A DNA stretch of 64,000 nucleotides from Thermoplasmata archaeon (GTDB lineage: Archaea > Thermoplasmatota > SW-10-69-26 > JACQPN01 > JAJPHT01): contig JAXDQU010000079.1 of the NCBI GenBank assembly GCA_034667685.1, positions 1 through 64,000 on the forward strand, written 5' to 3'. Positions within the stretch are counted from its first letter, which is position 1; each line of letters starts with the position of its first letter. The notes under the pieces were generated by a model, which ran no database searches, was not told the origin of the DNA, and saw only the letters and a program-made list of their open reading frames with translations. Below, in pieces: positions 1-64,000 of this stretch. The position numbers and the translations under genes are program-made.

Positions 1-316
1 CCCCCATTGGGGGGCGGGGCGTGCCCCCGCCGGGTCCGGGCAGAGCCCGGCTGGGATGGCTTGGACTGGCAACGGGGCCTTGGCTACCGGCAGCCGCACA
101 AGCACCCGTTACAGGCGGCATCCTCGCTGCCGTCGTGTCGGGCGCGCGCACGCGACCGACCGTGGGGGGCTCCGGGGGGCACGCCCCCCGGTGGGAGGGG
201 ATTGCGGGGAGGGCAAAGCCCTCCCCACGAATCTTCGGCGCCGATAGGCGCTCATGATTGGGGGTTCGGGGGCCGTGGCCCCCGAGCGGGGGAAAGGGGG
301 CGGCAGCTCCCCTTCC
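1..316. other. Cluster of GC-rich hairpins, putative rolling-circle origin (dso/sso)
   Basis: Stems at 16-27, 36-50, 137-160, 172-191, 206-226, 266-285 and ~291-316, several preceded by G-runs. No credible CDS here. Confidence 0.55.
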
Positions 317-416
317 TAAAAAAAGTCGAAGCTGGGGGCTGGCTTAGACAGGCAACCCACTTCCAGAACACTCTAACAAAATCGCCCTTGGTCCATGTCA
401 GCAGTATGCAGACGAC

Positions 417-668
417 ATGACAAGGCATCTTGTAAGTCTCCTGCGCAAAACAGAGCAGGCCGCGCTTCGGAAGGAGATCATCGCCCGCTTGAACGTGGCA
501 GAATCGACGCTCCGAGAGTTCGCGGAACAGCAGCAGCTTGAGTACGACGCGCTGCCGCCGCCCTTTGTGGAGGCCGTCGTAAGCGCGTGCCTGAGCGGCG
601 TAGCAGACGCGCCCGATGAAGTACGCGGCCTGCGCCCCTCTCAAATCCGCGAGTCGGAAACGGAGTAG
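417..668 (+). CDS. Small helical hypothetical viral protein, possibly DNA-binding
   Basis: 83-aa ATG ORF with natural composition (IIARLNVAESTLREFAE could be an HTH). Confidence 0.55.
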   Translation: MTRHLVSLLRKTEQAALRKEIIARLNVAESTLREFAEQQQLEYDALPPPFVEAVVSACLSGVADAPDEVRGLRPSQIRESETE

Positions 669-828
669 GCGCAGCCGTCGCTCCGTCCGCATCGGATGGT
701 CATGGAGGGAGAGGGGGGACTGAAAGTTGTCGCGCGTTGCGTGACGCAAAACGGTCCCGAGAATCCCTGTCTGCTGCTCGCGCAGATAACAACGGGCGTG
801 CAGCCTGGCTCTCGGCCAGGTGGCCGCC

Positions 829-1161
829 ATGATGGAAACCACGCACACCGAATCTGACTCCGACCGCAATCCGAACGCCCCGCGCAGCCTCCGGGCGCGT
901 CTCGCGGCCAACAGGAAGGCCAGCGCGACGCGCCAGGACGCGGCCAACTTCGACATTCTGGACGCGGTGATCGGCATTTTCATCTTCGTGTCGATCATCG
1001 GTCTGGTCCCCGGCCAAATCCAGTCCGCCGTCGCCAACCTCACCGGCTTCCCCGGCGCGGGCACGCTGCTCAACCTCGTGCCCCTGCTGCTCGTGGCGAT
1101 CCTGGTGTACCGCATCTGGAACGGTCGCGGCAAGGGCAGCGCGCGCCGGAGCTACCGCTGA
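829..1161 (+). CDS. Major capsid protein, SSV1 VP1/VP3-like, with hydrophilic N-terminal propeptide
   Basis: Two hydrophobic helices (AVIGIFIFVSIIGLVP and TLLNLVPLLLVAILVYRIW), an NLT sequon in the loop and a basic C-tail. Matches SSV1 VP1 as I recall it. SD-like AGGTGG at 818-823; start at ATG 829 or 832. Confidence 0.8.
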   Translation: MMETTHTESDSDRNPNAPRSLRARLAANRKASATRQDAANFDILDAVIGIFIFVSIIGLVPGQIQSAVANLTGFPGAGTLLNLVPLLLVAILVYRIWNGRGKGSARRSYR

Positions 1162-1176
1162 AGGGGGACCCGGCGC

Positions 1177-1569
1177 ATGGTCACGGCGCGGTACACAACA
1201 GACCTTGACGGGGCGCACACCGCTCAGCCCAGCGGACCCACCGCGCCCGCGACAGACCCCAAGGCGGTCCGCTCGCGCCTCGTCGTCCCCCTTCTCAATC
1301 TCATCTTCGCCGGCATCCTCGACGCCCTGCTGACCCTCGTGGGGATCGCGCAGGGCGGGCGCGAGTTGAACCCCAGCGCCGTGTGGCTGCTCTCGCGCGG
1401 CCCGGTCGCCTTCGTCGGCGCCAGGGTCGCCACGCTGGCCCTCGTCGGCGCGGGCCTCCTGTACCTCGCCCCCTCCGCGCCGCGCACGGCCCGCGCGTGC
1501 GTCGTCGCGCTCGTCCTCTTCTTCGCCCTCGTGGACGCCTTCAGCCTCTTCCAGTTGGTGAAGCCATGA
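1177..1569 (+). CDS. DUF5658-like membrane protein
   Basis: Motif LDALLTLVGIAQGGRELNP with 3-4 TM segments. Confidence 0.7.
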   Translation: MVTARYTTDLDGAHTAQPSGPTAPATDPKAVRSRLVVPLLNLIFAGILDALLTLVGIAQGGRELNPSAVWLLSRGPVAFVGARVATLALVGAGLLYLAPSAPRTARACVVALVLFFALVDAFSLFQLVKP

Positions 1570-4184
1570 CCTCCCGCTCCCTCTCCGCGTTCTTCCTCGC
1601 GCTGCTCATCACGCTCCCCGCCCTCGTCCTCCTGACACCCACCGCCGCCGCGCTTCCCAACGGAAACGACCCGTGGCAACAGGAGATTTGGCGTCAGGCC
1701 GCCCCAGGCTCGTACTCGTCCTCGTACACCTGTGGCCCCTGCCCCAGCACGGGCACGACCGGAACCGCCTCCCTCCAGCCGGGCGACTACTATGTGGTCG
1801 TCAACGCCGGCTGTAACTCGTGCAGCGGACCTTTCAGCTACGTCCTCAACGGCGTCGGTCAAGTCAACTGGAACAACGATGGCAGCGTGTCCCTCTCCAG
1901 TGTCGGGGCGAGCGTCAGCGCGTACCAATTCCTCCAGTGGGGCGGCTGCTCCACGGGCTGCTATGCCGATCTCGCCGTGACGATCTCCAGCGCCGTCACA
2001 CTCTCGTTCAACGGCTTCAACAGCTTCGGCATGGCCTCGTGCGGCTTCGGGTGCAGCTACGGCGGCGGCACGCTGAGCACGAACGCGCTTAGCGGCTACG
2101 GCTTCGTGGGCGGCTTCTGGACGGGCTACTCGGGCGCGCAGAATTATCACGCCATGTGGTTCAGCGCGGCCTCCCAACTCAGCGAGGCCGGCATCCTTTC
2201 AACGCAGATGACGCGCACCCCCACGACTACCCAATGGACGTGGACCCAGGTTCAGGGCGACGTGCAGCTCGTCAACGCCGCGAACAGCAACGCCGGCACG
2301 CTCGTCAGCGGCGTGCAGAGCGTGACCGCCGACCTGACAAAAGGTGCGTTCATCGACACCACCGCGTTCCGCTGGGCGCCCAGCGCCGTTGCCAACGGAT
2401 GCAGCGGCGCGACGATCCAGCTTGCCGTCAGCGCCAACATGGCGTACCCCTGGAACGTCTCGGCGGAAATCGCCAACCTCTCCTTCCCCGTCACGCAAGA
2501 CGCCAACACGGGCGGAACGTCATTCGTCACCGTTGACTGGTCGAACGCGCTTGCGTCGAGCGACCGCGCCCTCACCTTCGGCACGCCCACGATCAGCGTT
2601 GCGGGCAGCACGCTCACAAAGGGCACCGCCGCGTACTACTCCAATTTCCCGCCCAGCATCGCAGCCGGCGGCACGTTCTATCTCCACTGGAACCTCCTGG
2701 GAACCGCCAACTGCGCCGCCGTCATGCAATACAACGGAGGCAACCCCTACTCGGGCGGCTCGATCTACACGGACAGCGGTACGGCATGGACCCAGCAGAC
2801 GGTACAGGACGTGAACCAACTCGTGATGAACGTCTATGGCGGCACCACGATCCTCTACACCGCCAACGAGGTACAGAAGGACGTGGGCGGCGCGTCGTAC
2901 CTCTACGTCTGCGAGGTACAGAAGGACGCGCAGCCCCAGCGGTACACGCTCAGCACGAGCTACGGCGGCGCCGCGCGCATCGGCAGCTATCAGGCCGCCG
3001 GCTCCAGCGTGTGCAACGGCGTGACCTCCACGAGCCAGCAGCAGACGATCCAGGAATGGCGCATCGGGTACGAATCCCAGGTGAACGTCACGCAGAGCGT
3101 AACGCTCAGCCTCAACGTAACGGGCGCCTCGCGCAACCTCCTGTACGTCGGCACGCTGGCCGGCACGCAGCCCACCCGGCCCAACGTTGCGTCCGGCTTC
3201 GGCTTCGCCGCGACCGGGTACAACACCATCACCGCATACAAGCTGTTCAGCACAAACGACTACTTCGCCAACCTCACCGTGCAGGTCCGCGCGTGCGCGC
3301 TCATCAACGCGGACGGATCATGCGGCGACAGCGTGACGGGCACCTACGGAGCGCCGATCCCCAACGGAACGTATGTCGGCACGGTAAGCAGCCTGCGCGC
3401 CTTCGCCGGTCAGTGGAACGCCTCGGGCTACTTCAGCGTGAGCGGCCAGGACGTGCAGGGCGGCGCCGTCGCCGTCACGATCTCTGCCTCGGGCTACGTC
3501 ACGGACTCAGGCGTGGTCATCAACGTGCCCAGCGCCCCCGGAAACTACACCGTCACGTTGACCCTGCTCCCCGCAGCGCAGGGCACGGGCCTGAGCGTCA
3601 AGCAGAGCAGCGTACAAGTGACGTTCAACGTCACCGCGCCGCAGTTCGTCAGTGGACAGGTCATCGCGGTCAGCGTCAACCGCACGCTGAACGTTGACCT
3701 GTGGGTGATCCTCTTCCAGCTTGACGGGAACGGGAACCCTCTCCAGGCGCGCGGCTTCACTCCGTTCGACTGGACGCCGAGCCAAACGAATCAGCTTGAC
3801 GTTGCATGGCCGGATGGACGCACGCTCAACGACGCCGACAGCGGCGGCTACGTCTTGGGCGTGTTCATCAAGGCGACGACCACGACCAAGGGCGTCCTTG
3901 TCGCGCAAGACCCCATCGGCGTCAATCAGGCCGCCCCGCGCGTCGGTACGTCCCTCCTGACCAACCTCAACGTGGCCGGGCAGAACGATATCTCCGCGCA
4001 AGCCCAGGTCAACGCCGCCGTCACAACGGGCCTCGTCACCGAAGCGACTGTTCAACAGGACTTCTTGACGTGGCTCGACTGGTTCCCGCGTGTCGATTTC
4101 TTCCTGCCGAACGCGGTCCTCTACCCGGTCATGTTCATGGTGGGTGCCCTCATGCTCCGCTTCGGGCGCAACGGGGGGCGCTGA
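1566..4184 (+). CDS. Large secreted beta-rich glycoprotein with C-terminal membrane anchor (putative receptor-binding/tail protein, 872 aa)
   Basis: ATGA overlap at 1566. Signal peptide, S/T/G/N-rich sequence, many NxS/T sequons, paired Cys, and a C-terminal TM followed by Arg. Confidence 0.8.
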   Translation: MTSRSLSAFFLALLITLPALVLLTPTAAALPNGNDPWQQEIWRQAAPGSYSSSYTCGPCPSTGTTGTASLQPGDYYVVVNAGCNSCSGPFSYVLNGVGQVNWNNDGSVSLSSVGASVSAYQFLQWGGCSTGCYADLAVTISSAVTLSFNGFNSFGMASCGFGCSYGGGTLSTNALSGYGFVGGFWTGYSGAQNYHAMWFSAASQLSEAGILSTQMTRTPTTTQWTWTQVQGDVQLVNAANSNAGTLVSGVQSVTADLTKGAFIDTTAFRWAPSAVANGCSGATIQLAVSANMAYPWNVSAEIANLSFPVTQDANTGGTSFVTVDWSNALASSDRALTFGTPTISVAGSTLTKGTAAYYSNFPPSIAAGGTFYLHWNLLGTANCAAVMQYNGGNPYSGGSIYTDSGTAWTQQTVQDVNQLVMNVYGGTTILYTANEVQKDVGGASYLYVCEVQKDAQPQRYTLSTSYGGAARIGSYQAAGSSVCNGVTSTSQQQTIQEWRIGYESQVNVTQSVTLSLNVTGASRNLLYVGTLAGTQPTRPNVASGFGFAATGYNTITAYKLFSTNDYFANLTVQVRACALINADGSCGDSVTGTYGAPIPNGTYVGTVSSLRAFAGQWNASGYFSVSGQDVQGGAVAVTISASGYVTDSGVVINVPSAPGNYTVTLTLLPAAQGTGLSVKQSSVQVTFNVTAPQFVSGQVIAVSVNRTLNVDLWVILFQLDGNGNPLQARGFTPFDWTPSQTNQLDVAWPDGRTLNDADSGGYVLGVFIKATTTTKGVLVAQDPIGVNQAAPRVGTSLLTNLNVAGQNDISAQAQVNAAVTTGLVTEATVQQDFLTWLDWFPRVDFFLPNAVLYPVMFMVGALMLRFGRNGGR

Positions 4185-5479
4185 CCATCGCCGCCCCCAT
4201 CCCCCACGCGGGCCGCACGCTCGCCCTGGTCCTCGTCGCTCTCGTCGCGCTCGCACCGATCACCGACGCGCGCACACTCCCGGTCCCCGACAGCGTACAG
4301 CAGACCGTGGACCTCGGAGAGATCACCTCGCAGACGTGGAGCTACGCCTTCAGCGCCCAATCCTTCGACACCGCGAGCGACGGGACCACGCCCACGTCAG
4401 TCCACTACTTCAACCAGATCGTGACCTACGACGTAGGCAGCGCCCCCGGCGGATTCTGGACCGCCACCATCGGCGGAACGTGGCTCGGCAACGTGTTCAA
4501 CGTCGCGCCCCCACCCACGCGCAGCTATCAAACGAGCGTCCTCTGGAACGGGACCGCACGGCTCAACATGACAACCACGTTCACGCTGGGCGGCGGGAGC
4601 GGCACAAGCGCCTTCGCGTGGCAAGTCTGCAATCAGGTCAACTACGCCTCCGGCGGGACCACCTACGGCGCGACCAAGGCGTGCGACTCGAAATATTGGG
4701 GCGGCAACCCCACGCACTTGTCCCACTCGTTCCACTTCGGCAACATTACCCTGGGCGGGCAGAACGTAACCGGATGGAGCGTCACGTTCACGGGCTCGCA
4801 CGTCGAGGACCAATCCTTTTCCTCGCTGGACCTTCTGGTGCCGAGCTCGAACGCACCCCATGCAACCGCCACGATCTCCAGCAGCGCGACGGCGATCAGT
4901 GGCGACCTCGCGCACGTCACCGTCGATTACTTGGCCGCGACCAACACGAATTACGCCGCCATCGACGCGGGCGCCATCAAGGCGAAGTGCGACGGCTTTG
5001 ATTGCCTCGCCATCAAGGCCGCCGATACCGTGTTCGGCGTCCTCGATCACGTCCTTACCCTGGTCTTTGACAAGCTCGGCACCGGCACCACGCAGGGCCA
5101 TGACGCCGCAGGCCGCGCCGCCGATGCCGTCACGAACATGGCGAGTATCTTCATCGGCATCCCCACGACGCTGACCGCCCTCTTCTTCCTGCACCCTGGC
5201 AAGTCGTTCCTCGCGCTCTCCGACTACCTGCTCATCCTGGGTATCGTCCGCTACGGCAGCAGCCCAATGGCCGAAGTCAGCGTGATCTGGATGACGCCCG
5301 TTCGCTTCTGGTTCGCCGTGGGGCGCGGGATCGTCGCCTTCTCCGTGTGGCTGTGGAGTCTCGTGGAACGCGCCTTCCAGGCGTTGCTCGACGCAAGCCC
5401 CATCACGCTCATGATTATCGGCGGCCTCGTCCTGGGCGCGGCCATCGGCGCGTTGATCGTCAAGCTCGCGGGGGGATGA
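4181..5479 (+). CDS. Second virion membrane protein: signal peptide, beta domain and several C-terminal TM helices (~432 aa; non-canonical start)
   Basis: Hydrophobic leader RTLALVLVALVALAP with no in-frame ATG/GTG/TTG close before it. CTG 4181 overlaps the upstream TGA. Confidence 0.7.
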   Translation: MTIAAPIPHAGRTLALVLVALVALAPITDARTLPVPDSVQQTVDLGEITSQTWSYAFSAQSFDTASDGTTPTSVHYFNQIVTYDVGSAPGGFWTATIGGTWLGNVFNVAPPPTRSYQTSVLWNGTARLNMTTTFTLGGGSGTSAFAWQVCNQVNYASGGTTYGATKACDSKYWGGNPTHLSHSFHFGNITLGGQNVTGWSVTFTGSHVEDQSFSSLDLLVPSSNAPHATATISSSATAISGDLAHVTVDYLAATNTNYAAIDAGAIKAKCDGFDCLAIKAADTVFGVLDHVLTLVFDKLGTGTTQGHDAAGRAADAVTNMASIFIGIPTTLTALFFLHPGKSFLALSDYLLILGIVRYGSSPMAEVSVIWMTPVRFWFAVGRGIVAFSVWLWSLVERAFQALLDASPITLMIIGGLVLGAAIGALIVKLAGG

Positions 5480-5676
5480 GCCTGAACCTCCTGTCCTACT
5501 TCTTCAACGCCGTCAACGTGTTCAACAGCGACCGCCCACGCCACCGCCGCGTCGATCTGATGCGGAGCGGGCGCCGCGCCTGGACCTGGGCGCAGCGCCA
5601 CCCCATCCCCGCGACCGTCGCCCTCGGCTTCGTCGCGCTGCTGATCCTCTTCGCGTGGCTCGCCTGGGGGCTCTGA
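5476..5676 (+). CDS. Small single-TM viral protein (66 aa)
   Basis: ATGA overlap; C-terminal hydrophobic helix. Confidence 0.7.
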   Translation: MSLNLLSYFFNAVNVFNSDRPRHRRVDLMRSGRRAWTWAQRHPIPATVALGFVALLILFAWLAWGL

Positions 5677-5678
5677 CC

Positions 5679-5945
5679 GTGGTGGACACCGCCTTCGATC
5701 CCTTCGTGCAACCCCTCGTGTACGCCGGGATCACGCTGGCCGCGACGATGGCAAGCCTCTGGATCGCGCGCCAGCGCGGCATCCTCGGAAAGCTCAGCGT
5801 GGGCTCCCTGCTCATCATCACCGCCCTATGGGCGGCCCTGCAAGACGTACAGCCCGCAGCCGCAACGTTCCGCTGGCTCGCCGTCCTCATCACGTCGGGC
5901 TGGGCTATCATTGTCCTCTATTCGCTCAAGAAGGACGGGAGGTGA
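5679..5945 (+). CDS. Small 3-TM viral membrane protein
   Basis: Three hydrophobic segments; start at GTG 5679 or CTG 5673 overlapping the upstream stop. Confidence 0.7.
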   Translation: MVDTAFDPFVQPLVYAGITLAATMASLWIARQRGILGKLSVGSLLIITALWAALQDVQPAAATFRWLAVLITSGWAIIVLYSLKKDGR

Positions 5946-5949
5946 AAAC

Positions 5950-6096
5950 ATAGCATACGGACGCAAGAAGTGGAGCCCCGGCTTCGCGCTCGGCTACCGC
6001 GTCGGCTTCCGCCGTGGCTTCAACGGCGCGAAGCGCGCGCCGGGCGCGTATCGCATCTACAACGGCCAGCGCCGCCGCTACGAGTTCAGATCGTAG
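5950..6096 (+). CDS. Small highly basic protein, putative genome-condensing (VP2-like) nucleoprotein, ATA start
   Basis: GGAGGTGA at 5938-5945 followed by ATA 5950. 48 aa with 13 R/K and 1 acidic residue; GF/GY-xx-G repeats. Confidence 0.6.
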   Translation: MAYGRKKWSPGFALGYRVGFRRGFNGAKRAPGAYRIYNGQRRRYEFRS

Positions 6097-6171
6097 CGTA
6101 GGCCAATTTCCCCGAGCAACACCGCGCGCCTTAGCTTCGCTGCTGCCGCGCGGAATAGGAGACACAACACA

Positions 6172-6756
6172 ATGGCACTCTGGTCATGGATCAAAGACAA
6201 GCTCGGCAGCGGTGGAGAACGTGTCGTCGTCATCTGGAGCCGCGACCATCACGTTGAGTTCGTCCCGTGCGTCATCGACCCACTTCTGCGCCTCGTGCGC
6301 TCCGGCGCGGGACAGTCCTGGCCCCGGCCCTCGTTCGACCCGACACCGGACGGCAAGGCAACGTTCTACCTCGCGGCGGGAGACAAGATCATCCCGTGGC
6401 CCACGCGCGAGAAGCCCGCGTATGACGTGATGGACGACGGCACGCGCATCGAGATCACGCCCGAATACCTCGACCAACTCACGCGCGACAGCGACACCGA
6501 GGCGTGGCTGCGCGGCGCGCGGGGAATGTCCGTCATGGACCGTCTCATGCACCTGGGCGCGGGCGCCGCCCTCGGCATGGTCCTGACCTTCTTCCTCCTG
6601 AAGCTCGTCGGCTTCGTCGGCAACAAGGTCAGCAGCGGCAGCGGCACGACCGTCACGATTTCCAACACGACGGCCAACGCCACGGCGGTAGCCCCTGCCA
6701 TCATCCTCCACGCGCTCCACGTCGGCGCCCTCGCGCTGGGTGGGTGGTCCGCATGA
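6172..6756 (+). CDS. Viral membrane protein with C-terminal TM segments
   Basis: AGGAG SD; 194 aa; soluble N-domain followed by hydrophobic helices. Confidence 0.75.
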   Translation: MALWSWIKDKLGSGGERVVVIWSRDHHVEFVPCVIDPLLRLVRSGAGQSWPRPSFDPTPDGKATFYLAAGDKIIPWPTREKPAYDVMDDGTRIEITPEYLDQLTRDSDTEAWLRGARGMSVMDRLMHLGAGAALGMVLTFFLLKLVGFVGNKVSSGSGTTVTISNTTANATAVAPAIILHALHVGALALGGWSA

Positions 6757-6992
6757 TCCCCCTCGCCCGCTTCCGCATCTACTCCCGCACGGGCAGCGCG
6801 AAGGCGTACCTCAAGATCGACGGCACGCCCCCGACCCACGCATGGGTCCGAGGCTGGCGAGACGCCACGGCCTTCCTGACCCACAAGGACGCGGAGGCCG
6901 CCCTCCACGCCGCCCAAGCCCTCGAACCCGACCGCCCCATGTGCGTCGTCATGTGGGGGACGCGCCAGGCCCTTCTCCCCGGAGGCCGGTAG
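6753..6992 (+). CDS. Hypothetical viral protein (79 aa)
   Basis: ATGA overlap with the upstream gene; abuts the next ATG. Confidence 0.65.
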   Translation: MIPLARFRIYSRTGSAKAYLKIDGTPPTHAWVRGWRDATAFLTHKDAEAALHAAQALEPDRPMCVVMWGTRQALLPGGR

Positions 6993-7349
6993 ATGCCCGA
7001 CCCCGCCGAGCAGGCCAGCGCCGACTCCCACCAGAAGATCGTCCTGGGCTTCCGCAACCCCGAGGACGCATGGCTCAGCCAAGCCAGGATCGAGCGCGGA
7101 GACGCCCTCGTGTGGGGCATCTTCCTCGCCCGCCACGCGCGCCGCGCCAGCCGCAACGCCCACCGCGTTCTGATCGCCACCAAGACCGCCCTCGCCACGC
7201 GCAGCGAGGACGCATGGGGCAGCCACGAGGCCGCCGACGTGGCGAAGCTCCGCGTCGGAGGCCCCGCCAGCGCCCTCGACCAACTGCTCGGCAAGGAACC
7301 GCCCCCCGCCGAGACAGAGCCCGCGTCCCCCTCGGGGGGATCGTCCTGA
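6993..7349 (+). CDS. Hypothetical viral protein (118 aa)
   Basis: GGAGG upstream; TAG-ATG adjacency. Confidence 0.65.
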   Translation: MPDPAEQASADSHQKIVLGFRNPEDAWLSQARIERGDALVWGIFLARHARRASRNAHRVLIATKTALATRSEDAWGSHEAADVAKLRVGGPASALDQLLGKEPPPAETEPASPSGGSS

Positions 7350-7606
7350 AGGTGGAGATCCAAAGCGGGCACGACCTTGAGTCCGATTGGGACCGCGAGC
7401 TCGACGCCACCCTCCGCGCGTGGTCCACGTTCCTCAAGGATCACGCCGCCCAGGTGGACCACGCCCCCGGCCTGCTCCTGCTGATCCGCGCGCAACTGCA
7501 CGCCGCCCGCGCCCTGCTCGACGCCTACATGACGCGCGGCGACGACCCCCAGCGCGACACGCGCGCCCCCTGGTGGCAGCGCCGGGAGGACCATGCCCCC
7601 CGATGA
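7346..7606 (+). CDS. Hypothetical helical viral protein (~86 aa)
   Basis: Fills the operon gap; start at CTG 7346 (CTGA overlap) or GTG 7352. Confidence 0.55.
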   Translation: MKVEIQSGHDLESDWDRELDATLRAWSTFLKDHAAQVDHAPGLLLLIRAQLHAARALLDAYMTRGDDPQRDTRAPWWQRREDHAPR

Positions 7607-7886
7607 GGCCGGCGCCGGCCTCACGCCCCAGCAGCGCGCGGACCTGTTCTGGAACGCAGCGGGCGCGACCGCCGGCCTTCTCTTCGGCATGATCGGCCAG
7701 GAGTTCAGCGAACACGAGAAGTGGACCACGGGCGCGAGCCTCTACCTCGTCCCCGCCGGCCTGCGCCTCGCCGTCAGGATCGCGGGCTGGATCGTCTGCG
7801 CCAGGATCGTGTGGAAGGCGTGGCGGCAGGCGGACGCGGCCCTGGACGCCACGCCCGCGCCCATCGAGGACGGGGGCACCCCATGA
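7593..7886 (+). CDS. Small 2-TM viral protein
   Basis: GGAGG SD; two hydrophobic segments; ATGA overlap with the ATPase. Confidence 0.65.
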   Translation: MPPDEAGAGLTPQQRADLFWNAAGATAGLLFGMIGQEFSEHEKWTTGASLYLVPAGLRLAVRIAGWIVCARIVWKAWRQADAALDATPAPIEDGGTP

Positions 7887-9055
7887 CGACGCTGGCGCCC
7901 GTTCCGCCGGGGGAGCCCACGCCGCGCCGGCCCTGGACGGGGCGCGCGCTCCTGGGACGGAATTGGGAAGCCAACCGCGAGTACGCCACGCAAATCCTGA
8001 GCGCCGCGTACAACCAGATCGCGGACAAGCCCGCCGAGAATTGGGCCTTGTGGCAGGGCGTCCGCCGCAAGCTCACCGCCGTTCTCACCGAACGCTGGCG
8101 CGCAAGCGGCCTGCGAACCGCGCGCATGTACCACGACGCGCTGATGAGCCGCGTTGCGCCCCTGGAACCCAGCCGCAAGCCCGGTGAACACGTCGCCCTG
8201 GTCCACGCGCTGCTCACCGACTACAACGACCCGTTTGCGGAACACTGTGAGTACCGCCACGACAACGACGGCAACGTACACCTTGAGATCACCGGGCACA
8301 CCGGCATGGCGAAAAGTAGCTGTGCTATCAGCATCGCAGATTGGCTTTCGCCCATCGAACCCGCGCGCCTGCGGGATCACGTCAACTTCGACCTGAGCGA
8401 GCTGCACAAGCGGCTCAAGGGCAAGCGAGCCCGTGAGACGGTCATTCAAGACGAATACCTCGCGCTGAGCGGCGAAGGCGCGCGCACCGACCAAGCCCGC
8501 TTCGCCAATCTTGAGGACACGCTGCGCGCCAGCGGCGTCAATCTCTTCGTCCTCTCACCGCGCCGCCAGGATCACGCCACCATGCAGGCACGCCTCGAAG
8601 CCTTGGCGTGGAACCGCGCGCAGCGATGGACCGGCTTTCTTGTGTGGGTCGAGGACACGCCCTTGGGAATGCTCAGCGTCCCGTGGTGCCGCCCCGAGTT
8701 GTGGGCCGAATACAAGGCGTTCAAGGCCGCCAACACCGACCGCACCCTGAGCGGCGCGTTCCGCGACGAACGCCATATCGCGCGTACCGGCCTTCAGGTC
8801 CTTGACGATGAGCGCGTAATCCGCTACCTTACGCAGATCGTGGCGAAGCCGAAGAAGGCCACCATTGAGGAAGCCCTCACGCACTTCTGCCCCATGATGC
8901 TCAGCGCCACGCAGAAGGGCCAGGTCGCGGACTTCATCTGGTTCGCCGCCACCGAGTTGAACCGCTTCGGCGCCGAGTTTGAATGGTTCTTCGGCCTGCC
9001 CCCCAACGACGGGCTGCGCGCCGTCGCGGACGCCTGCCGAAAGACGGTGGCCTGA
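7883..9055 (+). CDS. P-loop ATPase, Zot/pI-like morphogenesis or packaging ATPase (390 aa)
   Basis: Walker A variant GHTGMAKS, Walker B VIQDE, downstream TLRASG with a candidate arginine finger. Confidence 0.75.
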   Translation: MTTLAPVPPGEPTPRRPWTGRALLGRNWEANREYATQILSAAYNQIADKPAENWALWQGVRRKLTAVLTERWRASGLRTARMYHDALMSRVAPLEPSRKPGEHVALVHALLTDYNDPFAEHCEYRHDNDGNVHLEITGHTGMAKSSCAISIADWLSPIEPARLRDHVNFDLSELHKRLKGKRARETVIQDEYLALSGEGARTDQARFANLEDTLRASGVNLFVLSPRRQDHATMQARLEALAWNRAQRWTGFLVWVEDTPLGMLSVPWCRPELWAEYKAFKAANTDRTLSGAFRDERHIARTGLQVLDDERVIRYLTQIVAKPKKATIEEALTHFCPMMLSATQKGQVADFIWFAATELNRFGAEFEWFFGLPPNDGLRAVADACRKTVA

Positions 9056-10161
9056 TGGCGCTCCACTGGCCCACGCAAACCCGATGGGTTGACGATCTAC
9101 GCGACGTCGCCCCCGCCGCCCTCGACATGTGGAACCGCCACACGCGCGCATGGGGTGGCCACCGCTCTCTGACGCGCTTCCTGAGCGAGCACTACCCCGC
9201 CGAGTGGTCCCGCGTCCGCGAGTGTCGCGTCAAGTGGGAATGGTACAGCGGCACCGGCCCCCAGCGCAAGTACCGCGTCGAACGCGAGCCCTGCCGCTGC
9301 CGCCCGTTCTGCCCTGCCTGCAACAACCAATGGCAGAACGAGCGCGCACGGGGCGCCCTCAAGGCGCTGCGCCGCGTCACCCCCGGCAACAAGCCGCCCC
9401 TCGCGTTCATGCTCACCCTCGCCCCGCGAAAGCACGAGGCCCCAGGCAGCGAATGGCAAACCATCGCCGCCGAACACCACCGCGCGTACATGCGCGGAAT
9501 CTTCCGAGGCATCGAGGAATGCTTCGGGGAAGGAATCGGCGCCTTCGCCATCTATCAGCACTACGGCGAGAAACCCTTCGTCCTCACCCACCCGCACGCG
9601 CATTTCATCCTCAGCGGGTGGATGCTCCGCGACGATCACCCAGCCCGCACCCCGTACTATGACATGAGCGGCACGGGCGGCCAACGTCTCCGAGAAGCCA
9701 TCCGTTGCGGCATCGAACGCGAGGTAAGCCACGGCATCAAGATTCCAGGGATAGCATTCCTCAACGCGCGCATTGACAAGGTGGAGGACGAACCCGAACG
9801 CCTCGTGCGCCTGTTCCGCTACAACTACCGGGAGTTGATCGACCCGACCAAATGGAAGTACCCCCGCGACTCCGCAGTTGTCAGAATCGAGAATTACCAC
9901 GATCCACACGACGTTGCAGAAGTCACGCCGGCCAAGCTGCGCGCGGCCCTCGAAGAATACGGCCAGCGATACGGCAAGTGGGGCCAACCCGGAAGCCGCG
10001 TCACCGACGCGCGCTTTGGCATCCTCCGCGACAGCACCATCAGCGACACGCAACGCAGGATGGCCCCCGATCTGGACCACCGCGACGATTGCGTGTGCCA
10101 CCGCTGCATGATCTGGAGCGCCCCCTACGACGGCCAGGACGACGCCGCGCCCCTCGCGTAG
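9055..10161 (+). CDS. HUH rolling-circle endonuclease (Rep), IS91/Y2-transposase-like (368 aa)
   Basis: TGATG overlap. Zn motif C...CRCRPFCPAC, motif I FMLTL, QHYG...HPHAHFILSG (HUH), motif III LFRYNYRELI, ARFGIL, and a C-terminal HxxxCxCxxC. Confidence 0.8.
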   Translation: MALHWPTQTRWVDDLRDVAPAALDMWNRHTRAWGGHRSLTRFLSEHYPAEWSRVRECRVKWEWYSGTGPQRKYRVEREPCRCRPFCPACNNQWQNERARGALKALRRVTPGNKPPLAFMLTLAPRKHEAPGSEWQTIAAEHHRAYMRGIFRGIEECFGEGIGAFAIYQHYGEKPFVLTHPHAHFILSGWMLRDDHPARTPYYDMSGTGGQRLREAIRCGIEREVSHGIKIPGIAFLNARIDKVEDEPERLVRLFRYNYRELIDPTKWKYPRDSAVVRIENYHDPHDVAEVTPAKLRAALEEYGQRYGKWGQPGSRVTDARFGILRDSTISDTQRRMAPDLDHRDDCVCHRCMIWSAPYDGQDDAAPLA

Positions 10162-10167
10162 CCTCTC

Positions 10168-10920
10168 CTACCGGCGCCGCGCCCACGCGAGCCCGACGAC
10201 CGCCACGACGATCCACGCCACCGTCACGCCCGGTACGGTGTGCGTCTCATCGCTCACGCTGGGCGCGGGGTACGTCCCCGAGATCGTGAAGGACCCCGGC
10301 GCGGCCCCCGACGCGCACGCCTGGACGAACACAAGCCCCTCAGTCTTGGGGTCCACCGTCGAGTTGAACGCCTCGCCCCCGCGCTTCTGTACCGTCAGGT
10401 TGGACGACAGCAGCGCGAACGCCACGCCCGTCCCGTTCGCGCGGACCAACGCCGGCTTTTCCATCCCGTCCAGCGTGTAGAGGTACGCCTTGCAGGCCCC
10501 AGGCCCCAGCGTGTCGTTCAACTCAACATAGGGGGGCGCCTTGTCGAGCGGGAGGTTCGTCATCAGGTCGTTCCGCGCCGCCATCAGGACGCCCGTGCCG
10601 TTCTGAACCGCGAGCGTTCGCGTCGGGTCCTGGGACGGCACGACCTGATAGCCGCTCACCTCGAACGGATGCAAGTGGAGGTTGTAGTCCGAGATAGCGA
10701 TTCCAACGTGCGACGTGTCGAGGTCCGCGCCCTTGTCGAACGCGGAGAAGTAGAGGATCAGCGAGCTACCAGAAAGTGAAAGAGAAAGAGAATCGCCCGC
10801 AGCGAAGGGCGCGAGCTTCCCCTCCGTGATCGTGTTATCAGCGGCGTTCGCCGCGCCGGTCATGTAGGGAAAGAGCCCTCCTGCTGCGAGCAGAAGGAGC
10901 GTCACAAGGGCGCTCCGCAT
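10168..10920 (-). CDS. Secreted protein with PGF-CTERM-like sorting tail (cargo)
   Basis: Signal peptide MRSALVTLLLLAAG; C-terminus VPGVTVAWIVVAVVGLAWARRR. Confidence 0.75.
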   Translation of the reverse strand: MRSALVTLLLLAAGGLFPYMTGAANAADNTITEGKLAPFAAGDSLSLSLSGSSLILYFSAFDKGADLDTSHVGIAISDYNLHLHPFEVSGYQVVPSQDPTRTLAVQNGTGVLMAARNDLMTNLPLDKAPPYVELNDTLGPGACKAYLYTLDGMEKPALVRANGTGVAFALLSSNLTVQKRGGEAFNSTVDPKTEGLVFVQACASGAAPGSFTISGTYPAPSVSDETHTVPGVTVAWIVVAVVGLAWARRR

Positions 10921-10937
10921 GGTTCGTCCGCTCCGCT

Positions 10938-11987
10938 TCAGGTCCACGTCAGCGCGCGGTTGAGCCAGCCCGTGTCGTCGTGGTACTCCTGGAGGCAGAC
11001 GGAACACGCATACGAATCGTGGTCCATGCGGAAGTACATGTAGGCTCCCAGGGTCCCCGGCACGTTGCCTTGCGCCGCGTAGTTCAGGGTGCCCGTGTAG
11101 GTGTGGCCGCTGCTGACGAACGTGGAGGTCGCGCCGTAGGTGTCCTGATCCCAGGTCGGGTCAGACCCCATCGTGTCCGTGGAGCGGAGGTTCATGGGGC
11201 TCGTCTGCGTCCACGACACCTGGGCGCTGGGGCCTTCCTTGCCGACGCTGTACCCGTAGGAGCCGGTCTGCGCGTTGACGAACGCGGGCTCGTAGTCGCC
11301 CATGAACGTGTTGCCGCTGGAGCGCACGCCAAGGGCGGCGTGGTACACGTCGGAGTACATGTGGTACGGACAGCAGTTCGTGTCACCGTTGCCGAACCAC
11401 TGGGACGACGTAATGTAGTAGCGATACGTCGGGTCGTTGTCGTTGTCGATCTTGTACCACGTCACGACGACGCGCCAGTGGCCGTACCGGACTTCCTGGG
11501 ACGCGAGGACCGACTTGGAGGGTTCGAGGTTCGGGTGAACGTTCGTGTCCGGGACGACGGGCGGCACGTTCGCCGGCATCGGGAGGTCCGGCACCGCGAG
11601 CTTGGCCGCCGAGGGAACGCCGACGCTCAGCGTCCACGAGTGGCCGCCGGAGGCGAGGTTGATCTCGCCCGGCGCGGGCGCCATGAAGCCCGCCACGGTG
11701 GCGCTGCCGTCCTTGTCCGCCGTGCCGGAGGCCAGCGGCGTGTTCAGCGGCCCGGAAGTGATCGTGAACGGCGCGGAGGGGGCGAGCCCTTCCATCGTCA
11801 GGTCCACGAGCTCGCCCGCGACCAGGGGGTGCGCGAGGCGCGGCGTGCCGGCCATGAGGTCCACCAGGGCCACGGGGCGGCTGGGGTCCTGGGGCAGCGC
11901 GGGAACGTCCGCGCTGGCGAGGGTGGTAGTCAGGCCCGAGAAGGCCGCAAGCAACAGAAGCGCGAGAAGCGCCATCGAGGTTCTCAT
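10938..11987 (-). CDS. Secreted beta-rich hypothetical protein (cargo)
   Basis: AGGAGA SD; signal peptide; Pro-rich linker followed by a Tyr/Thr-rich domain. Confidence 0.75.
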   Translation of the reverse strand: MRTSMALLALLLLAAFSGLTTTLASADVPALPQDPSRPVALVDLMAGTPRLAHPLVAGELVDLTMEGLAPSAPFTITSGPLNTPLASGTADKDGSATVAGFMAPAPGEINLASGGHSWTLSVGVPSAAKLAVPDLPMPANVPPVVPDTNVHPNLEPSKSVLASQEVRYGHWRVVVTWYKIDNDNDPTYRYYITSSQWFGNGDTNCCPYHMYSDVYHAALGVRSSGNTFMGDYEPAFVNAQTGSYGYSVGKEGPSAQVSWTQTSPMNLRSTDTMGSDPTWDQDTYGATSTFVSSGHTYTGTLNYAAQGNVPGTLGAYMYFRMDHDSYACSVCLQEYHDDTGWLNRALTWT

Positions 11988-12170
11988 CGTGTAGTCTCCT
12001 GAGAGTCCCGTAGAGCGGCGCGTTACCCCGCCAACAAGCTCCCCGCCGTAGCTAACTGCTACCGTAGCATAAGCGCATTGGCGCTGAAGTGAATCCGATG
12101 CACAACAAGTCGAAAAATCCCCGAGAAAAATCACACTGAGCCGACGCGCTGCGAGTCGTCGCCTGCTAAA

Positions 12171-12674
12171 CTATTCTGGTGAATTGTTGTGAAGCCCCGA
12201 GTCAGGCTCCTTCGTCAACCTCCCTTCATCGTTCAGTTCGGTTACGCTACGCTTGGCGTCGGCACGTTCGCAAGCCTCGCAATCCCTTGTGATGATCCCG
12301 TCCGGCGCAATCGGAATCCAGAGCCCGCTTCCGTAGGGTGTGGCTCCGCATAGCGCCGTGCCGCTCCATGACCTCGTTCTCTTGCTGACCGGACGACCCA
12401 GGCGCACCCGATGGGCGTAGAAGTCGGCGCCGGTCGAGTAACAGCGGACGACGCGACCGGGCGCAAGCTCGCGGCGCCAAGACTGGTCCTTCGGCCCGAC
12501 CTCGCCGCCGCAGATGATCCTGAGCCCCGTTGCTTCGGAGTGTCCGTTGATCCGCGTGTGGATCGTGCGCCTTTCTTCCTGGCTAAAGACGCGCTCGGTC
12601 GGCTTGCGACCGCAGCGGTAGCACACTTGATCTTCTTCTGGATCGGGTGCCGGCTCCGTCCATCCCTCGCTCAC
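12171..12674 (-). CDS. Zn-finger-containing hypothetical protein
   Basis: CYRCG, ALCG...CEAC; GTGA overlap with the upstream gene. Confidence 0.6.
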   Translation of the reverse strand: MSEGWTEPAPDPEEDQVCYRCGRKPTERVFSQEERRTIHTRINGHSEATGLRIICGGEVGPKDQSWRRELAPGRVVRCYSTGADFYAHRVRLGRPVSKRTRSWSGTALCGATPYGSGLWIPIAPDGIITRDCEACERADAKRSVTELNDEGRLTKEPDSGLHNNSPE

Positions 12675-12853
12675 GAGGCGGCCCCCTCGTCGCTCGGCTC
12701 ATTGGCGAACAGCAGCGCGAGGCAAAGCTGCTCGTGGGCCGACTCAAGCGCGGCGAGGTCGAGGCGAGAGGCCACGCCCCCGCCGTCCAGCCTGTCCCTG
12801 GCGGCGATCATCAGGGCTTGAATCTCCAACGGCTCCAGTTCCACCGAAACCAT
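12671..12853 (-). CDS. Small hypothetical protein (60 aa)
   Basis: AGGA SD before ATG 12853; helical; coupled to the next gene. Confidence 0.55.
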   Translation of the reverse strand: MVSVELEPLEIQALMIAARDRLDGGGVASRLDLAALESAHEQLCLALLFANEPSDEGAAS

Positions 12854-12933
12854 AGCGTCCTGCGGTGGCAGAATGCTACGGTAAGGGGAAAGGGTTTGCG
12901 GCTTCAACCCGTTGCGCCACACGAGGGCGAGGC

Positions 12934-13257
12934 TTGGAGGACATTCTCAGCCGGCCCCGCGTCTGCCGTCTCATTGTCGAATTGAGGAAGGTTCACCCAA
13001 AGCCCATGACCGCCACCCAGGCGATGCGCGCGACCGGCTACTTCTCGCGTGACCTGGGGAAGCTCCTGCGCGATTGCCGGGAGTGGGGCCTTGTGTCCGT
13101 CGAATCGCGCGTGCAAGGCAACGCCGAACCCAAGGCGATCAGCCTGACGCCCGAAGGCGTTGAGTCCGGCGACGTGCTGATGCGCTTCGAGAGCTTGGCT
13201 CTCAAGGCTCGCAGCCGCGCGCCGCCCATCGAGGACGAACCCGACGACGGCGATTAG
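12934..13257 (+). CDS. Winged-helix transcription regulator (MarR/ArsR-like)
   Basis: wHTH pattern ending GLVSVE...ISLTPEG; TTG start inferred; divergent from the 12853 gene. Confidence 0.7.
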   Translation: MEDILSRPRVCRLIVELRKVHPKPMTATQAMRATGYFSRDLGKLLRDCREWGLVSVESRVQGNAEPKAISLTPEGVESGDVLMRFESLALKARSRAPPIEDEPDDGD

Positions 13258-14774
13258 GCCAGCGCCGCAAGGCGAGCCCGCGCCGCTTCCAGCGCCCCGC
13301 GCACCAACGGATCGTCCACGACCGACGCCAACTCCGGCTCCTGCTCGATCCTCGCAACGAGGCTCGCGGAGATCGTGCGCGACAGGCCCCGCGCAAGGTA
13401 GATCGGCGCGCGCTGCGGCTGCTGTCGCCACACGGCGCACATGGCGGCCCACCGTTCCGCTTCGCCGCTCTCCAAGTAGTGCGCGGCCTCGTCAAACGCC
13501 CGTTCGGCCTCTTCGTAGCGGCCCAGCTTCACCAGCGCCATGCCGTAGTCCGCGCGCAGATCACCGCGCCGGGGCTCGTGCGCGATGGCGCGCGGGTAGA
13601 GGTCCACCGCCATGAGCCAGTTCCCCGAGTCTGCCGCCAGCGCCGCACGCTCGGCCAAGCTCAAGCGCGGCTCCACGGGCGCAACGCGACGGCCCCGCCT
13701 GCGACGAACGTAGTAGCCGCCCGCCAAGGCGCTCCCAAGGATCAGACCGCCGAGGGTTGCCGCTGGAACGATGGATCGGGCGCGGGGGAACAGCGGTGGC
13801 GGTGCGGGCATGTGCGTCCCCTGAATCGAGGTCCCACGGAACGCGCCTTGGAAGTCGAGCCCAACCGCGCCGCTCGTCGCTTTCAGCGTCCCCGACATGG
13901 CGCCGTCAACCCACGCGGGGCCGCGCGTGGCGGAATACAACGTGTCCGCCGTCGTGACGTTACCTTGGGCGTCCTCGAACGAGAGCCGCCCATCCCATGT
14001 CGCCGTCGCGGTCGTGCCCGCCACGACGGCGCCCACGTCGCCCACGTCCAACGTTGCGTTCTCAAACTCCAGCCAAGCCCATTCGACGTTCCGACCGTGA
14101 ACGGGCGCGTCACTGGTGAAGTTGTCTCCGGTCCGCAAGGGCGTCACGCCCTCCGGCGTAGCAATCTCAACGTCGGGACCGTTGAGCTTCACCGTCCCGC
14201 GACCCGTGCAAGAAACCGCCCCGCGCGTCTCCGTCAGGAGGTAGGGCGACGTGAAACGGGCCAAGAAGTGCGGCCACGAGGGCGCGTCATCGGTCGCGGT
14301 GGAACCCGTGTCAATGTCCGGGCTTACCACGTCACCGCTTGCGCGCGCCCCCGTTTGGACGGGCGAGAACGCGCAAGAGGCGCCGTCAAGATGCGCGCCC
14401 AGCCATCCGGATTGGTTGCCCTGCGTCAAGCCGACGCGGGCGTGGGAGAAGTCCGAACACGTCACCTTGTCTTTGGCGGTGGGTGCGCTCGTCGAGAACG
14501 CGAACGACCCGGCGGCAACCTCCGTCTGAGGATGCTCGTACCCGCAAGCGTGCAGAAGCGCCGTCGAGATCGTCAGCTTCCCCAGCTCGTCCGTGTGCGG
14601 AACCAACAGCACCACGCCGGCCATGCTCCCGGCGCTCTCGGCGGGGAACGTTACGCTGCCCGCCACGGTCAGCGACCCTTGGGTTCCGGGGCTGGCGGTG
14701 GCGAGCCCCGCGCAGGCGATCAACAGCAGTAGAAGGCTTGCCCCCCGTAGCCCCGCGCTGTTAGAATCCCCCAT
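13254..14774 (-). CDS. Single-pass membrane protein: extracellular beta domain, TM and cytoplasmic TPR repeats
   Basis: Signal peptide; TM followed by RRRR; TPR-like ADYGMALVKLGRYEEAERAFDEA. Confidence 0.75.
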   Translation of the reverse strand: MGDSNSAGLRGASLLLLLIACAGLATASPGTQGSLTVAGSVTFPAESAGSMAGVVLLVPHTDELGKLTISTALLHACGYEHPQTEVAAGSFAFSTSAPTAKDKVTCSDFSHARVGLTQGNQSGWLGAHLDGASCAFSPVQTGARASGDVVSPDIDTGSTATDDAPSWPHFLARFTSPYLLTETRGAVSCTGRGTVKLNGPDVEIATPEGVTPLRTGDNFTSDAPVHGRNVEWAWLEFENATLDVGDVGAVVAGTTATATWDGRLSFEDAQGNVTTADTLYSATRGPAWVDGAMSGTLKATSGAVGLDFQGAFRGTSIQGTHMPAPPPLFPRARSIVPAATLGGLILGSALAGGYYVRRRRGRRVAPVEPRLSLAERAALAADSGNWLMAVDLYPRAIAHEPRRGDLRADYGMALVKLGRYEEAERAFDEAAHYLESGEAERWAAMCAVWRQQPQRAPIYLARGLSRTISASLVARIEQEPELASVVDDPLVRGALEAARARLAALA

Positions 14775-15001
14775 CTTCTCGGCCCGCGGGAGGGCGCCGA
14801 AGGGCCTTGGTTCCTCCGGTCCTGCTGAACCCTGCAACCTCCCGGTTACGTCCCATTTACGTTGTTTGGAGGAAAGTTGTGACGCGGTTTCAAGGCAGCC
14901 CAAAAGCCTATTCCATCGAGCCCAACGAAAACTTGGAGACACGTTCGCAAATCGAACGTCGCCAAGGTTATTGCGACTCTACGCGCTCTTGCGCCGATCC
15001 C

Positions 15002-15445
15002 ATGATGCGGTTCGGCTTCGCGGTCCTCGCGGTCCTCGTCCTGGCCGTCCCGCCCAGCGCGGCTGACGGGATCGACCCCCACGCGCCCGTCCTCGCCATC
15101 GCCTCCACCACGGGCAACGCCGTCGCCGTCTCCTGGGTGCCCGGCGCCGAGGCCCCCGACTACTTCAACGTGTACGGCATGGACAACGGAACCCGGACCC
15201 TCCTGGGAACCGGCGTCACCGCGAACCACGCCGAGGTCGCATGGGGCTTCCCCAGCTACGAGGTTACAGCCGTCACCGGCACAACAGAAACCGCCGCACT
15301 CGTGGCGGTCGCCTTCCTCACGGATATTTGCCGCGTTGAGGTTGACGACGGCCCCCCGCCGACCGTCAACGCGGGCGGCTGCACGCCGGGCCTCCCCGCC
15401 AAGGGCCATCTGGAAATCGACGCCCGCACGGGCCTTGTTGAGTGA
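15002..15445 (+). CDS. Small secreted FN3/Ig-like protein
   Basis: Signal peptide; VSW...YFNVYG...YEVTAV FN3 pattern. Confidence 0.7.
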   Translation: MMRFGFAVLAVLVLAVPPSAADGIDPHAPVLAIASTTGNAVAVSWVPGAEAPDYFNVYGMDNGTRTLLGTGVTANHAEVAWGFPSYEVTAVTGTTETAALVAVAFLTDICRVEVDDGPPPTVNAGGCTPGLPAKGHLEIDARTGLVE

Positions 15446-15449
15446 ACGG

Positions 15450-15542
15450 CTACGGCTCGCGGTAGCCGCATGACCGACAGCCCGGCCCGCCCGCGCAAAG
15501 GCTCAGCGGTTGCCCGCACTCCGGGCACGATGGATCGTCCAT
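15450..15542 (-). CDS. 30-aa CPxCG zinc-finger microprotein
   Basis: GGAGG SD, then MDDPSCPECGQPLSLCAGGPGCRSCGYREP. Confidence 0.6.
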   Translation of the reverse strand: MDDPSCPECGQPLSLCAGGPGCRSCGYREP

Positions 15543-15778
15543 GCCCCTCCAGCACCCCACCCGGCGCGAGATGGCGCCGGGGAGGGTGCGCTGAACCCAC
15601 CACGGACACGGGTGGACAGAAACCAAAGCCGCCCAGGGGAGGAGGGGCGGCTGCGGAGCAAAAGAGGGAAGCCACCGATTCTTGGCGGGCAGGAAGTGGC
15701 TGCACGGGTGGCCGGCGCGCGGCGCCGGAAGAATCGGCGCCCCGCGAGGGGCGCACCCAACCCCGGCGCGACCGGCGA

Positions 15779-16105
15779 TCAGTGGCCCAACGCTGTTTCG
15801 TCCTCCACGAAATCCACGGGGTAGAGCACCGTTGCGCCGGTCTCGTCCAAGCGCAGCACGCGGGCGGGGTTGAGCAGACGGTAATCCTCGGGCTCTCGGA
15901 GCCATCGGCTCCACGTCATCCGGACCCGGCCCGTCGCCCACCGCTCCCGTCTGCTGCTCTCGCCGCAGACCATGACCCACGAGGGGGGCGGGGTGGCGGC
16001 GCGGGTCGCCTCGGCCACGCACGTCCGGAAGCGGCAGAACCCGCGAGCCCGCGTCTCATCCGAGCGGAGAATGCACCGGCAGACCCGGCAACGCGGGGCG
16101 GTCAT
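15779..16105 (-). CDS. Zn-finger protein (DUF6011-like N-terminus)
   Basis: CRVCRCIL...RARGFCRFRTC; ATGA overlap. Confidence 0.6.
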   Translation of the reverse strand: MTAPRCRVCRCILRSDETRARGFCRFRTCVAEATRAATPPPSWVMVCGESSRRERWATGRVRMTWSRWLREPEDYRLLNPARVLRLDETGATVLYPVDFVEDETALGH

Positions 16106-16380
16106 GGCTGCACCCTCGCCAGGATCGCGGGATCGACGGCCCCGAGGACCGAGCGCCAAGGGTGCATCATGCGGCAGGCATCGCAGGCGAACGCCGCGCG
16201 AGTCCACGGCACGGCCAGGACGGGCGTTCCCCGGTAGCGGCAAACGCGCACGTCCAAGGGGCGTTCAACGCTGTGGCCGCACGCGAGCCGCAGCCGGTCC
16301 CCTCGCCCCGTGCCGACGACGGCGCGGAATGCTCCCGCGCACCGGGGGCACGCCCGCGCCCACGTCGCACCGTGGCTCAT
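16102..16380 (-). CDS. Cys-rich Zn-finger protein coupled to the integrase
   Basis: CPRC, LACGH, CDAC; ATGA overlaps at both ends. Confidence 0.6.
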   Translation of the reverse strand: MSHGATWARACPRCAGAFRAVVGTGRGDRLRLACGHSVERPLDVRVCRYRGTPVLAVPWTRAAFACDACRMMHPWRSVLGAVDPAILARVQP

Positions 16381-17480
16381 CGCTCGGCCTCCTTCGCGGA
16401 TTCGACCGGGCGCCCGTTGCCGATCCCCAAGAGCCCGCGCTTCGCCAGGGCTTCAATCGTGGAGGAAACGGCGTCCGCGATGGCTTGCTTCGGGTCCTCA
16501 CGGATGCGCGCCCCCAGCGCGTCCACGTTGGCGTCCCGTCTGATCCGCTCCTGAAGCTGGCGCTTGGACAGGTGGATATAGCGGGTCGGCATCGTGCTTG
16601 TTGCGCTCCAGCCGAAGAAGGGCCGCATTTGCGGCTCGTTCCAGCCGGCATCAGCGGCGCGCGTGGCCCGCGTGTGGCGGAACAGATGCGGGTGAATGTG
16701 CCGCAGGCCGGCGGCCTTCGCCAGCATCTTCAACAGCTTGTGAATGGCGCCGGGGTACATGCCGTCGTCCCCGGAGCGGTTGACAAAGAGGCGGGCGTTC
16801 GGGTTCTGAGCGTCCGGGTGGAGCGCAATCCAGGCGCGCAGGGCGCCCGCGCACTCAATGAGGAAGATGCGGCGCGGCCCGGTCTTGAGGTCCGGCGCGG
16901 CAGGGTCCATCCCCACCGTGACGGCCCCCTCGTTGTCGAATTGCACGTCGCAGAGCCGCACGGCCAGGAGTTCGCTCAGCCTGAACCCGGAGTCCCAAAG
17001 GAGCCAAAGGATCGCCACCCGGCGAGCCGCCACGGCCTCAACGTTGGTCGTCTCGACAGCCGCCCGAAGCAGCGCCCGAAACTCGTCCTCCGAGATCGGC
17101 GTCACGTCTTTCCAGTCGAGGCGGGCGTCACGCTTCAGAGCCCGGCGGATCGCCCTCGGGCACTCGTCATCGTTGCACCACGAATAGTACGCCTTCAGGT
17201 GCGCCGCGAACGCGCTTGCGCTTCCTGGCGCGTGGCTCCGGGCGTACTCGTGCAGGCAGTTGGTCAAGGTGTCCGGCGTCAGGTGGCCGTAGGGCGTCCC
17301 GTTGGTCGCCCCGTCGAGGTAGAGCAGGCTGCGGACGGTCAGTTGAACCGTCGTCTGCTTCCGGCCTCGGGCCAGCATGGTCTTGACGTAGGCCCGTACC
17401 GAGTCCTGATTCCCCGCCGACACCCGGCGGATAAGCTCATCTGTCGCCTTCGGGTTCGCGTAGCCGTGAGACCTTCGCAA
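16377..17480 (-). CDS. int: Tyrosine recombinase/integrase
   Basis: DSGFRLSE (R), KTGPR (K), HPHLFRH (HxxR), FGW, PTRYIH (Y); N-terminal core-binding domain present. Confidence 0.92.
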   Translation of the reverse strand: MRRSHGYANPKATDELIRRVSAGNQDSVRAYVKTMLARGRKQTTVQLTVRSLLYLDGATNGTPYGHLTPDTLTNCLHEYARSHAPGSASAFAAHLKAYYSWCNDDECPRAIRRALKRDARLDWKDVTPISEDEFRALLRAAVETTNVEAVAARRVAILWLLWDSGFRLSELLAVRLCDVQFDNEGAVTVGMDPAAPDLKTGPRRIFLIECAGALRAWIALHPDAQNPNARLFVNRSGDDGMYPGAIHKLLKMLAKAAGLRHIHPHLFRHTRATRAADAGWNEPQMRPFFGWSATSTMPTRYIHLSKRQLQERIRRDANVDALGARIREDPKQAIADAVSSTIEALAKRGLLGIGNGRPVESAKEAER

Positions 17481-17513
17481 TAGGACACTTTCCTACGGCG
17501 TAGGTATTCTCTT

Positions 17514-17588
17514 GGGCGCGTAGCACAGTCCGGATAGTGCACTGGCCTTCTAAGCCAGGGGTCGCGGGTTCGAATCCCGCCGCGCTCG
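17514..17588 (+). tRNA. tRNA-Arg(TCT)
   Basis: Full cloverleaf: acceptor GGGCGCG/CGCGCTC, anticodon TCT at 17549-17551, TTCGAAT T-loop; no intron and no CCA. Confidence 0.95.
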
Positions 17589-17733
17589 CTGACCGCAGGT
17601 CAGCGGACGCGGCGTCTCGCCACCAAGACGTGCGACTTCGTGCGCTGCGGCGCACTCCGTCGCACGTTTGGCGGCAATCCCGCCGCGCTCGCTACCGCGG
17701 GTCAGCGGACGCGGCGATCCCACCGCGCTCGCT
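17573..17733 (+). repeat. Repeated copies of the tRNA-Arg 3' end plus downstream hairpin
   Basis: 17573-17614 repeats at 17676-17716 (one indel, one substitution); partial third copy at 17717-17733. Confidence 0.85.
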
Positions 17734-17816
17734 CCAGCCGCGCGCGTCGGTACGATCGGCCCACGGCCTCCATGTATGGCCAAAGCGTGAACCGCGAGGA
17801 CGGGCACGGGGGCGGC

Positions 17817-18248
17817 ATGGACCGCAGCCTCCAGCCCCGCGCGCTCGTCGCGGACGACTCCGAGGACATCCGGTTCCTGGTCTCTCGCCTCGTCCGGAAG
17901 GTCGCGCCGGGCGCAAGCGTGGACGTCGTGCACGATGGCGCGCAGGCGTTGGCCGCGCTGGAGGACGCCGGGGACGGAGAGGACCTCCTCGTCATCAGCG
18001 ACTACGACATGGGCCCTGGCATCACGGGCACGCAGCTCCTGGCGCGGGTCGCGGAGTCCTCCCCGCGGGCCCGCCGCATCCTGTTCACGGGGATGGAGCC
18101 GGAGGGGATCGAGCAGTGCGGGGCGGCGCCGGATGCTATCATCTCCAAGCTGGGCGGGCTCGCCCATCTCCGCCGCGAGCTGGACGCCTGGCGGCGCGAA
18201 TGCTTATCTCGGGAACGGCGCGTTGGCGTCTCGTGGCCGCCGAGCTGA
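17817..18248 (+). CDS. Response regulator receiver-domain protein
   Basis: LVADD, ISDYDMG (phospho-acceptor Asp), ILFTG, ISK. Confidence 0.85.
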   Translation: MDRSLQPRALVADDSEDIRFLVSRLVRKVAPGASVDVVHDGAQALAALEDAGDGEDLLVISDYDMGPGITGTQLLARVAESSPRARRILFTGMEPEGIEQCGAAPDAIISKLGGLAHLRRELDAWRRECLSRERRVGVSWPPS

Positions 18249-19234
18249 CGCGCATGGAGATCCTCGGCGTCTTCCAGGGCGCGCAGGGTCCTCCGGTCGT
18301 GATCCTCTCCGCGAAGGACGCGCGCGGCGGCGGCACCGACCTTCCCATCTGGATCGACCCCGTGCAGGCGCACAACATCCAGCTTGGCCTCCACGGCGCC
18401 AGCGCGACGCGCCCCACGACGCACGATCTCCTCTGCCGCGTGCTCGACGCGCTGGATGCGCGCGTGGGCGAGATCGTCGTCGAGGACCTGGAGCAGACGA
18501 CCTTCTACGGCCAGATCGCGGTGGACCACGCGGCGGCGGGCGGCACGCGCCGCTGGATCGACGCGCGCCCCAGCGACTGCCTCGCCCTCGCGGCGCGCGT
18601 GAAGTGCCCCATCTTCGCGCGGGCGAAGGTGCTCAAGGCCGCGGGCGTGCCGCACGACCAACGCCTGGACGTCCTGGCCGCCGAGCAGGACGGCGCCGCG
18701 GGCCGGCACGCGCTCCCCCGCTCGCACCCGCCCGAGCTCGCGGCCGCGGACCTCGTGCGCGTCGAGGTCGAGGGCGTCTACACCACGACCGACGGCGTGC
18801 GCGTCTTCCTCTCGCCCGCCGCGCCGGGCGCGTGGGGCGACCGCGTGCTCGCGATGCCCATCGACCAGGCGCAGGCCATGAGCATCCAGCTCGCGCTCGA
18901 CGGCCAGCTCACGCCGCGCCCCTTCACGCACGACCTCTTCAGCCAGATCCTCAACGAGCTGGGCGCCATCGTCGACCAGGTCGTCATCGACGACTTCCAC
19001 GAGGACGCCGCGACGTTCTTTGCGACCCTCGCGCTCCAGGTGGAGCGTGAGGGATCCAGCGCGCGGCAGCGCTTCGACGCGCGACCCAGCGACGGCATCG
19101 CGCTCGCGGTGCGCGTGGGCGCGCCAATCCTCGTCGCCAACCGCATCATGCAGGCCGCGAGCATCCCGCGCAAGGAGTTCGGCGCCGTCCCCCTGAGCGA
19201 GGACGAGGGCGACGACCTGGGCATCCCGCGGTGA
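18233..19234 (+). CDS. Bifunctional nuclease family (DUF151) protein with two tandem domains
   Basis: RP(T/F)THDL and DARPSD motifs each occur twice; start at GTG 18233 or ATG 18254. Confidence 0.85.
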   Translation: MAAELTRMEILGVFQGAQGPPVVILSAKDARGGGTDLPIWIDPVQAHNIQLGLHGASATRPTTHDLLCRVLDALDARVGEIVVEDLEQTTFYGQIAVDHAAAGGTRRWIDARPSDCLALAARVKCPIFARAKVLKAAGVPHDQRLDVLAAEQDGAAGRHALPRSHPPELAAADLVRVEVEGVYTTTDGVRVFLSPAAPGAWGDRVLAMPIDQAQAMSIQLALDGQLTPRPFTHDLFSQILNELGAIVDQVVIDDFHEDAATFFATLALQVEREGSSARQRFDARPSDGIALAVRVGAPILVANRIMQAASIPRKEFGAVPLSEDEGDDLGIPR

Positions 19235-19317
19235 GGTTCGCTCGCGGGCGCTCAACACCACGGAATCAGCGAATCATCGTCGCTGATTCTTGGCGCTGAT
19301 GAGGCACGAGTCCCATC

Positions 19318-20643
19318 TTACGGGAACAGGCCTCTGGCCTTCACGGCCTCGCCGCACCGCTCCAGCGCGAGCACGTAGGCCGCCGTGCGCATGTCGACAC
19401 TCTTCGACTCGGCGATGCGCACGGTGTTGGCGAAGCTGCGCTCCATGATGACGGCGAGGCGGTCGTTGACCTCCTTCTCCGTCCACGGGTAGTGCTGCTG
19501 GTTCTGGACCCACTCGAAGTAGGAGACGACGACGCCGCCGCTGTTGGCGACGACGTCGGGGATCAGGAAGACGCCGTTCTTGTGGAGGATCTCGTCGGCC
19601 TTCACGGTGGTGGGGCCGTTGGCGCCCTCGCCGATGAAGCTCGCGCGGATGTTCGCCGCGTTGCGGCTGGTGATCTGGTTCTCCAGCGCGGCGGGGACGA
19701 GGATGTCGCACTCGGCGGTGAGGACGTTCTCGATCGGCTGCGCCTTCGGGTAGCCCTGGATGAGGCCCTTGTTCTTGCGCGCGTAGACGAAGAGGTCCTC
19801 GACGTCGATGCCGTTCTTGCTGTAGAGCTGCGCGCTCACGTCGCTGATGCCCACGACCTTCGCGCCCTTGTCCTGCAGGAACTTCGCGGTGTAGTAGCCC
19901 ACCTTGCCGAAGCCCTGCACGCACGCGGTCATGTCCTTGAGCTTCTTGCCCTTGTGCTTGACCGCGGCCTCGATGGTCTCGACGACGCCGCGTCCCGTGC
20001 TCTCGGTGCGGCCCAGCGACCCGCCGAGGCTGAGCGGCTTGCCGGTGACGACGCCGGCCGCGGCGCCGCCCTTGATCATGCTGTAGGTGTCGTAGATCCA
20101 GCCCATCATCTCGCTCGTGGTGTTCACGTCGGGGGCCGGGATATCATTCTCGGGGCCGAAGACGTTGATCATCTCGACCGTGTAGCGGCGCGTGAGGCGC
20201 TCGAGCTCGCCGGCCGAGAGCTTCGTCGGGTCGACGACGACGCCGCCCTTGCCGCCGCCGTAGGGCAGCCCGGCGATGGCGCACTTCCAGTTCATCCACG
20301 CCGCGAGCGCGATGACCTCGTCGAGCGTGACGTCCTGGTGATAGCGGATGCCGCCCTTGGTGGGCCCGAGCGCGTTGCTGTACTGGCAGCGGTAGCCCGT
20401 GTAGACCTTGACCTGGCCGTCGTCCATGCGGATGGGCACCGACGCGATGGTGGTACGCATCGGATGCGAGAGGTGCTCGACGACCCAGGGCTCCAGCGAG
20501 ACGTGGTGCGTCGCGCGGGCGAACTGCTGGTGCGCCATCTCCGCGAGGCTGGGCGGCCCCTTGCCTTCCGGCGTGGGCGCGGTGAAGCCCAGGTTGGGGG
20601 TGTGGGTGACGGCGGCGGCGAGCTGCTTCTCCTCGGGGGACAC
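19318..20643 (-). CDS. gdhA: Glutamate dehydrogenase (Glu/Leu/Phe/Val family)
   Basis: GPTKGGIRY, LPYGGGKGG, PAPDVNT, QGFGKVG, EGANGP, SYFEWVQN. Confidence 0.95.
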   Translation of the reverse strand: MSPEEKQLAAAVTHTPNLGFTAPTPEGKGPPSLAEMAHQQFARATHHVSLEPWVVEHLSHPMRTTIASVPIRMDDGQVKVYTGYRCQYSNALGPTKGGIRYHQDVTLDEVIALAAWMNWKCAIAGLPYGGGKGGVVVDPTKLSAGELERLTRRYTVEMINVFGPENDIPAPDVNTTSEMMGWIYDTYSMIKGGAAAGVVTGKPLSLGGSLGRTESTGRGVVETIEAAVKHKGKKLKDMTACVQGFGKVGYYTAKFLQDKGAKVVGISDVSAQLYSKNGIDVEDLFVYARKNKGLIQGYPKAQPIENVLTAECDILVPAALENQITSRNAANIRASFIGEGANGPTTVKADEILHKNGVFLIPDVVANSGGVVVSYFEWVQNQQHYPWTEKEVNDRLAVIMERSFANTVRIAESKSVDMRTAAYVLALERCGEAVKARGLFP

Positions 20644-20686
20644 TCGGGCACCTTCCGGATGGATTGGGCGAGCAGCCCGGGATGCG

Positions 20687-20700
20687 TATATACCGTTTTC
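20687..20700 (-). promoter_or_regulatory. BRE-TATA promoter of gdhA
   Basis: GAAAACGGTATATA on the minus strand, ~45 nt upstream of the start. Confidence 0.6.
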
Positions 20701-20769
20701 GACCACGCCGCGCGGGCACGACAAGGTCCGGCTAGGCAGTTGATGGCCTTCGCCCGCGTGGGACATCCG

Positions 20770-22656
20770 ATGCCCGTGACCTCTCCGGCCTCCTCCCGCC
20801 TTTGCGCGCTGGCGGTGGCGATCCTCGTCGGCCTCTCCGCCTCCCCCTGGATCGCGGCGTCCGCGCGGGCCGATTCCACCTCCGTCATGGACGGCGCGCT
20901 CCCCACCGCCGAGAACTCCATGAGCGGCGTCTGGGACGGCGCGAACGCCTACATCTTCGGCGGCTTCGAGAACGCGCTGATCCAGCGCTACACGCCGGCC
21001 ACCGACACGGCGATCACGATGAGCGCCCACCTCCCCGCCGCCTCGTGGGGCACGAGCGCCGTGTGGGACGGCGCCGGGAACGCGTACGTCTTCGGGGGCC
21101 GCGCGGGCGGCACCATCTACAATTCGATCGTGCGCTACACGCCCGCCACGAACGCGGTCACGACCATGAACGCGGTCCTGCCCACGGGCCTCGAGTGGAC
21201 CAGCGCGGTCTGGGACGGCGCCGGACACGCCTACATCTTCGGCGGGATCGGCCTGTCCGGCTTCAACAGCTGGATCATGCGCTACACGCCCGCCACCGAC
21301 ACGCTGACGCTGCTGGGCTCCGCGCTCCCCTCCAACCGCTACCTCACGGCCGCGGTCTGGGACGGCGCCGGAAACGCGTACGTCTTCGGCGGCGCCGACG
21401 GCGGCCTCTCGGGGCACGGCGGCTGGGTCAACGAGATCGTCCGCTTCACACCCTCGACGGGCGCCGTGACGGTCGTGAGCACGCTGCCCACGCCCACGGA
21501 CGCCATCAGCGCGGTCTGGGACGGCGCCGGGCACGCCTTCCTTTTCGGAGGGGGCAGCTCCGGGGGCGACCTGGACACCATCCTGCGCTACACGCCTTCC
21601 ACGAACACCCTCGCGACGATGACGCCCCGCCTGCCCACGCCGCGCGAGACGATGGCCGCGGTCTACGACGGGAGCTGCAACTCCTACGTCATCGGCGGGT
21701 ACGACACGGGCAACCTCGCGCAGATCGTGCGCTACTCCTGCCAGACGATCGCCAACAACCCGCCCTCCGCGCCGCGCTCGCTCGCGGTCTCGGGCGGCGC
21801 GCAGCGCGAGACGCTGACGTGGCAGGCGCCCTCGACCCTGGGCGGGAGCGCGATCACGGGCTACAAGGTCTATCGCGGGACCGCGAGCGGGGGCGAGACG
21901 CTCGTCGCGACGCTCGGCAACGCCCTCACGTACGCGGACACGGGCCTCGCCAACGGCACGCTCTACTACTACGAGGTCAGCGCGGTGAACGGCGTGGGCG
22001 AGAGCGCGCTGAGCAACGAGGGCCGCGCCACCACCTCGAGCTTCGCGCCCACCGCGCCCCAGGGCCTCTCGGTCACGGGCGGCAACGGCCAGCTCACGCT
22101 CGCGTGGCAGGCGCCCGCGAGCAACGGCGGGAGCGCGATCACGTCCTACAAGGTCTACGCCAGCGCCACGAGCGGGGGCGAGAGCCTCGTCGCCGCGGGA
22201 GGCTGCTCGGGGCTGGGCAACGTGCTCACGTGCACGGACGCGGGCTTCGGCAACGGCGTGACGCGCTACTACCAGGTCAGCGCGGTCAACGGCGTGGGCG
22301 AGAGCCCCAGGAGCGCCGAGGCGAGCGCCATGACGCTCGTCCACGTGCCCTCCGCTCCGCAGTTCCTCATGGCCTCGTCCGGGCCCGGCGAAGGGCAGAT
22401 CACGCTCCATTGGCAGGGTCCCGCGGACACGGGTGGGAGCGCCATCACGACCTACCTGATCTACCGCAACGCGGGCAGCGGCTGGTCGCCCTACGCGAGC
22501 GTCCCAAGCGGCACGCTCACCTACGTGGACAGCGGCCTCCCGCTCGTGGGCACGTACAGCTACGACGTGACCGCGACCAACGGCGCCGGCGAGGGCCCCG
22601 CGTCCAATGCCGCGTGCGCGCGCCCCTACCCGGTGGGCGTCGGGGTGGGCTGCTAG
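20770..22656 (+). CDS. Secreted Kelch-repeat beta-propeller with three FN3 domains
   Basis: Six SAVWDGAGNAYVFGG-like repeats; three W...GGSAIT.Y.VY...Y.VSAVN..GE FN3 repeats. Confidence 0.9.
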   Translation: MPVTSPASSRLCALAVAILVGLSASPWIAASARADSTSVMDGALPTAENSMSGVWDGANAYIFGGFENALIQRYTPATDTAITMSAHLPAASWGTSAVWDGAGNAYVFGGRAGGTIYNSIVRYTPATNAVTTMNAVLPTGLEWTSAVWDGAGHAYIFGGIGLSGFNSWIMRYTPATDTLTLLGSALPSNRYLTAAVWDGAGNAYVFGGADGGLSGHGGWVNEIVRFTPSTGAVTVVSTLPTPTDAISAVWDGAGHAFLFGGGSSGGDLDTILRYTPSTNTLATMTPRLPTPRETMAAVYDGSCNSYVIGGYDTGNLAQIVRYSCQTIANNPPSAPRSLAVSGGAQRETLTWQAPSTLGGSAITGYKVYRGTASGGETLVATLGNALTYADTGLANGTLYYYEVSAVNGVGESALSNEGRATTSSFAPTAPQGLSVTGGNGQLTLAWQAPASNGGSAITSYKVYASATSGGESLVAAGGCSGLGNVLTCTDAGFGNGVTRYYQVSAVNGVGESPRSAEASAMTLVHVPSAPQFLMASSGPGEGQITLHWQGPADTGGSAITTYLIYRNAGSGWSPYASVPSGTLTYVDSGLPLVGTYSYDVTATNGAGEGPASNAACARPYPVGVGVGC

Positions 22657-23666
22657 CCCTCGATGCGGAACGTCGGCATGCGTCGAGCCATCGCGTCGAG
22701 CATCTCGCGGGCGGGGAGCGCTTCGCTGGGCGCCAGCGCGCCTGACGCGGTCGCGTTGGCCAAGCGCACGATGCCCTCCGCCATCACCTCCGCCGTCGCG
22801 AGGTAGGGGTCGGGCGTGTGGATCACGAGGCGCTCCTCGTCCTTCACGAGATGGATCTCGCCGCGCGCCTCGGCGTTGCTGGGCGCGCGGTGGCGGCGGT
22901 CCACGTAGCGCTGCGCGGCGCGCAGGATCGGACCCTTCAGCACGAGGCGGCCCAAGGGGGCGAGCGTCCGCGCGACGCGCGCGTTGCGCGCGGGGACGTA
23001 CGTGCGGATCGTGCGGAAGGGCGCGTGGCGCGGCACGAGCAGGATCTCGCCGCCGGGGAACGAGACGCCGGTGCGCGGCCCGTCGCGCGTCGGGAACGCG
23101 CGGACGTGCTTCGCCGTGGGCACGACGCGCGTCCGCCCGTCCTCGTGGCCCAGCGAGCGCGCGCCCATCACGCCCAGGATCGACTTCTTGGTGCCCGCGC
23201 TTCCCGCCGCGTTGCGGTTGCGGTAGAGCACGTGCAGCTCGCGCCCGCCGGCGGGCCAGCGGTCCGCGACGACGAGGTCGCTGAAGGCGTACTCGTAGGC
23301 CAGCGCGCAGACGAGCGGGACGCCGGCCTGGCGCGCGGGCGCGTCGAGGTCGCGGCGCACGTTCGCGATGAACGCCTGCTCGCCCGTGCTATCAGCATAG
23401 GGCACGCCGCGCGCGAGGGCGGCCCGCGCGGGCGCGTCGCCCACCTGGAGGAACGGCCCCGCGAGGTTCGCCACGGCGTCCGCGTCCCGCAGCGCGTCGC
23501 GCAGCGAGGGCTCGCTGCGCGCGTCGGCCACGCGCGGCTCGACGCTCGGCGCGCGCATCGGCTCGGGGTTGCGTCCGAGCGCCAGCACGTCGACGCCGCG
23601 GTCGCGCAGCGCGCGCACCACCATGCGGCCCGTGTGGCCCGTGGCGCCCAGGACGGCGACCTTCAT
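22653..23666 (-). CDS. Saccharopine dehydrogenase-like NAD(P)-binding oxidoreductase
   Basis: GATGHTG, NLAGPF, YADSTGE. Confidence 0.85.
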   Translation of the reverse strand: MKVAVLGATGHTGRMVVRALRDRGVDVLALGRNPEPMRAPSVEPRVADARSEPSLRDALRDADAVANLAGPFLQVGDAPARAALARGVPYADSTGEQAFIANVRRDLDAPARQAGVPLVCALAYEYAFSDLVVADRWPAGGRELHVLYRNRNAAGSAGTKKSILGVMGARSLGHEDGRTRVVPTAKHVRAFPTRDGPRTGVSFPGGEILLVPRHAPFRTIRTYVPARNARVARTLAPLGRLVLKGPILRAAQRYVDRRHRAPSNAEARGEIHLVKDEERLVIHTPDPYLATAEVMAEGIVRLANATASGALAPSEALPAREMLDAMARRMPTFRIEG

Positions 23667-23670
23667 CGTC

Positions 23671-24138
23671 TCAACTCCACCGGTGGTATGCCGGGTGTCC
23701 GGGCTTCACCTGCACGAAGACGCCACGGCACGTCGCGGTGATCTTGCCGTTCGCCTCCAGCTCGGCCTCGATGGTGACCCGATCTCCTTCGACGGCCACG
23801 GGCTTGGCGCGCAGGAGCAGCTCGACGTCGGTGGGCGTGGGGCGCTTGAGCTTCACCGAGAACTCCAGCGTCACGGTGCTGGGCGCGTGGTCCGTGATGC
23901 CCTGCTCGCGCATCAGCGTCGTCGCGGCGCACCAGTTGCTGTGGCAGTCGAGCAGCGCGCCCACGATCCCGCCGTTGAGCACCCCCGGGAACGCCTGGTG
24001 GTGCGGCTCGGGGCGCCAGCGCGCGAGGAAGGCGTCGCCCTCCCAGCGGCTCTTGATGCGCAGGCCCTTCTCGTTCGCCGGCCCGCACCCGAAGCAGATG
24101 CCATGGGGCGCGTAGAGATCCTGGACGGACTCTTCCAT
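23671..24138 (-). CDS. PaaI/hotdog-fold thioesterase
   Basis: CFGCGPANEKGL, GVLNGGIVGALLD; GAGGTGA SD. Confidence 0.9.
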   Translation of the reverse strand: MEESVQDLYAPHGICFGCGPANEKGLRIKSRWEGDAFLARWRPEPHHQAFPGVLNGGIVGALLDCHSNWCAATTLMREQGITDHAPSTVTLEFSVKLKRPTPTDVELLLRAKPVAVEGDRVTIEAELEANGKITATCRGVFVQVKPGHPAYHRWS

Positions 24139-24258
24139 TCAATCACCTCGGGATCGCCCTCGCTGCGGCGAGGGCGTGTCGCTTGAATGATCGACCTTTT
24201 CGAAGGTCGAAGCGGAGCCGTTGGGCGCGTAGCGGTCCTGGACCGCGAGGTCGTCCAT
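24139..24258 (-). pseudogene. Displaced duplicate of the thioesterase 5' end fused to a hairpin insert
   Basis: MDDLAVQDRYAPNG versus MEESVQDLYAPHG; 23/27 nt identical; in frame, stopping immediately before ATG 24138. Confidence 0.65.
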
Positions 24259-24542
24259 GCGGGCGCAACCGCGGCGCGACGGATGAGCGCTTCGCGCGAC
24301 CGGGAAGACGGGAAGACCTGCGAAGAAGATCCTCCCGCTGCGCCGCGCAGAGCGTGCATCGCGAAAAGGCGAGAGCCGCGACGCCGATGGCGGGTGGTCC
24401 GCGCGCCGTGCGACCGCGGCGTCGCGCAGCCGGGCGACTGGATGATCTTCCTGCCACGATGCACGGATCGTGAGCGGCCAAAGGCCCTCGGGCCCAAGGC
24501 CGATAGCAGCGCGCTGATGCTCGCTTGCGCGGAGCGGACGGC

Positions 24543-25304
24543 ATGGCCACCGCAGGCCTTGTCACGTTCTCCGTCCTCAGCGTGGGGGCCGCAGGCCTCT
24601 ACCTGCTCATCGGCGCACACGCCGCGCGCACCTCGCCCGACGGCGCCCGGGTGTTCCGGTTCTGGTGGTGGGGCCTCGCGGGCCTCGCCCTGATGACCGG
24701 CCTCCAGGGCCTCTTCGCCACCCTCGCGGGCGACGCGTCCTGGGTCCCCGTGGCCGCCGCGTCCACACAGTTCCTCTACGTCCTGGGCGCCTGCACCGCC
24801 CTGTGCGGCCTCATGACGTACCTGTGGTTCCTCTACACAGGAAGCCTGCGCGCCTCGCCCTTCCTCGCGCTCTTCTACGGGCTCGTCTACGTCGCGGGCG
24901 CCGCCTCGATGGCCCACCAGCGCGTGATCGGCTTCGCCGCTTACGACTACGCCGTCACCGTGCGCTACGCCAACCCGCTGCCCAACGGCGGCGTCGTCTA
25001 CGGCGTCTTCTACTCGCTCCTCCTCCTGCCGCAGATCCTCGTGGCCGGCCTCTACCTCGCGCTCTACCGCCGGGTGGGCGACCGCGAGGCGCGCGTGCGC
25101 GTCGTGCTCGCCTCCGCGAGCCTGCTCCTGCTCCTCGTCGTCACCTACGCCGTGGGCGTCACCGGCCACGCGCTCGACCTCTGGTGGCTCTCGGGCCAGC
25201 AGGCGCTCACGCTCCTCACCAGCGCGGGCGTGCTCCTCGCGCACCGGCCCCCCGCGTGGATCGGCGGTCCACCGCGCCGCGACCCGTTCGCGCCCAAGGC
25301 CTGA
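24543..25304 (+). CDS. Polytopic (~7 TM) membrane protein
   Basis: Alternating hydrophobic helices. Confidence 0.75.
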   Translation: MATAGLVTFSVLSVGAAGLYLLIGAHAARTSPDGARVFRFWWWGLAGLALMTGLQGLFATLAGDASWVPVAAASTQFLYVLGACTALCGLMTYLWFLYTGSLRASPFLALFYGLVYVAGAASMAHQRVIGFAAYDYAVTVRYANPLPNGGVVYGVFYSLLLLPQILVAGLYLALYRRVGDREARVRVVLASASLLLLLVVTYAVGVTGHALDLWWLSGQQALTLLTSAGVLLAHRPPAWIGGPPRRDPFAPKA

Positions 25305-25357
25305 GGGGCTGCCCAATCTTCAAGTAGGGTTGCCCCGTTCGGCGCGCGTCCACCCCC

Positions 25358-25430
25358 GCCGTGGTGGCGCAGCTGGTAGCGCGTGGGACTCATAATCCCA
25401 AGGTCGCCGGTTCGAGCCCGGCCCACGGCA
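25358..25430 (+). tRNA. tRNA with CAT anticodon, probably elongator tRNA-Met
   Basis: Cloverleaf GCCGTGG/CCACGGC; CAT at 25391-25393; lacks initiator features (A1-U72, three G-C anticodon pairs); no intron. Confidence 0.9.
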
Positions 25431-25431
25431 T

Positions 25432-26847
25432 TCAGGATCTTGCTGTCTCGTCGCTATTTTCTTCGGCGAGGCGGCGCTTGCGCATCTCCTTCCACGCCTT
25501 GCGGCGGGCGCGGGCCTCGCGGCGCTCGTGGAGGAGCGTCCGGAAGAGGCGGCTTTCGAGGAGGACGAGCGCGACGACGAGGCCCACGACGAGCCCCGCG
25601 AGGAGGTTCACGGTGACGAGGTCGGGCAGCGCGTAGGTCAGCGTGGTGAAGATCAGCAGCGCGATGCCCAGCCACACGGGGAAGAGGATCAGCGGCTTCT
25701 GCCGGTCGGAGACCGCGGGGAGCAGGCCGTGCTCGTGCTTGCCGAAGAGGCGCTTGAGGCTGCCCCAGAGCGCGAGCGTCACGAGCAGGCCCACGAAGGC
25801 GCCCGCGAGGAGGCCGTAGAAGATGTCGAGGCCCGCGAGGCTGAACGCGGCGACGACGGCCAGCGCGGCGGCGAGGCCCGCGGCAAGGAAGACCGGCGCC
25901 CGCATGCGCTTGGGGATGCCCGGCTCGTAGTCGGGGTAGCGGCGCCAGCGGCCCGGCCCGCCCCAGACGGCGGCGCTGATGCCGAACGCGGCGACGAAGC
26001 CCAGCGCGAAGGCGATGGGGAGCAGCGCGTCGGCGGGAAGGAGGTCCTTGCCGCGCGGGTTGACGTTGGTGAAGCCGGTGAGGATCGCGCCGAGGATCGC
26101 CGTGAACGGGATGCCCAGCACGACGCCGGTGGCGAGGAAGAGGCGCGGGCGCGCCTTGCCGCCCACCTTCTGGAGCGCCTCGGCGGGGCCGTGCCTGGGC
26201 GTGGGGATGCCCACGGTGAGGTAGCCCACCAGCGCCGCGAGCAGGACGCACAGCGGCAGGAGCACGAGCGGCTGGAGGCCGAGCAGCTCCGTGACGCGGT
26301 CGGGGTAGCGGTCCATCAGGCCCGTCGTGACGACGCCCAGGAGGACGTAGAGCACGAGGAACGTCAGGACGAAGATGGGCCAGAAGAAGTGCCGGCGGCG
26401 CTCGGCCGGGATCGCGCGGTACGCGTCCTTCAGGCGCATCTGCGGCGTGGGGAAGCCGACCGCGAGGTAGGCCAGCACGCAGCCGCCCACGCTGGCGATG
26501 GCGATCGAGAGGTACGTCGCGAGGTCCAGCGAGAGTCCGGTGCGCGTCAGCGGCGTGCCCGCGACGGGGTAGAGCAGGAGCGAGAGGAAGATCGCGAGCG
26601 GGAAGAAGAGGTACGGCTTGACCTTCGGGTCGAGGATGGGCTTGCCGTCCTTGTGCGTGAGGATGGGCCACCCGAGGAGCACGTACGCCGCCGCGATGGC
26701 GATGGGCAGCGAGAGGACGATGGGGTAGTAGATGTCAGGCGTCGCGATCGCCAGGATCAGGAAGGCGAGCAGGAACGCGCCCGCGGCGACGGGGACGAAG
26801 TAGAGGGTGCGCTTGTCCGCCGGGAGCTTGTCCAGGACGGGCTTCAT
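25432..26847 (-). CDS. Multi-pass membrane protein
   Basis: 471 aa with more than 10 TM segments in repeated helix pairs. Confidence 0.8.
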   Translation of the reverse strand: MKPVLDKLPADKRTLYFVPVAAGAFLLAFLILAIATPDIYYPIVLSLPIAIAAAYVLLGWPILTHKDGKPILDPKVKPYLFFPLAIFLSLLLYPVAGTPLTRTGLSLDLATYLSIAIASVGGCVLAYLAVGFPTPQMRLKDAYRAIPAERRRHFFWPIFVLTFLVLYVLLGVVTTGLMDRYPDRVTELLGLQPLVLLPLCVLLAALVGYLTVGIPTPRHGPAEALQKVGGKARPRLFLATGVVLGIPFTAILGAILTGFTNVNPRGKDLLPADALLPIAFALGFVAAFGISAAVWGGPGRWRRYPDYEPGIPKRMRAPVFLAAGLAAALAVVAAFSLAGLDIFYGLLAGAFVGLLVTLALWGSLKRLFGKHEHGLLPAVSDRQKPLILFPVWLGIALLIFTTLTYALPDLVTVNLLAGLVVGLVVALVLLESRLFRTLLHERREARARRKAWKEMRKRRLAEENSDETARS

Positions 26848-26930
26848 CCGCGCTTTTGCAGGAGTATGCTCCTCTTAACCCCTTTGAAGGTGGAGCTTGA
26901 CGGACGCGCCAGAAGCGGCCGCCCGTGATC

Positions 26931-27020
26931 CGGAATTGGAATCGGAATTGGAATCGGAAGCGGACTCGGAAGGACGTCCGTCCCGAGCCCGCTTCCGATT
27001 CCTCTTCCGAGCCCGGAAGC
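26931..27020. repeat. Palindrome of hexamer tandem units (YGGAAT)
   Basis: Arms 26950-26969 and 26983-27002 are 19/20 complementary. Confidence 0.85.
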
Positions 27021-27656
27021 TCAGTCGGCCCGCGAGAGGTACTTCGCCGGCACCTCGTCCGTGATGTAGACGGTCTTGCCCGCCTGCTGGATGAGGATGC
27101 CGTCCATGCGCGCCTGGAAGGAGTCGACGCGCAGGATGATGGGCGCCTCGGCGCGGCGCAGGCCGGCGGAGAGCGCGTTCTCGTACGAGCGCGAGAGGTG
27201 CACCTTCTGGCGGTCCGTGGGCTGGAGGCCGCGCTCCAGGATCAGCTCGACCTCCTCCTCCGTGACCGGATAGTAGAGGTCGTCGGGCACGTCGTCGCCG
27301 GGCAGGTCCTTCAGGTCCAGCTTCATCGAGTGGCCGTAGGTGGCGCGGACGCGGTCGCCCTCGATCTGGTAACGCCCCTTCGGGTCGGTCGCGACGATGG
27401 CGACGAGGTGGTAGGGCTTGATCCAGTGCAGGCGGTCCTTCTGCGTGCGCATCTGCGCGATGAACTCCTCGATGCTCACCCAGCCCTGCGCGTCCATCTC
27501 CACGCCGAACTTCTCGGGGAAGTGGCGCAGCACGCCGGCCATGATGCGGCCGACGCGGTTGAGCTCGTGCTCGTTCATGAGGAACCTGCCTTCTTGGCCG
27601 CAGTCGGGGCACGCCTCGCCCCGGAAGTAGCCATGGCTCTGGCATTCCCGTAGCAT
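27021..27656 (-). CDS. kptA: RNA 2'-phosphotransferase (Tpt1/KptA) with archaeal N-terminal Zn finger
   Basis: CQSHGYFRGEACPDCG, LRH.PE, KGRY, RATYGHS, RQKVHLS. Confidence 0.92.
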   Translation of the reverse strand: MLRECQSHGYFRGEACPDCGQEGRFLMNEHELNRVGRIMAGVLRHFPEKFGVEMDAQGWVSIEEFIAQMRTQKDRLHWIKPYHLVAIVATDPKGRYQIEGDRVRATYGHSMKLDLKDLPGDDVPDDLYYPVTEEEVELILERGLQPTDRQKVHLSRSYENALSAGLRRAEAPIILRVDSFQARMDGILIQQAGKTVYITDEVPAKYLSRAD

Positions 27657-27708
27657 ACGGCGCGCCATCCGGGCTTTCCAGTTTAAGGGTTTGCGGCGGG
27701 GCTTCGCC

Positions 27709-27787
27709 GGGCTCTGGACTCGGGACTCTGGGCTCTGGACGCTCGACTTGCGGGAGCCCTGAGCCCCGAGTCCAGAGTCCGGAGCCC
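27709..27787. repeat. Palindrome of heptamer tandem units (GGRCTCN)
   Basis: About five units per arm; same family as 34390-34459. Confidence 0.85.
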
Positions 27788-27830
27788 GGCAACGTCAACC
27801 TCATCCGCGTGTGCACAGGTGCGCGCGCAC

Positions 27831-28451
27831 ATGCCCCCAACGGCGCGCGAGCTCGCCAGCGCGACGCAGCTCTTCCTCGCCCGCCACGCCGAGGCGCTCG
27901 CGTCGGGCGAGGGATCGCGCACGCTGGAGGCCGTGGAGGGGCTGCTCCTCGCGCTCGACGAGACGCTGCCCGCGGAGATCGACGCCATCTCCGGCGCGGA
28001 CGAGCGGGCGCGCGCCGTCCTGCGCCGGCGCATGGCGGAGTGCGAGGGCGTGCTGATGCAGCTTCGGCTCGCGCTGCGCAACCTCGCGGCCGGCCAGGCG
28101 GATGCCTTTCGCCTGGTGGCGCTGCTCACCGCGGCGCGCGCGACGTTGCGCGGGCTGGAGCAGACGCTGCTCGTCTGGGCCGAGGCGGAGCTTCCCGCGC
28201 CGGAGGCGGGCGCGTGCCTGCGCGCGGCGCGCGAGTCGCTGCTCGCGGGCGCGCCCGAGGCGGCTGGGCTCGCGCTGCGCCGCGCGCTGGACGCGGTGCG
28301 CGTGCCCGAGGCGCTGGAGCCGGAGGCGCGCGATCTGGCGCGGGCGCTGGACGCCGGCACGCCGGACCTGGTCGCGGGGTGGGCGATGCTCGACGCGGTC
28401 GACGCGCTCTGGAACCGCGCGGCGACGTTCAGGCCGCCGCCTTCACCGTGA
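27831..28451 (+). CDS. Helical hypothetical protein
   Basis: 206-aa Ala/Leu-rich ORF with host-like codons. Confidence 0.6.
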   Translation: MPPTARELASATQLFLARHAEALASGEGSRTLEAVEGLLLALDETLPAEIDAISGADERARAVLRRRMAECEGVLMQLRLALRNLAAGQADAFRLVALLTAARATLRGLEQTLLVWAEAELPAPEAGACLRAARESLLAGAPEAAGLALRRALDAVRVPEALEPEARDLARALDAGTPDLVAGWAMLDAVDALWNRAATFRPPPSP

Positions 28452-28977
28452 CCTTGCCGGCCATGCCGGCGCCGCGGTGCGAGCCGAGGCCTTGTCCCGA
28501 GGGGTCCGGCGCCCCGGTCCCCTTGTCGCAGTACATGTCGAACGTGCCCGCCTTGGTCGGCGTCAGCGTGACGCTCTTGGTGGCGCCCGCCGCGATGTCG
28601 CCCGAGCTGAAGCCGAGGTCGGGGATGACGACGTCGTGCGTGCCCTGGCCGACGTTCTTGATCGTGACGTTCACGGGCATGCCCACGACGAGCGCGTCCA
28701 TGCCCTTCGCGGTGAGGTACATGCTGCCCGGCGTCGGCGCGGGCGTGGGGCCGCTCTCGCCCAGCTCGATCGTGGCCGTCATGGGCATCATCGTCCCGTC
28801 GGTGGCCGTGGAGTTGTTGGCCGCGGGCGTGGGCGTGGCGTCGTTCTTCGTCGCGCAGCCGGCGAGGCCCGCAGCGAGAGCGAGGGCGACGACGAAGACC
28901 GCCCGAGCCCGCAGGCGACGGCGGTCTTCGTGGGGGACCAGCGGGGCGACGAGCAGGAGGGCGAGGATGGCGCGCAT
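28429..28977 (-). CDS. Cupredoxin-domain lipoprotein (type-1 copper)
   Basis: LAGC lipobox; H(DVV)...YC...H....M ligand set. Confidence 0.8.
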   Translation of the reverse strand: MRAILALLLVAPLVPHEDRRRLRARAVFVVALALAAGLAGCATKNDATPTPAANNSTATDGTMMPMTATIELGESGPTPAPTPGSMYLTAKGMDALVVGMPVNVTIKNVGQGTHDVVIPDLGFSSGDIAAGATKSVTLTPTKAGTFDMYCDKGTGAPDPSGQGLGSHRGAGMAGKVTVKAAA

Positions 28978-29052
28978 CGCGCCGGGCAGGCCACGGCGAC
29001 GGATAAGGTGCATGTCGCTGGGCTTATCCGAAGCGCGCCGTCTCGCGCGGCC

Positions 29053-29358
29053 ATGCACGTCCCCGTTCCCGCGCCGCGCTTCGTGCGCGAGGAGGCGCCC
29101 GAGGCGCAGGCGTTCGTGCTGCACGACGGGCGGCGCGCCCGCAGCCTGGCGCAGCTCGTGGACGTCCTGGCGGGCTCGCCCGCGGCGTTGGCGGCGTACC
29201 ACCGCGAGCACTTCGCCCCGTGGCTGCGCGACGTCGTGGGGGACGAGCCCCTGGCGCGGCGCTTCGACTTCTTCGCGCGGCAGGGCGGCGATCCCGACGC
29301 GCTGCGCGAGACGCTGGTCGCGCTGGGCCGGGCGCGCGTGCGCGAGCTCGACGGCTGA
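29053..29358 (+). CDS. DUF5752-like small protein
   Basis: AFVLHDG..ARSL..L...YH..HFAPWLRDVVGD..LA. Confidence 0.7.
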   Translation: MHVPVPAPRFVREEAPEAQAFVLHDGRRARSLAQLVDVLAGSPAALAAYHREHFAPWLRDVVGDEPLARRFDFFARQGGDPDALRETLVALGRARVRELDG

Positions 29359-29461
29359 CGCGCGGCTACGCGTTCACGCGCGACTTCAGAGAACTGTGGA
29401 CCGTCGATCGGGTGCGGGACCACAAACCATATCGAATGCGCTGGCGTGGGACGGCCCGAGG

Positions 29462-29890
29462 GTGACCGTGAGGGCGTCCGAACTTGCGAAGCTCGCCGCC
29501 GTCCTGGCGAAGGAGGCGAGCGACCTGGCGGATCTGCACGGTCGCGGGAAGCGCGCGCCGGACGCCACGAGACGCGCCGCCCTGCGCGCGGCGGCGGCCA
29601 GCGCGGCGCTCGAGGCGGTCGCGGAGCGGGACGAGGAGCCCGGGGTGCTGATCGAGCGCGCGACCCGGGCGCTGGGCGTCGCGGCGCGCGCCCTCGCGTT
29701 GGCCCGCCGCGCGGCGCCGGCCGCGACGCGCCGCGGGTCCGGGCGCCGCTTGGCGCCGGCCACGCACCACCAGCGCTGCCTGGCGTGCGGGAAGCTGAGC
29801 CTGGCCGACACGGGCCGCGGCGCGACCGACTTCCGCCACAAGCACCGGAAGACGTGCCCGGACGCCGCGTTCGAGCACGTGCGGCCCTAG
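29462..29890 (+). CDS. Hypothetical protein with a C-terminal Zn finger
   Basis: Helical N-terminal part; CLACG...H...C. Confidence 0.55.
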   Translation: MTVRASELAKLAAVLAKEASDLADLHGRGKRAPDATRRAALRAAAASAALEAVAERDEEPGVLIERATRALGVAARALALARRAAPAATRRGSGRRLAPATHHQRCLACGKLSLADTGRGATDFRHKHRKTCPDAAFEHVRP

Positions 29891-31080
29891 CGGCGCCGCC
29901 GAAGGGCCACGAGCGCGACCGCTGCGACCACGAGCGCCAGCTCCGGCCCGGGCGCCTTGCTCGTGGCGACGGGCTTGACGGGGCTCGCGTCGGCGAGGAC
30001 GACGTTCGCGTAGGCGGCGTGGTCGAGGCCGCTCCACGCGGCGAGCACGATGCCGATGTCCTGCGTGCCGTTGTCCACGACGGCCTGCGTGTAGACCGCC
30101 TTGTCGACCGCGTCCTGCGTGAAGACGCCCGCGAGGCCGCGCGACTGCACGCCGCTCACGGTCGTGTTGTTGAGCTGCTTCTGGAAGCTGCGGTCCGCGT
30201 CGGGGAAGACGGTGCTAACACGCCCCTTGGCGTCTCCGTAGATCGTCGACATCTCGGTGAAGCGCTCGGCGCCCTCCTCGAGCTCGTAGAGCGCGACGGC
30301 GAGCGTCGTCTCGTTGCCGGCGCGCGCGGGCCGCGCGAGGACCTCGTAGGGCTGGAGCGCGGGGTGCACGTCGCCCGGGTCCTGCATCGCCACCGCCGTC
30401 GAGTTCGCCCAGCGCTCCGGAAGGACGAGCGGCGGCACGCCGTCGAGGGCGAGCCCCGCGTCGAGCGCGTCGCCCGCGACCTGCACGTCGAGCCGGACGG
30501 ACTGCGTCATGCGCGCGAAGACGAGGTCGTAGTCGAAGGGGATGGCGGGCTCGTGGGAGAACCGGTCGAGGAGCGCCTCGAAGCCGTTGTCGCCCACCTT
30601 CGCGGCCGCGCCGAGGTCCGCGGCGTAGAGCGTCATCTCCAGCGCCTGCACGCTGCGGATCGCGCCGTCGGTCTCGTGCAGCTTCGCGCGGAAGGCGAGC
30701 CACGTGTCGTTCGACTCGGCGCGCCACGCGAGCGCGCGCTGCTTGACGAACGCGCGCTGGTCGCCCGCCGTCGCGGCGGTCTGGTTCGTCGCGTCCTGGA
30801 GCTGGTGCGCGCGCACGATCTGCACGAGCGTCTCGGCGTCGTAGAGCGTGGCGTGGAAGCGCCCCGCGTCGCGGTCGGCGCGCGCCTTCGTGAGCCAGAC
30901 GGACGCATCGGGCCACCAGGGCGCGCCGGACGACTCGTTCTCCAGCGGCGTGACGCGCTCGACGATCTTGGGCGCGAGGTCGCGCAGCGTCGGCGCGTAG
31001 GGCAGCGGATCGCGCGTCGCGGCCACCGTCGGAAGGACGAGGGCGAGGACGAGGACGAGGGCAAGGACGAGGGACCTCAC
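29887..31080 (-). CDS. Secreted helical protein with PGF-CTERM-like tail
   Basis: GTGA overlap; signal peptide; KAPGPELALVVAAVALVALRRRR. Confidence 0.8.
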   Translation of the reverse strand: MRSLVLALVLVLALVLPTVAATRDPLPYAPTLRDLAPKIVERVTPLENESSGAPWWPDASVWLTKARADRDAGRFHATLYDAETLVQIVRAHQLQDATNQTAATAGDQRAFVKQRALAWRAESNDTWLAFRAKLHETDGAIRSVQALEMTLYAADLGAAAKVGDNGFEALLDRFSHEPAIPFDYDLVFARMTQSVRLDVQVAGDALDAGLALDGVPPLVLPERWANSTAVAMQDPGDVHPALQPYEVLARPARAGNETTLAVALYELEEGAERFTEMSTIYGDAKGRVSTVFPDADRSFQKQLNNTTVSGVQSRGLAGVFTQDAVDKAVYTQAVVDNGTQDIGIVLAAWSGLDHAAYANVVLADASPVKPVATSKAPGPELALVVAAVALVALRRRR

Positions 31081-34000
31081 GCGCGCCGCCTCCGGGCGAG
31101 GCCCAGCGCCAGCGCGAGCGCCAGCCCCAGCGCGGGCAGCTCGAAGCCGGGCGAGGACTTGCCGGCGGGGCTCGCGGGCGTGGGCGCGGCGCCTGCGGCC
31201 TGGATCGTCACGGGGACCTTCAGCGCGGTGGCGAGCGCCACGCCGGAGGCATCGCGCGCGACGAAGCTCAGGCTGGTCGTGTCCGCGACGGCGGCGGCGG
31301 GCGGCGCGAACGTCGCGTTGACGAGGCGCGTCTCGCCGGGCGCCAGCGTGATCGCCGCGGTGGGCAGCGTGAGCCACGCCTTGCGCACGCCTTCGCCCGC
31401 GAGCGTGACGGTCGCGCTCTGGCTGCCCGCGTTGCGGAGCGTCAGCGGGATGGGTGTCGCGACGCCCGCGGTCGCGGTGACGCTGGCGGGGCCCGTGACC
31501 TCGACGTCGAGCGTCGGCGCGGGCGCGATGGGCAGCACGTTGGGCGCGCTCACGTCGTCGGGGCTCGTGGCGACGAGCAGGCCGCTTCCCGCCTCGGCGT
31601 ACCAGGTCAGGTTGCCCGCGACGATATCGCGGCCGGGGATCGTGCCGCCGAAGTAGCTGGTCGCGCCCTGGCGCGTGAGCGGGAGCATCGTGTACGTCGA
31701 GGCTCCCTCGGGCCTGTAGTAGAGGCGCGCGACGAGCGGGTCGTCGCCGGTGGCGTAGACGGTGACGTCGAGGTCGCGCCCCGCAGTCCACGAGGGGGGC
31801 ATCGTCGGCTTCACCGTGAGCTGCACCTTGGGCTCGGGCACGGGTGTGAGCAGGACGTGCGCCTCGGGGCTCGTGTCGTTGCCGGCCAGCGCGCGCGCCG
31901 CGATCTCGATCGGGCCATTCAGCGGGCCGGTGGTCGTGTCCCACGCGTAGGTCCACGACTCGGCGCCGGTCGCGTCCTTCCAGTCGGCGTCGCCGATCTT
32001 GACCTGCACGCGGTCCACGTCGCCGCCCAGGCGGAACGCGCTCCCCTTGAGCGTGACGAGGCCGGTAACAGCGCTGCCGTCGCGCGGCGAGTCGATGCGC
32101 ACGGAGAGCGCGCCCGCGCCGCCCACGCTGCCCGACGCGGTGCCGGTGGCGCCGGGCCCGACGCGCACGACGCCGGGTCCGTCCTGCATGGGGAGGAACG
32201 TCTGCGCGAGCGTGTCGAAGCGCGCGATGCCGGCGTAGGTGGAGAGGTAGAGGATGCCGTCGGCCTCGCCGATGCCGGTGACGAACTCCTGCACGAGGCC
32301 GTCGGCCGCGGCGAACGTGCGCTCCTGGCCGGTGGTGACGTCGATGCGCACGAGGCCGCCGTGCGTGCCCGCGTAGAGGTAACGCCCGTCGCGGTAGAGG
32401 ACGTCGACCTCCGTGTCGGGGAAGGACGGGTCCGTCGTGTGGTTCCAGACCCTGGTGACCTTGCCGCTGGCGACGTCGAGGCGTGCGACGCCGCCGGTGC
32501 GCAGCCCCACGTAGACCGAGGCGCCGTCGGGCAGCACGCGGTAGACGAAGCCGTCGCCGGGCAGGCCGTCCGCGTAGGTGTAGGTGTTGACGACGCCGCC
32601 CGTGACGCGGTTGAGGCGGATGACGCCGCTGGCCGCGCCGACCCACGCCTCGTTGGGCGTGAGCCGGACGTCGGTCGTGAAGTCGTCGGGGAACGTGGGG
32701 CTCGTCGTCTTGTTGTAGAAGACGCCCACGCCCGTCGTCTGGTTCATGCGCGCGATCCCGCCGCCGAACGCCGCGATCCACACGTCGCCCTGCGAGGAGT
32801 CGACGCCGTAGCTGATGCCGTTCTTCCAGGGCGTCGAGAGCCACTTGCCGTGGACCCAATCGAGGCCCCACGTGCCGCTGAAGGTGCTGAACCACGTGTC
32901 GTTGCCGTCGGTCTGGATCCACGTGACCGGCGCGGTCGCGCCGTTGCAGAGCGCATTGTTCTGGAGCAGGCCCAGGTTGTAGAAGCGGCCCGGCTTGCCC
33001 TGCTGCGGGAGCTGGTAGGCGCTGATCCCCTCGGGGCGGCCGAACCAGAGGAAGCTGCCGGAGCCGCCCACGCCGCCCGACGTGAAACGGTAGTCGTCGG
33101 CGCACGAGCCCGGCCCGTTGGACGCGCCGCTGCTGGGACCCGTCGTGTAGTACGTCCACACGCCGTGCTGGAGCCACGAGACGCCGCGGCTCGTGCCGAA
33201 CGCCCAGCCCATGCTATCATCGTACGCGTCGTCCGCGACGAAGGCGCCGTAGATGCCGTAGTCCGCGGTGAGCGTGGCGTTGGCGCCCGTGTCGGGCTGG
33301 AGCTGCCAGGCGCCGTTGCCCGTGTCCGCGATGAGCGCGGGCCCGCCGCCCTGCGTGGGCACCCGGGAAAGCTTGTTGACGTAGTTCGAGGGGAGGTCGC
33401 CGCTCGTGTTCGTGTAGCGCTTCCACTCGTCGGGCGTGCCGTTGGCGCTGGGCCGCCAGCGCGCGATGCCGAAGTGCGTGGCGAAGAACACGTCGCCGCC
33501 CACGGGCTTGGCGTCGATGAGGTGGTTGTTGAACAGGCCGTTCTTGTCCTGCGTGACGTTGCTCCACGCGGCGGGGTCCTGCACGTTGCCGTTCGCGCGG
33601 TCGAAGCGCCACGCGCCGTTGCCGTCCGTGGCGACCCAGACCGTCGCGTCGTCGACGTTGACGTTGCGCACGGGGCGCGGCAGGAAGGCGCCCGTGCTCG
33701 TGTTCTTGAAGAACCACGAGTTGGTCGTGAGGTTGAGGATGCCCAGCCCGGAGGAGTGCGTGCCGAACCAGACCTCGTCGCCCACCACCGCGACGGAGCG
33801 CGAATAGGCGTCGGGGTCCTGCGCCACGAGCACGTCGGCGGGAAGGTTGGGGTTCGTGGCGTGCGTCCAGGGCGTGGCGATGCCCGTCGCCTCGTCGATG
33901 ACGGCGAGGCCGTTGTCCGCGCTGACGTACACCTTGCCGCGCGTCGCGGCGACGTCGAGCGCGAGGCTGGAGGGGAGGCCGTTCATCGCGGTGTAGAGCG

Positions 34001-34265
34001 TGCGCAGGCCGGTGGTCACGTTCTGGTGGACGACGCCGCCGGGCGCGGTGTACCAGATGTCGCCGTGCTCGTCGAACGTGACGGCGGTCACGCCGCCCAG
34101 CCCGACGAACACCGTGTCGTCGTAGCGCTGGATCGTGTCGTTCGTGCCGGGACGCGGGAACTGCACGACGTGCCCCGCCGCGCCGGCGACGGGAAGCGCG
34201 GGCGCCAGGCTCGCGAGCGCGAGGAGGACGGCCAGGAGGCGGAGGCCACGGTGGGGGGTGCGCAT
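31077..34265 (-). CDS. Large surface protein: Reg_prop-like beta-propellers, Ig-like domains and PGF-CTERM
   Basis: GLPS/WFGT..G repeats; C-terminus SPGFELPALGLALALALGLARRRRA. Confidence 0.88.
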   Translation of the reverse strand: MRTPHRGLRLLAVLLALASLAPALPVAGAAGHVVQFPRPGTNDTIQRYDDTVFVGLGGVTAVTFDEHGDIWYTAPGGVVHQNVTTGLRTLYTAMNGLPSSLALDVAATRGKVYVSADNGLAVIDEATGIATPWTHATNPNLPADVLVAQDPDAYSRSVAVVGDEVWFGTHSSGLGILNLTTNSWFFKNTSTGAFLPRPVRNVNVDDATVWVATDGNGAWRFDRANGNVQDPAAWSNVTQDKNGLFNNHLIDAKPVGGDVFFATHFGIARWRPSANGTPDEWKRYTNTSGDLPSNYVNKLSRVPTQGGGPALIADTGNGAWQLQPDTGANATLTADYGIYGAFVADDAYDDSMGWAFGTSRGVSWLQHGVWTYYTTGPSSGASNGPGSCADDYRFTSGGVGGSGSFLWFGRPEGISAYQLPQQGKPGRFYNLGLLQNNALCNGATAPVTWIQTDGNDTWFSTFSGTWGLDWVHGKWLSTPWKNGISYGVDSSQGDVWIAAFGGGIARMNQTTGVGVFYNKTTSPTFPDDFTTDVRLTPNEAWVGAASGVIRLNRVTGGVVNTYTYADGLPGDGFVYRVLPDGASVYVGLRTGGVARLDVASGKVTRVWNHTTDPSFPDTEVDVLYRDGRYLYAGTHGGLVRIDVTTGQERTFAAADGLVQEFVTGIGEADGILYLSTYAGIARFDTLAQTFLPMQDGPGVVRVGPGATGTASGSVGGAGALSVRIDSPRDGSAVTGLVTLKGSAFRLGGDVDRVQVKIGDADWKDATGAESWTYAWDTTTGPLNGPIEIAARALAGNDTSPEAHVLLTPVPEPKVQLTVKPTMPPSWTAGRDLDVTVYATGDDPLVARLYYRPEGASTYTMLPLTRQGATSYFGGTIPGRDIVAGNLTWYAEAGSGLLVATSPDDVSAPNVLPIAPAPTLDVEVTGPASVTATAGVATPIPLTLRNAGSQSATVTLAGEGVRKAWLTLPTAAITLAPGETRLVNATFAPPAAAVADTTSLSFVARDASGVALATALKVPVTIQAAGAAPTPASPAGKSSPGFELPALGLALALALGLARRRRA

Positions 34266-34389
34266 CGGACAGCCTCGTCCCTGCTAGGTGGGACGCTCCG
34301 GGACCCGAACGGGGCCATATAAGCGTTCTTTCGCAGGCGGTGGGCAACCAGCGCGCCACGAGACAATGGGGCTCGACGTGTCGAACGCG

Positions 34390-34459
34390 GGGCTCGGGGC
34401 TCTGGACTCAGGGCTCGGGGCTCCGGAGCCTTGAGTCCTGAGTCCAGAGCGCCGAGCCC
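34390..34459. repeat. Palindrome of 5+5 heptamer units
   Basis: GGGCTCG-type x5 directly followed by NGAGYCC-type x5; abuts a stop codon. Confidence 0.88.
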
Positions 34460-35262
34460 TACGCGGCGTTGAGCGACACGATCAGCTTCTGCGTGCTCCC
34501 GGCCTGGCAGAGCGCGTCGAGCGGGCAGGCGTCGCACATCGCGCGGCTGGCGCGGTAGGGCACGCCGTTGAGGAAGAGGTCGAAGTGGTTGACCGCGTCC
34601 AGGATCTCGGGCGTGAGCTGGTACTGGTCGCCCTGCTGCGCGAGGAGGCCGTGCTTCGCGAGCAGGTCGAGGCGGTCCTTGACGAACTCGCCGTACTGCC
34701 AGCTCTGCGCGATCTTCTCCCACTTCCTGGCGCCCCAGCGCGTGCTCGTGTACTCGGCGCCGTGCGCGCGGCCGTACATCTCGACGAAGTCGCGCGCGCC
34801 GAAGGGCTGGCTCCCCTTCGCCTGGAAGACACGGTACAATTCCAGGTTCATCGAGAGGTCGTCCGCCGTCTGCCGGTGGAGGCGCATGAAGCTGCACACC
34901 TCCCAGTGCTTGACCGGGAGCTTCCAGCGGTAGGTGTAAGCGTCGCGCAGCCCCTTGCCAAGCAGCTCGACGACGCCCAGCTCGTGGAGGTGCGCGAGCT
35001 TCTCGCGGACCTTGTGGCTCGTGAAGCCGTAGAACTCCGCGCTGCACCCCGCGCGGCTGCCGCCCTCCGAGACGAAGAGGTGGTTGGCCTTCCGGCTCGT
35101 GAAGCGCCCGACCTCCAGCTTCAGCTCCTGGTCGAGGATCAGGCTGCGGCCGCGCACGAGCGTCGTGAGGAAGGAGTCGTGGACGGTCCCGTAGACGTGG
35201 AGCTTCAGCGCCGCGAAGAACGCCTTGTCCGTGCTGAACTCGTCGACGGGAATAGCGTCCAA
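34459..35262 (-). CDS. Hypothetical protein, probable winged-helix domains and a C-terminal CxxCx5C
   Basis: VREKLAHLHELGVVE and VKDRLDLLAKHGLL...YQLTPE; CDACPLDALC. Confidence 0.7.
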   Translation of the reverse strand: MDAIPVDEFSTDKAFFAALKLHVYGTVHDSFLTTLVRGRSLILDQELKLEVGRFTSRKANHLFVSEGGSRAGCSAEFYGFTSHKVREKLAHLHELGVVELLGKGLRDAYTYRWKLPVKHWEVCSFMRLHRQTADDLSMNLELYRVFQAKGSQPFGARDFVEMYGRAHGAEYTSTRWGARKWEKIAQSWQYGEFVKDRLDLLAKHGLLAQQGDQYQLTPEILDAVNHFDLFLNGVPYRASRAMCDACPLDALCQAGSTQKLIVSLNAA

Positions 35263-35319
35263 CCTAGGCCCAGCGCTCCAGGATCGCCCGACGCTTCCTG
35301 GCGCACTTGAAGGTTGTCC

Positions 35320-35676
35320 TCATCGCCAGAAGGAGTACTGCTCGACCAGCCGCCCGAGGCCCTGACGCTGCTCCGGCGTGATCGTCTTCGCCTCGAGCTT
35401 CTCGTCGAGGAACTGCTGCGCGTCGGCCGTGCTCTGGCGCGCGCCGCGGGCGAAGATCCCTTCGAGGAACGCGCGGACGTTCTGCTCGTCCATCCCGCCC
35501 GGGTTGCGCGCGAGCATCGCCTTCGCGTCGTGCATGAAGTGCGCCTTGCGCCCCTGCGCCATCATCCGCTTGCGCGGCGTGCCCCCGCGCGGCCTCTCCT
35601 CTCCCCCGAACCGCGGCGGACCACGAGGCGCGCTGCCGTACGGAGGAGGTCGAGATTGGCCGGGCGGAGTGCTCAC
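35320..35676 (-). CDS. Hypothetical protein
   Basis: 118 aa with a well-formed helical C-terminal domain. Confidence 0.7.
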   Translation of the reverse strand: MSTPPGQSRPPPYGSAPRGPPRFGGEERPRGGTPRKRMMAQGRKAHFMHDAKAMLARNPGGMDEQNVRAFLEGIFARGARQSTADAQQFLDEKLEAKTITPEQRQGLGRLVEQYSFWR

Positions 35677-35724
35677 GAGGGGCGGTGATGTCTGGCGCGG
35701 GATAAAGGCTTCTGGAGCCTCGTC

Positions 35725-36993
35725 CTACTGCGGCGCGACGCCGAGAATGATCTCGGTGATGCCCTCCGGCTGCCAGTCGACGAGGCTGCGTCCGTCGAGA
35801 AGGATCGCGCCGTCCGACGTGGGGACGCGCCCGACGGCGGGAAGGAGCTCGGCCCCTCCGCGTGACCACGCGGGCGGGAGGTTGCCCAGCCCGAGCGCGA
35901 GCATGCCAAGATTTCGATAGCTCGTGGCGCCGGTCCCGTTGAACGAGAGGTGGGCCACGACCTCGCCGTCGACGACGGTCAGGACGCGGACGCGGCTGGC
36001 CGGGGCTCCCGTTCCGGCGTCGGCGCCGCCGGAGCGGTCCCCGTCGGCCGCGCCGTCTCGCGTCCATGCATGCCACTGGGCCACGGGATCGCTGCTGGCA
36101 GCCCCGATCTGCACGATGCCGAGGAAGGTCAGATCCGGCAGGGCGGTCCCTTCGATCGATTCCGTCGCCGTGGGAGGCGGATCCAGGCCCGTGCGCGGCG
36201 TCCCGAAGCCGGCGGAGGCGGCGGACGTCTGCGTCGAGACCTCGAGCCAACGGCCCGCGTGGGAATCGAACTCCACGCGGTGGGCGGACGCGACGTTCAG
36301 GACGCTGCTGGCGAATTCGGAGAGGCCGAGCGGCGGGTCCGCGCGCGCGCTCACGAAGGAGAAGAACGAGGCCGCGGGCTGCGCGCTCGCGTTTCCGACG
36401 AACCGGATGCCGAGAGCGAAGCTGACGTTGCTGGGCCAGCGCAGGACGGCGTTCGCGCCCCCCTCGCCCCGGAGAAGGAAGCCGACGTCGAGGCTGACCG
36501 GGTCGCCGTCGCTCAGGTGGCGCGCCGGGAATTCGAGGATCGCAGGCGCGAAGTCCGGCGTCACCTGCGCGATGGAGGCGAGCCCCGCTTGGGCGCCGCG
36601 AACCGTGGCCGGGACGGACTCCGCCACGCCCAGGGGAACGGGATGCCCCGCGCCGTCGGCGCGGAAGAGCGCGAGCGTCCAGCCCTCGACGTGGTCGCGG
36701 TCCGGCGGCACGGGGAACGTCGGCGCGACCTCGATGCGGAGGACCGGGCCTCTCGCGGAGGGCACGATGGCGCCCTGCGGAACGTGGACCTCAAGCACGT
36801 CCGAAGGGAACGGCCCGCTGCCCACCAGCGAAAGCACGATCGAATCGTCGAGCGCGGGATGGTCGTTGAACGGCCGTGCATGGACCCTGGCCAGGAACAT
36901 GGAGGCCTCCGTCGGCGTGAGACGGCCCGGTCCGGGTGCGACGGCGCACCCTGCCAAGGCCACGAACGCCAGGACCAGCCCGAGTCGCCGCAT
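35725..36993 (-). CDS. Hypothetical lipoprotein
   Basis: MRRLGLVLAFVALAGC lipobox. Confidence 0.7.
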   Translation of the reverse strand: MRRLGLVLAFVALAGCAVAPGPGRLTPTEASMFLARVHARPFNDHPALDDSIVLSLVGSGPFPSDVLEVHVPQGAIVPSARGPVLRIEVAPTFPVPPDRDHVEGWTLALFRADGAGHPVPLGVAESVPATVRGAQAGLASIAQVTPDFAPAILEFPARHLSDGDPVSLDVGFLLRGEGGANAVLRWPSNVSFALGIRFVGNASAQPAASFFSFVSARADPPLGLSEFASSVLNVASAHRVEFDSHAGRWLEVSTQTSAASAGFGTPRTGLDPPPTATESIEGTALPDLTFLGIVQIGAASSDPVAQWHAWTRDGAADGDRSGGADAGTGAPASRVRVLTVVDGEVVAHLSFNGTGATSYRNLGMLALGLGNLPPAWSRGGAELLPAVGRVPTSDGAILLDGRSLVDWQPEGITEIILGVAPQ

Positions 36994-37035
36994 GCCCTTC
37001 CCGTCTCGCCAAGACATTCCGATCCGGCCTGAACG

Positions 37036-37743
37036 TTACGGCGGTGGCGGCAGACGCTGGAGGAGCTCCGAAGAAAGTGTCGCCACGCCTTCGTCGTCGA
37101 CGGTGTTGATGGTGATCTTGGTGTTGCAGACCTGGCTCGATCCCACCGAATCCCCCGGGTCGAAGAGCTGTCTGATCGCGGGCGGCACGTCGAGCCCGTT
37201 GACGACGTTCACTTTGAAGCACGCGCCCTTGTCCCAGAAGCCGATCTTGCCGGGCTCGACGACCTCGGCGGTCCATTTCCCGCTGGCGGTCGGGGTCTGG
37301 CAGCCGCCCGTCGGGCCGACGTAGGAGCAACCGGTCGTCTCCGTCTCCTGCTGTCCGAAGTCGGCCGTCACGACGCGAGGCCCGATCCCGCCGAACGCGA
37401 CGACGTTGCCCGTCCAGGTCCCATGGCACGAGATGTGGGTCGAGACGTCGGCGGCGGTGTCCGCGTACACGTAGCCGATCAGCACGAAGTCGACGTAGAA
37501 GAGGCGCTGCGCCACCTTGGCCGAGTAGGCGAGGTTGCAGGTGCCCTCGATCGAGCCGCAAACCTGGTAGCTTGGGTCCGGGGACGGATCGAGCGCGTTC
37601 GTGACGACAAGCGCGGTCGCGCTCGTGTCGCAGCCGACGAACGCCTGGGTCGAGGCGAGCGCGGTCGTGGCCACGCCGGCAGCCGGCGTGACGAACGGCA
37701 GGAGCAGGAGGGAGCCGATGACGAGCGCGCTCGCGCGGGGCAT
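37036..37743 (-). CDS. Secreted Cys-rich beta protein
   Basis: Signal peptide; 8 Cys. Confidence 0.7.
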   Translation of the reverse strand: MPRASALVIGSLLLLPFVTPAAGVATTALASTQAFVGCDTSATALVVTNALDPSPDPSYQVCGSIEGTCNLAYSAKVAQRLFYVDFVLIGYVYADTAADVSTHISCHGTWTGNVVAFGGIGPRVVTADFGQQETETTGCSYVGPTGGCQTPTASGKWTAEVVEPGKIGFWDKGACFKVNVVNGLDVPPAIRQLFDPGDSVGSSQVCNTKITINTVDDEGVATLSSELLQRLPPPP

Positions 37744-37805
37744 GCGGAGAGAGAGCGTCCGCGCGAGCAAGGCTGTTACTCGCCCGCACCCGCGAAGATG
37801 CGATC

Positions 37806-38762
37806 CTACGCCTTCAGAACGTCGCGCGCCGCCTCCGCGATGTGCTGCCACGTCAGGCCGTACTTCTCCATGAGGTCGCGCTCCTCGCCCGATTCGCCGA
37901 AGGTGTCGCGCACGCCGATGCGGCGCACGGGGCACGGGTGGTTCTCGGCGACGACCTCGCAGACCGCGCTGCCCAGGCCGCCGTAGACCGAGTGCTCCTC
38001 GGCCGTGACGATGCCCTTGGTCTCGCGCGCGGCGGCGAGGATCGCGTCCTTGTCGATGGGCTTGACCGTGTGGATCAGCACGACGCGCGGGTCGGCGCCC
38101 TCGGCCACGAGCGCGTCGGCGGCGCGCATCGTCTCGTACACCATCGTGCCGCAGCCGATGAGCGTGATATCACGGCCCTCGCGCAGCGTGATGGCCTTGC
38201 CGATCTCGGTGTCGTAGACCTGCGGCAGGAGCGCGGTGTCGCCGCGCGGCAGGCGCACGTAGGCCGGCCCGGGCGTCTCGGCCACGAGGCGGATGATGTC
38301 GCTGGTCTGCGGCCCGTCCGCTGGGACGAAGACGCGCATGTTGGGGAGGCCGCGCATCAGCGAGATGTCCTCGAGCATCTGGTGCGTCGCGCCGTCGCCG
38401 CCCACGCTGATGCCGCTGTGCGTGGCGACGATCTTGACGGGGAGGTTGGCGTACGCGATCGACTGGCGGATGACGTTGTAGGGCTGGCCCGTGGCGAACG
38501 CGGCGAACGTGCTCGCGAAGACGGTCTTGCCCGCGGCGGCGAGGCCCGCGGCCACGCCCATGAGGTTCAGCTCCGCGATGCCCATGTCGAAGAAGCGATC
38601 GGGGTACATCGTGCCGAAGCGCTTCGTCTTCGTCGAGAGCGCGAGGTCGGCGTCGAGCACGACCACGTTGGGGTTCGTGCGGCCCAGCTCGATGAGCGCC
38701 TGCGCGTAGGCGTCCTTGAGCGCCATGCGCGGCTGGTCGGGCTTCGTGAGGGTGGCGCTCAT
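37806..38762 (-). CDS. Transketolase, C-terminal subunit
   Basis: DADL..ST, GIAE, DGATHQ, AEEHS..GGLG; ATGA overlap. Confidence 0.93.
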   Translation of the reverse strand: MSATLTKPDQPRMALKDAYAQALIELGRTNPNVVVLDADLALSTKTKRFGTMYPDRFFDMGIAELNLMGVAAGLAAAGKTVFASTFAAFATGQPYNVIRQSIAYANLPVKIVATHSGISVGGDGATHQMLEDISLMRGLPNMRVFVPADGPQTSDIIRLVAETPGPAYVRLPRGDTALLPQVYDTEIGKAITLREGRDITLIGCGTMVYETMRAADALVAEGADPRVVLIHTVKPIDKDAILAAARETKGIVTAEEHSVYGGLGSAVCEVVAENHPCPVRRIGVRDTFGESGEERDLMEKYGLTWQHIAEAARDVLKA

Positions 38763-39643
38763 TGCGCGACCACCGCCTGGGGGGCGAGCGCCGCGCGACG
38801 CTGCGCGAGCCGCATCTTGCTGATGTCGAACTCGGTGTGCGCCTTGACGAGCTCGTCCTTGCTGGGCGCCTTGCCGTGGAACGATAGCGTGCCTTCCATG
38901 TAGCTGACGCCCTTGCCCTTGACCGTGTGCGCGATGATCATCGTGGGGCGGCCAGTGACGCGCTGCGCCTTCTCGAGCGCGCCGAGGATCTCCTCGTAGT
39001 TGTGGCCGTCGATCTCCAGCACGTGCCAGCCGAACGCGCGCCAGCGCTCGGCGGCGGGCTCGACGCTCATGATCTCCTCGGTGGGCCCGTCGATCTGCAG
39101 GCCGTTGCGGTCCAGGATGCCCACGAGGTTGTCCAGGCGGTAGTGGCTCGCGGCCATCGCCGCCTCCCAGATCTGGCCGCACTGGTTCTCGCCGTCGCCG
39201 ATGATGCAGTAGACGCGGTGCCTGCTCCCATCGATCTTGCCCGCGAGCGCCATGCCCACGGCGCCCGAGAGGCCCTGCCCCTCGCTGCCGCCGTTGAACT
39301 CGACGCCCGGCGTCTTGTTGATGTCAGGGTGGCCCTGGAGCCGGCTGTTGATCTTGCGCAGGGTCTTCAGCCACTCCTCGGGGAAGTAGCCCTGCTTGGC
39401 GAGCACCGCGTAGAGCGCCGGGCAGCAGTGCCCCTTGCTCATGATGACGCGGTCGCGCTTCTCCCACTTCGGGTTCGAAGGGTCGTGCCGCATCTGCTCC
39501 CAGTAGAGGCAGGTGAGGACGTCGATGATGCCCAACGAGCCGCCCGGGTGCCCCGAGCCGGCCTCGTAGATCATGTCGATGATGCTGCGGCGAAGCTCCA
39601 GAGCCGTGTCTTCCAGCTCGAGCAGGCGCTCCTGCGTGACCAA
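38759..39643 (-). CDS. Transketolase, N-terminal subunit
   Basis: SGHPGGSL, SKGH, LQGHP, GDGE...N ThDP motif; AAGGAG SD before TTG. Confidence 0.93.
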   Translation of the reverse strand: MVTQERLLELEDTALELRRSIIDMIYEAGSGHPGGSLGIIDVLTCLYWEQMRHDPSNPKWEKRDRVIMSKGHCCPALYAVLAKQGYFPEEWLKTLRKINSRLQGHPDINKTPGVEFNGGSEGQGLSGAVGMALAGKIDGSRHRVYCIIGDGENQCGQIWEAAMAASHYRLDNLVGILDRNGLQIDGPTEEIMSVEPAAERWRAFGWHVLEIDGHNYEEILGALEKAQRVTGRPTMIIAHTVKGKGVSYMEGTLSFHGKAPSKDELVKAHTEFDISKMRLAQRRAALAPQAVVAQ

Positions 39644-39815
39644 TGCAACCAGTCTCCTTGCGGCCGGGGCGCTGGGTGGCTCGGTCGGCCCATCGAAGGG
39701 CGGCTTTGCCGTGCCCTGGCGGCACGCTGCGCTACACGGGGTCGCTACATGAACGTTCCGCGCGAGGCGCGGCCTAGCCACCAACGTTTTGCGCGGCAAG
39801 CGCTTCCGACCCGCC

Positions 39816-41192
39816 ATGTCGGAGACGAGCGCCACCGCGGGCACGCTGCGAATCGGGCGGCTGCTCCTCCCCGCGGGGCGCTCGCTTCCCGCGGACGCCT
39901 GGGAGGCGCGCCACCGTGGCGTCCTCTACCTGCTCGCGGCGCACGCGGCGGGGCTCGCGGCCTTCGGCGTGGCGCTCGGGTGGCCCGCGTGGCACGCGAT
40001 GCTCGAAGGCGGGCTCGTCGCGGCCATCGGCATCGTCGCGGCACAGCGGCGGCTCTCGCGGCGCGCGCGGAGCGTCGTGGCGTCGTTCGGCCTCATGTCG
40101 TGCTCGGCGATCCTCGTTCACCTCTCGGGCGGCTACATCGAGGCGCACTTCCACTTCTTCGTCATGCTGGGCGTCGTCTTCCTCTACGAGGATTGGCTCC
40201 CCTACGTGCTCGCGGTGGGCTTCGTCGCGATCCACCACGGCGTGGTCGGCACGCTCGACCCGCACAGCGTGTTCAACCACCCCTCCGGCATCTCGGACCC
40301 GTGGGTGTTCGCCCTCATCCACGCGCTCTTCATCCTTGGGCTCTCCGCCGCGCTGCTGGTCGCCTGGAACGCGATCGAGCGCGCCCGCCTCTCCGAGCAG
40401 GACGCCCTCGGCAAGGCGGACGAGATGAAGCGCCAGCTCCAGCTCCACGAGAAGATGGCGGCCCTCGGAAGCCTCGTCTCGGGGCTCGCGCACGAGGTCC
40501 GCACGCCGCTGACCGTCGTCGCCACGAGCGCCGCCATCCTCGAGGCCGGCGCGCGGCGCGACCCGGGCAACCCGATGTCGGGGCGCGTCCTCTCGCAGGC
40601 GGAGGAGATCCGCGTCAGCGTCGACCGCATCAACGCCCTCGTCGCGCAGCTCCGGAGGTTCCACACGCTGGCCCCGGAGGAGATGCGCGTCGGGCCGCTC
40701 GACCCCGTGGTGCGGGAGGCCGTGAGCCTCTTCGCGCGCGTCAACCGCCACGCGCGCGCCCTGTCGCTGGAGATCGAGGACACGAGCCCGGCGCGCCTCC
40801 ATCCGCTCGGCGTGCACCAGGTCGTGCTCAACCTGCTCTCGAACGCCGTCGAGGCGACCAGCGCGGAGACGGGGCGCATCGTGGTGCGCACGCGCAGCGA
40901 GCCGGGCCACGCCGTGCTGGAGATCGAGGACAACGGCTGCGGGATGGACGAGCGCGCGCGGCAGAAGGCGTTCGATCCACTCTTCACGACGAAGCCGGAC
41001 GGGATGGGACTCGGGCTGCACATCGTGCGCCGCATCGTCGAGGCGCACGAGGGCTCGGTCTCGGTCGTCAGCCAGCCGGGCCGGGGGACGACGTTCACGC
41101 TGCGCTTCCCGGTCGCGGCGCCCAGCGTGGCGTCGGATGCGTCCAGCCAGGTGCCCGTGCGCGCCCCGTCGCCGGGCGCGGCCGCGAGCTAG
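39816..41192 (+). CDS. Membrane sensor histidine kinase
   Basis: TM sensor with EAHFHFF; H-box AHEVRTPL; N, G1, F and G2 boxes. Confidence 0.92.
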   Translation: MSETSATAGTLRIGRLLLPAGRSLPADAWEARHRGVLYLLAAHAAGLAAFGVALGWPAWHAMLEGGLVAAIGIVAAQRRLSRRARSVVASFGLMSCSAILVHLSGGYIEAHFHFFVMLGVVFLYEDWLPYVLAVGFVAIHHGVVGTLDPHSVFNHPSGISDPWVFALIHALFILGLSAALLVAWNAIERARLSEQDALGKADEMKRQLQLHEKMAALGSLVSGLAHEVRTPLTVVATSAAILEAGARRDPGNPMSGRVLSQAEEIRVSVDRINALVAQLRRFHTLAPEEMRVGPLDPVVREAVSLFARVNRHARALSLEIEDTSPARLHPLGVHQVVLNLLSNAVEATSAETGRIVVRTRSEPGHAVLEIEDNGCGMDERARQKAFDPLFTTKPDGMGLGLHIVRRIVEAHEGSVSVVSQPGRGTTFTLRFPVAAPSVASDASSQVPVRAPSPGAAAS

Positions 41193-42238
41193 AACTGCGC
41201 CTTCGCGCCCGTCAGCGCGACGCCCGCGGAGGGCACGCCGATCCCGCTGCCGGCCTCGACGCGCCCGACGCGCTGCGCGGGGAAGTGCTTGGCGAGGATG
41301 GCGACGGCGCGCTCGGCGTGCTCGGGCGCGACGATCACGCACAGGCCCATGCCCATGTTGAAGGTGCGCCACATCTCGTCCTCCGCGACGTGGCCCCAGC
41401 GCTGGACCGCGCGCAGGACCTCGGGCACCGGGAGGGGCGCGTCGATCACGTAGCGCACGTCCTTCTTGAGGCGCGGGACGTTGAGGAGGCCGGAGCCGGT
41501 GACGTGGCTGATGCCGTGCACTGCGCCGTGCGGCAGGGCCGATAGCAATTCGAGCGCGGCGCGCACGTAGATGCGGGTGGGCGCGAGCAGCGCCTCGCCG
41601 ACGGTCTGGCCCGAGGGGAGCTTGTCGTCGAGCTTGACGCCCGCCTTCTCCATCGCGCGGCGGATGAGCGTGTAGCCGTTGCTGTGCGGGCCGCTGGAGG
41701 CGACGCCGACCATGATATCACCCGGCGCGATGGCGGCGCCCGAGACGATGCGGTCCTTGCGCACGACGCCCAGCACGGTGCCCGCGAGGTCGAAGCCCTT
41801 GACGAGCGAGGGAAGGACGGCCGTCTCGCCGCCCACGATGGTCATGTTGCTCTGGCGCGCGCCCTCGTTGAGGCCCTTCGCCAGCTCCGCGACGAGATGC
41901 GGGTCGGGCTTGTCGATGGCGAGGTAGTCCACGAACGCGATCGGCTCGGCGCCCACGCACACGGCGTCGTTGACGTTCATCGCGACGCAGTCGATGCCCA
42001 CGGTGTCCCACTTGCGCATCGCGTTGGCGATCTCGAGCTTGGTGCCCACGCCGTCGGTGGCCAAGACCAGCGCGTGCTCGCCGAACTCGACCATGCCCGC
42101 GAAGTGGCCCGCGCCGCCCAGCGGCCGGCCCATGCCGGTGCGCGCGTAGGAGAGGAGCCCGACCATCGCCTTCGCGGCCTCGTCCTTGGCCTGGATGTCC
42201 ACGCCCGCGCCCGCGTAGGTCAGCGGCTCGTCCTTCAT
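41189..42238 (-). CDS. purM: Phosphoribosylformylglycinamidine cyclo-ligase
   Basis: YAGAGVDI, TDGVGTK, GGETA, SSGPHSNGY, TFNMGMG. Confidence 0.96.
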   Translation of the reverse strand: MKDEPLTYAGAGVDIQAKDEAAKAMVGLLSYARTGMGRPLGGAGHFAGMVEFGEHALVLATDGVGTKLEIANAMRKWDTVGIDCVAMNVNDAVCVGAEPIAFVDYLAIDKPDPHLVAELAKGLNEGARQSNMTIVGGETAVLPSLVKGFDLAGTVLGVVRKDRIVSGAAIAPGDIMVGVASSGPHSNGYTLIRRAMEKAGVKLDDKLPSGQTVGEALLAPTRIYVRAALELLSALPHGAVHGISHVTGSGLLNVPRLKKDVRYVIDAPLPVPEVLRAVQRWGHVAEDEMWRTFNMGMGLCVIVAPEHAERAVAILAKHFPAQRVGRVEAGSGIGVPSAGVALTGAKAQF

Positions 42239-42263
42239 GGGGCGGCGATGCCCGGGCGCCTGT

Positions 42264-43106
42264 TCAAGGCTTCGGCGCCGGTTGCCCGAGGTGACCCGCG
42301 GGCTCGCGCCTCGACTGCCGCCAGCGCAGCACGACGCCCACGCCCAGCGAGACGCACGCCGCGAACGCGAGGCAGGCCAGCGTGCCCCAGAGGATGCCCA
42401 ACGCGGGATAGGCGAACGCGATGGCGACGCCGAAGAGCGCCGGCGCCGCGGTGCCCGCGACCATGACGCGCACGGTCGCGCCGGTGAAGTCCGCGCCGCG
42501 CTTGCGCGTGAGGATGACCATCGTCGTGATGAATCCGCTCGGGAAGACGCTGGCGAGCCCGCCGAGGATCGGGCCGCCGTAGTGCGCCACGACGATGCTG
42601 CCCGCGACGACGGCGCCCGCGCCCGCCGCGCGCCCCGCGAGCTTCCACCACGAGAGGGGCGCGGGGCGCGCGGGTGGCGCGGCGTGGACCCGCGGCAGCC
42701 GCGCCAGCAGCAGGAGCGCCACGACCGCGCTCAAGGCCCAGAGCGGGAACGACCAGGCGAGCCCCGCGGGGAGCCACAGCACGATCGCGAGGCCCGCCGC
42801 GGCCCAGAGCGCGAGCGCCGCAGCGATGGCGGGCCAGGGCGCGAGGCGGCGCACGAGCAGCGCGGTGGCCGCGATGAAGACGACGTTGGCCGCCATCCCG
42901 GCCGGGGTCGCGGTGGCGCTCTGCGCGGCGAAGGCGACGCCCTCGTTCAACGCGATGAGGACCAGCGAGACCGTGACCTTCACGGGGAATGATAGCAGCA
43001 GGCCGCCCACGCGCGGGTTGCCACGCTCGGCGATCGTCGTGAACGCGGCGACGGTCCCTCCGCCCACGAGGAAGGAGAGCGCCAGGCGCGCCAGGTAGGC
43101 GTCCAC
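42264..43106 (-). CDS. Membrane protein with an internal duplication (DUF3147-like)
   Basis: GGLLLSFP and GGLASVFP halves; ~8 TM. Confidence 0.7.
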   Translation of the reverse strand: MDAYLARLALSFLVGGGTVAAFTTIAERGNPRVGGLLLSFPVKVTVSLVLIALNEGVAFAAQSATATPAGMAANVVFIAATALLVRRLAPWPAIAAALALWAAAGLAIVLWLPAGLAWSFPLWALSAVVALLLLARLPRVHAAPPARPAPLSWWKLAGRAAGAGAVVAGSIVVAHYGGPILGGLASVFPSGFITTMVILTRKRGADFTGATVRVMVAGTAAPALFGVAIAFAYPALGILWGTLACLAFAACVSLGVGVVLRWRQSRREPAGHLGQPAPKP

Positions 43107-43131
43107 GCGGCGCGAGACGGAGGGCCGGATT

Positions 43132-43737
43132 TCAGGCTTTCCTCAGCGCTGCTTCGTCCGCGCCAGCAGGCCCAGCGCGAGGATACAGGAGCACGATGCC
43201 CGCGCCCATGGCGCCCAGCTGCGCGCGCGAGAGCTGCGGCGGGTCGGACGAAGCCTCCGCCGCCAAGAGGGTCGAGGGCGGCGCGCCCCTCGCGCGTTCG
43301 GGCGCGGCGGCCGGCGCGGGCGCCTGGGGAGCGTCCGAAGAAGGCGCGCCGGCGGCCGGCGGATCCTGCGCCGCGGAGGAGCCGCCCGGGGAGGACGTGG
43401 GCGCCGGCGCGCCGGTGGACACGTTGCCGTCGGGCGTCAGCGGGAGCGTCCAGTCCGTGGGGGGCTCGGGGAGGACGGGCTGCTGCGCGACCGGGGCGGG
43501 CTGGGGCGAGGGCGAGGGCGGGGGAGAAGGCGCGGGCGAGGGCGAGGGCGATGGGACGACGGGCGCGGCGGCGCGCTGCCCCGGCACGACGTCCGCGGTG
43601 GGGTCCCACGTCCCGGTGTCCACGACCTGGGGCGCGTCGGGCACCGTGACGGTCGCGTCCGCGGCGGAGAGCGAGGGCACCCCCGAGGTGGGCGTCAACG
43701 TGAGGGCGAGGAGCATGGTCCCCAGCGCGATCCCCAT
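43132..43737 (-). CDS. Pro/Ser-rich secreted or membrane-anchored hypothetical protein
   Basis: Signal peptide, PS repeats and a C-terminal hydrophobic segment. Confidence 0.55.
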   Translation of the reverse strand: MGIALGTMLLALTLTPTSGVPSLSAADATVTVPDAPQVVDTGTWDPTADVVPGQRAAAPVVPSPSPSPAPSPPPSPSPQPAPVAQQPVLPEPPTDWTLPLTPDGNVSTGAPAPTSSPGGSSAAQDPPAAGAPSSDAPQAPAPAAAPERARGAPPSTLLAAEASSDPPQLSRAQLGAMGAGIVLLYPRAGPAGADEAALRKA

Positions 43738-43794
43738 CGGGCCTGACCTCGTCGCAAGGGATCATAAGGCTGAGGGGCGGGCCGAGCCGGACGA

Positions 43795-44733
43795 TCAGGG
43801 GAGGGTGCCCAGGTCGCGGTCCACCACGTACTCACGGTGGCCCTCGGGGACCCCGTACCGGCCCGTGACGAGCGCGTCGAGCAGATGGAAGGACAGCGCC
43901 GTCATGGCCTGCGTGTCGTCCGACTCGTTGCCGTGGCCCGCCATGCCGTCCACCTGGACGCCGGCGTACCCCGTGAGGCTCGTCCCCTCGTGGCCGGGCT
44001 CGCCGCGCAGCACCTGGTAGTCGTCCGTCGGGATGCCCACGGCGGCGAGGGCGGCCTCCATCTCGCGGCCCTGGTTGGTGGGCACGAGGCCGTCGTTGGT
44101 GTCGTGGAGCAGGATGACGCCCTTCAGGCCGACGAACTCGGGGGCGCGGACCGCGGCGCTGCGCTCCAGGTAGGCCGTTTCCGCCGTCGCGGGCGTGCCG
44201 CCGCATTCCTCCTCGATGGCCGCCTTCGCCGTCACGGCGGTCGGGTTGCCCGAGGGGGAGAGCGCGGTCGCGCCGGCCCACGTCTCGTGGAGCATCGCGA
44301 GCCCCTCGTTGTCGACCCAGTACGTGAAGACGCCCGGCATGTCGGCGAGCACCATGCCCGCGACGGCCGTGCCCATGCTCACGCTGTAGAGGATCGCGTG
44401 GTCGAAGCCGTACGTCGCCAGGAGGTCGCGCGTCGCGGCCTCGGTCTGGTCGGCGCCGGCGCGCAGCGGGAAGGCGCTCGCGGGGCCGAAGTCCATGGCG
44501 ACCGCGACGTACCCCTCGTCCGCGAGGCGCTGGAGGTGCGCGTCGTGGTCCACCGCCTGGTGCGCGTAGCCGTGCGCGATCACCACGAGGCCCAACGGCG
44601 CGCCGACGGGCACCGCGAGACGGCCGTGCGCGCCCCCGACGAAGTAGTCCGAGACGCCCGCCGCGGGCGCGCCGGCATGGAGCGCGGGCACCAGGAGGAC
44701 GAGGGCGATCGCGGCGGCGGGGGCGGCGCGCAT
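43795..44733 (-). CDS. Secreted alpha/beta hydrolase
   Basis: Signal peptide; AHGY; SVSMG nucleophile elbow; candidate Asp (NDGLV) and His (GHG). Confidence 0.8.
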
Positions 44734-44777
44734 GGGCGCGCAGCCGGGGCTCCGGCCTTGAGTCGTTTCGTGGCAGC

Positions 44778-45542
44778 CTAGTCGGAAGCGCCGCGCGCCG
44801 GCTTGCGCGCATACTCGAGGATCGCCTTGACGACGACGGGCAGGACGATGACGCAGAGCGTGACGGCGACGCTCACGATGCGCTCGATGTGCTCGTCCAC
44901 GAGCGGCGCGCCCTTCCACATCTCCCAGGCCGTGAGCACGAGGAGCTTGAGGCCGACGTAGCCCACCGCCACGTAGGCGAGGCTCTCCAGCGCGGGGAAC
45001 CAGTCCATCAGCCTGCCCACGTAGTACGCCGCGATCCGCAGCAGCAGGATGCCCGTGAACGAGGCGGCGATGATGATGAGGACCTTCTGCGAGAGAGCGA
45101 CCGCCACGAGCACCTGGTCGAGCGCGAAGGCGAGGTCGGCCAGCTCCACGGCCACCACGAGGCTCCAGAACGCCGAGAGGAAGAGCCACCGCTTCTGGCT
45201 GAAGGTCGGCGCCTCGTGCCCCGGCGCGCCCCCTTCGTGCTTGCGGATGTTGACGAAGTGGCTCCCGCAGAGGTAGAGCAGGTAGCCGCCGCCGATGAGC
45301 TTCAGGACGGGGTACTGGATGATCACGCTCGCGAAGAGGATGACCGTCGCGCGGAGCACGTACGCGCCGCCCAGGCCGTAGAGGAGCGCCTTGCGCCGCT
45401 GCTCCTCGGGGAGCCGGCGGACCATCGCCGCCAGGATCGCGGCGTTGTCGAACGACAACACGCCCTCCAGGAAGAGGAGCGTGAAGTACACCACGAGGTC
45501 CACGGGCTCGAACTGGTACGACGTGATGAATTCGAAGACCAT
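44778..45542 (-). CDS. terC: TerC family membrane protein
   Basis: [20 protein letters not shown]. Confidence 0.9.
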
Positions 45543-45620
45543 TCAGGCCAAGCTCGGGAGGAGGCTGCACCCTGCAAAGCCGCTGATAAGCTTGCCTGGA
45601 AGGTTCCCAGCGCCTCCGGC

Positions 45621-45724
45621 GAAGGGAACTGGGGAAGAAGGGAAGGCGAGGGAAGAAGGGAGCCTTGCAATGGGGCCCTTCTTCCCTCCGCTTCCCTTCT
45701 TCCCCAGTTCCGCCGCTTCCCTTC
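45621..45724. repeat. Palindrome of purine-rich nonamer units
   Basis: 45625-45645 is the exact reverse complement of 45691-45711 (21 bp). Confidence 0.88.
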
Positions 45725-45896
45725 GGCGGGCTCCCCCCGCCTCCCCGCGAATCGTTATATGGGGGTCCTGGCATCGCCGCGGCAGCGCGAGCACGCGCGT
45801 CCCCGGACGCACGGCGCGGTGAAGACCCCTCGGGGCCCCATCCCGCGCACGACGCCCCGAGCCCCGGACGCGGGACCTCGCGCCGAAGGAATCGTC

Positions 45897-46208
45897 ATGG
45901 CTCACACCGCCCGCATCAGCCTCGCCGGCAACGACCCCAAGAAGATCGACGGCGTCGCAGGCCAGATCAAGACCATCGCGGAGCGCACCGGCGTCCGCAT
46001 CGCCGGCCCAATCCCGCTCCCGACGCGCCGCCTCAACATCCCCGTCCGCAAGGCGCCCAACGGCTCCGGCTCGGAGACGTACGACCACTGGGAGATGCGC
46101 ATCCACAAGCGCCTCATCGACATCGACGCGGACGAGCGCGCCCTGCGCCAGCTCATGCGCATCCAGGTCCCCGACTCGGTGAACATCGAGATCGTTCTGA
46201 GGACCTGA
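45897..46208 (+). CDS. rpsJ: 30S ribosomal protein S10 (uS10), archaeal type
   Basis: [39 protein letters not shown] at 45755-45760 upstream. Confidence 0.97.
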
Positions 46209-46286
46209 GCCGCAGCGAAGGCCGAAGAACGGTCTCGATAGGCCGGACCGAAGTCCGGCCGTGTCGAGATCGTCCTGCGCACCTGA
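46185..46286 (+). repeat. Duplicated rpsJ 3' end flanking a hairpin insert
   Basis: (I/V)EIVLRT* at 46185-46208 and 46263-46286; hairpin GGCCGGAC-CGAA-GTCCGGCC at 46241-46260. Confidence 0.85.
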
Positions 46287-46540
46287 AATCCCATGCTCGG
46301 GTCCGGCTGGGGCTCCGCCCCAGACCCCGCGATGCGGAGCGCGCGGAGACAGCCTGACACATTCACCTCGTCCGTCGCGGCCTCCGCGCGCCTCGCATCG
46401 CGGTCCAGGGCGGAGCCCTGGCTGCCCGTCTGGACGCCGGCCCTGCGCTCCATTCTTCATCTCCCCTGTCGATTCCCGCCGAGTCGGACGAGGGACGTGA
46501 GGCGACATTTCATATCGAGGACGCGACGCACTTCCGCCGC

Positions 46541-46750
46541 ATGGCCGACCTGCGCGCCTTCCTGGGAAGCAAGTGCCCCTCCTGCCGGAACGACATCCTC
46601 CAGCCGGAGCCGAGCACGAACCGCATGCCCGGCCCGGCGCGCGCCTGGTGCCCTTCGTGCCACGCAAGCCTGAGCGCGGAGGAGCTGGCGGCCGGTCCCC
46701 GGCGCGGCGGCTTGCTCAAGCGCCTCTTCTCCAAGCCGTCGCGGACATAA
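46541..46750 (+). CDS. Small Zn-finger protein
   Basis: CPSC...CPSC; TTCATAT ~30 nt upstream. Confidence 0.7.
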   Translation: MADLRAFLGSKCPSCRNDILQPEPSTNRMPGPARAWCPSCHASLSAEELAAGPRRGGLLKRLFSKPSRT

Positions 46751-46787
46751 CGATAGATTTTCCCGCCCGGCCGGGGCTGCGCGCGCC

Positions 46788-47360
46788 ATGAGCCGCGTCG
46801 CCTTGCTGCGTGCCGGGTATGCGGCGTTCTGCGTCGCGTTCCTCGCCGTGGCCGTGACCATCCAGGGCGTGGGCGTCGCGTTCTTCCTCGGCCTGCTCGC
46901 CGCGCTGGCCGCGGGCTTCCTCCTGGCCTTCTCGCGGGACGAGCTTCCCAAGTGGGCCGGGCTCGCGCTCCTGGCGTACTTCGGCCTCACGATCCTCGCG
47001 TTCCTCGCCGCCACGCCCGTCACGATCGACAAGGGCGGGGGATACTTCGTGAACGACAAGCCCTCCGCGACGTTCCAGGCCGTCTCGGGCTACCTGGTGC
47101 TCGCGTTCCCGATCATGCTCGGCGGCGCCGCGCTGGCGGCTGCGTGGGAGCGCGAGCGCGGGCCCAAGACACTGCTCTTCGCGGCGCTCGCGGCCTCCGT
47201 GGTCTGGGCGGTCCTCTCCTTCGCCCTCCTGCCGCCCAGCGCGCAGGCCACCGCCGCGCAATCGCAGAACCACCTGCTCGACCTTCTCGCCATCGTCGCG
47301 TGCCTCGTGGGCGCGGCGGGCGCGCTCTGGGCCGCGCTGCGCCCCGACGAGTACGCATGA
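46788..47360 (+). CDS. Membrane protein
   Basis: About 6 TM; ATGA-coupled to the next gene. Confidence 0.75.
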   Translation: MSRVALLRAGYAAFCVAFLAVAVTIQGVGVAFFLGLLAALAAGFLLAFSRDELPKWAGLALLAYFGLTILAFLAATPVTIDKGGGYFVNDKPSATFQAVSGYLVLAFPIMLGGAALAAAWERERGPKTLLFAALAASVVWAVLSFALLPPSAQATAAQSQNHLLDLLAIVACLVGAAGALWAALRPDEYA

Positions 47361-47920
47361 TCGCGATCGTGCTCTACGAGGGCGCGAGCGCCTTCGAGGC
47401 CCTGGGCGCGCTGGCCGCGCTCCGCGCCGCGGACGAGCCCGCGAGGCTCGTGGCCGCCGAGGCGCTCGTGCCCACGCGCGAGGGGGCGCGCCTCGTCCCG
47501 CACGCCTTGGGCTACGACGCGCTCGCCGAGGCGCCGGCGGTCGTGCTTCCGGGCGGCGACGTCGCGAAGCCGCTCGCCGACGCCGCGCTCCTGCGCGCGC
47601 TCCGCGCCCGCCGCGGCCGCTGGCTCCTCACCTCGGGGGACGCGCTGCGCCTCGCCGCCGCCGCGGGGTACGCCGAAGGCCGCCGCGTCGCGACGCTCCC
47701 GGGCGAGCCCGTGCTCTCCGGCACGCACGGCGTGGGATCGCGCCTGGTCGCCGACGGCCGTCTCCTGACGTGCTTTCCCGGCGATCCGCTCGTCGACCTC
47801 GTCCTCCACTGGGTCGAGCGCGAGCGCGGAAGCCCTGCCGCCGCGCGCGCCGCGCATGCCCTCGGGCGCGAGCTGCGCACGTTCGCGGAAGGCGCGAAGG
47901 ATGATGCGCCCGCGGCCTGA
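47357..47920 (+). CDS. DJ-1/PfpI family protein
   Basis: IVLYEG...E, VVLPGG, LVADGRLLT; the usual catalytic Cys is not evident. Confidence 0.75.
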   Translation: MIAIVLYEGASAFEALGALAALRAADEPARLVAAEALVPTREGARLVPHALGYDALAEAPAVVLPGGDVAKPLADAALLRALRARRGRWLLTSGDALRLAAAAGYAEGRRVATLPGEPVLSGTHGVGSRLVADGRLLTCFPGDPLVDLVLHWVERERGSPAAARAAHALGRELRTFAEGAKDDAPAA

Positions 47921-47929
47921 TGGCGCCGC

Positions 47930-48385
47930 ATGCCCGTCGACGACCAGATCATGAAGACGCTCCACATCCCCAGGGAGGAGGCGCCCGTCGCGCGCTTGAT
48001 CGGGATGCGCCTCGCGAGCGCGGGCCCGGGCCTCGCGACCTTCGTGCTCGACGTCGACGCGCGCCACCACAACCCGATGGGCAGCGTCCATGGCGGCGTG
48101 CTCGCGGACCTCGCGGACGCGGCGATGGGCTACGCCGTGATCTCGACGCTGGCGGAGGACGAGACGTTCACGACGCTGGAGATCAAGATCAACTTCCTGC
48201 GCCCCGCGTTCGAAGGGCGGCTGCGCTGCCACGCGAAGGTCGAGAGCCGCGGCAAGACGATCGTGTACGCGACGGCGGACGTGCTCAACGACGAGGGCAA
48301 GGTCGTCGCGAAGGCCGTGGGCACCAACCTCGTGCAGAAGCGGCCCGGCGCGACCGACGCGTTCCACCACCGGCCGCGCGGCTGA
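47930..48385 (+). CDS. PaaI family thioesterase
   Basis: HNPMGSVHGGVLADLAD, TTLEIKINFLRP. Confidence 0.92.
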   Translation: MPVDDQIMKTLHIPREEAPVARLIGMRLASAGPGLATFVLDVDARHHNPMGSVHGGVLADLADAAMGYAVISTLAEDETFTTLEIKINFLRPAFEGRLRCHAKVESRGKTIVYATADVLNDEGKVVAKAVGTNLVQKRPGATDAFHHRPRG

Positions 48386-48388
48386 GTA

Positions 48389-48418
48389 GGGCCACAAAAG
48401 TATAAGGAACGGGCCACA
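48389..48418 (+). promoter_or_regulatory. Toxin-antitoxin promoter: TATA flanked by GGGCCACA direct repeats
   Basis: GGGCCACA at 48389-48396 and 48411-48418 around AAAGTATAA; ATG 25 nt downstream. Confidence 0.65.
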
Positions 48419-48429
48419 GGCTCGAAGCC

Positions 48430-48702
48430 ATGCCGCGCGCGGCGACCTCCGGAGGAGATTCAAGCCAACCTCGTCGGCCGAGGAAGGACGTGGCCAGCGT
48501 CATGAAGAAGGTCCGCGTCACGCCGCAGGAGGCGCGCACCCTCGCCCGCCTCGCGAAGCGCCAACGGAAGACGGAGAGCCAGGTCCTGCGCGAGGCGCTC
48601 GCGCGCGCGGACCTGCTGCAACGGCGCGCTGAGGCCGTCGAGAAGCTCATCGCCATGATCGAGGACCCCAAGCCCAAGCGCGTGCCGTGGGGCCTCCGAT
48701 GA
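48430..48702 (+). CDS. RHH/CopG-like antitoxin
   Basis: KVRVTPQEARTLARLAKRQRKTESQVLREAL; ATGA-coupled to a PIN gene. Confidence 0.8.
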   Translation: MPRAATSGGDSSQPRRPRKDVASVMKKVRVTPQEARTLARLAKRQRKTESQVLREALARADLLQRRAEAVEKLIAMIEDPKPKRVPWGLR

Positions 48703-49064
48703 GGATCGTGCTCGACACGGGCGTGTTCTTCCGTCCCGCCGTGCTGCGCGAGCTGGCCGCCGCCGAGGACGCGGACGTCGTCGTGCCCGCGGTCGTGCTC
48801 GCCGAGCGCAGGCGGCAGCTCGCGCTCGCGGGCCGGCGCCCCGAGGAGCTGCTGGAGATCCTGGAGGGCAACGGCTTCGCGATCGAGCCCTTGGGCCGCG
48901 ACGAGGCGATGCGCGTTCCGCTCGCCGACGACGCGCGGTGGCGCCGGCACGCGCGCGACGCCCTCATCGCCTCGCACGTGGGACCGGTCGACGTGCTCTG
49001 GACGACGAACCCGCGCGACTTCCTCGCGTTCGGGCTCGCGCCGGCGCAGGTGCGCGGCGTCTAG
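48699..49064 (+). CDS. vapC: PIN-domain (VapC-like) toxin
   Basis: IVLDT, VVLAE, DALIA, TTN.RDF. Confidence 0.85.
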   Translation: MRIVLDTGVFFRPAVLRELAAAEDADVVVPAVVLAERRRQLALAGRRPEELLEILEGNGFAIEPLGRDEAMRVPLADDARWRRHARDALIASHVGPVDVLWTTNPRDFLAFGLAPAQVRGV

Positions 49065-49134
49065 AACCAGGTTCATGACCTCCTCGGTTGCTGCGAGGTT
49101 TTTCTTTTCATTTTCTGCGTGGCGCTCCGCTTTC

Positions 49135-49189
49135 CGCCATCACGCCAAGACGCCAACAGACCGCGTGTTGGCGTCTTGGCGTGATGACG
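49135..49189. repeat. Palindrome of octamer units (CGCCANNA)
   Basis: 49138-49158 and 49166-49186 form a perfect 21-bp inverted repeat. Confidence 0.88.
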
Positions 49190-49302
49190 GCAAGGGGAGC
49201 CGTGGCCCATCAGGCATTCCTCGCCGCGGAAGGGCGGACGTCGGGCGCAACCACGGGGGAATCCTGCGCGACTGCGACAGAGGTTGTGAAACAGATTCTA
49301 GT

Positions 49303-49437
49303 CCGCCTTGTCGTCGCCGCGCGGCTTTGGCTCGCGGTTGCTGACGTTCTCGGGCCGCGCGCCGTAGCGGCCGGCGTGCGCGCTGCCCTGCGAGCGGCCC
49401 ACGACGCCGCCGCCCGCCTTGTCGTCGCCGCGCGGCT
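49303..49437. repeat. 24-bp perfect direct repeat
   Basis: CCGCCTTGTCGTCGCCGCGCGGCT at 49303-49326 and 49414-49437. Confidence 0.85.
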
Positions 49438-49537
49438 CCTCGACGCCAGCCATCGTGGACTCGTTGCGCGCCTCCAGGTCCTCGAAGCCCCGGAACGAGT
49501 CGTCCGCCGGGCGCAAGGCTTGCGGCCGATGCCTCGT

Positions 49538-50122
49538 TCAGAGCCGGCCGACGCGGGCGTGCCAGGCACGCGCCCCACCCTCGTGCATGCGCGAGAGGAA
49601 GCGCGCCGGCTCGACGGACTCCACGCGCCAGCCCTCGCGGAACGCCTGGTCGATCTCCTCGCGGCGGATCCTGCGCGGCCCGAGCGGGCCGGGCTCGGCG
49701 TCGCTGAAGCAGAGCAGGAGGAGCCTGCCGCCGGGCGCCAGCGCGTCGTGGAGGCTGCGCACGTATCGCGCGCGCTCCGCGTCGTCGAACACGTGGAAGA
49801 GGCCCGCGTCGACCGCGATATCAAAGTGCTGGTCGAGGCGCGCGAGGTCCAGCGCGTCGCCCACGACGAAGCGCGCCGCGAGCCCCCGCGCGGCGGCCTT
49901 GGCGCGCGCCTGCGCGATGGCGAGGTCGACGCCGTCCACGCCCCACGCCTCGTGCCCAAGCTGGGCGAGGAGCGCATGCTCGCCCGTGCCGCAGCCCACG
50001 TCGAGGACGCGCTGGCGCGGCGGGAGCGCGCGCAGGTCGGCGGCGAGCGCGGGCTGCGGCGCGCCGATGTCCCAGGGCGCGCCGCCCGACTCGTAGGCGG
50101 GGCGGAACCGGTCCACGCTCAC
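49538..50122 (-). CDS. Class I SAM-dependent methyltransferase
   Basis: APWDIG.PQP, VLDVGCGTG, DAGLFH; GTGA overlap. Confidence 0.9.
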   Translation of the reverse strand: MSVDRFRPAYESGGAPWDIGAPQPALAADLRALPPRQRVLDVGCGTGEHALLAQLGHEAWGVDGVDLAIAQARAKAAARGLAARFVVGDALDLARLDQHFDIAVDAGLFHVFDDAERARYVRSLHDALAPGGRLLLLCFSDAEPGPLGPRRIRREEIDQAFREGWRVESVEPARFLSRMHEGGARAWHARVGRL

Positions 50123-51693
50123 ACGTCCTTCGCCATGTAGGGGCCCAGACGCGCGTAGCCGAGCTTGGCGTAGTAGGGTCGCACGCCCACGCCCGCGGTG
50201 ACGACGACGCGGCGCTTGCCAAGCTCGCGCGCCAGGTCCTCGGACTCGCGCACGAGCCGCGCGCCGTGCCCCTGGTGCTGATGGAATCCCTCGGGGTGCT
50301 CGCCCAGCGGTACCTCGCTGCCGAAGACCTTCAGCTCGCGCAGGAGCAGCGCGCCGCGGCACTCCTCGCGGTGGGCCGCGGGGCTGGGCTCGCGCAGCCG
50401 CACGAAGCCCGCGATGATGTCGTTCTGCTCGTCCTCCAGCGCGAGGAAGCGCTCGCGGCCGCCCGCGCTCGCGTAGTCGCGCCGGACGAGGCTTAGCGTC
50501 CCGACGCGCCGGCCCTCCTTGTTCTCGACGTGGCCCGCCTCGCGGCAGCGGATGCAGCGGCAGCGCGTGCCCCGCTTCGCCATCTCGGCGTGCACCAGCT
50601 CGCGCAGGTTGAGCTTCTTGACGCCCGCCTCGATGCGCGGCGTCGGGATGTCGCGGTCGATGCGCTGGATGCGCATCCACGGCGGGCACTCGGCCTTCGC
50701 CTCCGCGAGCAGGTCGACGCACTCGGCCTCCTCCAGCGCCCGGAACTTGCCGGCGGCCCAGAGCTTGTGGAGCGGCGTGCCGGGGATCACGAGTGTCGGG
50801 TAGATCTTCAGCATGTCCGGCGCGAAGCGCGGGTCGGAGAACATCGCGCGCAGCGTCGCGAGGTCCATCTCGCGCGTGCTGCCCGGCTGGCCGGGCATGA
50901 CGTGCGCGCAGAGCTTCAGCCCCGCGTCCTTGACCGCCTGGAAGCTCTCCACGGTCTCCTTCATCGTGTGGCCGCGGTGCGTGATCTTCAGCACGTGGTC
51001 GTCGATCGTCTGCACGCCGATCTCCAGGCGCGTGCAGCCCAGCGAGAGCGCGTGGTCGACGTGGGGCGCCAGCGCCCAGTCGGGCTTCGTCTCCAGCGTC
51101 AGGCCGATCATCCGCGCGGGCGCCGACTCGTTGCGCGCCTGCGCCTCGGCCAAGGTGGCGCTCGGCTCGCCCCCGTTGAGCGCGTCGAGCGCCCGCCGCA
51201 CGAACCACGATTGATAACTCGGGTCGCGCGCGGTGAACGTGCCGCCCTGGACGATCATGTCCACCTTGTCGATGGGGTGGCCCGTCTTCGTCAGGTCGGC
51301 GAGCCGCGCCGCGGTCTGGTCGTGCGGGTCGAAGCCGTGCCGGGCCGCGCGGCGGGCGGCGGGCTCGTCGCCGGTGTAGGATTGCGCGGTGCCGAACTCG
51401 GGCCCGCCCGGACAATAGACGCACTTCCCGTGCGGGCACGCCTCGGGGCTCGATTGGATGGTGACGATCGTGACGCCGCTGATGCTGCGCGTGGGCCGGA
51501 TGCGCAGGGCCGGCTCGACGCGGCGGCGCTCCTCCACGGTCGCGTGCGCCAGGATGTCGGCGTTGGTGGGCAGGTGGTCGACGCGAAGCTCGGCGGCGAG
51601 GCGGAGCTTCTCGTTCTGGACGTCGGCGCGGCGGAGCCGGCCCGCGAGGATGCCCTCGACGATCAGCCGAGCGAGGGCCTGCTGCGCTTCCAC
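50119..51693 (-). CDS. elp3: Elp3 radical SAM/GNAT tRNA uridine(34) acetyltransferase
   Basis: CPHGKCVYCPGG, QSYTGDEP, ETKPD, KIYPT, RELKVFG, QHQGHG. Confidence 0.93.
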   Translation of the reverse strand: MEAQQALARLIVEGILAGRLRRADVQNEKLRLAAELRVDHLPTNADILAHATVEERRRVEPALRIRPTRSISGVTIVTIQSSPEACPHGKCVYCPGGPEFGTAQSYTGDEPAARRAARHGFDPHDQTAARLADLTKTGHPIDKVDMIVQGGTFTARDPSYQSWFVRRALDALNGGEPSATLAEAQARNESAPARMIGLTLETKPDWALAPHVDHALSLGCTRLEIGVQTIDDHVLKITHRGHTMKETVESFQAVKDAGLKLCAHVMPGQPGSTREMDLATLRAMFSDPRFAPDMLKIYPTLVIPGTPLHKLWAAGKFRALEEAECVDLLAEAKAECPPWMRIQRIDRDIPTPRIEAGVKKLNLRELVHAEMAKRGTRCRCIRCREAGHVENKEGRRVGTLSLVRRDYASAGGRERFLALEDEQNDIIAGFVRLREPSPAAHREECRGALLLRELKVFGSEVPLGEHPEGFHQHQGHGARLVRESEDLARELGKRRVVVTAGVGVRPYYAKLGYARLGPYMAKDV

Positions 51694-51753
51694 GCCGCGC
51701 CCAGGCCGTTCCTGCCAGAAAAGGTATGCTGCCGCGCCGGGAAGGACGCCACG

Positions 51754-52041
51754 ATGCGCGACGTCGGCGTGGACGAGATCCGAGGCATGAGCGTGCTCGA
51801 CCGCAACGGGATGCGCCTGGGCCACGTCAAGGACGTGACCTTCGATCCCGAGGCGTGGCGCGTCACCGGCCTGCGCGTCGGGCTCGACCGCGAGGCCGCC
51901 GACCGCCTGCGCGTGCCCCATGCGCCGTTGCGGGGCGCGGAGCTGACGTTCGCGGCCGATCGCGTGCGCAGCGTCGGCGACGCCGTCATCCTCAACGTGG
52001 ACGAGCGGGGCATCGCCGACCTGATGATGCGCGGGTCCTAG
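51754..52041 (+). CDS. PRC-barrel domain protein
   Basis: IRGMSVLDRNG..LGHVKDV.FD...VGDAVIL. Confidence 0.85.
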   Translation: MRDVGVDEIRGMSVLDRNGMRLGHVKDVTFDPEAWRVTGLRVGLDREAADRLRVPHAPLRGAELTFAADRVRSVGDAVILNVDERGIADLMMRGS

Positions 52042-52703
52042 GCAAGGGGCCCCAGCGACTCCGCGAAGCCGCGCGAGAGCGTCTCCACGAGCTTCTCGCG
52101 CGAGACGCGCACGCCCTCCTCCGCGAGGCTCGTGACGCGCGTCGTGATATCGCCAGGAGGCGTGCGGAAGAGCCGCGCCATGCGGTCCTCGTCGCGCTCC
52201 ACGATGACCGTGCCGTGCTGGAGGAGCGCCTTGCCGTCGCGCCGCTGCGCCCCGCCGCTGATCTTGCGCCCGTTCACCACGACGTTCGTCCCCTGCCTGC
52301 GCACGTAGCAGAGCGTCTCGCGCGTGTTGTCGGGCACCGTCTCGATCTGCGCGGGGAGGCCCAGGTGCCGCAGCGCGCGCACCACGCCGTCCGACACGAA
52401 CGCGAACGAGCCGGTGATATCACGGGGGAGCCCCGGGTGGTCGAGCGGCAGCACGACGGCGTACGTGACCTCGCTCTCGTTGTGCAGGATCGCGCCCCCG
52501 CCCGTCGCGCGGCGCACGACGTCGAGCCCCCAGGCGCGCGCGGCGTCGAGGTCGACGTCGGCCTCCGTCTGCGAGCGCCCCAGGCTCACCGCGGCCGGGC
52601 GCCAGCCGTACAGGCGCACCGTCGGCGCGCCCTCCGCGAGCAGCGCCTCGTCGCGCGCCATGTTCTCCCGCGCAGGAAGGGGGGCGTCCAGGAGGAGGCG
52701 CAT
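52038..52703 (-). CDS. Lipoate-protein ligase A family (LplA/LipM)
   Basis: NMARDE, RRATGGGAILH, KISGGAQ, LQHGT. Confidence 0.9.
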   Translation of the reverse strand: MRLLLDAPLPARENMARDEALLAEGAPTVRLYGWRPAAVSLGRSQTEADVDLDAARAWGLDVVRRATGGGAILHNESEVTYAVVLPLDHPGLPRDITGSFAFVSDGVVRALRHLGLPAQIETVPDNTRETLCYVRRQGTNVVVNGRKISGGAQRRDGKALLQHGTVIVERDEDRMARLFRTPPGDITTRVTSLAEEGVRVSREKLVETLSRGFAESLGPLA

Positions 52704-52789
52704 GCGGGCCCACGAGGCGGGTCCGACCAAGAAGTTTCCTCAAGCCCGGCCACCAGAACGGCCAAGAGCGCGCACCTTGTGGCACGGAC

Positions 52790-53800
52790 GTGCGAAGGCT
52801 TCTGGCGGCGACGATCGCCCTCGTGGCGCTGGCGGGGTGCCTCACGGCCCCGACCGTCCAGACGGCCCGCGTCGCGCCCCCCGCGCTCCCGGCCTGGCAC
52901 GAGGCGACGCGCCTGCTCGACCTGCCCGCGGGCGACTCGTTCGGCGCCTTGCTCGTCACGTTCGACGCGGGCGACGTGGGCAAGCCGTTCGGCGCGCCCG
53001 CCTACGGGCTCGCGTTCGAGCGCCCCACGATGGGCGACCAGGATTTCATTGAGGCCGACCTCTTCGGCGTCAAGGACGGAAACGCGACGTGGATCGTGAC
53101 CGGATCGAGCTTCGGCCATGGCGTCACCGCGCTGAGCCTCCCTCCCCTCGCGGGCGGCGGCCCGCCCACGGCGCTCTTCGTCCTCTTCGCGCACCTGGCC
53201 CACGCCACGACGCTGCGCGCCGGCGCGTGGACCACGAGCGAGTTCCCGCCGACGCTGCCCAACGCGACCGTCGCCGGCGCATGGACGCGCGCCGGCCCCG
53301 CGCAGGTCTCGTACTTCGTGTCGGGGTATCGCGGCACCGCGTTCTTTTCCGAGAGCCACGACGTCACGCAGTCCGGCACGGGGACAGGCCCGACCGCGCC
53401 GCTCTCCGCGGGCGCGTTCTCCCTCGCCACGCGCCACGCGGCGGGCGGCTTGAGCCTGTCCACCGGCATGGTCCGCCCCACGGCGGGTGCCGGCACCGCG
53501 GACGTCTCGTGGACCTCCGGGGGCAAGACGCAGCGCGGCGCCGCGCCCTTCGCCACCACGCCCGCCGGAGGCCAGATCGCGGACTTCCTCGCGGCGGGCG
53601 CCTCGCCGGACGCGTCGGCCGCGGAGCTCGACCTCACCGGGGCGAGCGCCCTGGACACCGTCATCCTGACGCACGTCACCGGCGACTTCGATGCGGCCGA
53701 GCTGGGCATCGCGGTGACGCCCCAGTACCGCGGACCGGCTTCTCTCCTCGCGACAGGTGCGTGCCTGCGGGCCAGCCCGGCCGCGGCGTGCGAGACCTAG
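52790..53800 (+). CDS. Hypothetical lipoprotein
   Basis: ALAGC lipobox; beta-rich. Confidence 0.7.
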   Translation: MRRLLAATIALVALAGCLTAPTVQTARVAPPALPAWHEATRLLDLPAGDSFGALLVTFDAGDVGKPFGAPAYGLAFERPTMGDQDFIEADLFGVKDGNATWIVTGSSFGHGVTALSLPPLAGGGPPTALFVLFAHLAHATTLRAGAWTTSEFPPTLPNATVAGAWTRAGPAQVSYFVSGYRGTAFFSESHDVTQSGTGTGPTAPLSAGAFSLATRHAAGGLSLSTGMVRPTAGAGTADVSWTSGGKTQRGAAPFATTPAGGQIADFLAAGASPDASAAELDLTGASALDTVILTHVTGDFDAAELGIAVTPQYRGPASLLATGACLRASPAAACET

Positions 53801-53851
53801 GCGACCCCTGCGCCCGAAAGGCTCTTGGCGGGGTCCCGCCTCGGCAGAAGC

Positions 53852-54757
53852 ATGACCGCCTCCGGCCTCTCGAAGCCGCGCTGGCTGCTGCGTCCCCTGC
53901 CCAGCGGGCCGAAGGTCGCGCAGATCCAGGGCCTTCTTGCGGAGCACGGCCTGCACACGGTGTGCGAGGAGGCGCGCTGCCCCAATCGCGGCGAGTGCTG
54001 GAGCCAGGGCGAGGCGACGCTCATGATCCTGGGCGACACGTGCACGCGCGCGTGCCGTTTCTGCGACGTGGCGACGGCGACGAAGGGGCAGATCCTTCCG
54101 ATCGATCCGCTGGAGCCCGCGAAGGTGGCGAACACGGTCAAGACGCTCGGGCTGACGTACGCCGTCATCACGAGCGTGGACCGCGACGAGCTGGAGGATC
54201 AGGGCGCGGACCACTGGGCGCGCACGATCCAGGCGATCCGCTTCCTCTGCCCCGAGACGGTGATCGACGTCCTTCTCCCCGATTTCCGCGGCGATCGCGC
54301 GCTGATCCGGAAGGTCGTCGACGCGAAGCCCCACGTGCTCGCGCACAACGTCGAGACCGTGGAGCGCCTGCAGGACAAGGTGCGCGACCACCGCGCGAGC
54401 TATCAGCAGACGCTCGACGTGCTGCGCGCGTTCAAGGAGATGAGCCCGCGCACGCCCACCAAGAGCGGCGTCATGGCGGGGCACGGCGAGACGCGCGAGG
54501 AAATGATCTCGACGCTGCGCGACCTCCGGGCGGCGGGCGTCGACTTCGTCACCATCGGCCAGTACCTGCGGCCCAGCGAGTGGCACCTCAAGGTCGAGGA
54601 GTTCGTCCACCCCAACGACTTCGTGGCCTACGAGCAGGCCGCCTGGAGCATGGGGTTCAAGCACGTCGTCGCGGGGCCCTTCGTGCGCTCCAGCTACCGC
54701 GCGTGGGAAGTCGAGAAGATCGTGCGCGACGCGCATGGCGCCAGCAAGAACCCTTAA
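53852..54757 (+). CDS. lipA: Lipoyl synthase
   Basis: CEEARCPNRGEC, CTRACRFC, HNVETV, RSSY. Confidence 0.95.
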   Translation: MTASGLSKPRWLLRPLPSGPKVAQIQGLLAEHGLHTVCEEARCPNRGECWSQGEATLMILGDTCTRACRFCDVATATKGQILPIDPLEPAKVANTVKTLGLTYAVITSVDRDELEDQGADHWARTIQAIRFLCPETVIDVLLPDFRGDRALIRKVVDAKPHVLAHNVETVERLQDKVRDHRASYQQTLDVLRAFKEMSPRTPTKSGVMAGHGETREEMISTLRDLRAAGVDFVTIGQYLRPSEWHLKVEEFVHPNDFVAYEQAAWSMGFKHVVAGPFVRSSYRAWEVEKIVRDAHGASKNP

Positions 54758-54782
54758 GGAATCCTGCCTCGCGTGCGCGCGC

Positions 54783-56363
54783 ATGAAGGGCACCTCTGCC
54801 GCGCTCCTCCTCGTCGCCATGATGCTGGGCGCCGGCTGCCTCGCCTCCACCGAGACGCCCGCCTCGACCTCCGCCGCCGCGGGCGTCGGCGCCACCGTGA
54901 AGACGGCCGCCGCGCTCGCCTTCACCGCGGGCGACAACCTCTCCGGCGCGCCCATCGCGGGCGTCGTGCCGGCGACGCTCTACATCAAGCACGACGGGGG
55001 CGAGCCCACCCTCGGCATCACGAAGGACGGCACGCTCTTCTACGCGGGCGCCACGTTCAAGAACGATATCGCGGGCCAGGACGTCTGCGCCAGCCAGCCC
55101 GTCGTGGGCGCGCCGGCGTGCCTGCCGCGCACCGACATCCTGCGCAGCAGCGACGGGGGGAAGACCTGGAAGGACGTCACGCCCTACCTGCCCGGCGGCC
55201 TCGTGCGCGAGCACCCCGACACGGGCGATCCGTACGTCTACGTCGACCCCGCGACCTCGCGCGTCTTCGACATCGACCAGCGCCTCTCGACCACGTGCCA
55301 CACGGTCACGTACAGCGACGACAAGGGCGACTCGTGGGACCCGGTGGACGCGAAGGCGTGCCAGTCGCCGCCCGCGGACCACCAGACGATCGTGGCCGCC
55401 AAGCCCCGCCTGATCCCGGCGATGCCCGTCTACCCCGAGATCGTCTACTACTGCAACAACCAGATCGCCGCGTCCTCGTGCGCGCGCAGCCTGGATGGCG
55501 GCCAGACGTTCACCGCGACGCCGCCCCCCTTCCTGGGCGTCGAGAGCGACACGAGCGTCGCCCCCAACATGACGGACCCGACCAACCCCGATATCAACAA
55601 CCTCTGCGGCGGCCTGCACGGCCACCTGAAGGCGGCGCCCGACGGCACGGTCTACCTGCCCAAGGCGCAGTGCGGCCGCGCGATGGTCGCCGTCACGCAG
55701 GACGACGGCACCTCGTGGACGGCGCAGACCGTCAGCGACATGCCCGCCACGGGCGACCCGAGCGTCGCGGTCGACAAGGCCGGCACGGCGTACTACCTCT
55801 TCCTGGGCGCGAAGGACCTCCACGTCTACCTGGCGAGCAGCAAGGACGCGGGCGCCCACTGGACGAAGCCCGTGGACGTGACCGCGCCGGGCATCGCGAT
55901 CGCCAACCTGCCGCAGATCACGGCCGGCGATGCGGGCCGCGTGGCGCTGGCCTACGTGGGCACGACGACCAAGGACGCCTACAAGATCCCCGACAACGAC
56001 ACGAGCGCGCTCAACAACGAGACGTGGGACGGCTACCTCTCCATCATCACGGGCGCCGACACCGCGAAGCCCGGCGTCGTCACCACGCGCGTGAACGACG
56101 CGGGCGACCCGCTCGTGCGCGGTCCGTGCGGGCCCGGCCGCTGCCGCAGCCTCTTCGACTTCCTCGACGTGCAGATGGACGCCGACGGCCGCCCGTGGGT
56201 CGCCATGGTCGACAACTGCATGGACAACTGCAGCAAGGCCGACGGCACCGCGAAGGAGAGCACCGCGTCGGCGGGCTTCGTGGCGACGCTCGCCGAGGGC
56301 CCGGGCCTCCTGGCCAACGAGATCGCGCTGCCGCCGATCCACGCCGCTGGGAAATCGGGCTGA
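54783..56363 (+). CDS. BNR/Asp-box (sialidase-fold) lipoprotein, paralog 1
   Basis: GAGC lipobox; SSDGGKTW-type Asp boxes. Confidence 0.85.
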   Translation: MKGTSAALLLVAMMLGAGCLASTETPASTSAAAGVGATVKTAAALAFTAGDNLSGAPIAGVVPATLYIKHDGGEPTLGITKDGTLFYAGATFKNDIAGQDVCASQPVVGAPACLPRTDILRSSDGGKTWKDVTPYLPGGLVREHPDTGDPYVYVDPATSRVFDIDQRLSTTCHTVTYSDDKGDSWDPVDAKACQSPPADHQTIVAAKPRLIPAMPVYPEIVYYCNNQIAASSCARSLDGGQTFTATPPPFLGVESDTSVAPNMTDPTNPDINNLCGGLHGHLKAAPDGTVYLPKAQCGRAMVAVTQDDGTSWTAQTVSDMPATGDPSVAVDKAGTAYYLFLGAKDLHVYLASSKDAGAHWTKPVDVTAPGIAIANLPQITAGDAGRVALAYVGTTTKDAYKIPDNDTSALNNETWDGYLSIITGADTAKPGVVTTRVNDAGDPLVRGPCGPGRCRSLFDFLDVQMDADGRPWVAMVDNCMDNCSKADGTAKESTASAGFVATLAEGPGLLANEIALPPIHAAGKSG

Positions 56364-56378
56364 CGCTGCGCGGCTTGT

Positions 56379-56456
56379 CCCGTGGCGCCCGAGGGACCCG
56401 AGGCGCCCGAGGCCTCCAAACCACGGGTGCCACGGGCGCCTCGGGTCCCACGGGCG
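56379..56456. repeat. Palindrome of nonamer units (CCCGWGGNN)
   Basis: Four units followed by four reverse-complement units. Confidence 0.8.
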
Positions 56457-56515
56457 TGGCCCGCCGCAGGCGCCGGCACGAAAGCGCCAAATCCCCGCGG
56501 CCGGATCGCCCCGGC

Positions 56516-57562
56516 ATGCAGGGCGCCCCGACGCGGAGCTTCGCGAGCGACAACAACAGCGGCGTGCACCCGCGCGTCATGCAGGCGCTGGCCGAGGCCA
56601 ACCGCGACCACGTGCTGGCGTACGGCGACGACGCCTGGACGCAGCGCGCCGAGGCGAAGCTGCGCGAGGCGTTCGGGGCCGACGCGCGCGCCTTCTTCGT
56701 GTTCAACGGCACGGGCGCCAACGTGCTCGGCCTGGCCGCGATGATGCGTCCGTGGGAGTGCGTGCTCACGACCGAGTGGGCGCACCTGGCGAGCGACGAG
56801 TGCGCGGCGCCCGAGAAGTTCCTGGGCAGCAAGGTCGTCACGATCCGCGCGCCGGAGGGCAAGCTCACGCCCGAGTCGGTGAAGCCGTTCGTGAAGGGGA
56901 TCGGCGACCAGCACCACGCGCAGCCGCGCGTCATCTCGATCACGCAGAGCACCGAGCTTGGCACCGTGTACCGCCCCGAGGAGATCCGCGCGCTGGCCGA
57001 CTTCGCGCACCAGCGCCAGATGTACCTTCACGTGGATGGGGCGCGGCTCGCCAACGCCGCCGCCGCGCTGGGCGTGCCGCTGCGCGCGATCACGACCGAC
57101 GCGGGCGTGGACGTGCTCTCGTTGGGCGGCACGAAGAACGGTCTCATGTTCGGCGAGGCCGTCGTCGCGCTCCGCCCCGAGCTGGCCAAGGACATGCGGT
57201 TCCTGCGCAAGCAGGGCATGCAGCTCGCCAGCAAGATGCGCTTCGTCTCCGCGCAGTTCGAGGCGCTCCTCACCGACGACCTGTGGCGGGAGAGCGCGGG
57301 GCACGCGAACCGCATGGCGCGGCTCCTGGCCGACGAGGCGTCTCGCGTGCCCGGCGTCAAGCTCGCGCGCCCGTGCGAAGCCAACGCCGTCTTCCCGATC
57401 CTGCCGAAGCCGGCGGCCGACGCGCTGCTGCGCGACTGGCTCTTCTACCCGTGGAACGAGGCGACCGGCGAGTACCGCTGGGTGTGCAGCTTCGACACGA
57501 CCGAGGACGACGTGAAGCGCTTCGTCTCCGCGCTGCGCGACGCCATGACGAAGCACCGTTGA
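56516..57562 (+). CDS. ltaE: Low-specificity L-threonine aldolase
   Basis: SFASDN, AYGDD, GTGAN, HVDGARLANA, GGTKNG. Confidence 0.92.
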   Translation: MQGAPTRSFASDNNSGVHPRVMQALAEANRDHVLAYGDDAWTQRAEAKLREAFGADARAFFVFNGTGANVLGLAAMMRPWECVLTTEWAHLASDECAAPEKFLGSKVVTIRAPEGKLTPESVKPFVKGIGDQHHAQPRVISITQSTELGTVYRPEEIRALADFAHQRQMYLHVDGARLANAAAALGVPLRAITTDAGVDVLSLGGTKNGLMFGEAVVALRPELAKDMRFLRKQGMQLASKMRFVSAQFEALLTDDLWRESAGHANRMARLLADEASRVPGVKLARPCEANAVFPILPKPAADALLRDWLFYPWNEATGEYRWVCSFDTTEDDVKRFVSALRDAMTKHR

Positions 57563-57584
57563 GGACGCTGGCGCTTCGCGCCGA

Positions 57585-57644
57585 GGGAAGACGGGAAGAC
57601 GGGAAGACGTTGGAACGAATGTCTTCCCGTCTTCCTGTCTTCCC
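57585..57644. repeat. Palindrome of octamer units (GGGAAGAC)3 / (GTCTTCCY)3
   Basis: Read directly from the sequence; a degenerate copy lies at 24301-24337. Confidence 0.9.
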
Positions 57645-57707
57645 TGCTCCGCCGGAGGCGGCCCGCACTACAAGAAACGCTAAGAGCCCGGCGCGGGTGC
57701 GAAACGC

Positions 57708-59270
57708 ATGCGTCTCGGCGCCCTCGCGCTCCTCTCCATGCTCCTCGCGGCCGGCTGCGTCACGTCGAACGCGCCGGGCGCCACGACCCAGCCTCCCGGC
57801 GCGGTGGGCGCCACCTTCGCCACGGCCGACGCCATCGTGCACGTCGCGGGCGACAACGCCTCGGGCCGCCTCGCCTCGGGCATCCTGCCCGCGAGCTTCC
57901 TCGTGAACCACGACGCCGGCGAGCCGACGCTGGGCGTGGCCAAGGACGGCGCGCTCTACTACGCGGCCGTCACGTTCCAGAACGACGTCGCCGGCCAGCC
58001 CGCGTGCGCCCCCGAGACGCCCATCAGCGGCGGCACGTGCCTGCCGCGCACGGACATCCTCAAGTCGGTCGACGGCGGCAAGACGTGGAAGGACGTCACG
58101 CCCTACTTCCCCGGCGGCGCGGTGCGCATGCACCCCGAGACGGGCGACGGCTACGTCTACGTCGACGCGGAGACGGGCCGCATCTTCGACGTCGACCAGG
58201 AGGGCCTCGTCACGTGCTACAACCTCGCGTACAGCGACGACGGGGGCGCCTCGTGGATGGGCGACTTCCCCGCGTGCCAGTCGCCGCCCGCGGACCACCA
58301 GACGATCGTCGCCGCCAAGCCGCGCCTGCTGCCCGCGAGCCCCGCCTACCCGAAGATCGTCTACGTCTGCTACAACCAGATCGCCACCTCGACGTGCGTG
58401 CGCAGCGTGGACGGCGGCGTCAACTTCGCCACGACGGGCCCCGTGGGCGACGCGGGCGCCGACCCGAGCCAGGGCGCCGGCACGAAGGCCGTGTGCAGCG
58501 CGCTCGTGGGGCACCTCAAGGCCGCGCCCGACGGCACGGTCTATCTTCCGCGCCGCCAGTGCGACCTCCCCGAGGTCGCCGTGACGCAGGACGACGGCAC
58601 CACGTGGAGCCTCGTCCAGGTCTCCGACGTCAAGACGTACTACGGCGGCGGCACCGTGGGCATGGACCCCGCGGTGGCCGTGGACGCCAAGGGGACGGCG
58701 TACTACGTCTTCGAGGGCGCGGACGGCCACATGTGGCTCTCGCACAGCAAGGACGCCGGCAAGACGTGGAGCAAGGCGCAGGACGTGACGGGCCCCGGCC
58801 TCACGGTCGCCAACCTCGCGGCGCTCACCGCAGGCGATGCCGGCCGCGTGGCGCTCACCTACGTCGCGTCCAACGTGCCGGGCGGCTACGCGGCCAAGCA
58901 GGAGGCGATGGACAACGCGACTTGGGACGGATTCCTCAGCGTCATCGTCGGCGCGGACACCGACAAGCCCACGCTCACCACCGTGCGCATCAACCCGGGT
59001 GACGACCCGCTGGTGCGCGGCGCGTGCGGGCCGGGCCGCTGCAAGAACCCGGGCCTCGTGGACTTCCTCGACGTGCAGATGGACCCGCGCGACGGCCGCC
59101 CCTGGGCGAGCTTCGTGGACAACTGCGTCGAGAAGTGCGCCATGCCCAACGGCACGGCCAAGGACTCGACGGGCGACAAGGGCTTCGTGGCGACCCTGGC
59201 GAGCGGGCCTTCGCTCCTGGAGAAGGTCGGGACGCTCGGGCCGATCCTGCCGGCTTCGAAGAGCGGCTGA
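57708..59270 (+). CDS. BNR/Asp-box lipoprotein, paralog 2
   Basis: Colinear with 54783-56363 (CLPRTDIL, ACQSPPADHQTIVAAKPRL, GHLKAAPDGTVYLP). Confidence 0.85.
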   Translation: MRLGALALLSMLLAAGCVTSNAPGATTQPPGAVGATFATADAIVHVAGDNASGRLASGILPASFLVNHDAGEPTLGVAKDGALYYAAVTFQNDVAGQPACAPETPISGGTCLPRTDILKSVDGGKTWKDVTPYFPGGAVRMHPETGDGYVYVDAETGRIFDVDQEGLVTCYNLAYSDDGGASWMGDFPACQSPPADHQTIVAAKPRLLPASPAYPKIVYVCYNQIATSTCVRSVDGGVNFATTGPVGDAGADPSQGAGTKAVCSALVGHLKAAPDGTVYLPRRQCDLPEVAVTQDDGTTWSLVQVSDVKTYYGGGTVGMDPAVAVDAKGTAYYVFEGADGHMWLSHSKDAGKTWSKAQDVTGPGLTVANLAALTAGDAGRVALTYVASNVPGGYAAKQEAMDNATWDGFLSVIVGADTDKPTLTTVRINPGDDPLVRGACGPGRCKNPGLVDFLDVQMDPRDGRPWASFVDNCVEKCAMPNGTAKDSTGDKGFVATLASGPSLLEKVGTLGPILPASKSG

Positions 59271-59281
59271 GCGCCCCCGTT

Positions 59282-59373
59282 GGCTCCGCATGCGGAGACG
59301 CGGAGAGCGCGGAGGCCGCGGAGGTTGAAGGCACCGCGGTCACCGCGTCCTCCGCGCCTCCGCATGCGGAGCC
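59282..59373. repeat. Palindrome with CGCGGAG-based units
   Basis: GGCTCCGCATGCGGAG (59282-59297) and its reverse complement (59358-59373) enclose CGCGGAG/CTCCGCG units. Confidence 0.8.
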
Positions 59374-59425
59374 CGTCGAGGCGCCAAAAGAGCCTTAGCG
59401 GAAGCCCAGCCTGGCGCGGCGTAGC

Positions 59426-60118
59426 ATGAGCCGCAAGTGGCTGCGCGAGCGCAGCAAGGACTTCTGGTACAAGCTCGCCAAGAAGGAAGGGTGGCGCACC
59501 CGCGCGAGCTTCAAGCTCATGCAGATCGACGAGAAGTTCGACCTCTTCTTCGAGGGCGCGCGCGTCGTCGACCTGGGCGCGGCGCCGGGCGGCTGGAGCC
59601 AGGTCGCGGTGGAGCTGGTCGGCCCCGAGGGCAAGGTCGTGGGCGTGGACCTCGACCGCATCGAGCCCATGGAGGGCGTCACGTTCCTGCGCGGCGACAT
59701 GACGCAGCCGGACACGGTGGCGCGCACCATGGAAGCGTGCGGCGGGGTCGCCGACGTCGTGATCAGCGACATGAGCCCCAACATCAGCGGCGCGTACGCC
59801 ACCGACCACGCGCGCTCGATCCACCTCTGCGAGATGGCGCTCGACTTCGCGGGCAAGGTGCTCGTGCGCGACGGCGCGTTCGTCTGCAAGGTGTTCGAGG
59901 GCGACATGTTCCATCCGTTCCTGGAGCAGGTGCGCGCGCAGTTCCGCGACGTGAAGGTCGCCAACCCCGCCGCCAGCCGCGCCGCGAGCAGCGAGGTCTA
60001 CGTCGTCGCGCAGGGCTTCAAGGGGCCGGGCAGGTACCCGCCGCTCGCGAAGCCCGCCGAGTGGGAAGAGGGCGACGAGCTGCCGGCCTCGCGGAAGGAG
60101 CGCAAGGCGCGCGGCTGA
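59426..60118 (+). CDS. rlmE: 23S rRNA 2'-O-methyltransferase RlmE/FtsJ
   Basis: RASFKL, DLGAAPGGWSQ, SDMSPNISG, SSEVY. Confidence 0.93.
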   Translation: MSRKWLRERSKDFWYKLAKKEGWRTRASFKLMQIDEKFDLFFEGARVVDLGAAPGGWSQVAVELVGPEGKVVGVDLDRIEPMEGVTFLRGDMTQPDTVARTMEACGGVADVVISDMSPNISGAYATDHARSIHLCEMALDFAGKVLVRDGAFVCKVFEGDMFHPFLEQVRAQFRDVKVANPAASRAASSEVYVVAQGFKGPGRYPPLAKPAEWEEGDELPASRKERKARG

Positions 60119-60166
60119 GGCTGCGGCGCCGGCAGGATCATCCGCGCCGCGACGCTCGGCGCGGTC

Positions 60167-60748
60167 ATGCTCGTTCCCGCCACGACGCCCCTCGCCATCG
60201 CCACGTCGATCCTCGCGCTCGTCGCGGGGCTCGTGCTCACCTTCTCGGGCTATCGGCTCGCGCGCAGCCTCGCGACGATCGCGGGCTTCATCACCGGCTT
60301 CGTCATCGGCCTCGGCCTGGGCGCCGCGCTGGCGGGCCCCGTGGGCGCGCTGGTCGGCGCCATCGTGCTGGGCATCGCGCTGGCGCTCCTCTTCCGGTTC
60401 GCGTTCCGCTTCGCGGGCGCGGTCGTGGGCGCGCTGGCGGGCATGTCCGTCGCGGCGAACCTGGGCTGGCCGATCTGGGCGCTCGTCGTGGCCGCCATCG
60501 TGGGCGGCGTCGCGGGCCTCCTGCTCAACAAGATCGCCATCGTGACGTTCACCGCGCTCGTGGGCGCGTCGCTCGCCGTCAAGGCGGGCGCCGAGCTGCT
60601 CTACGGCCTGACGCCGTACTACCTGAAGATGGAGGTGCTGGGGCTCCTCCTCGCCACGATCGTGCTCGCGTCGGCGGGCATCCTCTCGCAGATGCGCAGC
60701 CTGCGCGGCGAGGACGAGGCGCCCGGGGTCCGCGGCAGCGCGAGCTAA
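60167..60748 (+). CDS. DUF4203-like membrane protein
   Basis: Gly-rich TM helices; FSGYRL start motif. Confidence 0.7.
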   Translation: MLVPATTPLAIATSILALVAGLVLTFSGYRLARSLATIAGFITGFVIGLGLGAALAGPVGALVGAIVLGIALALLFRFAFRFAGAVVGALAGMSVAANLGWPIWALVVAAIVGGVAGLLLNKIAIVTFTALVGASLAVKAGAELLYGLTPYYLKMEVLGLLLATIVLASAGILSQMRSLRGEDEAPGVRGSAS

Positions 60749-60781
60749 GCCTCAAGCCCCGTCGCCTGCTCGCCCGCGAGC

Positions 60782-61609
60782 ATGCAGGTCGTGCGCATCG
60801 CCCACAGCCCTGACCCGGACGACGCCTTCATGGCGTGGGCGCTGCACGCGGGCGTCGTGCGCGACCCGGAGCTGCGCGTCGAGCTCGTGCCCCTCGACAT
60901 CGAGACGGCCAACCAGATGGCGCTCCGCGGCGAAGGCCCTGAGGCGACGGCGCTCTCGATGGCGACGTTCGCCCGTGTCGCGGACCGCTACTGGCTGCTG
61001 CCGCACGGCGCGTCGTTCGGCGAGGGCTACGGGCCGATCGTCGTCGCGCGCAAGGAGGTCGATCTCCGCGAGGTCGAGATCGCGGCGCCCGGCGCGGGCA
61101 CGACGGCCTACGCGACACTCCGCATGGCGCTCCCGCGGGCCCGCTGCCGCCAGATGCCCTTCGACGCGATCCTGCCCGCCGTCCAGCGCGGCGAGGCCGA
61201 GGCGGGCCTGCTCATCCACGAGGGGCAGCTCACCTGGCAGCGCGAGGGCGTCGTGAAGCTGCTGGACCTCGGCGTCTGGTGGAAGGAGGAGACCGGCCTG
61301 CCGCTTCCCCTGGGTGTCACCGCGATCCGCAAGGACGTGGGCCCCGCGCTCGCCGCGCGCGTCGACGCGCTCATGCGCGCCAGCATCGAGGCGGGCCTCG
61401 CGCGCCGCGCCGAGGCGCTCGCCTACGCGCGCGGGTTCGGGCGCGGCATCCCCCTGGAGGACGCCGATCGCTTCGTCGCGATGTACGTGAACGACCTGAC
61501 GCGCGACATGCGCCCGCGTGGCCTCGCCGGTGTGCACGAGTGGGTCCGGCGCGCCGCGGAGGCGGGCATCGTGCCGCGCGCGGACGTCCACATGGCGCCA
61601 TCTCCATAA
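60782..61609 (+). CDS. mqnD: 1,4-dihydroxy-6-naphthoate synthase-like (futalosine menaquinone pathway)
   Basis: AHSPDPDDAFM, GASFGEGYGP, LLIHEGQLT, LPLPLG, MYVN. Confidence 0.9.
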   Translation: MQVVRIAHSPDPDDAFMAWALHAGVVRDPELRVELVPLDIETANQMALRGEGPEATALSMATFARVADRYWLLPHGASFGEGYGPIVVARKEVDLREVEIAAPGAGTTAYATLRMALPRARCRQMPFDAILPAVQRGEAEAGLLIHEGQLTWQREGVVKLLDLGVWWKEETGLPLPLGVTAIRKDVGPALAARVDALMRASIEAGLARRAEALAYARGFGRGIPLEDADRFVAMYVNDLTRDMRPRGLAGVHEWVRRAAEAGIVPRADVHMAPSP

Positions 61610-61640
61610 TCTTCATGAGCGAGCCTCCCGAGTCCGCCGC

Positions 61641-64000
61641 GTGGCGTCGCTCCGGCTCGCAGCGCGCATGGCGTGGCGCAACCTCGTGCGCCGCCGCGCG
61701 CAGACGGCCATCGTGCTCGCCGGGCTTCTGGTGGGCACCGCGGTCGTGACCGCCTCGCTCACCGTGGCCGACAGCCTGCGCTACGGCATCCGCAAGGCGA
61801 CGTACGATGGCCTGGGCCCCGCCGACGAGTTCGTGCAGCTCGCCGGCCAGCGCTACTTCCCGCAATCGGCGTACGGCGCGCTCGCCAACGACAGCGCCCT
61901 GAGCGCGGCGAGCCATGCGCTCTCGCCCGTCGTCATCGACGTGGGCAGCGTCCGCGACGCGCGCACGCGCGAGACCGAGCCGGGCGTCGGGCTCGCGGGC
62001 TTCGACGCCAAGCTCGACGCACCCTTCGGGATGCTGACGCTCACCGATGGCCGGCGCGTGGACGGCAGCGCGCTGGGCCCGAACGACGCCTACCTGCGCG
62101 AGGACGTGGCCCGGCGCCTCGACGCCAAGGTGGGCGACACGCTGGTCGTGGGCGTGCAGCAGGCGGGCCTCCCGCTCACCGACCTCTCGTACCCCGTCTC
62201 GGGAAGCATCAGCGGCGCGGGCGCGGGCTGCCCGACGGCGCCCGTCCCGGTCCCGAACCTGCCCGTGCAGCCGCCCTGCGCGTACACGCCCGACCCGGCC
62301 GACAACACCAGCTACACGATCCCCGTGGCGCGCGGCGCGGCGCTCATCACGATCCTGCTGGAGCCCATCGGGCCCGAGGACTCGCCCACGCGCCCCGACC
62401 TTGATATCATCGCGACCTCGCCCAGCGGCAACCGCACCGCGGCCACGGGCGGAGCGCCCGGCTCGCCCAGCGACCCCGCCGTCCTCCGCATCGAGGGCAA
62501 CCGCTACCTGGAACGCGGCAACTGGATCGTCCAGGTCACGACGAAGGGCGGCGCGGCGGGCAAGTTCACGGGCGCGATCTTCGTCTCCTACGCGCAATAC
62601 GACGCGACCGGCAGCGGCGCGGGCGAGGGCGCGACCGTCGTGGGAGACGCGGACGCGAGCGCGTACCTCGCGGTGGGCGCCAGCAGCGCCGCGCACGCCA
62701 ACCTCACGCTCAAGGGCATCGTCACGCGCGAAGGGAAGGGTGCCTTCCTGGGCACGACGGGCCTCTTCGTCGGCCTCGCCACCGCGCAATCGCTCGTGGG
62801 CCAGCCCGGCATGGTCAACGCGGTCAAGATCAGCAACGCGCACGACGCCGCGCCCCCGACGCAGGCCGCCACGCGCGTGCTCGACGGCCTGCGCGCCGCG
62901 AACCCGGACGATCCGGTCTACGATCACCTCGCGGTCGCGCCCGTGAAGGCGCAGGGGCTCGCCGCCGCCGAGCAGGAGAGCAAGTTCTACCGCGACTTCC
63001 TCGCCGCCGTCTCCACGCTGACGCTCCTCGCGGGCGCGCTGCTCGTCGTGCACGTCTTCATCCTGCTCGCCGCCGAGCGCAAGCGCGAGCTGGGCGCCGC
63101 GCGCGCCATCGGCCTCCAGCGGCGCGACGTCGTGCTGTCGTTCACGATCGAAGGCTTCCTCCTCGCTCTCCTCGCCGCGGCGGGCGGCGTGCTCGTGGGC
63201 GTCGCGGGCGCGGGCGGCGTGCTGCTCGGCTTCGACTACATCCTGAGCGCGGTGGGCACGAACCTCGGCACGTTCGTGCTGCACCCCGAGGCGCAGAGCC
63301 TCCTTCTCGCCGCCGCGCTGGGCTTCGGGCTCACGCTCGCCGCCGCGGCCGGCGCCTCGTGGCGCGTGGGCGGCATGAACCTCGTGCGCGCGCTGCGCGG
63401 CCAGGAAGATGATATCACCGCGCCGCGCCGCTCGTGGACGGGCGTCGCGGGGCTCGCCGTGCTGGGCGCGCTCTCGCTCGCGGCGGGCCCCTTCGCGGCG
63501 CTCGCCTTCGGCCCCGCGTGCCTGATCGGGATCCTCGCGCTGCTGCCGCGCCGCGCGTGGGCCCTCGCGCTGGGCGGGCTCGCGCTGCTCGTCGAGGGCG
63601 CCCTCTCCATCTTCCTCCTGACGCCGCCGGCCGACGCCGCCGGCCGCGTGATGGGCGTCCTGCGCGGCGTGCCCCCCGCGCTGGGCCTCGCGCTCCTCGC
63701 GCTCAACACCGACGCCCTCGCGCGTGGCGCCGAGCGCGCCCTCTCGATGGTGAAGCGGCTGCGCCCCACCGCGCCCCTCGCCGTGCGCTACCCGTTCCGC
63801 CGGCGCGGGCAGACCGGCCTCACCGTCTCGATGTTCGCCTTCGTGACGCTCGTGCTGGTCTTCTTCAGCATCTTCGGCACGACGTTCGCCCTTGATATCA
63901 ACGGCGAGACGGGCGGCTACCACGTCTACGCGACGACGGACGCGCCCTACAGCGACCTGCGCTACGCCTATGACTTGCTGCCCGCGGCGGCGCGCGACCC
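61641..64000 (+). CDS. FtsX/MacB-like ABC transporter permease, runs off the window end
   Basis: MAWRNLVRRRAQT..., ERKRELGAARAIG. Missing from the ORF track because it has no stop inside the window. Confidence 0.85.
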   Translation, partial: MASLRLAARMAWRNLVRRRAQTAIVLAGLLVGTAVVTASLTVADSLRYGIRKATYDGLGPADEFVQLAGQRYFPQSAYGALANDSALSAASHALSPVVIDVGSVRDARTRETEPGVGLAGFDAKLDAPFGMLTLTDGRRVDGSALGPNDAYLREDVARRLDAKVGDTLVVGVQQAGLPLTDLSYPVSGSISGAGAGCPTAPVPVPNLPVQPPCAYTPDPADNTSYTIPVARGAALITILLEPIGPEDSPTRPDLDIIATSPSGNRTAATGGAPGSPSDPAVLRIEGNRYLERGNWIVQVTTKGGAAGKFTGAIFVSYAQYDATGSGAGEGATVVGDADASAYLAVGASSAAHANLTLKGIVTREGKGAFLGTTGLFVGLATAQSLVGQPGMVNAVKISNAHDAAPPTQAATRVLDGLRAANPDDPVYDHLAVAPVKAQGLAAAEQESKFYRDFLAAVSTLTLLAGALLVVHVFILLAAERKRELGAARAIGLQRRDVVLSFTIEGFLLALLAAAGGVLVGVAGAGGVLLGFDYILSAVGTNLGTFVLHPEAQSLLLAAALGFGLTLAAAAGASWRVGGMNLVRALRGQEDDITAPRRSWTGVAGLAVLGALSLAAGPFAALAFGPACLIGILALLPRRAWALALGGLALLVEGALSIFLLTPPADAAGRVMGVLRGVPPALGLALLALNTDALARGAERALSMVKRLRPTAPLAVRYPFRRRGQTGLTVSMFAFVTLVLVFFSIFGTTFALDINGETGGYHVYATTDAPYSDLRYAYDLLPAAARD

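Follow-up and report, generated by a model that had tools for sequence, protein, structure and literature searches.

Probable integrated genome of a spindle-shaped-lineage virus at a tRNA-Arg gene of a soil Thermoplasmatota archaeon

Introduction

What kind of element has inserted at the tRNA-Arg(TCT) gene of a soil archaeon, and is it a virus? The question is raised by a 64,000-nt stretch of DNA (the window), whose beginning a preliminary description had read as a provirus of a possibly undescribed family, combining a spindle-shaped-virus capsid protein with a Zot/pI-like ATPase and an IS91-like rolling-circle replication protein (Rep). In the accessible parts of the literature, spindle viruses are characterized by two signature proteins, a hairpin capsid protein and an ATPase of the type discussed below. 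The host, represented by a 99%-complete genome (G000), is a Thermoplasmatota archaeon by its archaeal 16S and the samples are soil metagenomes, in agreement with the host group proposed earlier and, judged by sample type, with a non-halophile. No report of lemon-shaped viruses in this host group was found in the literature. We consider it probable that the element represents a temperate virus of the spindle-shaped (fusellovirus/halspivirus-like) lineage in integrated form: sitting at a tRNA gene, it carries both hallmark genes of lemon-shaped archaeal viruses as well as a rolling-circle replication gene, so that dormant DNA of such a virus is the likeliest reading.

Results

The target of insertion is the tRNA-Arg(TCT) gene (17514-17589, plus strand), where the attR core, within the segment 17513..17589 (plus strand), reads (T)GGGCGCGTA, its nine bracket-free letters being the initial 9 nt of the tRNA. 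The left end with the matching attL core and 48 nt of element sequence was located not at window position 1 but on a separate contig of the same assembly (G000:C120:1-57), and therefore the element extends past position 1. With the left flank thus retrieved, the element is seen to lie between direct repeats of 9-10 bp that match the tRNA 5' end; its size is at least 17.56 kb, with a small unassembled gap close to the left end. An empty site in the same-genus genome G003 identifies the element as an insertion, and the identical integrated junction was found in a second soil sample. Mobility had been proposed, and the region is indeed patchy and not conserved or syntenic among relatives, its ATPase turning up in 5 of the 41 related genomes, with G000 among them. 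Contig depth was 9.45 for the element versus 11.3 and 9.59 for the flanks, which equals the host at contig level, and neither an excised circle nor raised coverage was seen in these data; since only contigs were used, rare forms would be missed. As described previously, an intact tyrosine integrase (16377..17480, minus strand) lies next to the tRNA (PF00589, E 6.1e-18, 65.6 bits with the cut-off at 27.1; phrog_1, E 1.5e-28). The intact gene sets it apart from the SSV-type integrase, whose gene is split on integration.

The gene at 829..1161 (plus strand) encodes a putative major capsid protein with a hairpin of two hydrophobic helices. In BLASTP it shares 40% identity with the precursor of SSV1 VP1 across 67 aa (E 3e-7), and the score was reached in none of 2000 shuffles (z 11.4), whereas z was -0.2 and -0.9 for a further two small membrane proteins encoded in the window. 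The SSV1 VP1 family phrog_11172 was matched with E 0.0078, the best PDB sequence match was 7xdi_A, 'VP1' (E 0.021), and the capsid family profile (A3) aligned with SSV1 VP1 in hhalign at 92.8% (E 4e-7). Among the six-frame ORFs of SSV1, His1 and HRPV-1, VP1 was the sole match (E 6e-6). The match to His1 VP21 was weak, and one of ten capsid family members hit Pfam His1_capsid (E 6e-4). Judged by these comparisons, the protein is a real homologue of VP1, and the spindle-virus capsid homology claimed for it is supported. A search of 1.84 billion representatives gave nine small homologues. In G000 the gene occurs once, and it was absent from 15 related loci and seven G000 contig pieces (17 of these stretches with an ATPase homologue). 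A tblastn search of 50,697 phage and virus records with the capsid protein and the ATPase returned nothing.

The second signature gene (7883..9055, plus strand) encodes a P-loop ATPase of 390 aa, which we assign to the spindle-virus signature lineage (His1 ORF16/SSV1 B251, phrog_5484) as an enlarged member. It carries the Walker A motif GHTGMAKSS and the Walker B motif IQDE, with G138, G141, K144, S145, D190 and E191 invariant. The family profile (A1) aligned with His1 ORF16 at 96% in hhalign (E 2.8e-9), which was the sole hit in a scan of every ORF of His1, SSV1 and HRPV-1; the alignment with SSV1 B251 was weak (4.5%). Ten of 25 family members matched phrog_5484, while the window's own ATPase gave no match to it at E ≤ 1, and IMG/VR held no relative. 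The structural model (pLDDT 88.8) has a generic ASCE fold. The earlier label 'Zot/pI-like' is not supported: no Zot family was among the Pfam matches, the fold matches were generic P-loop proteins, and the specific link leads to the His1 ORF16/SSV1 B251 family instead.

The ATPase gene is followed by that of a putative rolling-circle replication initiator (9055..10161, plus strand), in which an N-terminal Cys4 zinc ribbon precedes an HUH-type nuclease domain. Residues C57, C80, C86, C89, H179-P180-H181, Y256, R259 and Y281 are invariant in 10 sequences. By their entry titles, 18 of the 22 top VIA-align matches were HUH-fold nucleases (Z 6.8 to 4.0), and Helitron, TrwC and AAV Rep appeared among the Foldseek matches. 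The HUH type is hence supported by motifs and fold, but the attribute 'IS91-like' is not: the Pfam models Y2_Tnp and Rep_1 matched the Rep genes below threshold (scores of 11.4 bits and of 10.8 to 11.3 bits, where the cut-offs are 20.9 and 33.2), though nowhere else in the genome, and a YxxxY pair is absent, the conserved tyrosines being 25 residues apart.

Read as small membrane protein, spike, small ORFs, ATPase and rolling-circle Rep, the gene order is similar to that of the HRPV-1 record, and pleolipovirus relatives are reported, in the accessible part of the source, from Methanomassiliicoccales, which belong to Thermoplasmatota. A pleomorphic, vesicle-type provirus of pleolipovirus kind is nevertheless very improbable, as the capsid protein and the ATPase match spindle-virus proteins, no HRPV-1 ORF was matched by any protein or profile of the element, and neither HRPV-1 VP3 (shuffle z 1.0) nor VP8 showed any similarity.

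All genes listed previously were found at or near their reported positions. The contig edge (1..330, no strand) is a non-coding GC-rich hairpin region, which includes a segment conserved in related elements (110-147, 87% identical to G000:C78:13442-13480; 112-233, 88% identical to G003:C26:832-952) and which might serve as an origin or in regulation. The following genes are on the plus strand. A small ORF of 83 aa (417..668) is without known family. Behind the capsid gene lies a DUF5658 membrane protein with three hydrophobic segments (1177..1569; PF18902, E 1.5e-9), whose stop overlaps the next start (ATGA). The 872-aa product of that next gene (1566..4184) has a signal peptide and 10 N-x-S/T sequons, with a membrane anchor at the C-terminus; it matched no Pfam or PHROG family, gave a weak lead in Atlas, and is a putative virion end-fibre or receptor-binding protein. 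A second large protein of about 430 aa (about 4187..5479, start codon uncertain) combines a signal peptide with several C-terminal membrane segments. Three small, overlapping genes encode a 66-aa protein with a C-terminal membrane segment (5476-5676), a 96-aa protein with two membrane segments (5655-5945) and a basic 61-aa protein (5911-6096; 16 K/R versus 2 D/E), the latter two without a family in the Pfam scan. Kept upstream of the ATPase in relatives are a 194-aa protein with C-terminal membrane segments (6172..6756; homologues at L013 2988-3557, E 2.9e-33, and L047 15183-15686) and a soluble 118-aa protein (6993..7349; homologues in L022 and L013). The start/stop overlaps at 1566, 5476 and 9055 suggest translational coupling, but the proposal of one coupled operon across 829-10161 holds only in part: gaps of 75, 236 and 533 nt (6096-6172, 6756-6993 and 7349-7883) interrupt it, so the stretch as a whole is not a single coupled run. 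The likeness to filamentous phages drawn earlier stays an analogy of gene order.

The accessory block (10168..16243, mostly minus strand) comprises genes for a secreted, anchored protein (10168-10920), a secreted protein (10938-11987), a Zn ribbon protein (12171-12674), a secreted TPR protein (13254-14774), a small CxxC protein (15450-15600) and a 154-aa protein with a 69% identical copy on G000:C22 (15779-16243), all on the minus strand, and two plus-strand genes (12865-13257 and 14807-15445). This wealth of secreted-protein genes would also suit an integrative element or genomic island of non-viral nature that encodes cell-surface proteins, in which the VP1-like gene was co-opted or resembles VP1 by chance. 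Elements in which no VP1 homologue could be detected do carry the adhesin/DUF5658 module: the 872-aa protein has homologues in G000:C109 (33%), G003:C39 and G003:C7, with positional counterparts of the second large protein behind each, and DUF5658 homologues are present in the first two. That no virion was seen would also suit such an island. We regard it as quite unlikely, since the VP1 similarity is far above composition effects and appears independently in PHROGs, PDB and Pfam His1_capsid, the VP1-like gene is accompanied by the other signature gene of spindle viruses, and in G003:C7 the same adhesin is combined with a clear phrog_5484 ATPase (E 3.9e-9).

Elements with ATPase and integrase that lack the capsid gene were found at G000:C78:12522-21860, L014, L015 and L023. 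Rep is present in the last three and absent from the C78 element, which has the left att arm and the non-coding segment in common with the window's element and whose integrase is 41% identical (tblastn). One mini-element encodes a Lamassu defence system. Probably, these small elements are satellites that use such viruses as helpers, their dependence being inferred. Could the window's element itself be an integrative satellite or plasmid-virus hybrid (pSSVx/SRCE-like) that needs a helper spindle virus for particles? SRCEs, as far as the available source text describes them, pair a plasmid-type Rep with a capsid protein, an ATPase or both, and the ATPase-Rep pair is a widespread backbone, present at nine loci and mostly in small elements without structural genes. 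This is unlikely, however: at 17.6 kb or more the element is far above the 2.7-9 kb given for SRCEs in that text, it has a full candidate structural set (capsid protein, membrane proteins, two large anchored proteins), and the 99%-complete genome holds no second capsid-bearing element to serve as helper. A diverged second copy of the capsid, ATPase and Rep trio probably exists elsewhere, as homologues of the three (56%, 86% and 63% identical) are each listed with the same longest contig of 75,920 nt.

Discussion

We propose that the integrase would recombine the tRNA 5' end with a short core beside the integrase gene, which stays intact. Once the element is excised, the HUH protein with its Zn ribbon would nick an origin, possibly the conserved non-coding segment 110-233, and start rolling-circle replication. 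The VP1-like protein, DUF5658 and the small membrane proteins might build a lipid-associated lemon-shaped shell, a shape that is not readable from sequence, with the two large anchored, probably glycosylated proteins as terminal fibres binding the host. The ATPase may take part in morphogenesis or replication, the role that its homologues are assumed to have. Smaller elements with ATPase and integrase, mostly Rep, but no capsid would probably rely on such viruses.

Compared with known systems, Rep shares with IS91/Helitron-type (Y2) HUH enzymes and Rep_1 plasmid initiators the zinc-binding region before the HUH domain, and Helitron is in both fold lists, but its motif is H-P-H, its tyrosine spacing differs from YxxxY and transposon ends are absent. 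The mini-elements recall the pSSVx/SRCE satellites in pairing ATPase and integrase without a capsid gene, yet they integrate at tRNA genes and one has Lamassu. With Halspiviridae (His1), the element shares an ATPase family whose best match is His1 ORF16, and the His1_capsid match of one capsid-family member; it differs in its integrase, its non-halophilic host and the lack of a protein-primed polymerase family among the ORFs scanned. Fuselloviridae (SSV1, SSV19) likewise have a VP1-type two-helix capsid protein, down to the N-L-T motif in the loop and the 'TLLNLVPL' with which helix 2 begins, and their ATPase B251 falls into the same PHROG family; a large candidate end-fibre protein and a temperate lifestyle with tRNA integration by a tyrosine recombinase are also shared. 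They differ in their thermoacidophilic Sulfolobales hosts as opposed to a soil Thermoplasmatota archaeon; here, moreover, the integrase is unsplit, the att core, located at the 5' end of the tRNA, is just 9-10 bp long, an HUH Rep is present, one capsid paralogue was found and no further SSV1 ORF was matched. The combination of capsid protein, ATPase and HUH endonuclease is not unprecedented: the available text of a 2025 preprint (bioRxiv 10.1101/2025.02.15.638363) describes it for DHSV-1, a putative haloarchaeal spindle virus. By that description, with which alone we compared it, the element is about twice the size of the DHSV-1 genome (9.0 kb). An undescribed family stays plausible, and the element is probably a new lineage of an already known kind of virus.

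Homology of the 829-1161 product to the fusellovirus capsid protein

The gene at 829-1161 encodes a protein of 110 aa, which comprises a polar, basic N-terminus of 35 residues, two hydrophobic helices (residues 38–69 and 73–99) connected by a short loop, and a basic tail. A Pfam search with this protein yielded nothing useful, and the word-index homologue search retrieved the protein itself alone. An exhaustive search of 1.84 billion representatives detected 11 proteins at E ≤ 0.001, nine of which are small (87–144 aa), collinear with the query and of the same two-helix layout; the two long matches (1018 and 1718 aa) were excluded from the family alignment and its profile. For comparisons, the genomes of the fusellovirus SSV1, the halspivirus His1 and the pleolipovirus HRPV-1 served as references. 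The protein matched phrog_11172 (“virion structural protein”) at E 0.0078, and two of the ten family members match this entry. As the VP1 precursor of SSV1 matches it at 1.9e-73, phrog_11172 represents the fusellovirus VP1 family.

A pairwise BLASTP of the 829-1161 product against SSV1 VP1 aligned 67 residues at 40% identity (E 3e-7), covering both helices as well as the N-L-T loop motif and “TLLNLVPL”. When subjected to a Smith-Waterman shuffle test, the pair scored 81 vs. 27.1 ± 4.7 for the shuffled sequences (z 11.4), and none of the 2000 shuffles reached 81. With shuffling restricted to the hydrophobic core z was 8.4, and two further small membrane proteins encoded in the window had z values of −0.2 and −0.9 against SSV1 VP1. 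The same test returned z 3.5 for His1 VP21 and z 1.0 for HRPV-1 VP3. SSV1 VP1 was also the sole match among all six-frame ORFs of the three reference viruses (E 6e-6), and the top match among 177,635 PDB sequences was 7xdi_A, “VP1” (E 0.021, both helices aligned); 7xdi is the SSV19 capsid. At profile level, hhalign matched the family to SSV1 VP1 (92.8%, E 4e-7) and weakly to His1 VP21 (6.9%, E 0.005), while no match to HRPV-1 VP3 was obtained. One of ten family members, not the window protein, matches the Pfam model His1_capsid (PF25665; E 6e-4), and no fusellovirus VP1 model turned up when all ten were scanned against Pfam. The loop between the helices carries a sequon, which reads N-L-T in eight of ten members and N-M-T in one, the asparagine being absent in the remaining one; T72 is invariant, and N70 and L71 are almost invariant. 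At the corresponding positions, SSV1 VP1 carries N-L-T and N-A-T. Glycosylation is known for fusellovirus capsid proteins. Taken together, the 829-1161 product is concluded to be genuinely homologous to the capsid protein of spindle viruses and closest to fusellovirus VP1, in agreement with the preliminary description.

Two further, weak capsid-like matches were obtained in a search of 21 genomes of the class, one in genome G002 (contig C221; E 2.8e-5, 42 aa) and one in G004 (contig C156; E 0.038, in-frame TAG). Upon reading the G002 locus, both were judged to be chance. A tblastn search of 50,697 phage and virus records with the capsid-like protein and the ATPase gave no match.

The ATPase as a member of the spindle-virus signature lineage

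The ATPase encoded at 7883-9055 had initially been called Zot/pI-like. None of its 24 homologues has a Pfam domain, and two are named, being MAG proteins of a “Thermoplasmatota archaeon” and a “Halobacteriales archaeon”; the Pfam search with the ATPase itself returned no family at E ≤ 0.1. Invariant in the alignment are G138, G141, K144 and S145 (GHTGMAKSS in the window) as well as D190 and E191. The AlphaFold model (pLDDT 88.8) presents a generic ASCE P-loop core, and among the relatives found by Foldseek and VIA-align, i.e. RadA, RFC, VirB4, TcpA, HerA and FtsK, none stands out. The N-terminal domain of Zot (2r2a) ranked ninth among generic P-loop matches in Foldseek (E 0.012) and was missing from the VIA-align list. 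In the viral structure library, an ORF of Acidianus two-tailed virus appeared at rank 23 amid many RNA-virus helicase-like regions. Searches with the predicted fold discriminate no specific relative, the P-loop/ASCE matches being generic.

The specific signal came from sequence profiles. The ATPase family profile aligned with His1 ORF16 over 79 columns from Walker A to Walker B (hhalign 96%, E 2.8e-9), and ORF16 was the sole match when all ORFs of SSV1, His1 and HRPV-1 were searched with it by hmmsearch (E 1e-7). His1 ORF16 and SSV1 B251 have phrog_5484 in common, which is matched by 10 of 25 ATPase family members (best E 3.3e-4), the next family being matched by 4 of 25. The window ATPase itself showed no match to phrog_5484 at E ≤ 1, SSV1 B251 matched the family profile weakly (4.5%), and HRPV-1 VP8 did not match the ATPase. 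A preprint (bioRxiv 10.1101/2025.02.15.638363) names this AAA+ ATPase, together with a hairpin capsid protein, as the signature pair of spindle-shaped viruses. The ATPase is assigned to this signature lineage (phrog_5484; SSV1 B251, His1 ORF16), and given the sequence link to ORF16 and phrog_5484, the label “Zot/pI” should be replaced. Affiliation with Pleolipoviridae was also considered and rejected, as no homologues of the HRPV-1 core proteins VP3, VP4 and VP8 were found.

The ATPase profile found no relative in IMG/VR, and the metagenome scan yielded two short contigs only. Neither the Rep nor the ATPase profile brought up a meaningful match among PDB sequences.

A putative HUH-type initiator with a predicted zinc ribbon

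The Rep protein (9055-10161) had just two close homologues in the word search; in related loci, the genes of its homologues adjoin the ATPase gene. In an alignment of ten sequences C57, C80, C86, C89, H179-P180-H181, Y256, R259 and Y281 are invariant. Searching VIA-align with the structural model (pLDDT 76.7), 18 of the first 22 matches were HUH-fold nucleases, relaxases or transposases by entry title (Z 6.8 to 4.0), including bocavirus NS1 (6.8), SIRV1 ORF119 (6.7), TrwC (5.7), Vientovirus Rep (5.7), Helitron (5.2) and AAV Rep (5.1). Foldseek returned Helitron (prob 0.80), TrwC and the AAV OBD with modest scores, all at E ≥ 0.005. Rep is accordingly described here as a putative HUH-type initiator with an N-terminal zinc ribbon, the invariant H-P-H and tyrosines and the top fold matches, albeit modest in score, bearing out the HUH part of the original annotation.

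Its “IS91-like” part fared less well. Y2_Tnp and Rep_1 were each matched below threshold by two of ten family members (best E 0.025 and 0.055, respectively), and Zn_Tnp_IS91 by one of ten (E 1.2). When the whole genome was scanned in six frames, Y2_Tnp was matched only once (11.4 bits, cut-off 20.9) and Rep_1 only twice (10.8 and 11.3 bits, cut-off 33.2), in each case inside a Rep gene. The catalytic tyrosine pair of the IS91 family is spaced YxxxY. The Rep family lacks such a pair: its invariant tyrosines are Y256 and Y281, and the local Y-N-Y of the window protein is not conserved in the family. “IS91-like” denotes at most a remote resemblance.

The element is integrated at the 5’ end of a tRNA-Arg gene

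The window represents the first 64 kb of a 108-kb contig (C79) in an assembly of 3.48 Mb (124 contigs, 99% complete) from an uncultured organism. Its 16S gene scores 1498 bits with the archaeal and 1086 bits with the bacterial SSU model, relatives bearing homologous elements are labelled “Thermoplasmatota archaeon”, and the sequencing runs containing window DNA are soil metagenomes, all of which sustains the proposed Thermoplasmatota host and indicates soil as habitat. The GC content is ~0.65–0.70 across 1-17,000 and mostly 0.69–0.77 beyond. Real genes were picked from many spurious ORFs by third-position GC, and ORF calls combined with this measure recovered every gene listed earlier. Start and stop codons overlap as ATGA or TGATG at 1566, 5476 and 9055, but three breaks with gaps of 75 to 533 nt are at odds with one coupled operon throughout. 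A non-coding, hairpin-rich segment at 110-233 is 88% identical to a segment of the same-genus genome G003 (C26:832-952), and 39 nt within it are 87% identical to contig C78 (13442-13480) of the source genome. This segment is a candidate origin or regulatory site.

The integrase gene (16377-17480, minus strand; PF00589, 65.6 bits vs. a cut-off of 27.1) is intact and divergent from tRNA-Arg(TCT) at 17514-17589, confirming the unsplit integrase beside tRNA-Arg, and 33 nt separate the gene from the att core. Integrase genes next to the 5’ end of a tRNA gene were also seen on contig C78 of the source genome (tRNA-Ser) and in the related locus L015 (tRNA-Arg GCG). G003 provides an empty site: on its contig C24, a homologue of source-genome contig C120, starting at C120 position 143, follows within ~80 bp of the orthologous tRNA-Arg. 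C120 consists of host sequence, then (T)GGGCGCGTA at 49-57, and then 48 nt of foreign sequence up to the contig end. (T)GGGCGCGTA also occurs at window 17513-17522, the start of tRNA-Arg. Since both ends bear this sequence, the element extends from C120:48..1 across a gap to C79:1..17513. It thus begins on C120 rather than at window position 1, measures at least 17.56 kb and is flanked by a 9–10 bp repeat of the tRNA 5’ end. With an empty site in a relative and flanking direct repeats, the element is an integrated mobile element (a probable provirus).

The element on C78 has the repeat GCGGACGT at 12514-12521, corresponding to the first 8 nt of tRNA-Ser, and its left arm is homologous to that on C120 (“...GAAAC(A/T)AT(T)GGGCGGGGGAGGT(C/T)CGGAA”). 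Among four GGGCGGGGGAGG sites in the genome, this left-arm motif is present at C120 and C78 alone.

The att site had first been expected at the tRNA 3’ end, where window 17573-17614, comprising the final 17 nt of tRNA-Arg and the 25 nt that follow, is repeated at 17676-17716 with 95% identity, followed by a third copy of the 17-nt tRNA end at 17717-17733. However, these 42-nt repeats do not flank the element; they may be scars of other elements using the tRNA 3’ end. In L015, 14 nt of its own tRNA 3’ end are similarly repeated 57 bp downstream.

A separate observation concerns the same-genus genome G001 (contig C72; fetched locus L043, 3047-4243), in which tRNA-Arg(TCT) is inverted relative to both flanks and is set apart from the C120 homologue by ~1.1 kb of additional DNA. 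This arrangement may reflect a recombinase-mediated inversion or an element remnant.

In run X1, possibly the source sample, window 24-17632 lies on a single Logan contig (17,609 nt) with a depth of 9.45, the flanking contigs having depths of 11.3 and 9.59. X2, from a separate study, contains identical contigs, one of which bridges window 16200-19238, and the sediment sample X3 contains fragments of 90–95% identity. By its depth, similar to that of the flanks, the picture is that of a single integrated copy. The Logan contigs of the three runs showed no circular junction, although from them rare forms could escape; joints listed there have sides of only ~20 nt, look spurious and speak neither for nor against excision. 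A search of 15 genomes of the order for spacer-like matches to the element gave nothing but short ones (23–45 nt, 82–100% identity), as is typical of high-GC DNA.

Related elements with the ATPase and, in part, Rep and integrase

The ATPase is present in 5 of 41 related genomes, which together with the empty site in G003 supports the view that the element is mobile and not syntenic in relatives. In the source genome, the ATPase gene occurs four times (C79, C78, C109, C42), the Rep gene three times (C79, C109, C42) and the capsid gene once. No capsid homologue was found at E ≤ 0.01 in 15 related loci and seven pieces of source-genome contigs, which yielded 17 ATPase matches. Five loci have the order ATPase-Rep, three of them (L014, L015, L023) also with an integrase; on C109, G003:C39, L027 and L028 the two genes are adjacent or overlapping with Rep first. 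The elements at C109:15572-25918 and G003:C39:~34500-46300 (L024/L025) represent a second element type, in which Rep and ATPase are accompanied by an anchored protein of 200 aa, DUF5658, counterparts of the two large proteins and one more, third anchored protein; no VP1-like gene was detectable in either. A diverged copy of the capsid-ATPase-Rep trio probably exists elsewhere: for homologues of the capsid protein (56% identical), ATPase (86%) and Rep (63%), the longest contig listed has 75,920 nt in all three cases.

A third element type, in G003 (C7:~14600-23300; L047 8619-17283), encodes a close homologue of the 872-aa large anchored protein (1566-4184; 79% DNA identity over 1.7 kb), accompanied by a multi-pass partner protein and a 278-aa ATPase, which matches phrog_5484 at 3.9e-9 and the ATPase family profile over 159 columns (E 2e-4). 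Directly upstream of the 872-aa homologue lies the gene of a small protein with two helices, which contains a “DDAAN” motif and whose loop reads N-A-T. It has only “DDAAN” in common with the capsid family (hhalign 1.6%) and is not claimed to be a capsid protein. An Atlas search with the 872-aa protein pointed to an unnamed, mostly viral cluster at 0.76, which is below trust level.

At tRNA-Ser(GGA), C78:12522-21860 (L044) harbors a 9.3-kb integrative mini-element without Rep or capsid gene. Its ATPase is 44% and its integrase 41% (tblastn) identical to those of the window, and its low-GC cargo (59%) is a Lamassu operon (PADLOC: LmuA 1.8e-54, LmuC 4.7e-13, LmuB 1.5e-122), making it a candidate defence-carrying satellite.

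An ATPase-Rep-integrase mini-element also occurs in L014 (JAZJZE010000002.1, 7315-28481), labelled “MAG: bacterium”, where it adjoins an open frame of >2,665 aa that runs off the fetched stretch. Either the bin may be mislabelled or the element may have a wider host range.

Discussion

The earlier observation holds, as does the core of its interpretation, a probable provirus of spindle-virus type. Lemon-shaped viruses are known from archaea alone. Their known hosts are Sulfolobales, Thermococcales, haloarchaea, Nitrososphaeria, Asgard archaea and Nanohaloarchaeota, and Krupovic et al. in 2014 reportedly may list related proviruses in other Euryarchaeota. Our literature search, with supplements outside its scope, found no spindle-shaped virus of Thermoplasmatota; in the literature retrieved, this phylum is mentioned with pleomorphic viruses, and a 2026 survey puts Thermoplasmatota and Nanobdellota combined at only 30 provirus regions. 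Within this literature, several features of the element appear to be new: the phylum and habitat of its host, its size as a rolling-circle replicon, the family to which its Rep belongs, an att core that is short and located at the 5’ end of the tRNA, and the satellite-like elements that accompany it.

We tentatively propose a joint reading, in which as a whole we have less than even confidence: the element would be the founding member of a new spindle-shaped virus family of mesophilic, high-GC soil Thermoplasmatota; its genome of at least 17.6 kb would be copied by rolling circle through a zinc-ribbon HUH initiator of a family outside current models; it would integrate via a 9–10 bp core at the extreme 5’ end of tRNA genes; and it would support satellites with ATPase and integrase, most of them with Rep, which share its att arms and of which one carries Lamassu. 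If true, the host range of the capsid lineage would widen to abundant soil archaea, the element would be a further case of a replication module swapped onto the conserved capsid-ATPase pair, and experiments could start from a candidate system of virus and satellite as well as from a candidate origin and defined att sites.

Compared with known systems, the integrase differs from the SSV type, in which attP lies inside the gene and the gene is split upon integration, whereas here it is intact and the att core lies outside. The combination of capsid protein and Rep is less novel than first suggested, since capsid, ATPase and HUH protein together have already been published for haloarchaea, namely for the putative spindle virus DHSV-1 (bioRxiv 10.1101/2025.02.15.638363). 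The mini-elements of the source genome and its relatives, finally, resemble the spindle-virus satellites pSSVx and SRCE as described there.

Follow-up and report, generated by a model that had tools for sequence, protein, structure and literature searches.

Capsid proteins of the VP1 type have been described from many lineages of archaea, and VP21 of His1 (Halspiviridae; Pfam His1_capsid) belongs to the same superfamily of hairpin major capsid proteins (MCPs). For the Thermoplasmatota, few viruses are known to our knowledge. One survey lists only 30 provirus regions in total across 5,041 genomes of Thermoplasmatota and 2,275 of Nanobdellota (PMC13573593), and the non-subscription literature that we searched contained no description of a hairpin-MCP virus of this phylum. 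In SSV19, VP1 is a curved hydrophobic hairpin whose loop forms the outer surface and whose two termini form the inner surface; the structural report attributes this fold also to the hydrophobic alpha-hairpin capsid protein of APBV1 (Clavaviridae), which is rod-shaped (PMC9351363). A study of SSV1 states that mature VP1 begins at a Glu residue conserved in all fuselloviruses, that the leaders preceding it are poorly conserved and of very different lengths, and that deletion of the SSV1 leader abolishes infectivity (PMC5748691). VP1, VP3, and VP4 of SSV1 are reported as N-glycosylated at N-x-S/T (PMC9608457), and the splitting of the SSV-type integrase upon integration is given as a trait of the Fuselloviridae (PMC4158269). 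The spindle-type halovirus DHSV-1 is described in a preprint as carrying a hairpin MCP, an ATPase, and an HUH rolling-circle endonuclease, with no polymerase (bioRxiv 10.1101/2025.02.15.638363).

Here we analyze the first 64 kb of a contig (C79) from the genome, 3.48 Mb in 124 contigs, of an uncultured Thermoplasmatota archaeon of soil; this 64-kb stretch is referred to below as the window. A sequence-only reading had proposed that a short gene near the start of the window encodes an SSV1 VP1-like MCP with a cleaved propeptide. We consider it likely that this gene, ORF 829-1161, encodes the MCP of an integrated archaeal virus and that its product and fusellovirus VP1 are distantly homologous.

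A short gene encoding a predicted two-helix protein

The ORF lies on the + strand, runs from GTG 820 (or ATG 829/832) to the stop codon at 1159-1161, and encodes up to 113 aa; residues are numbered here according to the 113-aa form. The entry in the public protein collection (P0001) is the 110-aa form that starts at ATG 829, and the sequence AGGTGG is located 5 nt 5' of that codon. Residues 40-100 read DAANFDILDAVIGIFIFVSIIGLVPGQIQSAVANLTGFPGAGTLLNLVPLLLVAILVYRIW, identical letter for letter to the peptide quoted in the sequence-only reading, which is thus encoded by this frame. The GC content at third codon positions is 0.90 in the capsid frame vs. 0.78 in a long antisense ORF at 252-1151. 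The coordinates of this gene, its parts, and its neighbors are collected in Table 1.

Table 1. Features of the integrated element in the window
Feature	Position	Strand	Basis or remark
Non-coding G/C-run-rich stretch, contig start	1..300	.	13-nt perfect inverted repeat 16-28 / 175-187
VP1-like hairpin protein gene	829..1161	+	110 aa from ATG 829; alternative start GTG 820
K/R-rich N-terminal leader, putative propeptide	829..936	+	Ends before D40; putative cleavage
Hydrophobic helix 1, residues 43-67, GIFIFVSIIGLVP	946..1020	+	Hydropathy; AF2 helix 22-74
N73-L74-T75 sequon, helix 1/loop boundary	1036..1044	+	Aligns with NNLT of SSV1 VP1
Hydrophobic helix 2, residues 78-100, with TLLNLVPLLLVAILV	1051..1119	+	Hydropathy; AF2 helix 80-102
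Basic C-terminal tail NGRGKGSARRSYR	1120..1158	+	K/R-rich, no D/E
DUF5658 membrane protein	1177..1569	+	PF18902, E 1.5e-9, above cut-off
872-aa protein, signal-like N-terminus and C-terminal anchor	1566..4184	+	Hydrophobic segments 3-31, 845-864
Second secreted, multi-anchored protein	4190..5479	+	Start codon uncertain; weak homolog in G006:C410
P-loop ATPase	7883..9055	+	Walker A GHTGMAKSS, Walker B VIQDE; AF2 pLDDT 89
Rep-like protein	8983..10161	+	Cys cluster, HPHAHFIL, YNYRE; start may be ATG 9055
Intact tyrosine integrase	16377..17480	-	PF00589, E 6.1e-18
tRNA-Arg (TCT), right border of element	17514..17589	+	33 nt from integrase

A charged leader of about 35 aa had been claimed; we measured 36 to 39 residues, with 7 K/R and 4 D/E, ahead of residues 40-100. 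At the other end, the 14 residues that follow I99 include five K/R and no D/E. Between these ends, the protein has the two hydrophobic helices and the short loop of the VP1-type fold (segments 43-67 and 78-100), an arrangement that it shares with fusellovirus VP1. The AF2 model, built from the family alignment, placed a 5-residue loop between the two helices at a modest mean pLDDT of 64.7, compared to a loop of nine residues in SSV19 VP1. Comparison of this model against Foldseek PDB, BFVD, and a wide VIA-align search (best Z 6.5) returned only generic helical hairpins and did not discriminate among folds.

Similarity to fusellovirus VP1

The SSV1 VP1 precursor is a 144-aa protein (L005:12567-13001) that contains EATNIGVLLGLFIFILIGIVLLPVIVSQVNNLTSG...ATLLNLVPLF...VAYKIYKD. 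The SSV1 record agrees with the version of this sequence given in the sequence-only reading, so the motifs listed there are all shared: both proteins have G-x-FIF, a Pro that follows helix 1, the NLT sequon, and an identical string TLLNLVPL, the last as part of an LL-x-LVPL pattern, and these features fall in register. Pairwise BLASTP against SSV1 VP1 gave 32.3 bits and an E-value of 3e-7, with 27 of 67 positions identical (only ~40%). The alignment starts at the SSV1 cleavage site and covers the two helices, with the sequon in register, and it sets TKG|EATN of SSV1 against TRQ|DAAN, so that D40 stands opposite Glu66 of SSV1.

When 177,635 distinct PDB sequences were searched with phmmer, SSV19 VP1 (7xdi_A) was the first match (E 0.026), and the next matches were G protein-coupled receptors (serotonin receptors) at E-values of at least 0.38; no chain from APBV1 or another clavavirus appeared among the matches at E ≤ 10. 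The profile built from the 10-sequence family alignment (A1, described below) also placed 7xdi first, at E 0.11, but below the single-sequence score. Among the 38,880 PHROG families, the sole match at E ≤ 0.01 was phrog_11172 (E 0.0077; three of the 10 family members match it), which we identify as the SSV VP1 family because SSV1 VP1 itself scores 1.9e-73 on it. An alignment of A1 with a profile of eight fusellovirus VP1/VP3 sequences (A2) by hhalign gave a probability of 94.1, an E-value of 1.3e-7, and a score of 47.3. Reversed profiles, which preserve hydrophobic blocks and composition, scored 20.9 and 20.1, and the maximum over 100 column shuffles was 23.2. When the A2 HMM was run on the whole genome in six frames (32,588 ORFs of 50 aa or more), ORF 829-1161 ranked first (E 8.3e-4, 20.2 bits) and the runner-up reached E 0.078. 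The same profile also gave weak, low-bias matches (E 0.08 to 0.1) to three non-membrane ORFs, including C98:12336-13526 and C71:74-610. Unlike in fuselloviruses, a VP3 paralog was not found; the family had one match in the genome.

Other searches marked the limits of this similarity. The window protein had no match at E ≤ 10 to either Pfam VP1_VP3 (PF06281, cut-off 25 bits) or Pfam His1_capsid (PF25665, cut-off 27 bits). For PF06281, on which SSV1 VP1 scores 69.5 bits, none of the 10 family members matched at E ≤ 1, and for PF25665 a single member of the 10 matched, at E 6e-4. Judged by these profiles, the protein is outside both families as defined. A tblastn search of 50,697 phage and archaeal-virus records returned nothing at E ≤ 10. 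Alignment to the His1 capsid protein had been suggested as a check; pairwise BLASTP against His1 VP21 was not significant (E 1.5) and lends no support to a His1-like nature of the element. The accepted link between the fusellovirus and His1 capsid families is itself no stronger than the present one, as SSV1 VP1 matches His1_capsid at no better than E 0.053. Feature neighbors in the ESM Atlas included His1_capsid (0.84) and VP1_VP3 (0.83) clusters, which we treat as leads only.

Convergence would be another source of such similarity; the gene product would then be an ordinary membrane protein with two passes, carried by an integrative, plasmid-like element and without a role in a capsid. Short hydrophobic proteins do inflate similarity: unrelated membrane families were matched among the relatives (Peptidase_A22B at 0.0024 in 3 of 10, RDD at 0.0046 in 2 of 10), Pfam noise from such families lay at E-values of ~0.002 to 0.02, structure searches returned nothing beyond generic helical hairpins, and the other genes of the element are ORFans with no viral hallmark. 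Against this stand the composition-keeping reversed-profile controls, at 20 to 21 vs. 47.3, the first rank of VP1 in three independent libraries (PDB, PHROGs, and genome ORFs), and a match that covers both helices, the sequon, and the acidic residue of the cleavage site in register. We therefore regard convergence as improbable. Several independent routes agree in pointing to a VP1 relationship, each at modest significance, and at the level of sequence comparison the resemblance to VP1 exceeds chance. The proposal of an SSV1 VP1-like capsid protein is thus supported, in that profiles of fusellovirus capsid proteins match the protein with modest significance.

A small and rare protein family

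An exhaustive HMMER search of 1.84 billion representative proteins at E ≤ 0.001 matched 11 proteins, nine of which are small relatives of 87 to 144 aa with 31 to 58% identity; the other two (P0010 and P0012), which are long and repetitive, were dropped as low-complexity matches. The family alignment A1 comprises 10 sequences. A word-index homology search returned the protein itself only and, with a profile, four relatives that were already known. Pattern searches for the family gave 505 matches in IMG/VR and 39 in the genome contig collection, and none was confirmed in either. The family was present in 2 of the 21 species genomes of the host's class in our collection and in 2 of the 401 genomes of the phylum sample; both occurrences are the window's own genome and one genome of the same genus. 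The copy in this genus relative (L014, G012:C221, 754-1065, - strand) is truncated to its C-terminal half, with the sequon changed to NPT and nucleotidyltransferase/HEPN-like genes adjoining it. This homolog has probably decayed.

Every one of the 10 members has two hydrophobic segments and an Asp at the position of D40, and the core that runs from this Asp through helix 2 hardly varies in length (56 to 61 aa). The leader before it is K/R-rich throughout and varies from 14 to 73 aa. An N-x-S/T sequon at the end of helix 1 is found in 9 of the 10, residues L83, L84, L86, V87, P88, and L89 are invariant or nearly so, and the tails of the nine members that have one contain three to five K/R and no D/E. 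As in fusellovirus VP1, an acidic residue thus occupies the SSV1 cleavage position and a variable, basic leader precedes it. The window protein reproduces the fusellovirus pattern of leader and sequon with Asp replacing Glu, which suggests, by analogy, that it may be cleaved and glycosylated in the same way. It differs in that its mature N-terminus would be acidic, unlike that of fusellovirus VP1, and in that it ends in a 13-aa basic tail, where SSV1 VP1 has a short KIYKD end.

Class III signal-peptide (type IV pilin-like) proteins would likewise begin with a basic leader and continue into a hydrophobic stretch, and the sequence-only reading had named a better match to such pilins as the outcome that would count against it. 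None of the 10 members matched a pilin or class III family at E ≤ 1. The residue at -1 of D40 is variable (Q, S, N, D, A, T, or H) and not the G/A of a pilin site, the leader is 36 to 39 aa here and 14 to 73 aa in the relatives, and the protein consists of two hydrophobic helices with no globular domain. A pilin-like identity is, in our judgment, very unlikely.

An integrated element bordered by a tRNA gene

The capsid gene belongs to an element that spans 17.5 kb or more. There it is the first of a cluster of genes that share one direction and partly overlap, and is followed by the DUF5658 gene, the gene for the 872-aa protein, and that for the second anchored protein, just as the VP1 gene of fuselloviruses heads a structural gene cluster. 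The DUF5658 gene begins 15 nt after the capsid gene; an ORF of SSV1 (7122-7430) likewise belongs to PF18902 (E 3.3e-9). The 872-aa protein, homologs of which occur on contig C109 of the same genome and in G009, is a candidate tail or receptor-binding protein. Its sequons are not enriched (10 observed vs. 10.9 ± 2.9 in shuffles), and we therefore do not call it a glycoprotein. On a 1.3-kb metagenome contig (L015), a gene homologous to that of the 872-aa protein comes directly after the capsid gene. The DUF5658 stop codon and the start of the 872-aa protein overlap in ATGA (1566-1569), and the ATPase and Rep-like genes overlap in TGATG (9053-9057) if the latter starts at 9055; these overlaps suggest translational coupling. 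The integrase, the tRNA, the tight cluster, and the synteny on L015 give the capsid gene a provirus context, in which the virion roles of its neighbors are putative.

Further along the element, the ATPase family has the consensus Walker A GPTGMGKSS and Walker B VIQDE, and the ATPase model gave weak RecA/DnaB/Zot-N-like fold matches. The alignment of the Rep-like protein (A6) contains a conserved Cys cluster, HPH, and Y-x-x-R-E; Pfam Rep_1 was reached only at E 0.34, and a Rep-like function may be assigned on these motifs. The Rep-Arvir/DUF7845 family (PMC13107129) was considered for this protein and set aside, there being no such Pfam match. PDB sequence searches with the large protein, the ATPase, and the Rep-like protein returned nothing useful, no element gene other than the capsid gene had a match in PHROGs, and nearly all of the remaining element ORFs are without a family. 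No polymerase family, including protein-primed ones, was found in Pfam scans of the ORFs of 1-17,500, from which the left part of the element is absent.

At the right end, the junction of integrase, tRNA, and host genes is bridged by one contig of a second soil study. The 3' end of the tRNA-Arg gene with its downstream bases (17573-17614) is repeated twice just downstream, at 17676-17716 (42 nt at 95%) and 17716-17733 (18 nt at 89%); these repeats look like attachment sites left behind when elements previously integrated on the opposite side of the tRNA. The left end of the element is at or beyond the contig start. We found no left attachment site: neither the tRNA region nor the contig start recurred anywhere in the 124 contigs. 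A 26-nt match between window positions 110-135 and contig C78 was discarded as an attachment site; it is not tRNA and looks like chance. The first 300 nt also contain smaller hairpins, and the MAG contig terminates there, as does a Logan contig; the stretch may be an origin, a terminal structure, or merely hard to sequence.

GC content is 65 to 68% up to ~16 kb and at least 70% beyond. The genome contains a full-length archaeal SSU match and an RNaseP_arch match above the cut-off, and its ELP3 is 72 to 75% identical to proteins from Thermoplasmatota MAGs. The closest ELP3 relative (75%) is in a MAG titled "Proteobacteria bacterium" (L018, JAJPHT010000020.1), although the entries ranked next to it are Thermoplasmatota; this record is probably mislabeled.

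Public runs and sibling elements

In the likely source run (X1), a Logan contig spans exactly 24-17632 at a depth of 9.45, compared to 11.3 for the host flank; with provirus depth close to host depth, there was no sign of an active element. No circular form was seen in the contigs of public runs. The second soil study (X2) contains the element without differences in the eight pieces listed, and in a variant from a sediment run, 36 of the 40 listed differences (with 83 further) fall at third codon positions. The run depth, the bridged junction, and the third-position differences together indicate that the element is integrated, single-copy, and under purifying selection. There were no RNA runs among the listed holder runs.

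The ATPase has 24 homologs and occurs in 11 of the 401 phylum genomes, with four copies in the window's genome. The three further loci with an ATPase relative (C78:15040-16080, C109:22761-23720, and C42:47915-48922) indicate that this genome carries several related integrated elements. An integrase homolog with 41% identity lies on contig C78 as well (C78:20709-21857), and the homolog of the 872-aa protein is on C109. None of the loci with ATPase, Rep-like, and integrase homologs has an A1-like gene. A VP1-like gene is likewise absent from two sibling elements with the pair of DUF5658 and large-protein genes, one on C109 and one in a genus relative. We conclude that the ATPase/Rep/integrase backbone is not tied to this capsid type. 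A secreted, C-anchored protein of ~150 to 200 aa is encoded upstream of the DUF5658 and large-protein genes at C109 ~20,500-21,600 (- strand) and at L061:12592-13668.

These siblings bear on whether a true VP1 homolog here might form a particle that is not a spindle (rod, pleomorphic, or vesicle-like) or might belong to a defective or domesticated provirus. The secreted, C-anchored protein stands in place of the capsid gene in related elements of the same genome and genus, one genus relative has only the truncated remnant, and the provirus is at host depth with no circular form seen. The published description of the rod-shaped APBV1 assigns its MCP and SSV19 VP1 the same hairpin fold, and shape is not in the primary sequence (PMC9351363). 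The closest sequence matches, in contrast, are to VP1 of spindle viruses and not to APBV1, with no clavavirus chain recovered from the PDB, and the capsid gene is intact, has the high third-position GC noted above, and is identical in two soil studies. We consider this alternative rather unlikely. Our preferred reading remains the MCP of an integrated virus, and the lineage is probably a new and rare one of spindle type; the shape of the virion, spindle or other, is not readable from sequence.

Comparison of the element with described viruses

Beyond the capsid gene, the element departs from the fuselloviruses. Its integrase gene is an intact, tRNA-adjacent one of 367 aa, in contrast to the split SSV type, and a tblastn comparison of 20 element proteins with SSV1 recovered VP1 only, with no homolog of B251 or VP4, although divergence may hide relatives. 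Judged by its integrase, the element is not a fusellovirus. No element gene other than the capsid gene matched an SSV1 or His1 protein. By description, the gene set of DHSV-1 resembles the MCP, P-loop ATPase, and Rep-like genes found here, the last recognized on motifs only, so the gene set of the element has a precedent.

Discussion

If ORF 829-1161 encodes the MCP, the path from precursor to particle may be pictured as follows. The precursor would insert into the host membrane as a hairpin, its K/R-rich leader and basic tail remaining in the cytoplasm in keeping with the positive-inside rule and its NLT loop exposed outside, open to N-glycosylation. A protease would then cut off the leader before the invariant Asp40, as before Glu66 of SSV1 VP1. 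The mature 74-aa subunits could pack through their helices into helical strands around the DNA, as in SSV19, with the basic C-terminal tail lining the interior and contacting DNA, and the neighboring anchored proteins might form a tail or receptor-binding end.

A broader reading, which we offer tentatively and regard as doubtful in its entirety, joins three ideas: that this is the first recognizable spindle-type (VP1-like) virus from a Thermoplasmatota class that is mesophilic, rich in GC, and found in soil, that capsid genes have been exchanged between virion types, and that the C-terminal tail serves the DNA. Under such an exchange, a common backbone, or the pair of DUF5658 and large-protein genes, would have been joined to different leading structural genes, a VP1-like hairpin in this element and the secreted, C-anchored protein in its siblings. 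The long basic C-terminal tail might then take the DNA-binding role given to the N-terminus of SSV19 VP1.

As a relative of a spindle-virus coat protein, the window protein would extend this virus group to a little-studied host lineage. It may also serve as a natural variant for studies of VP1 maturation, with Asp rather than Glu as the cleavage-site residue, an acidic mature N-terminus, and a basic C-terminal tail. The family is very rare, since 1.84 billion representative proteins include just 10 small members and IMG/VR none, and because it is both rare and missed by standard virus finders, it provides a new seed profile for soil viruses of this kind.
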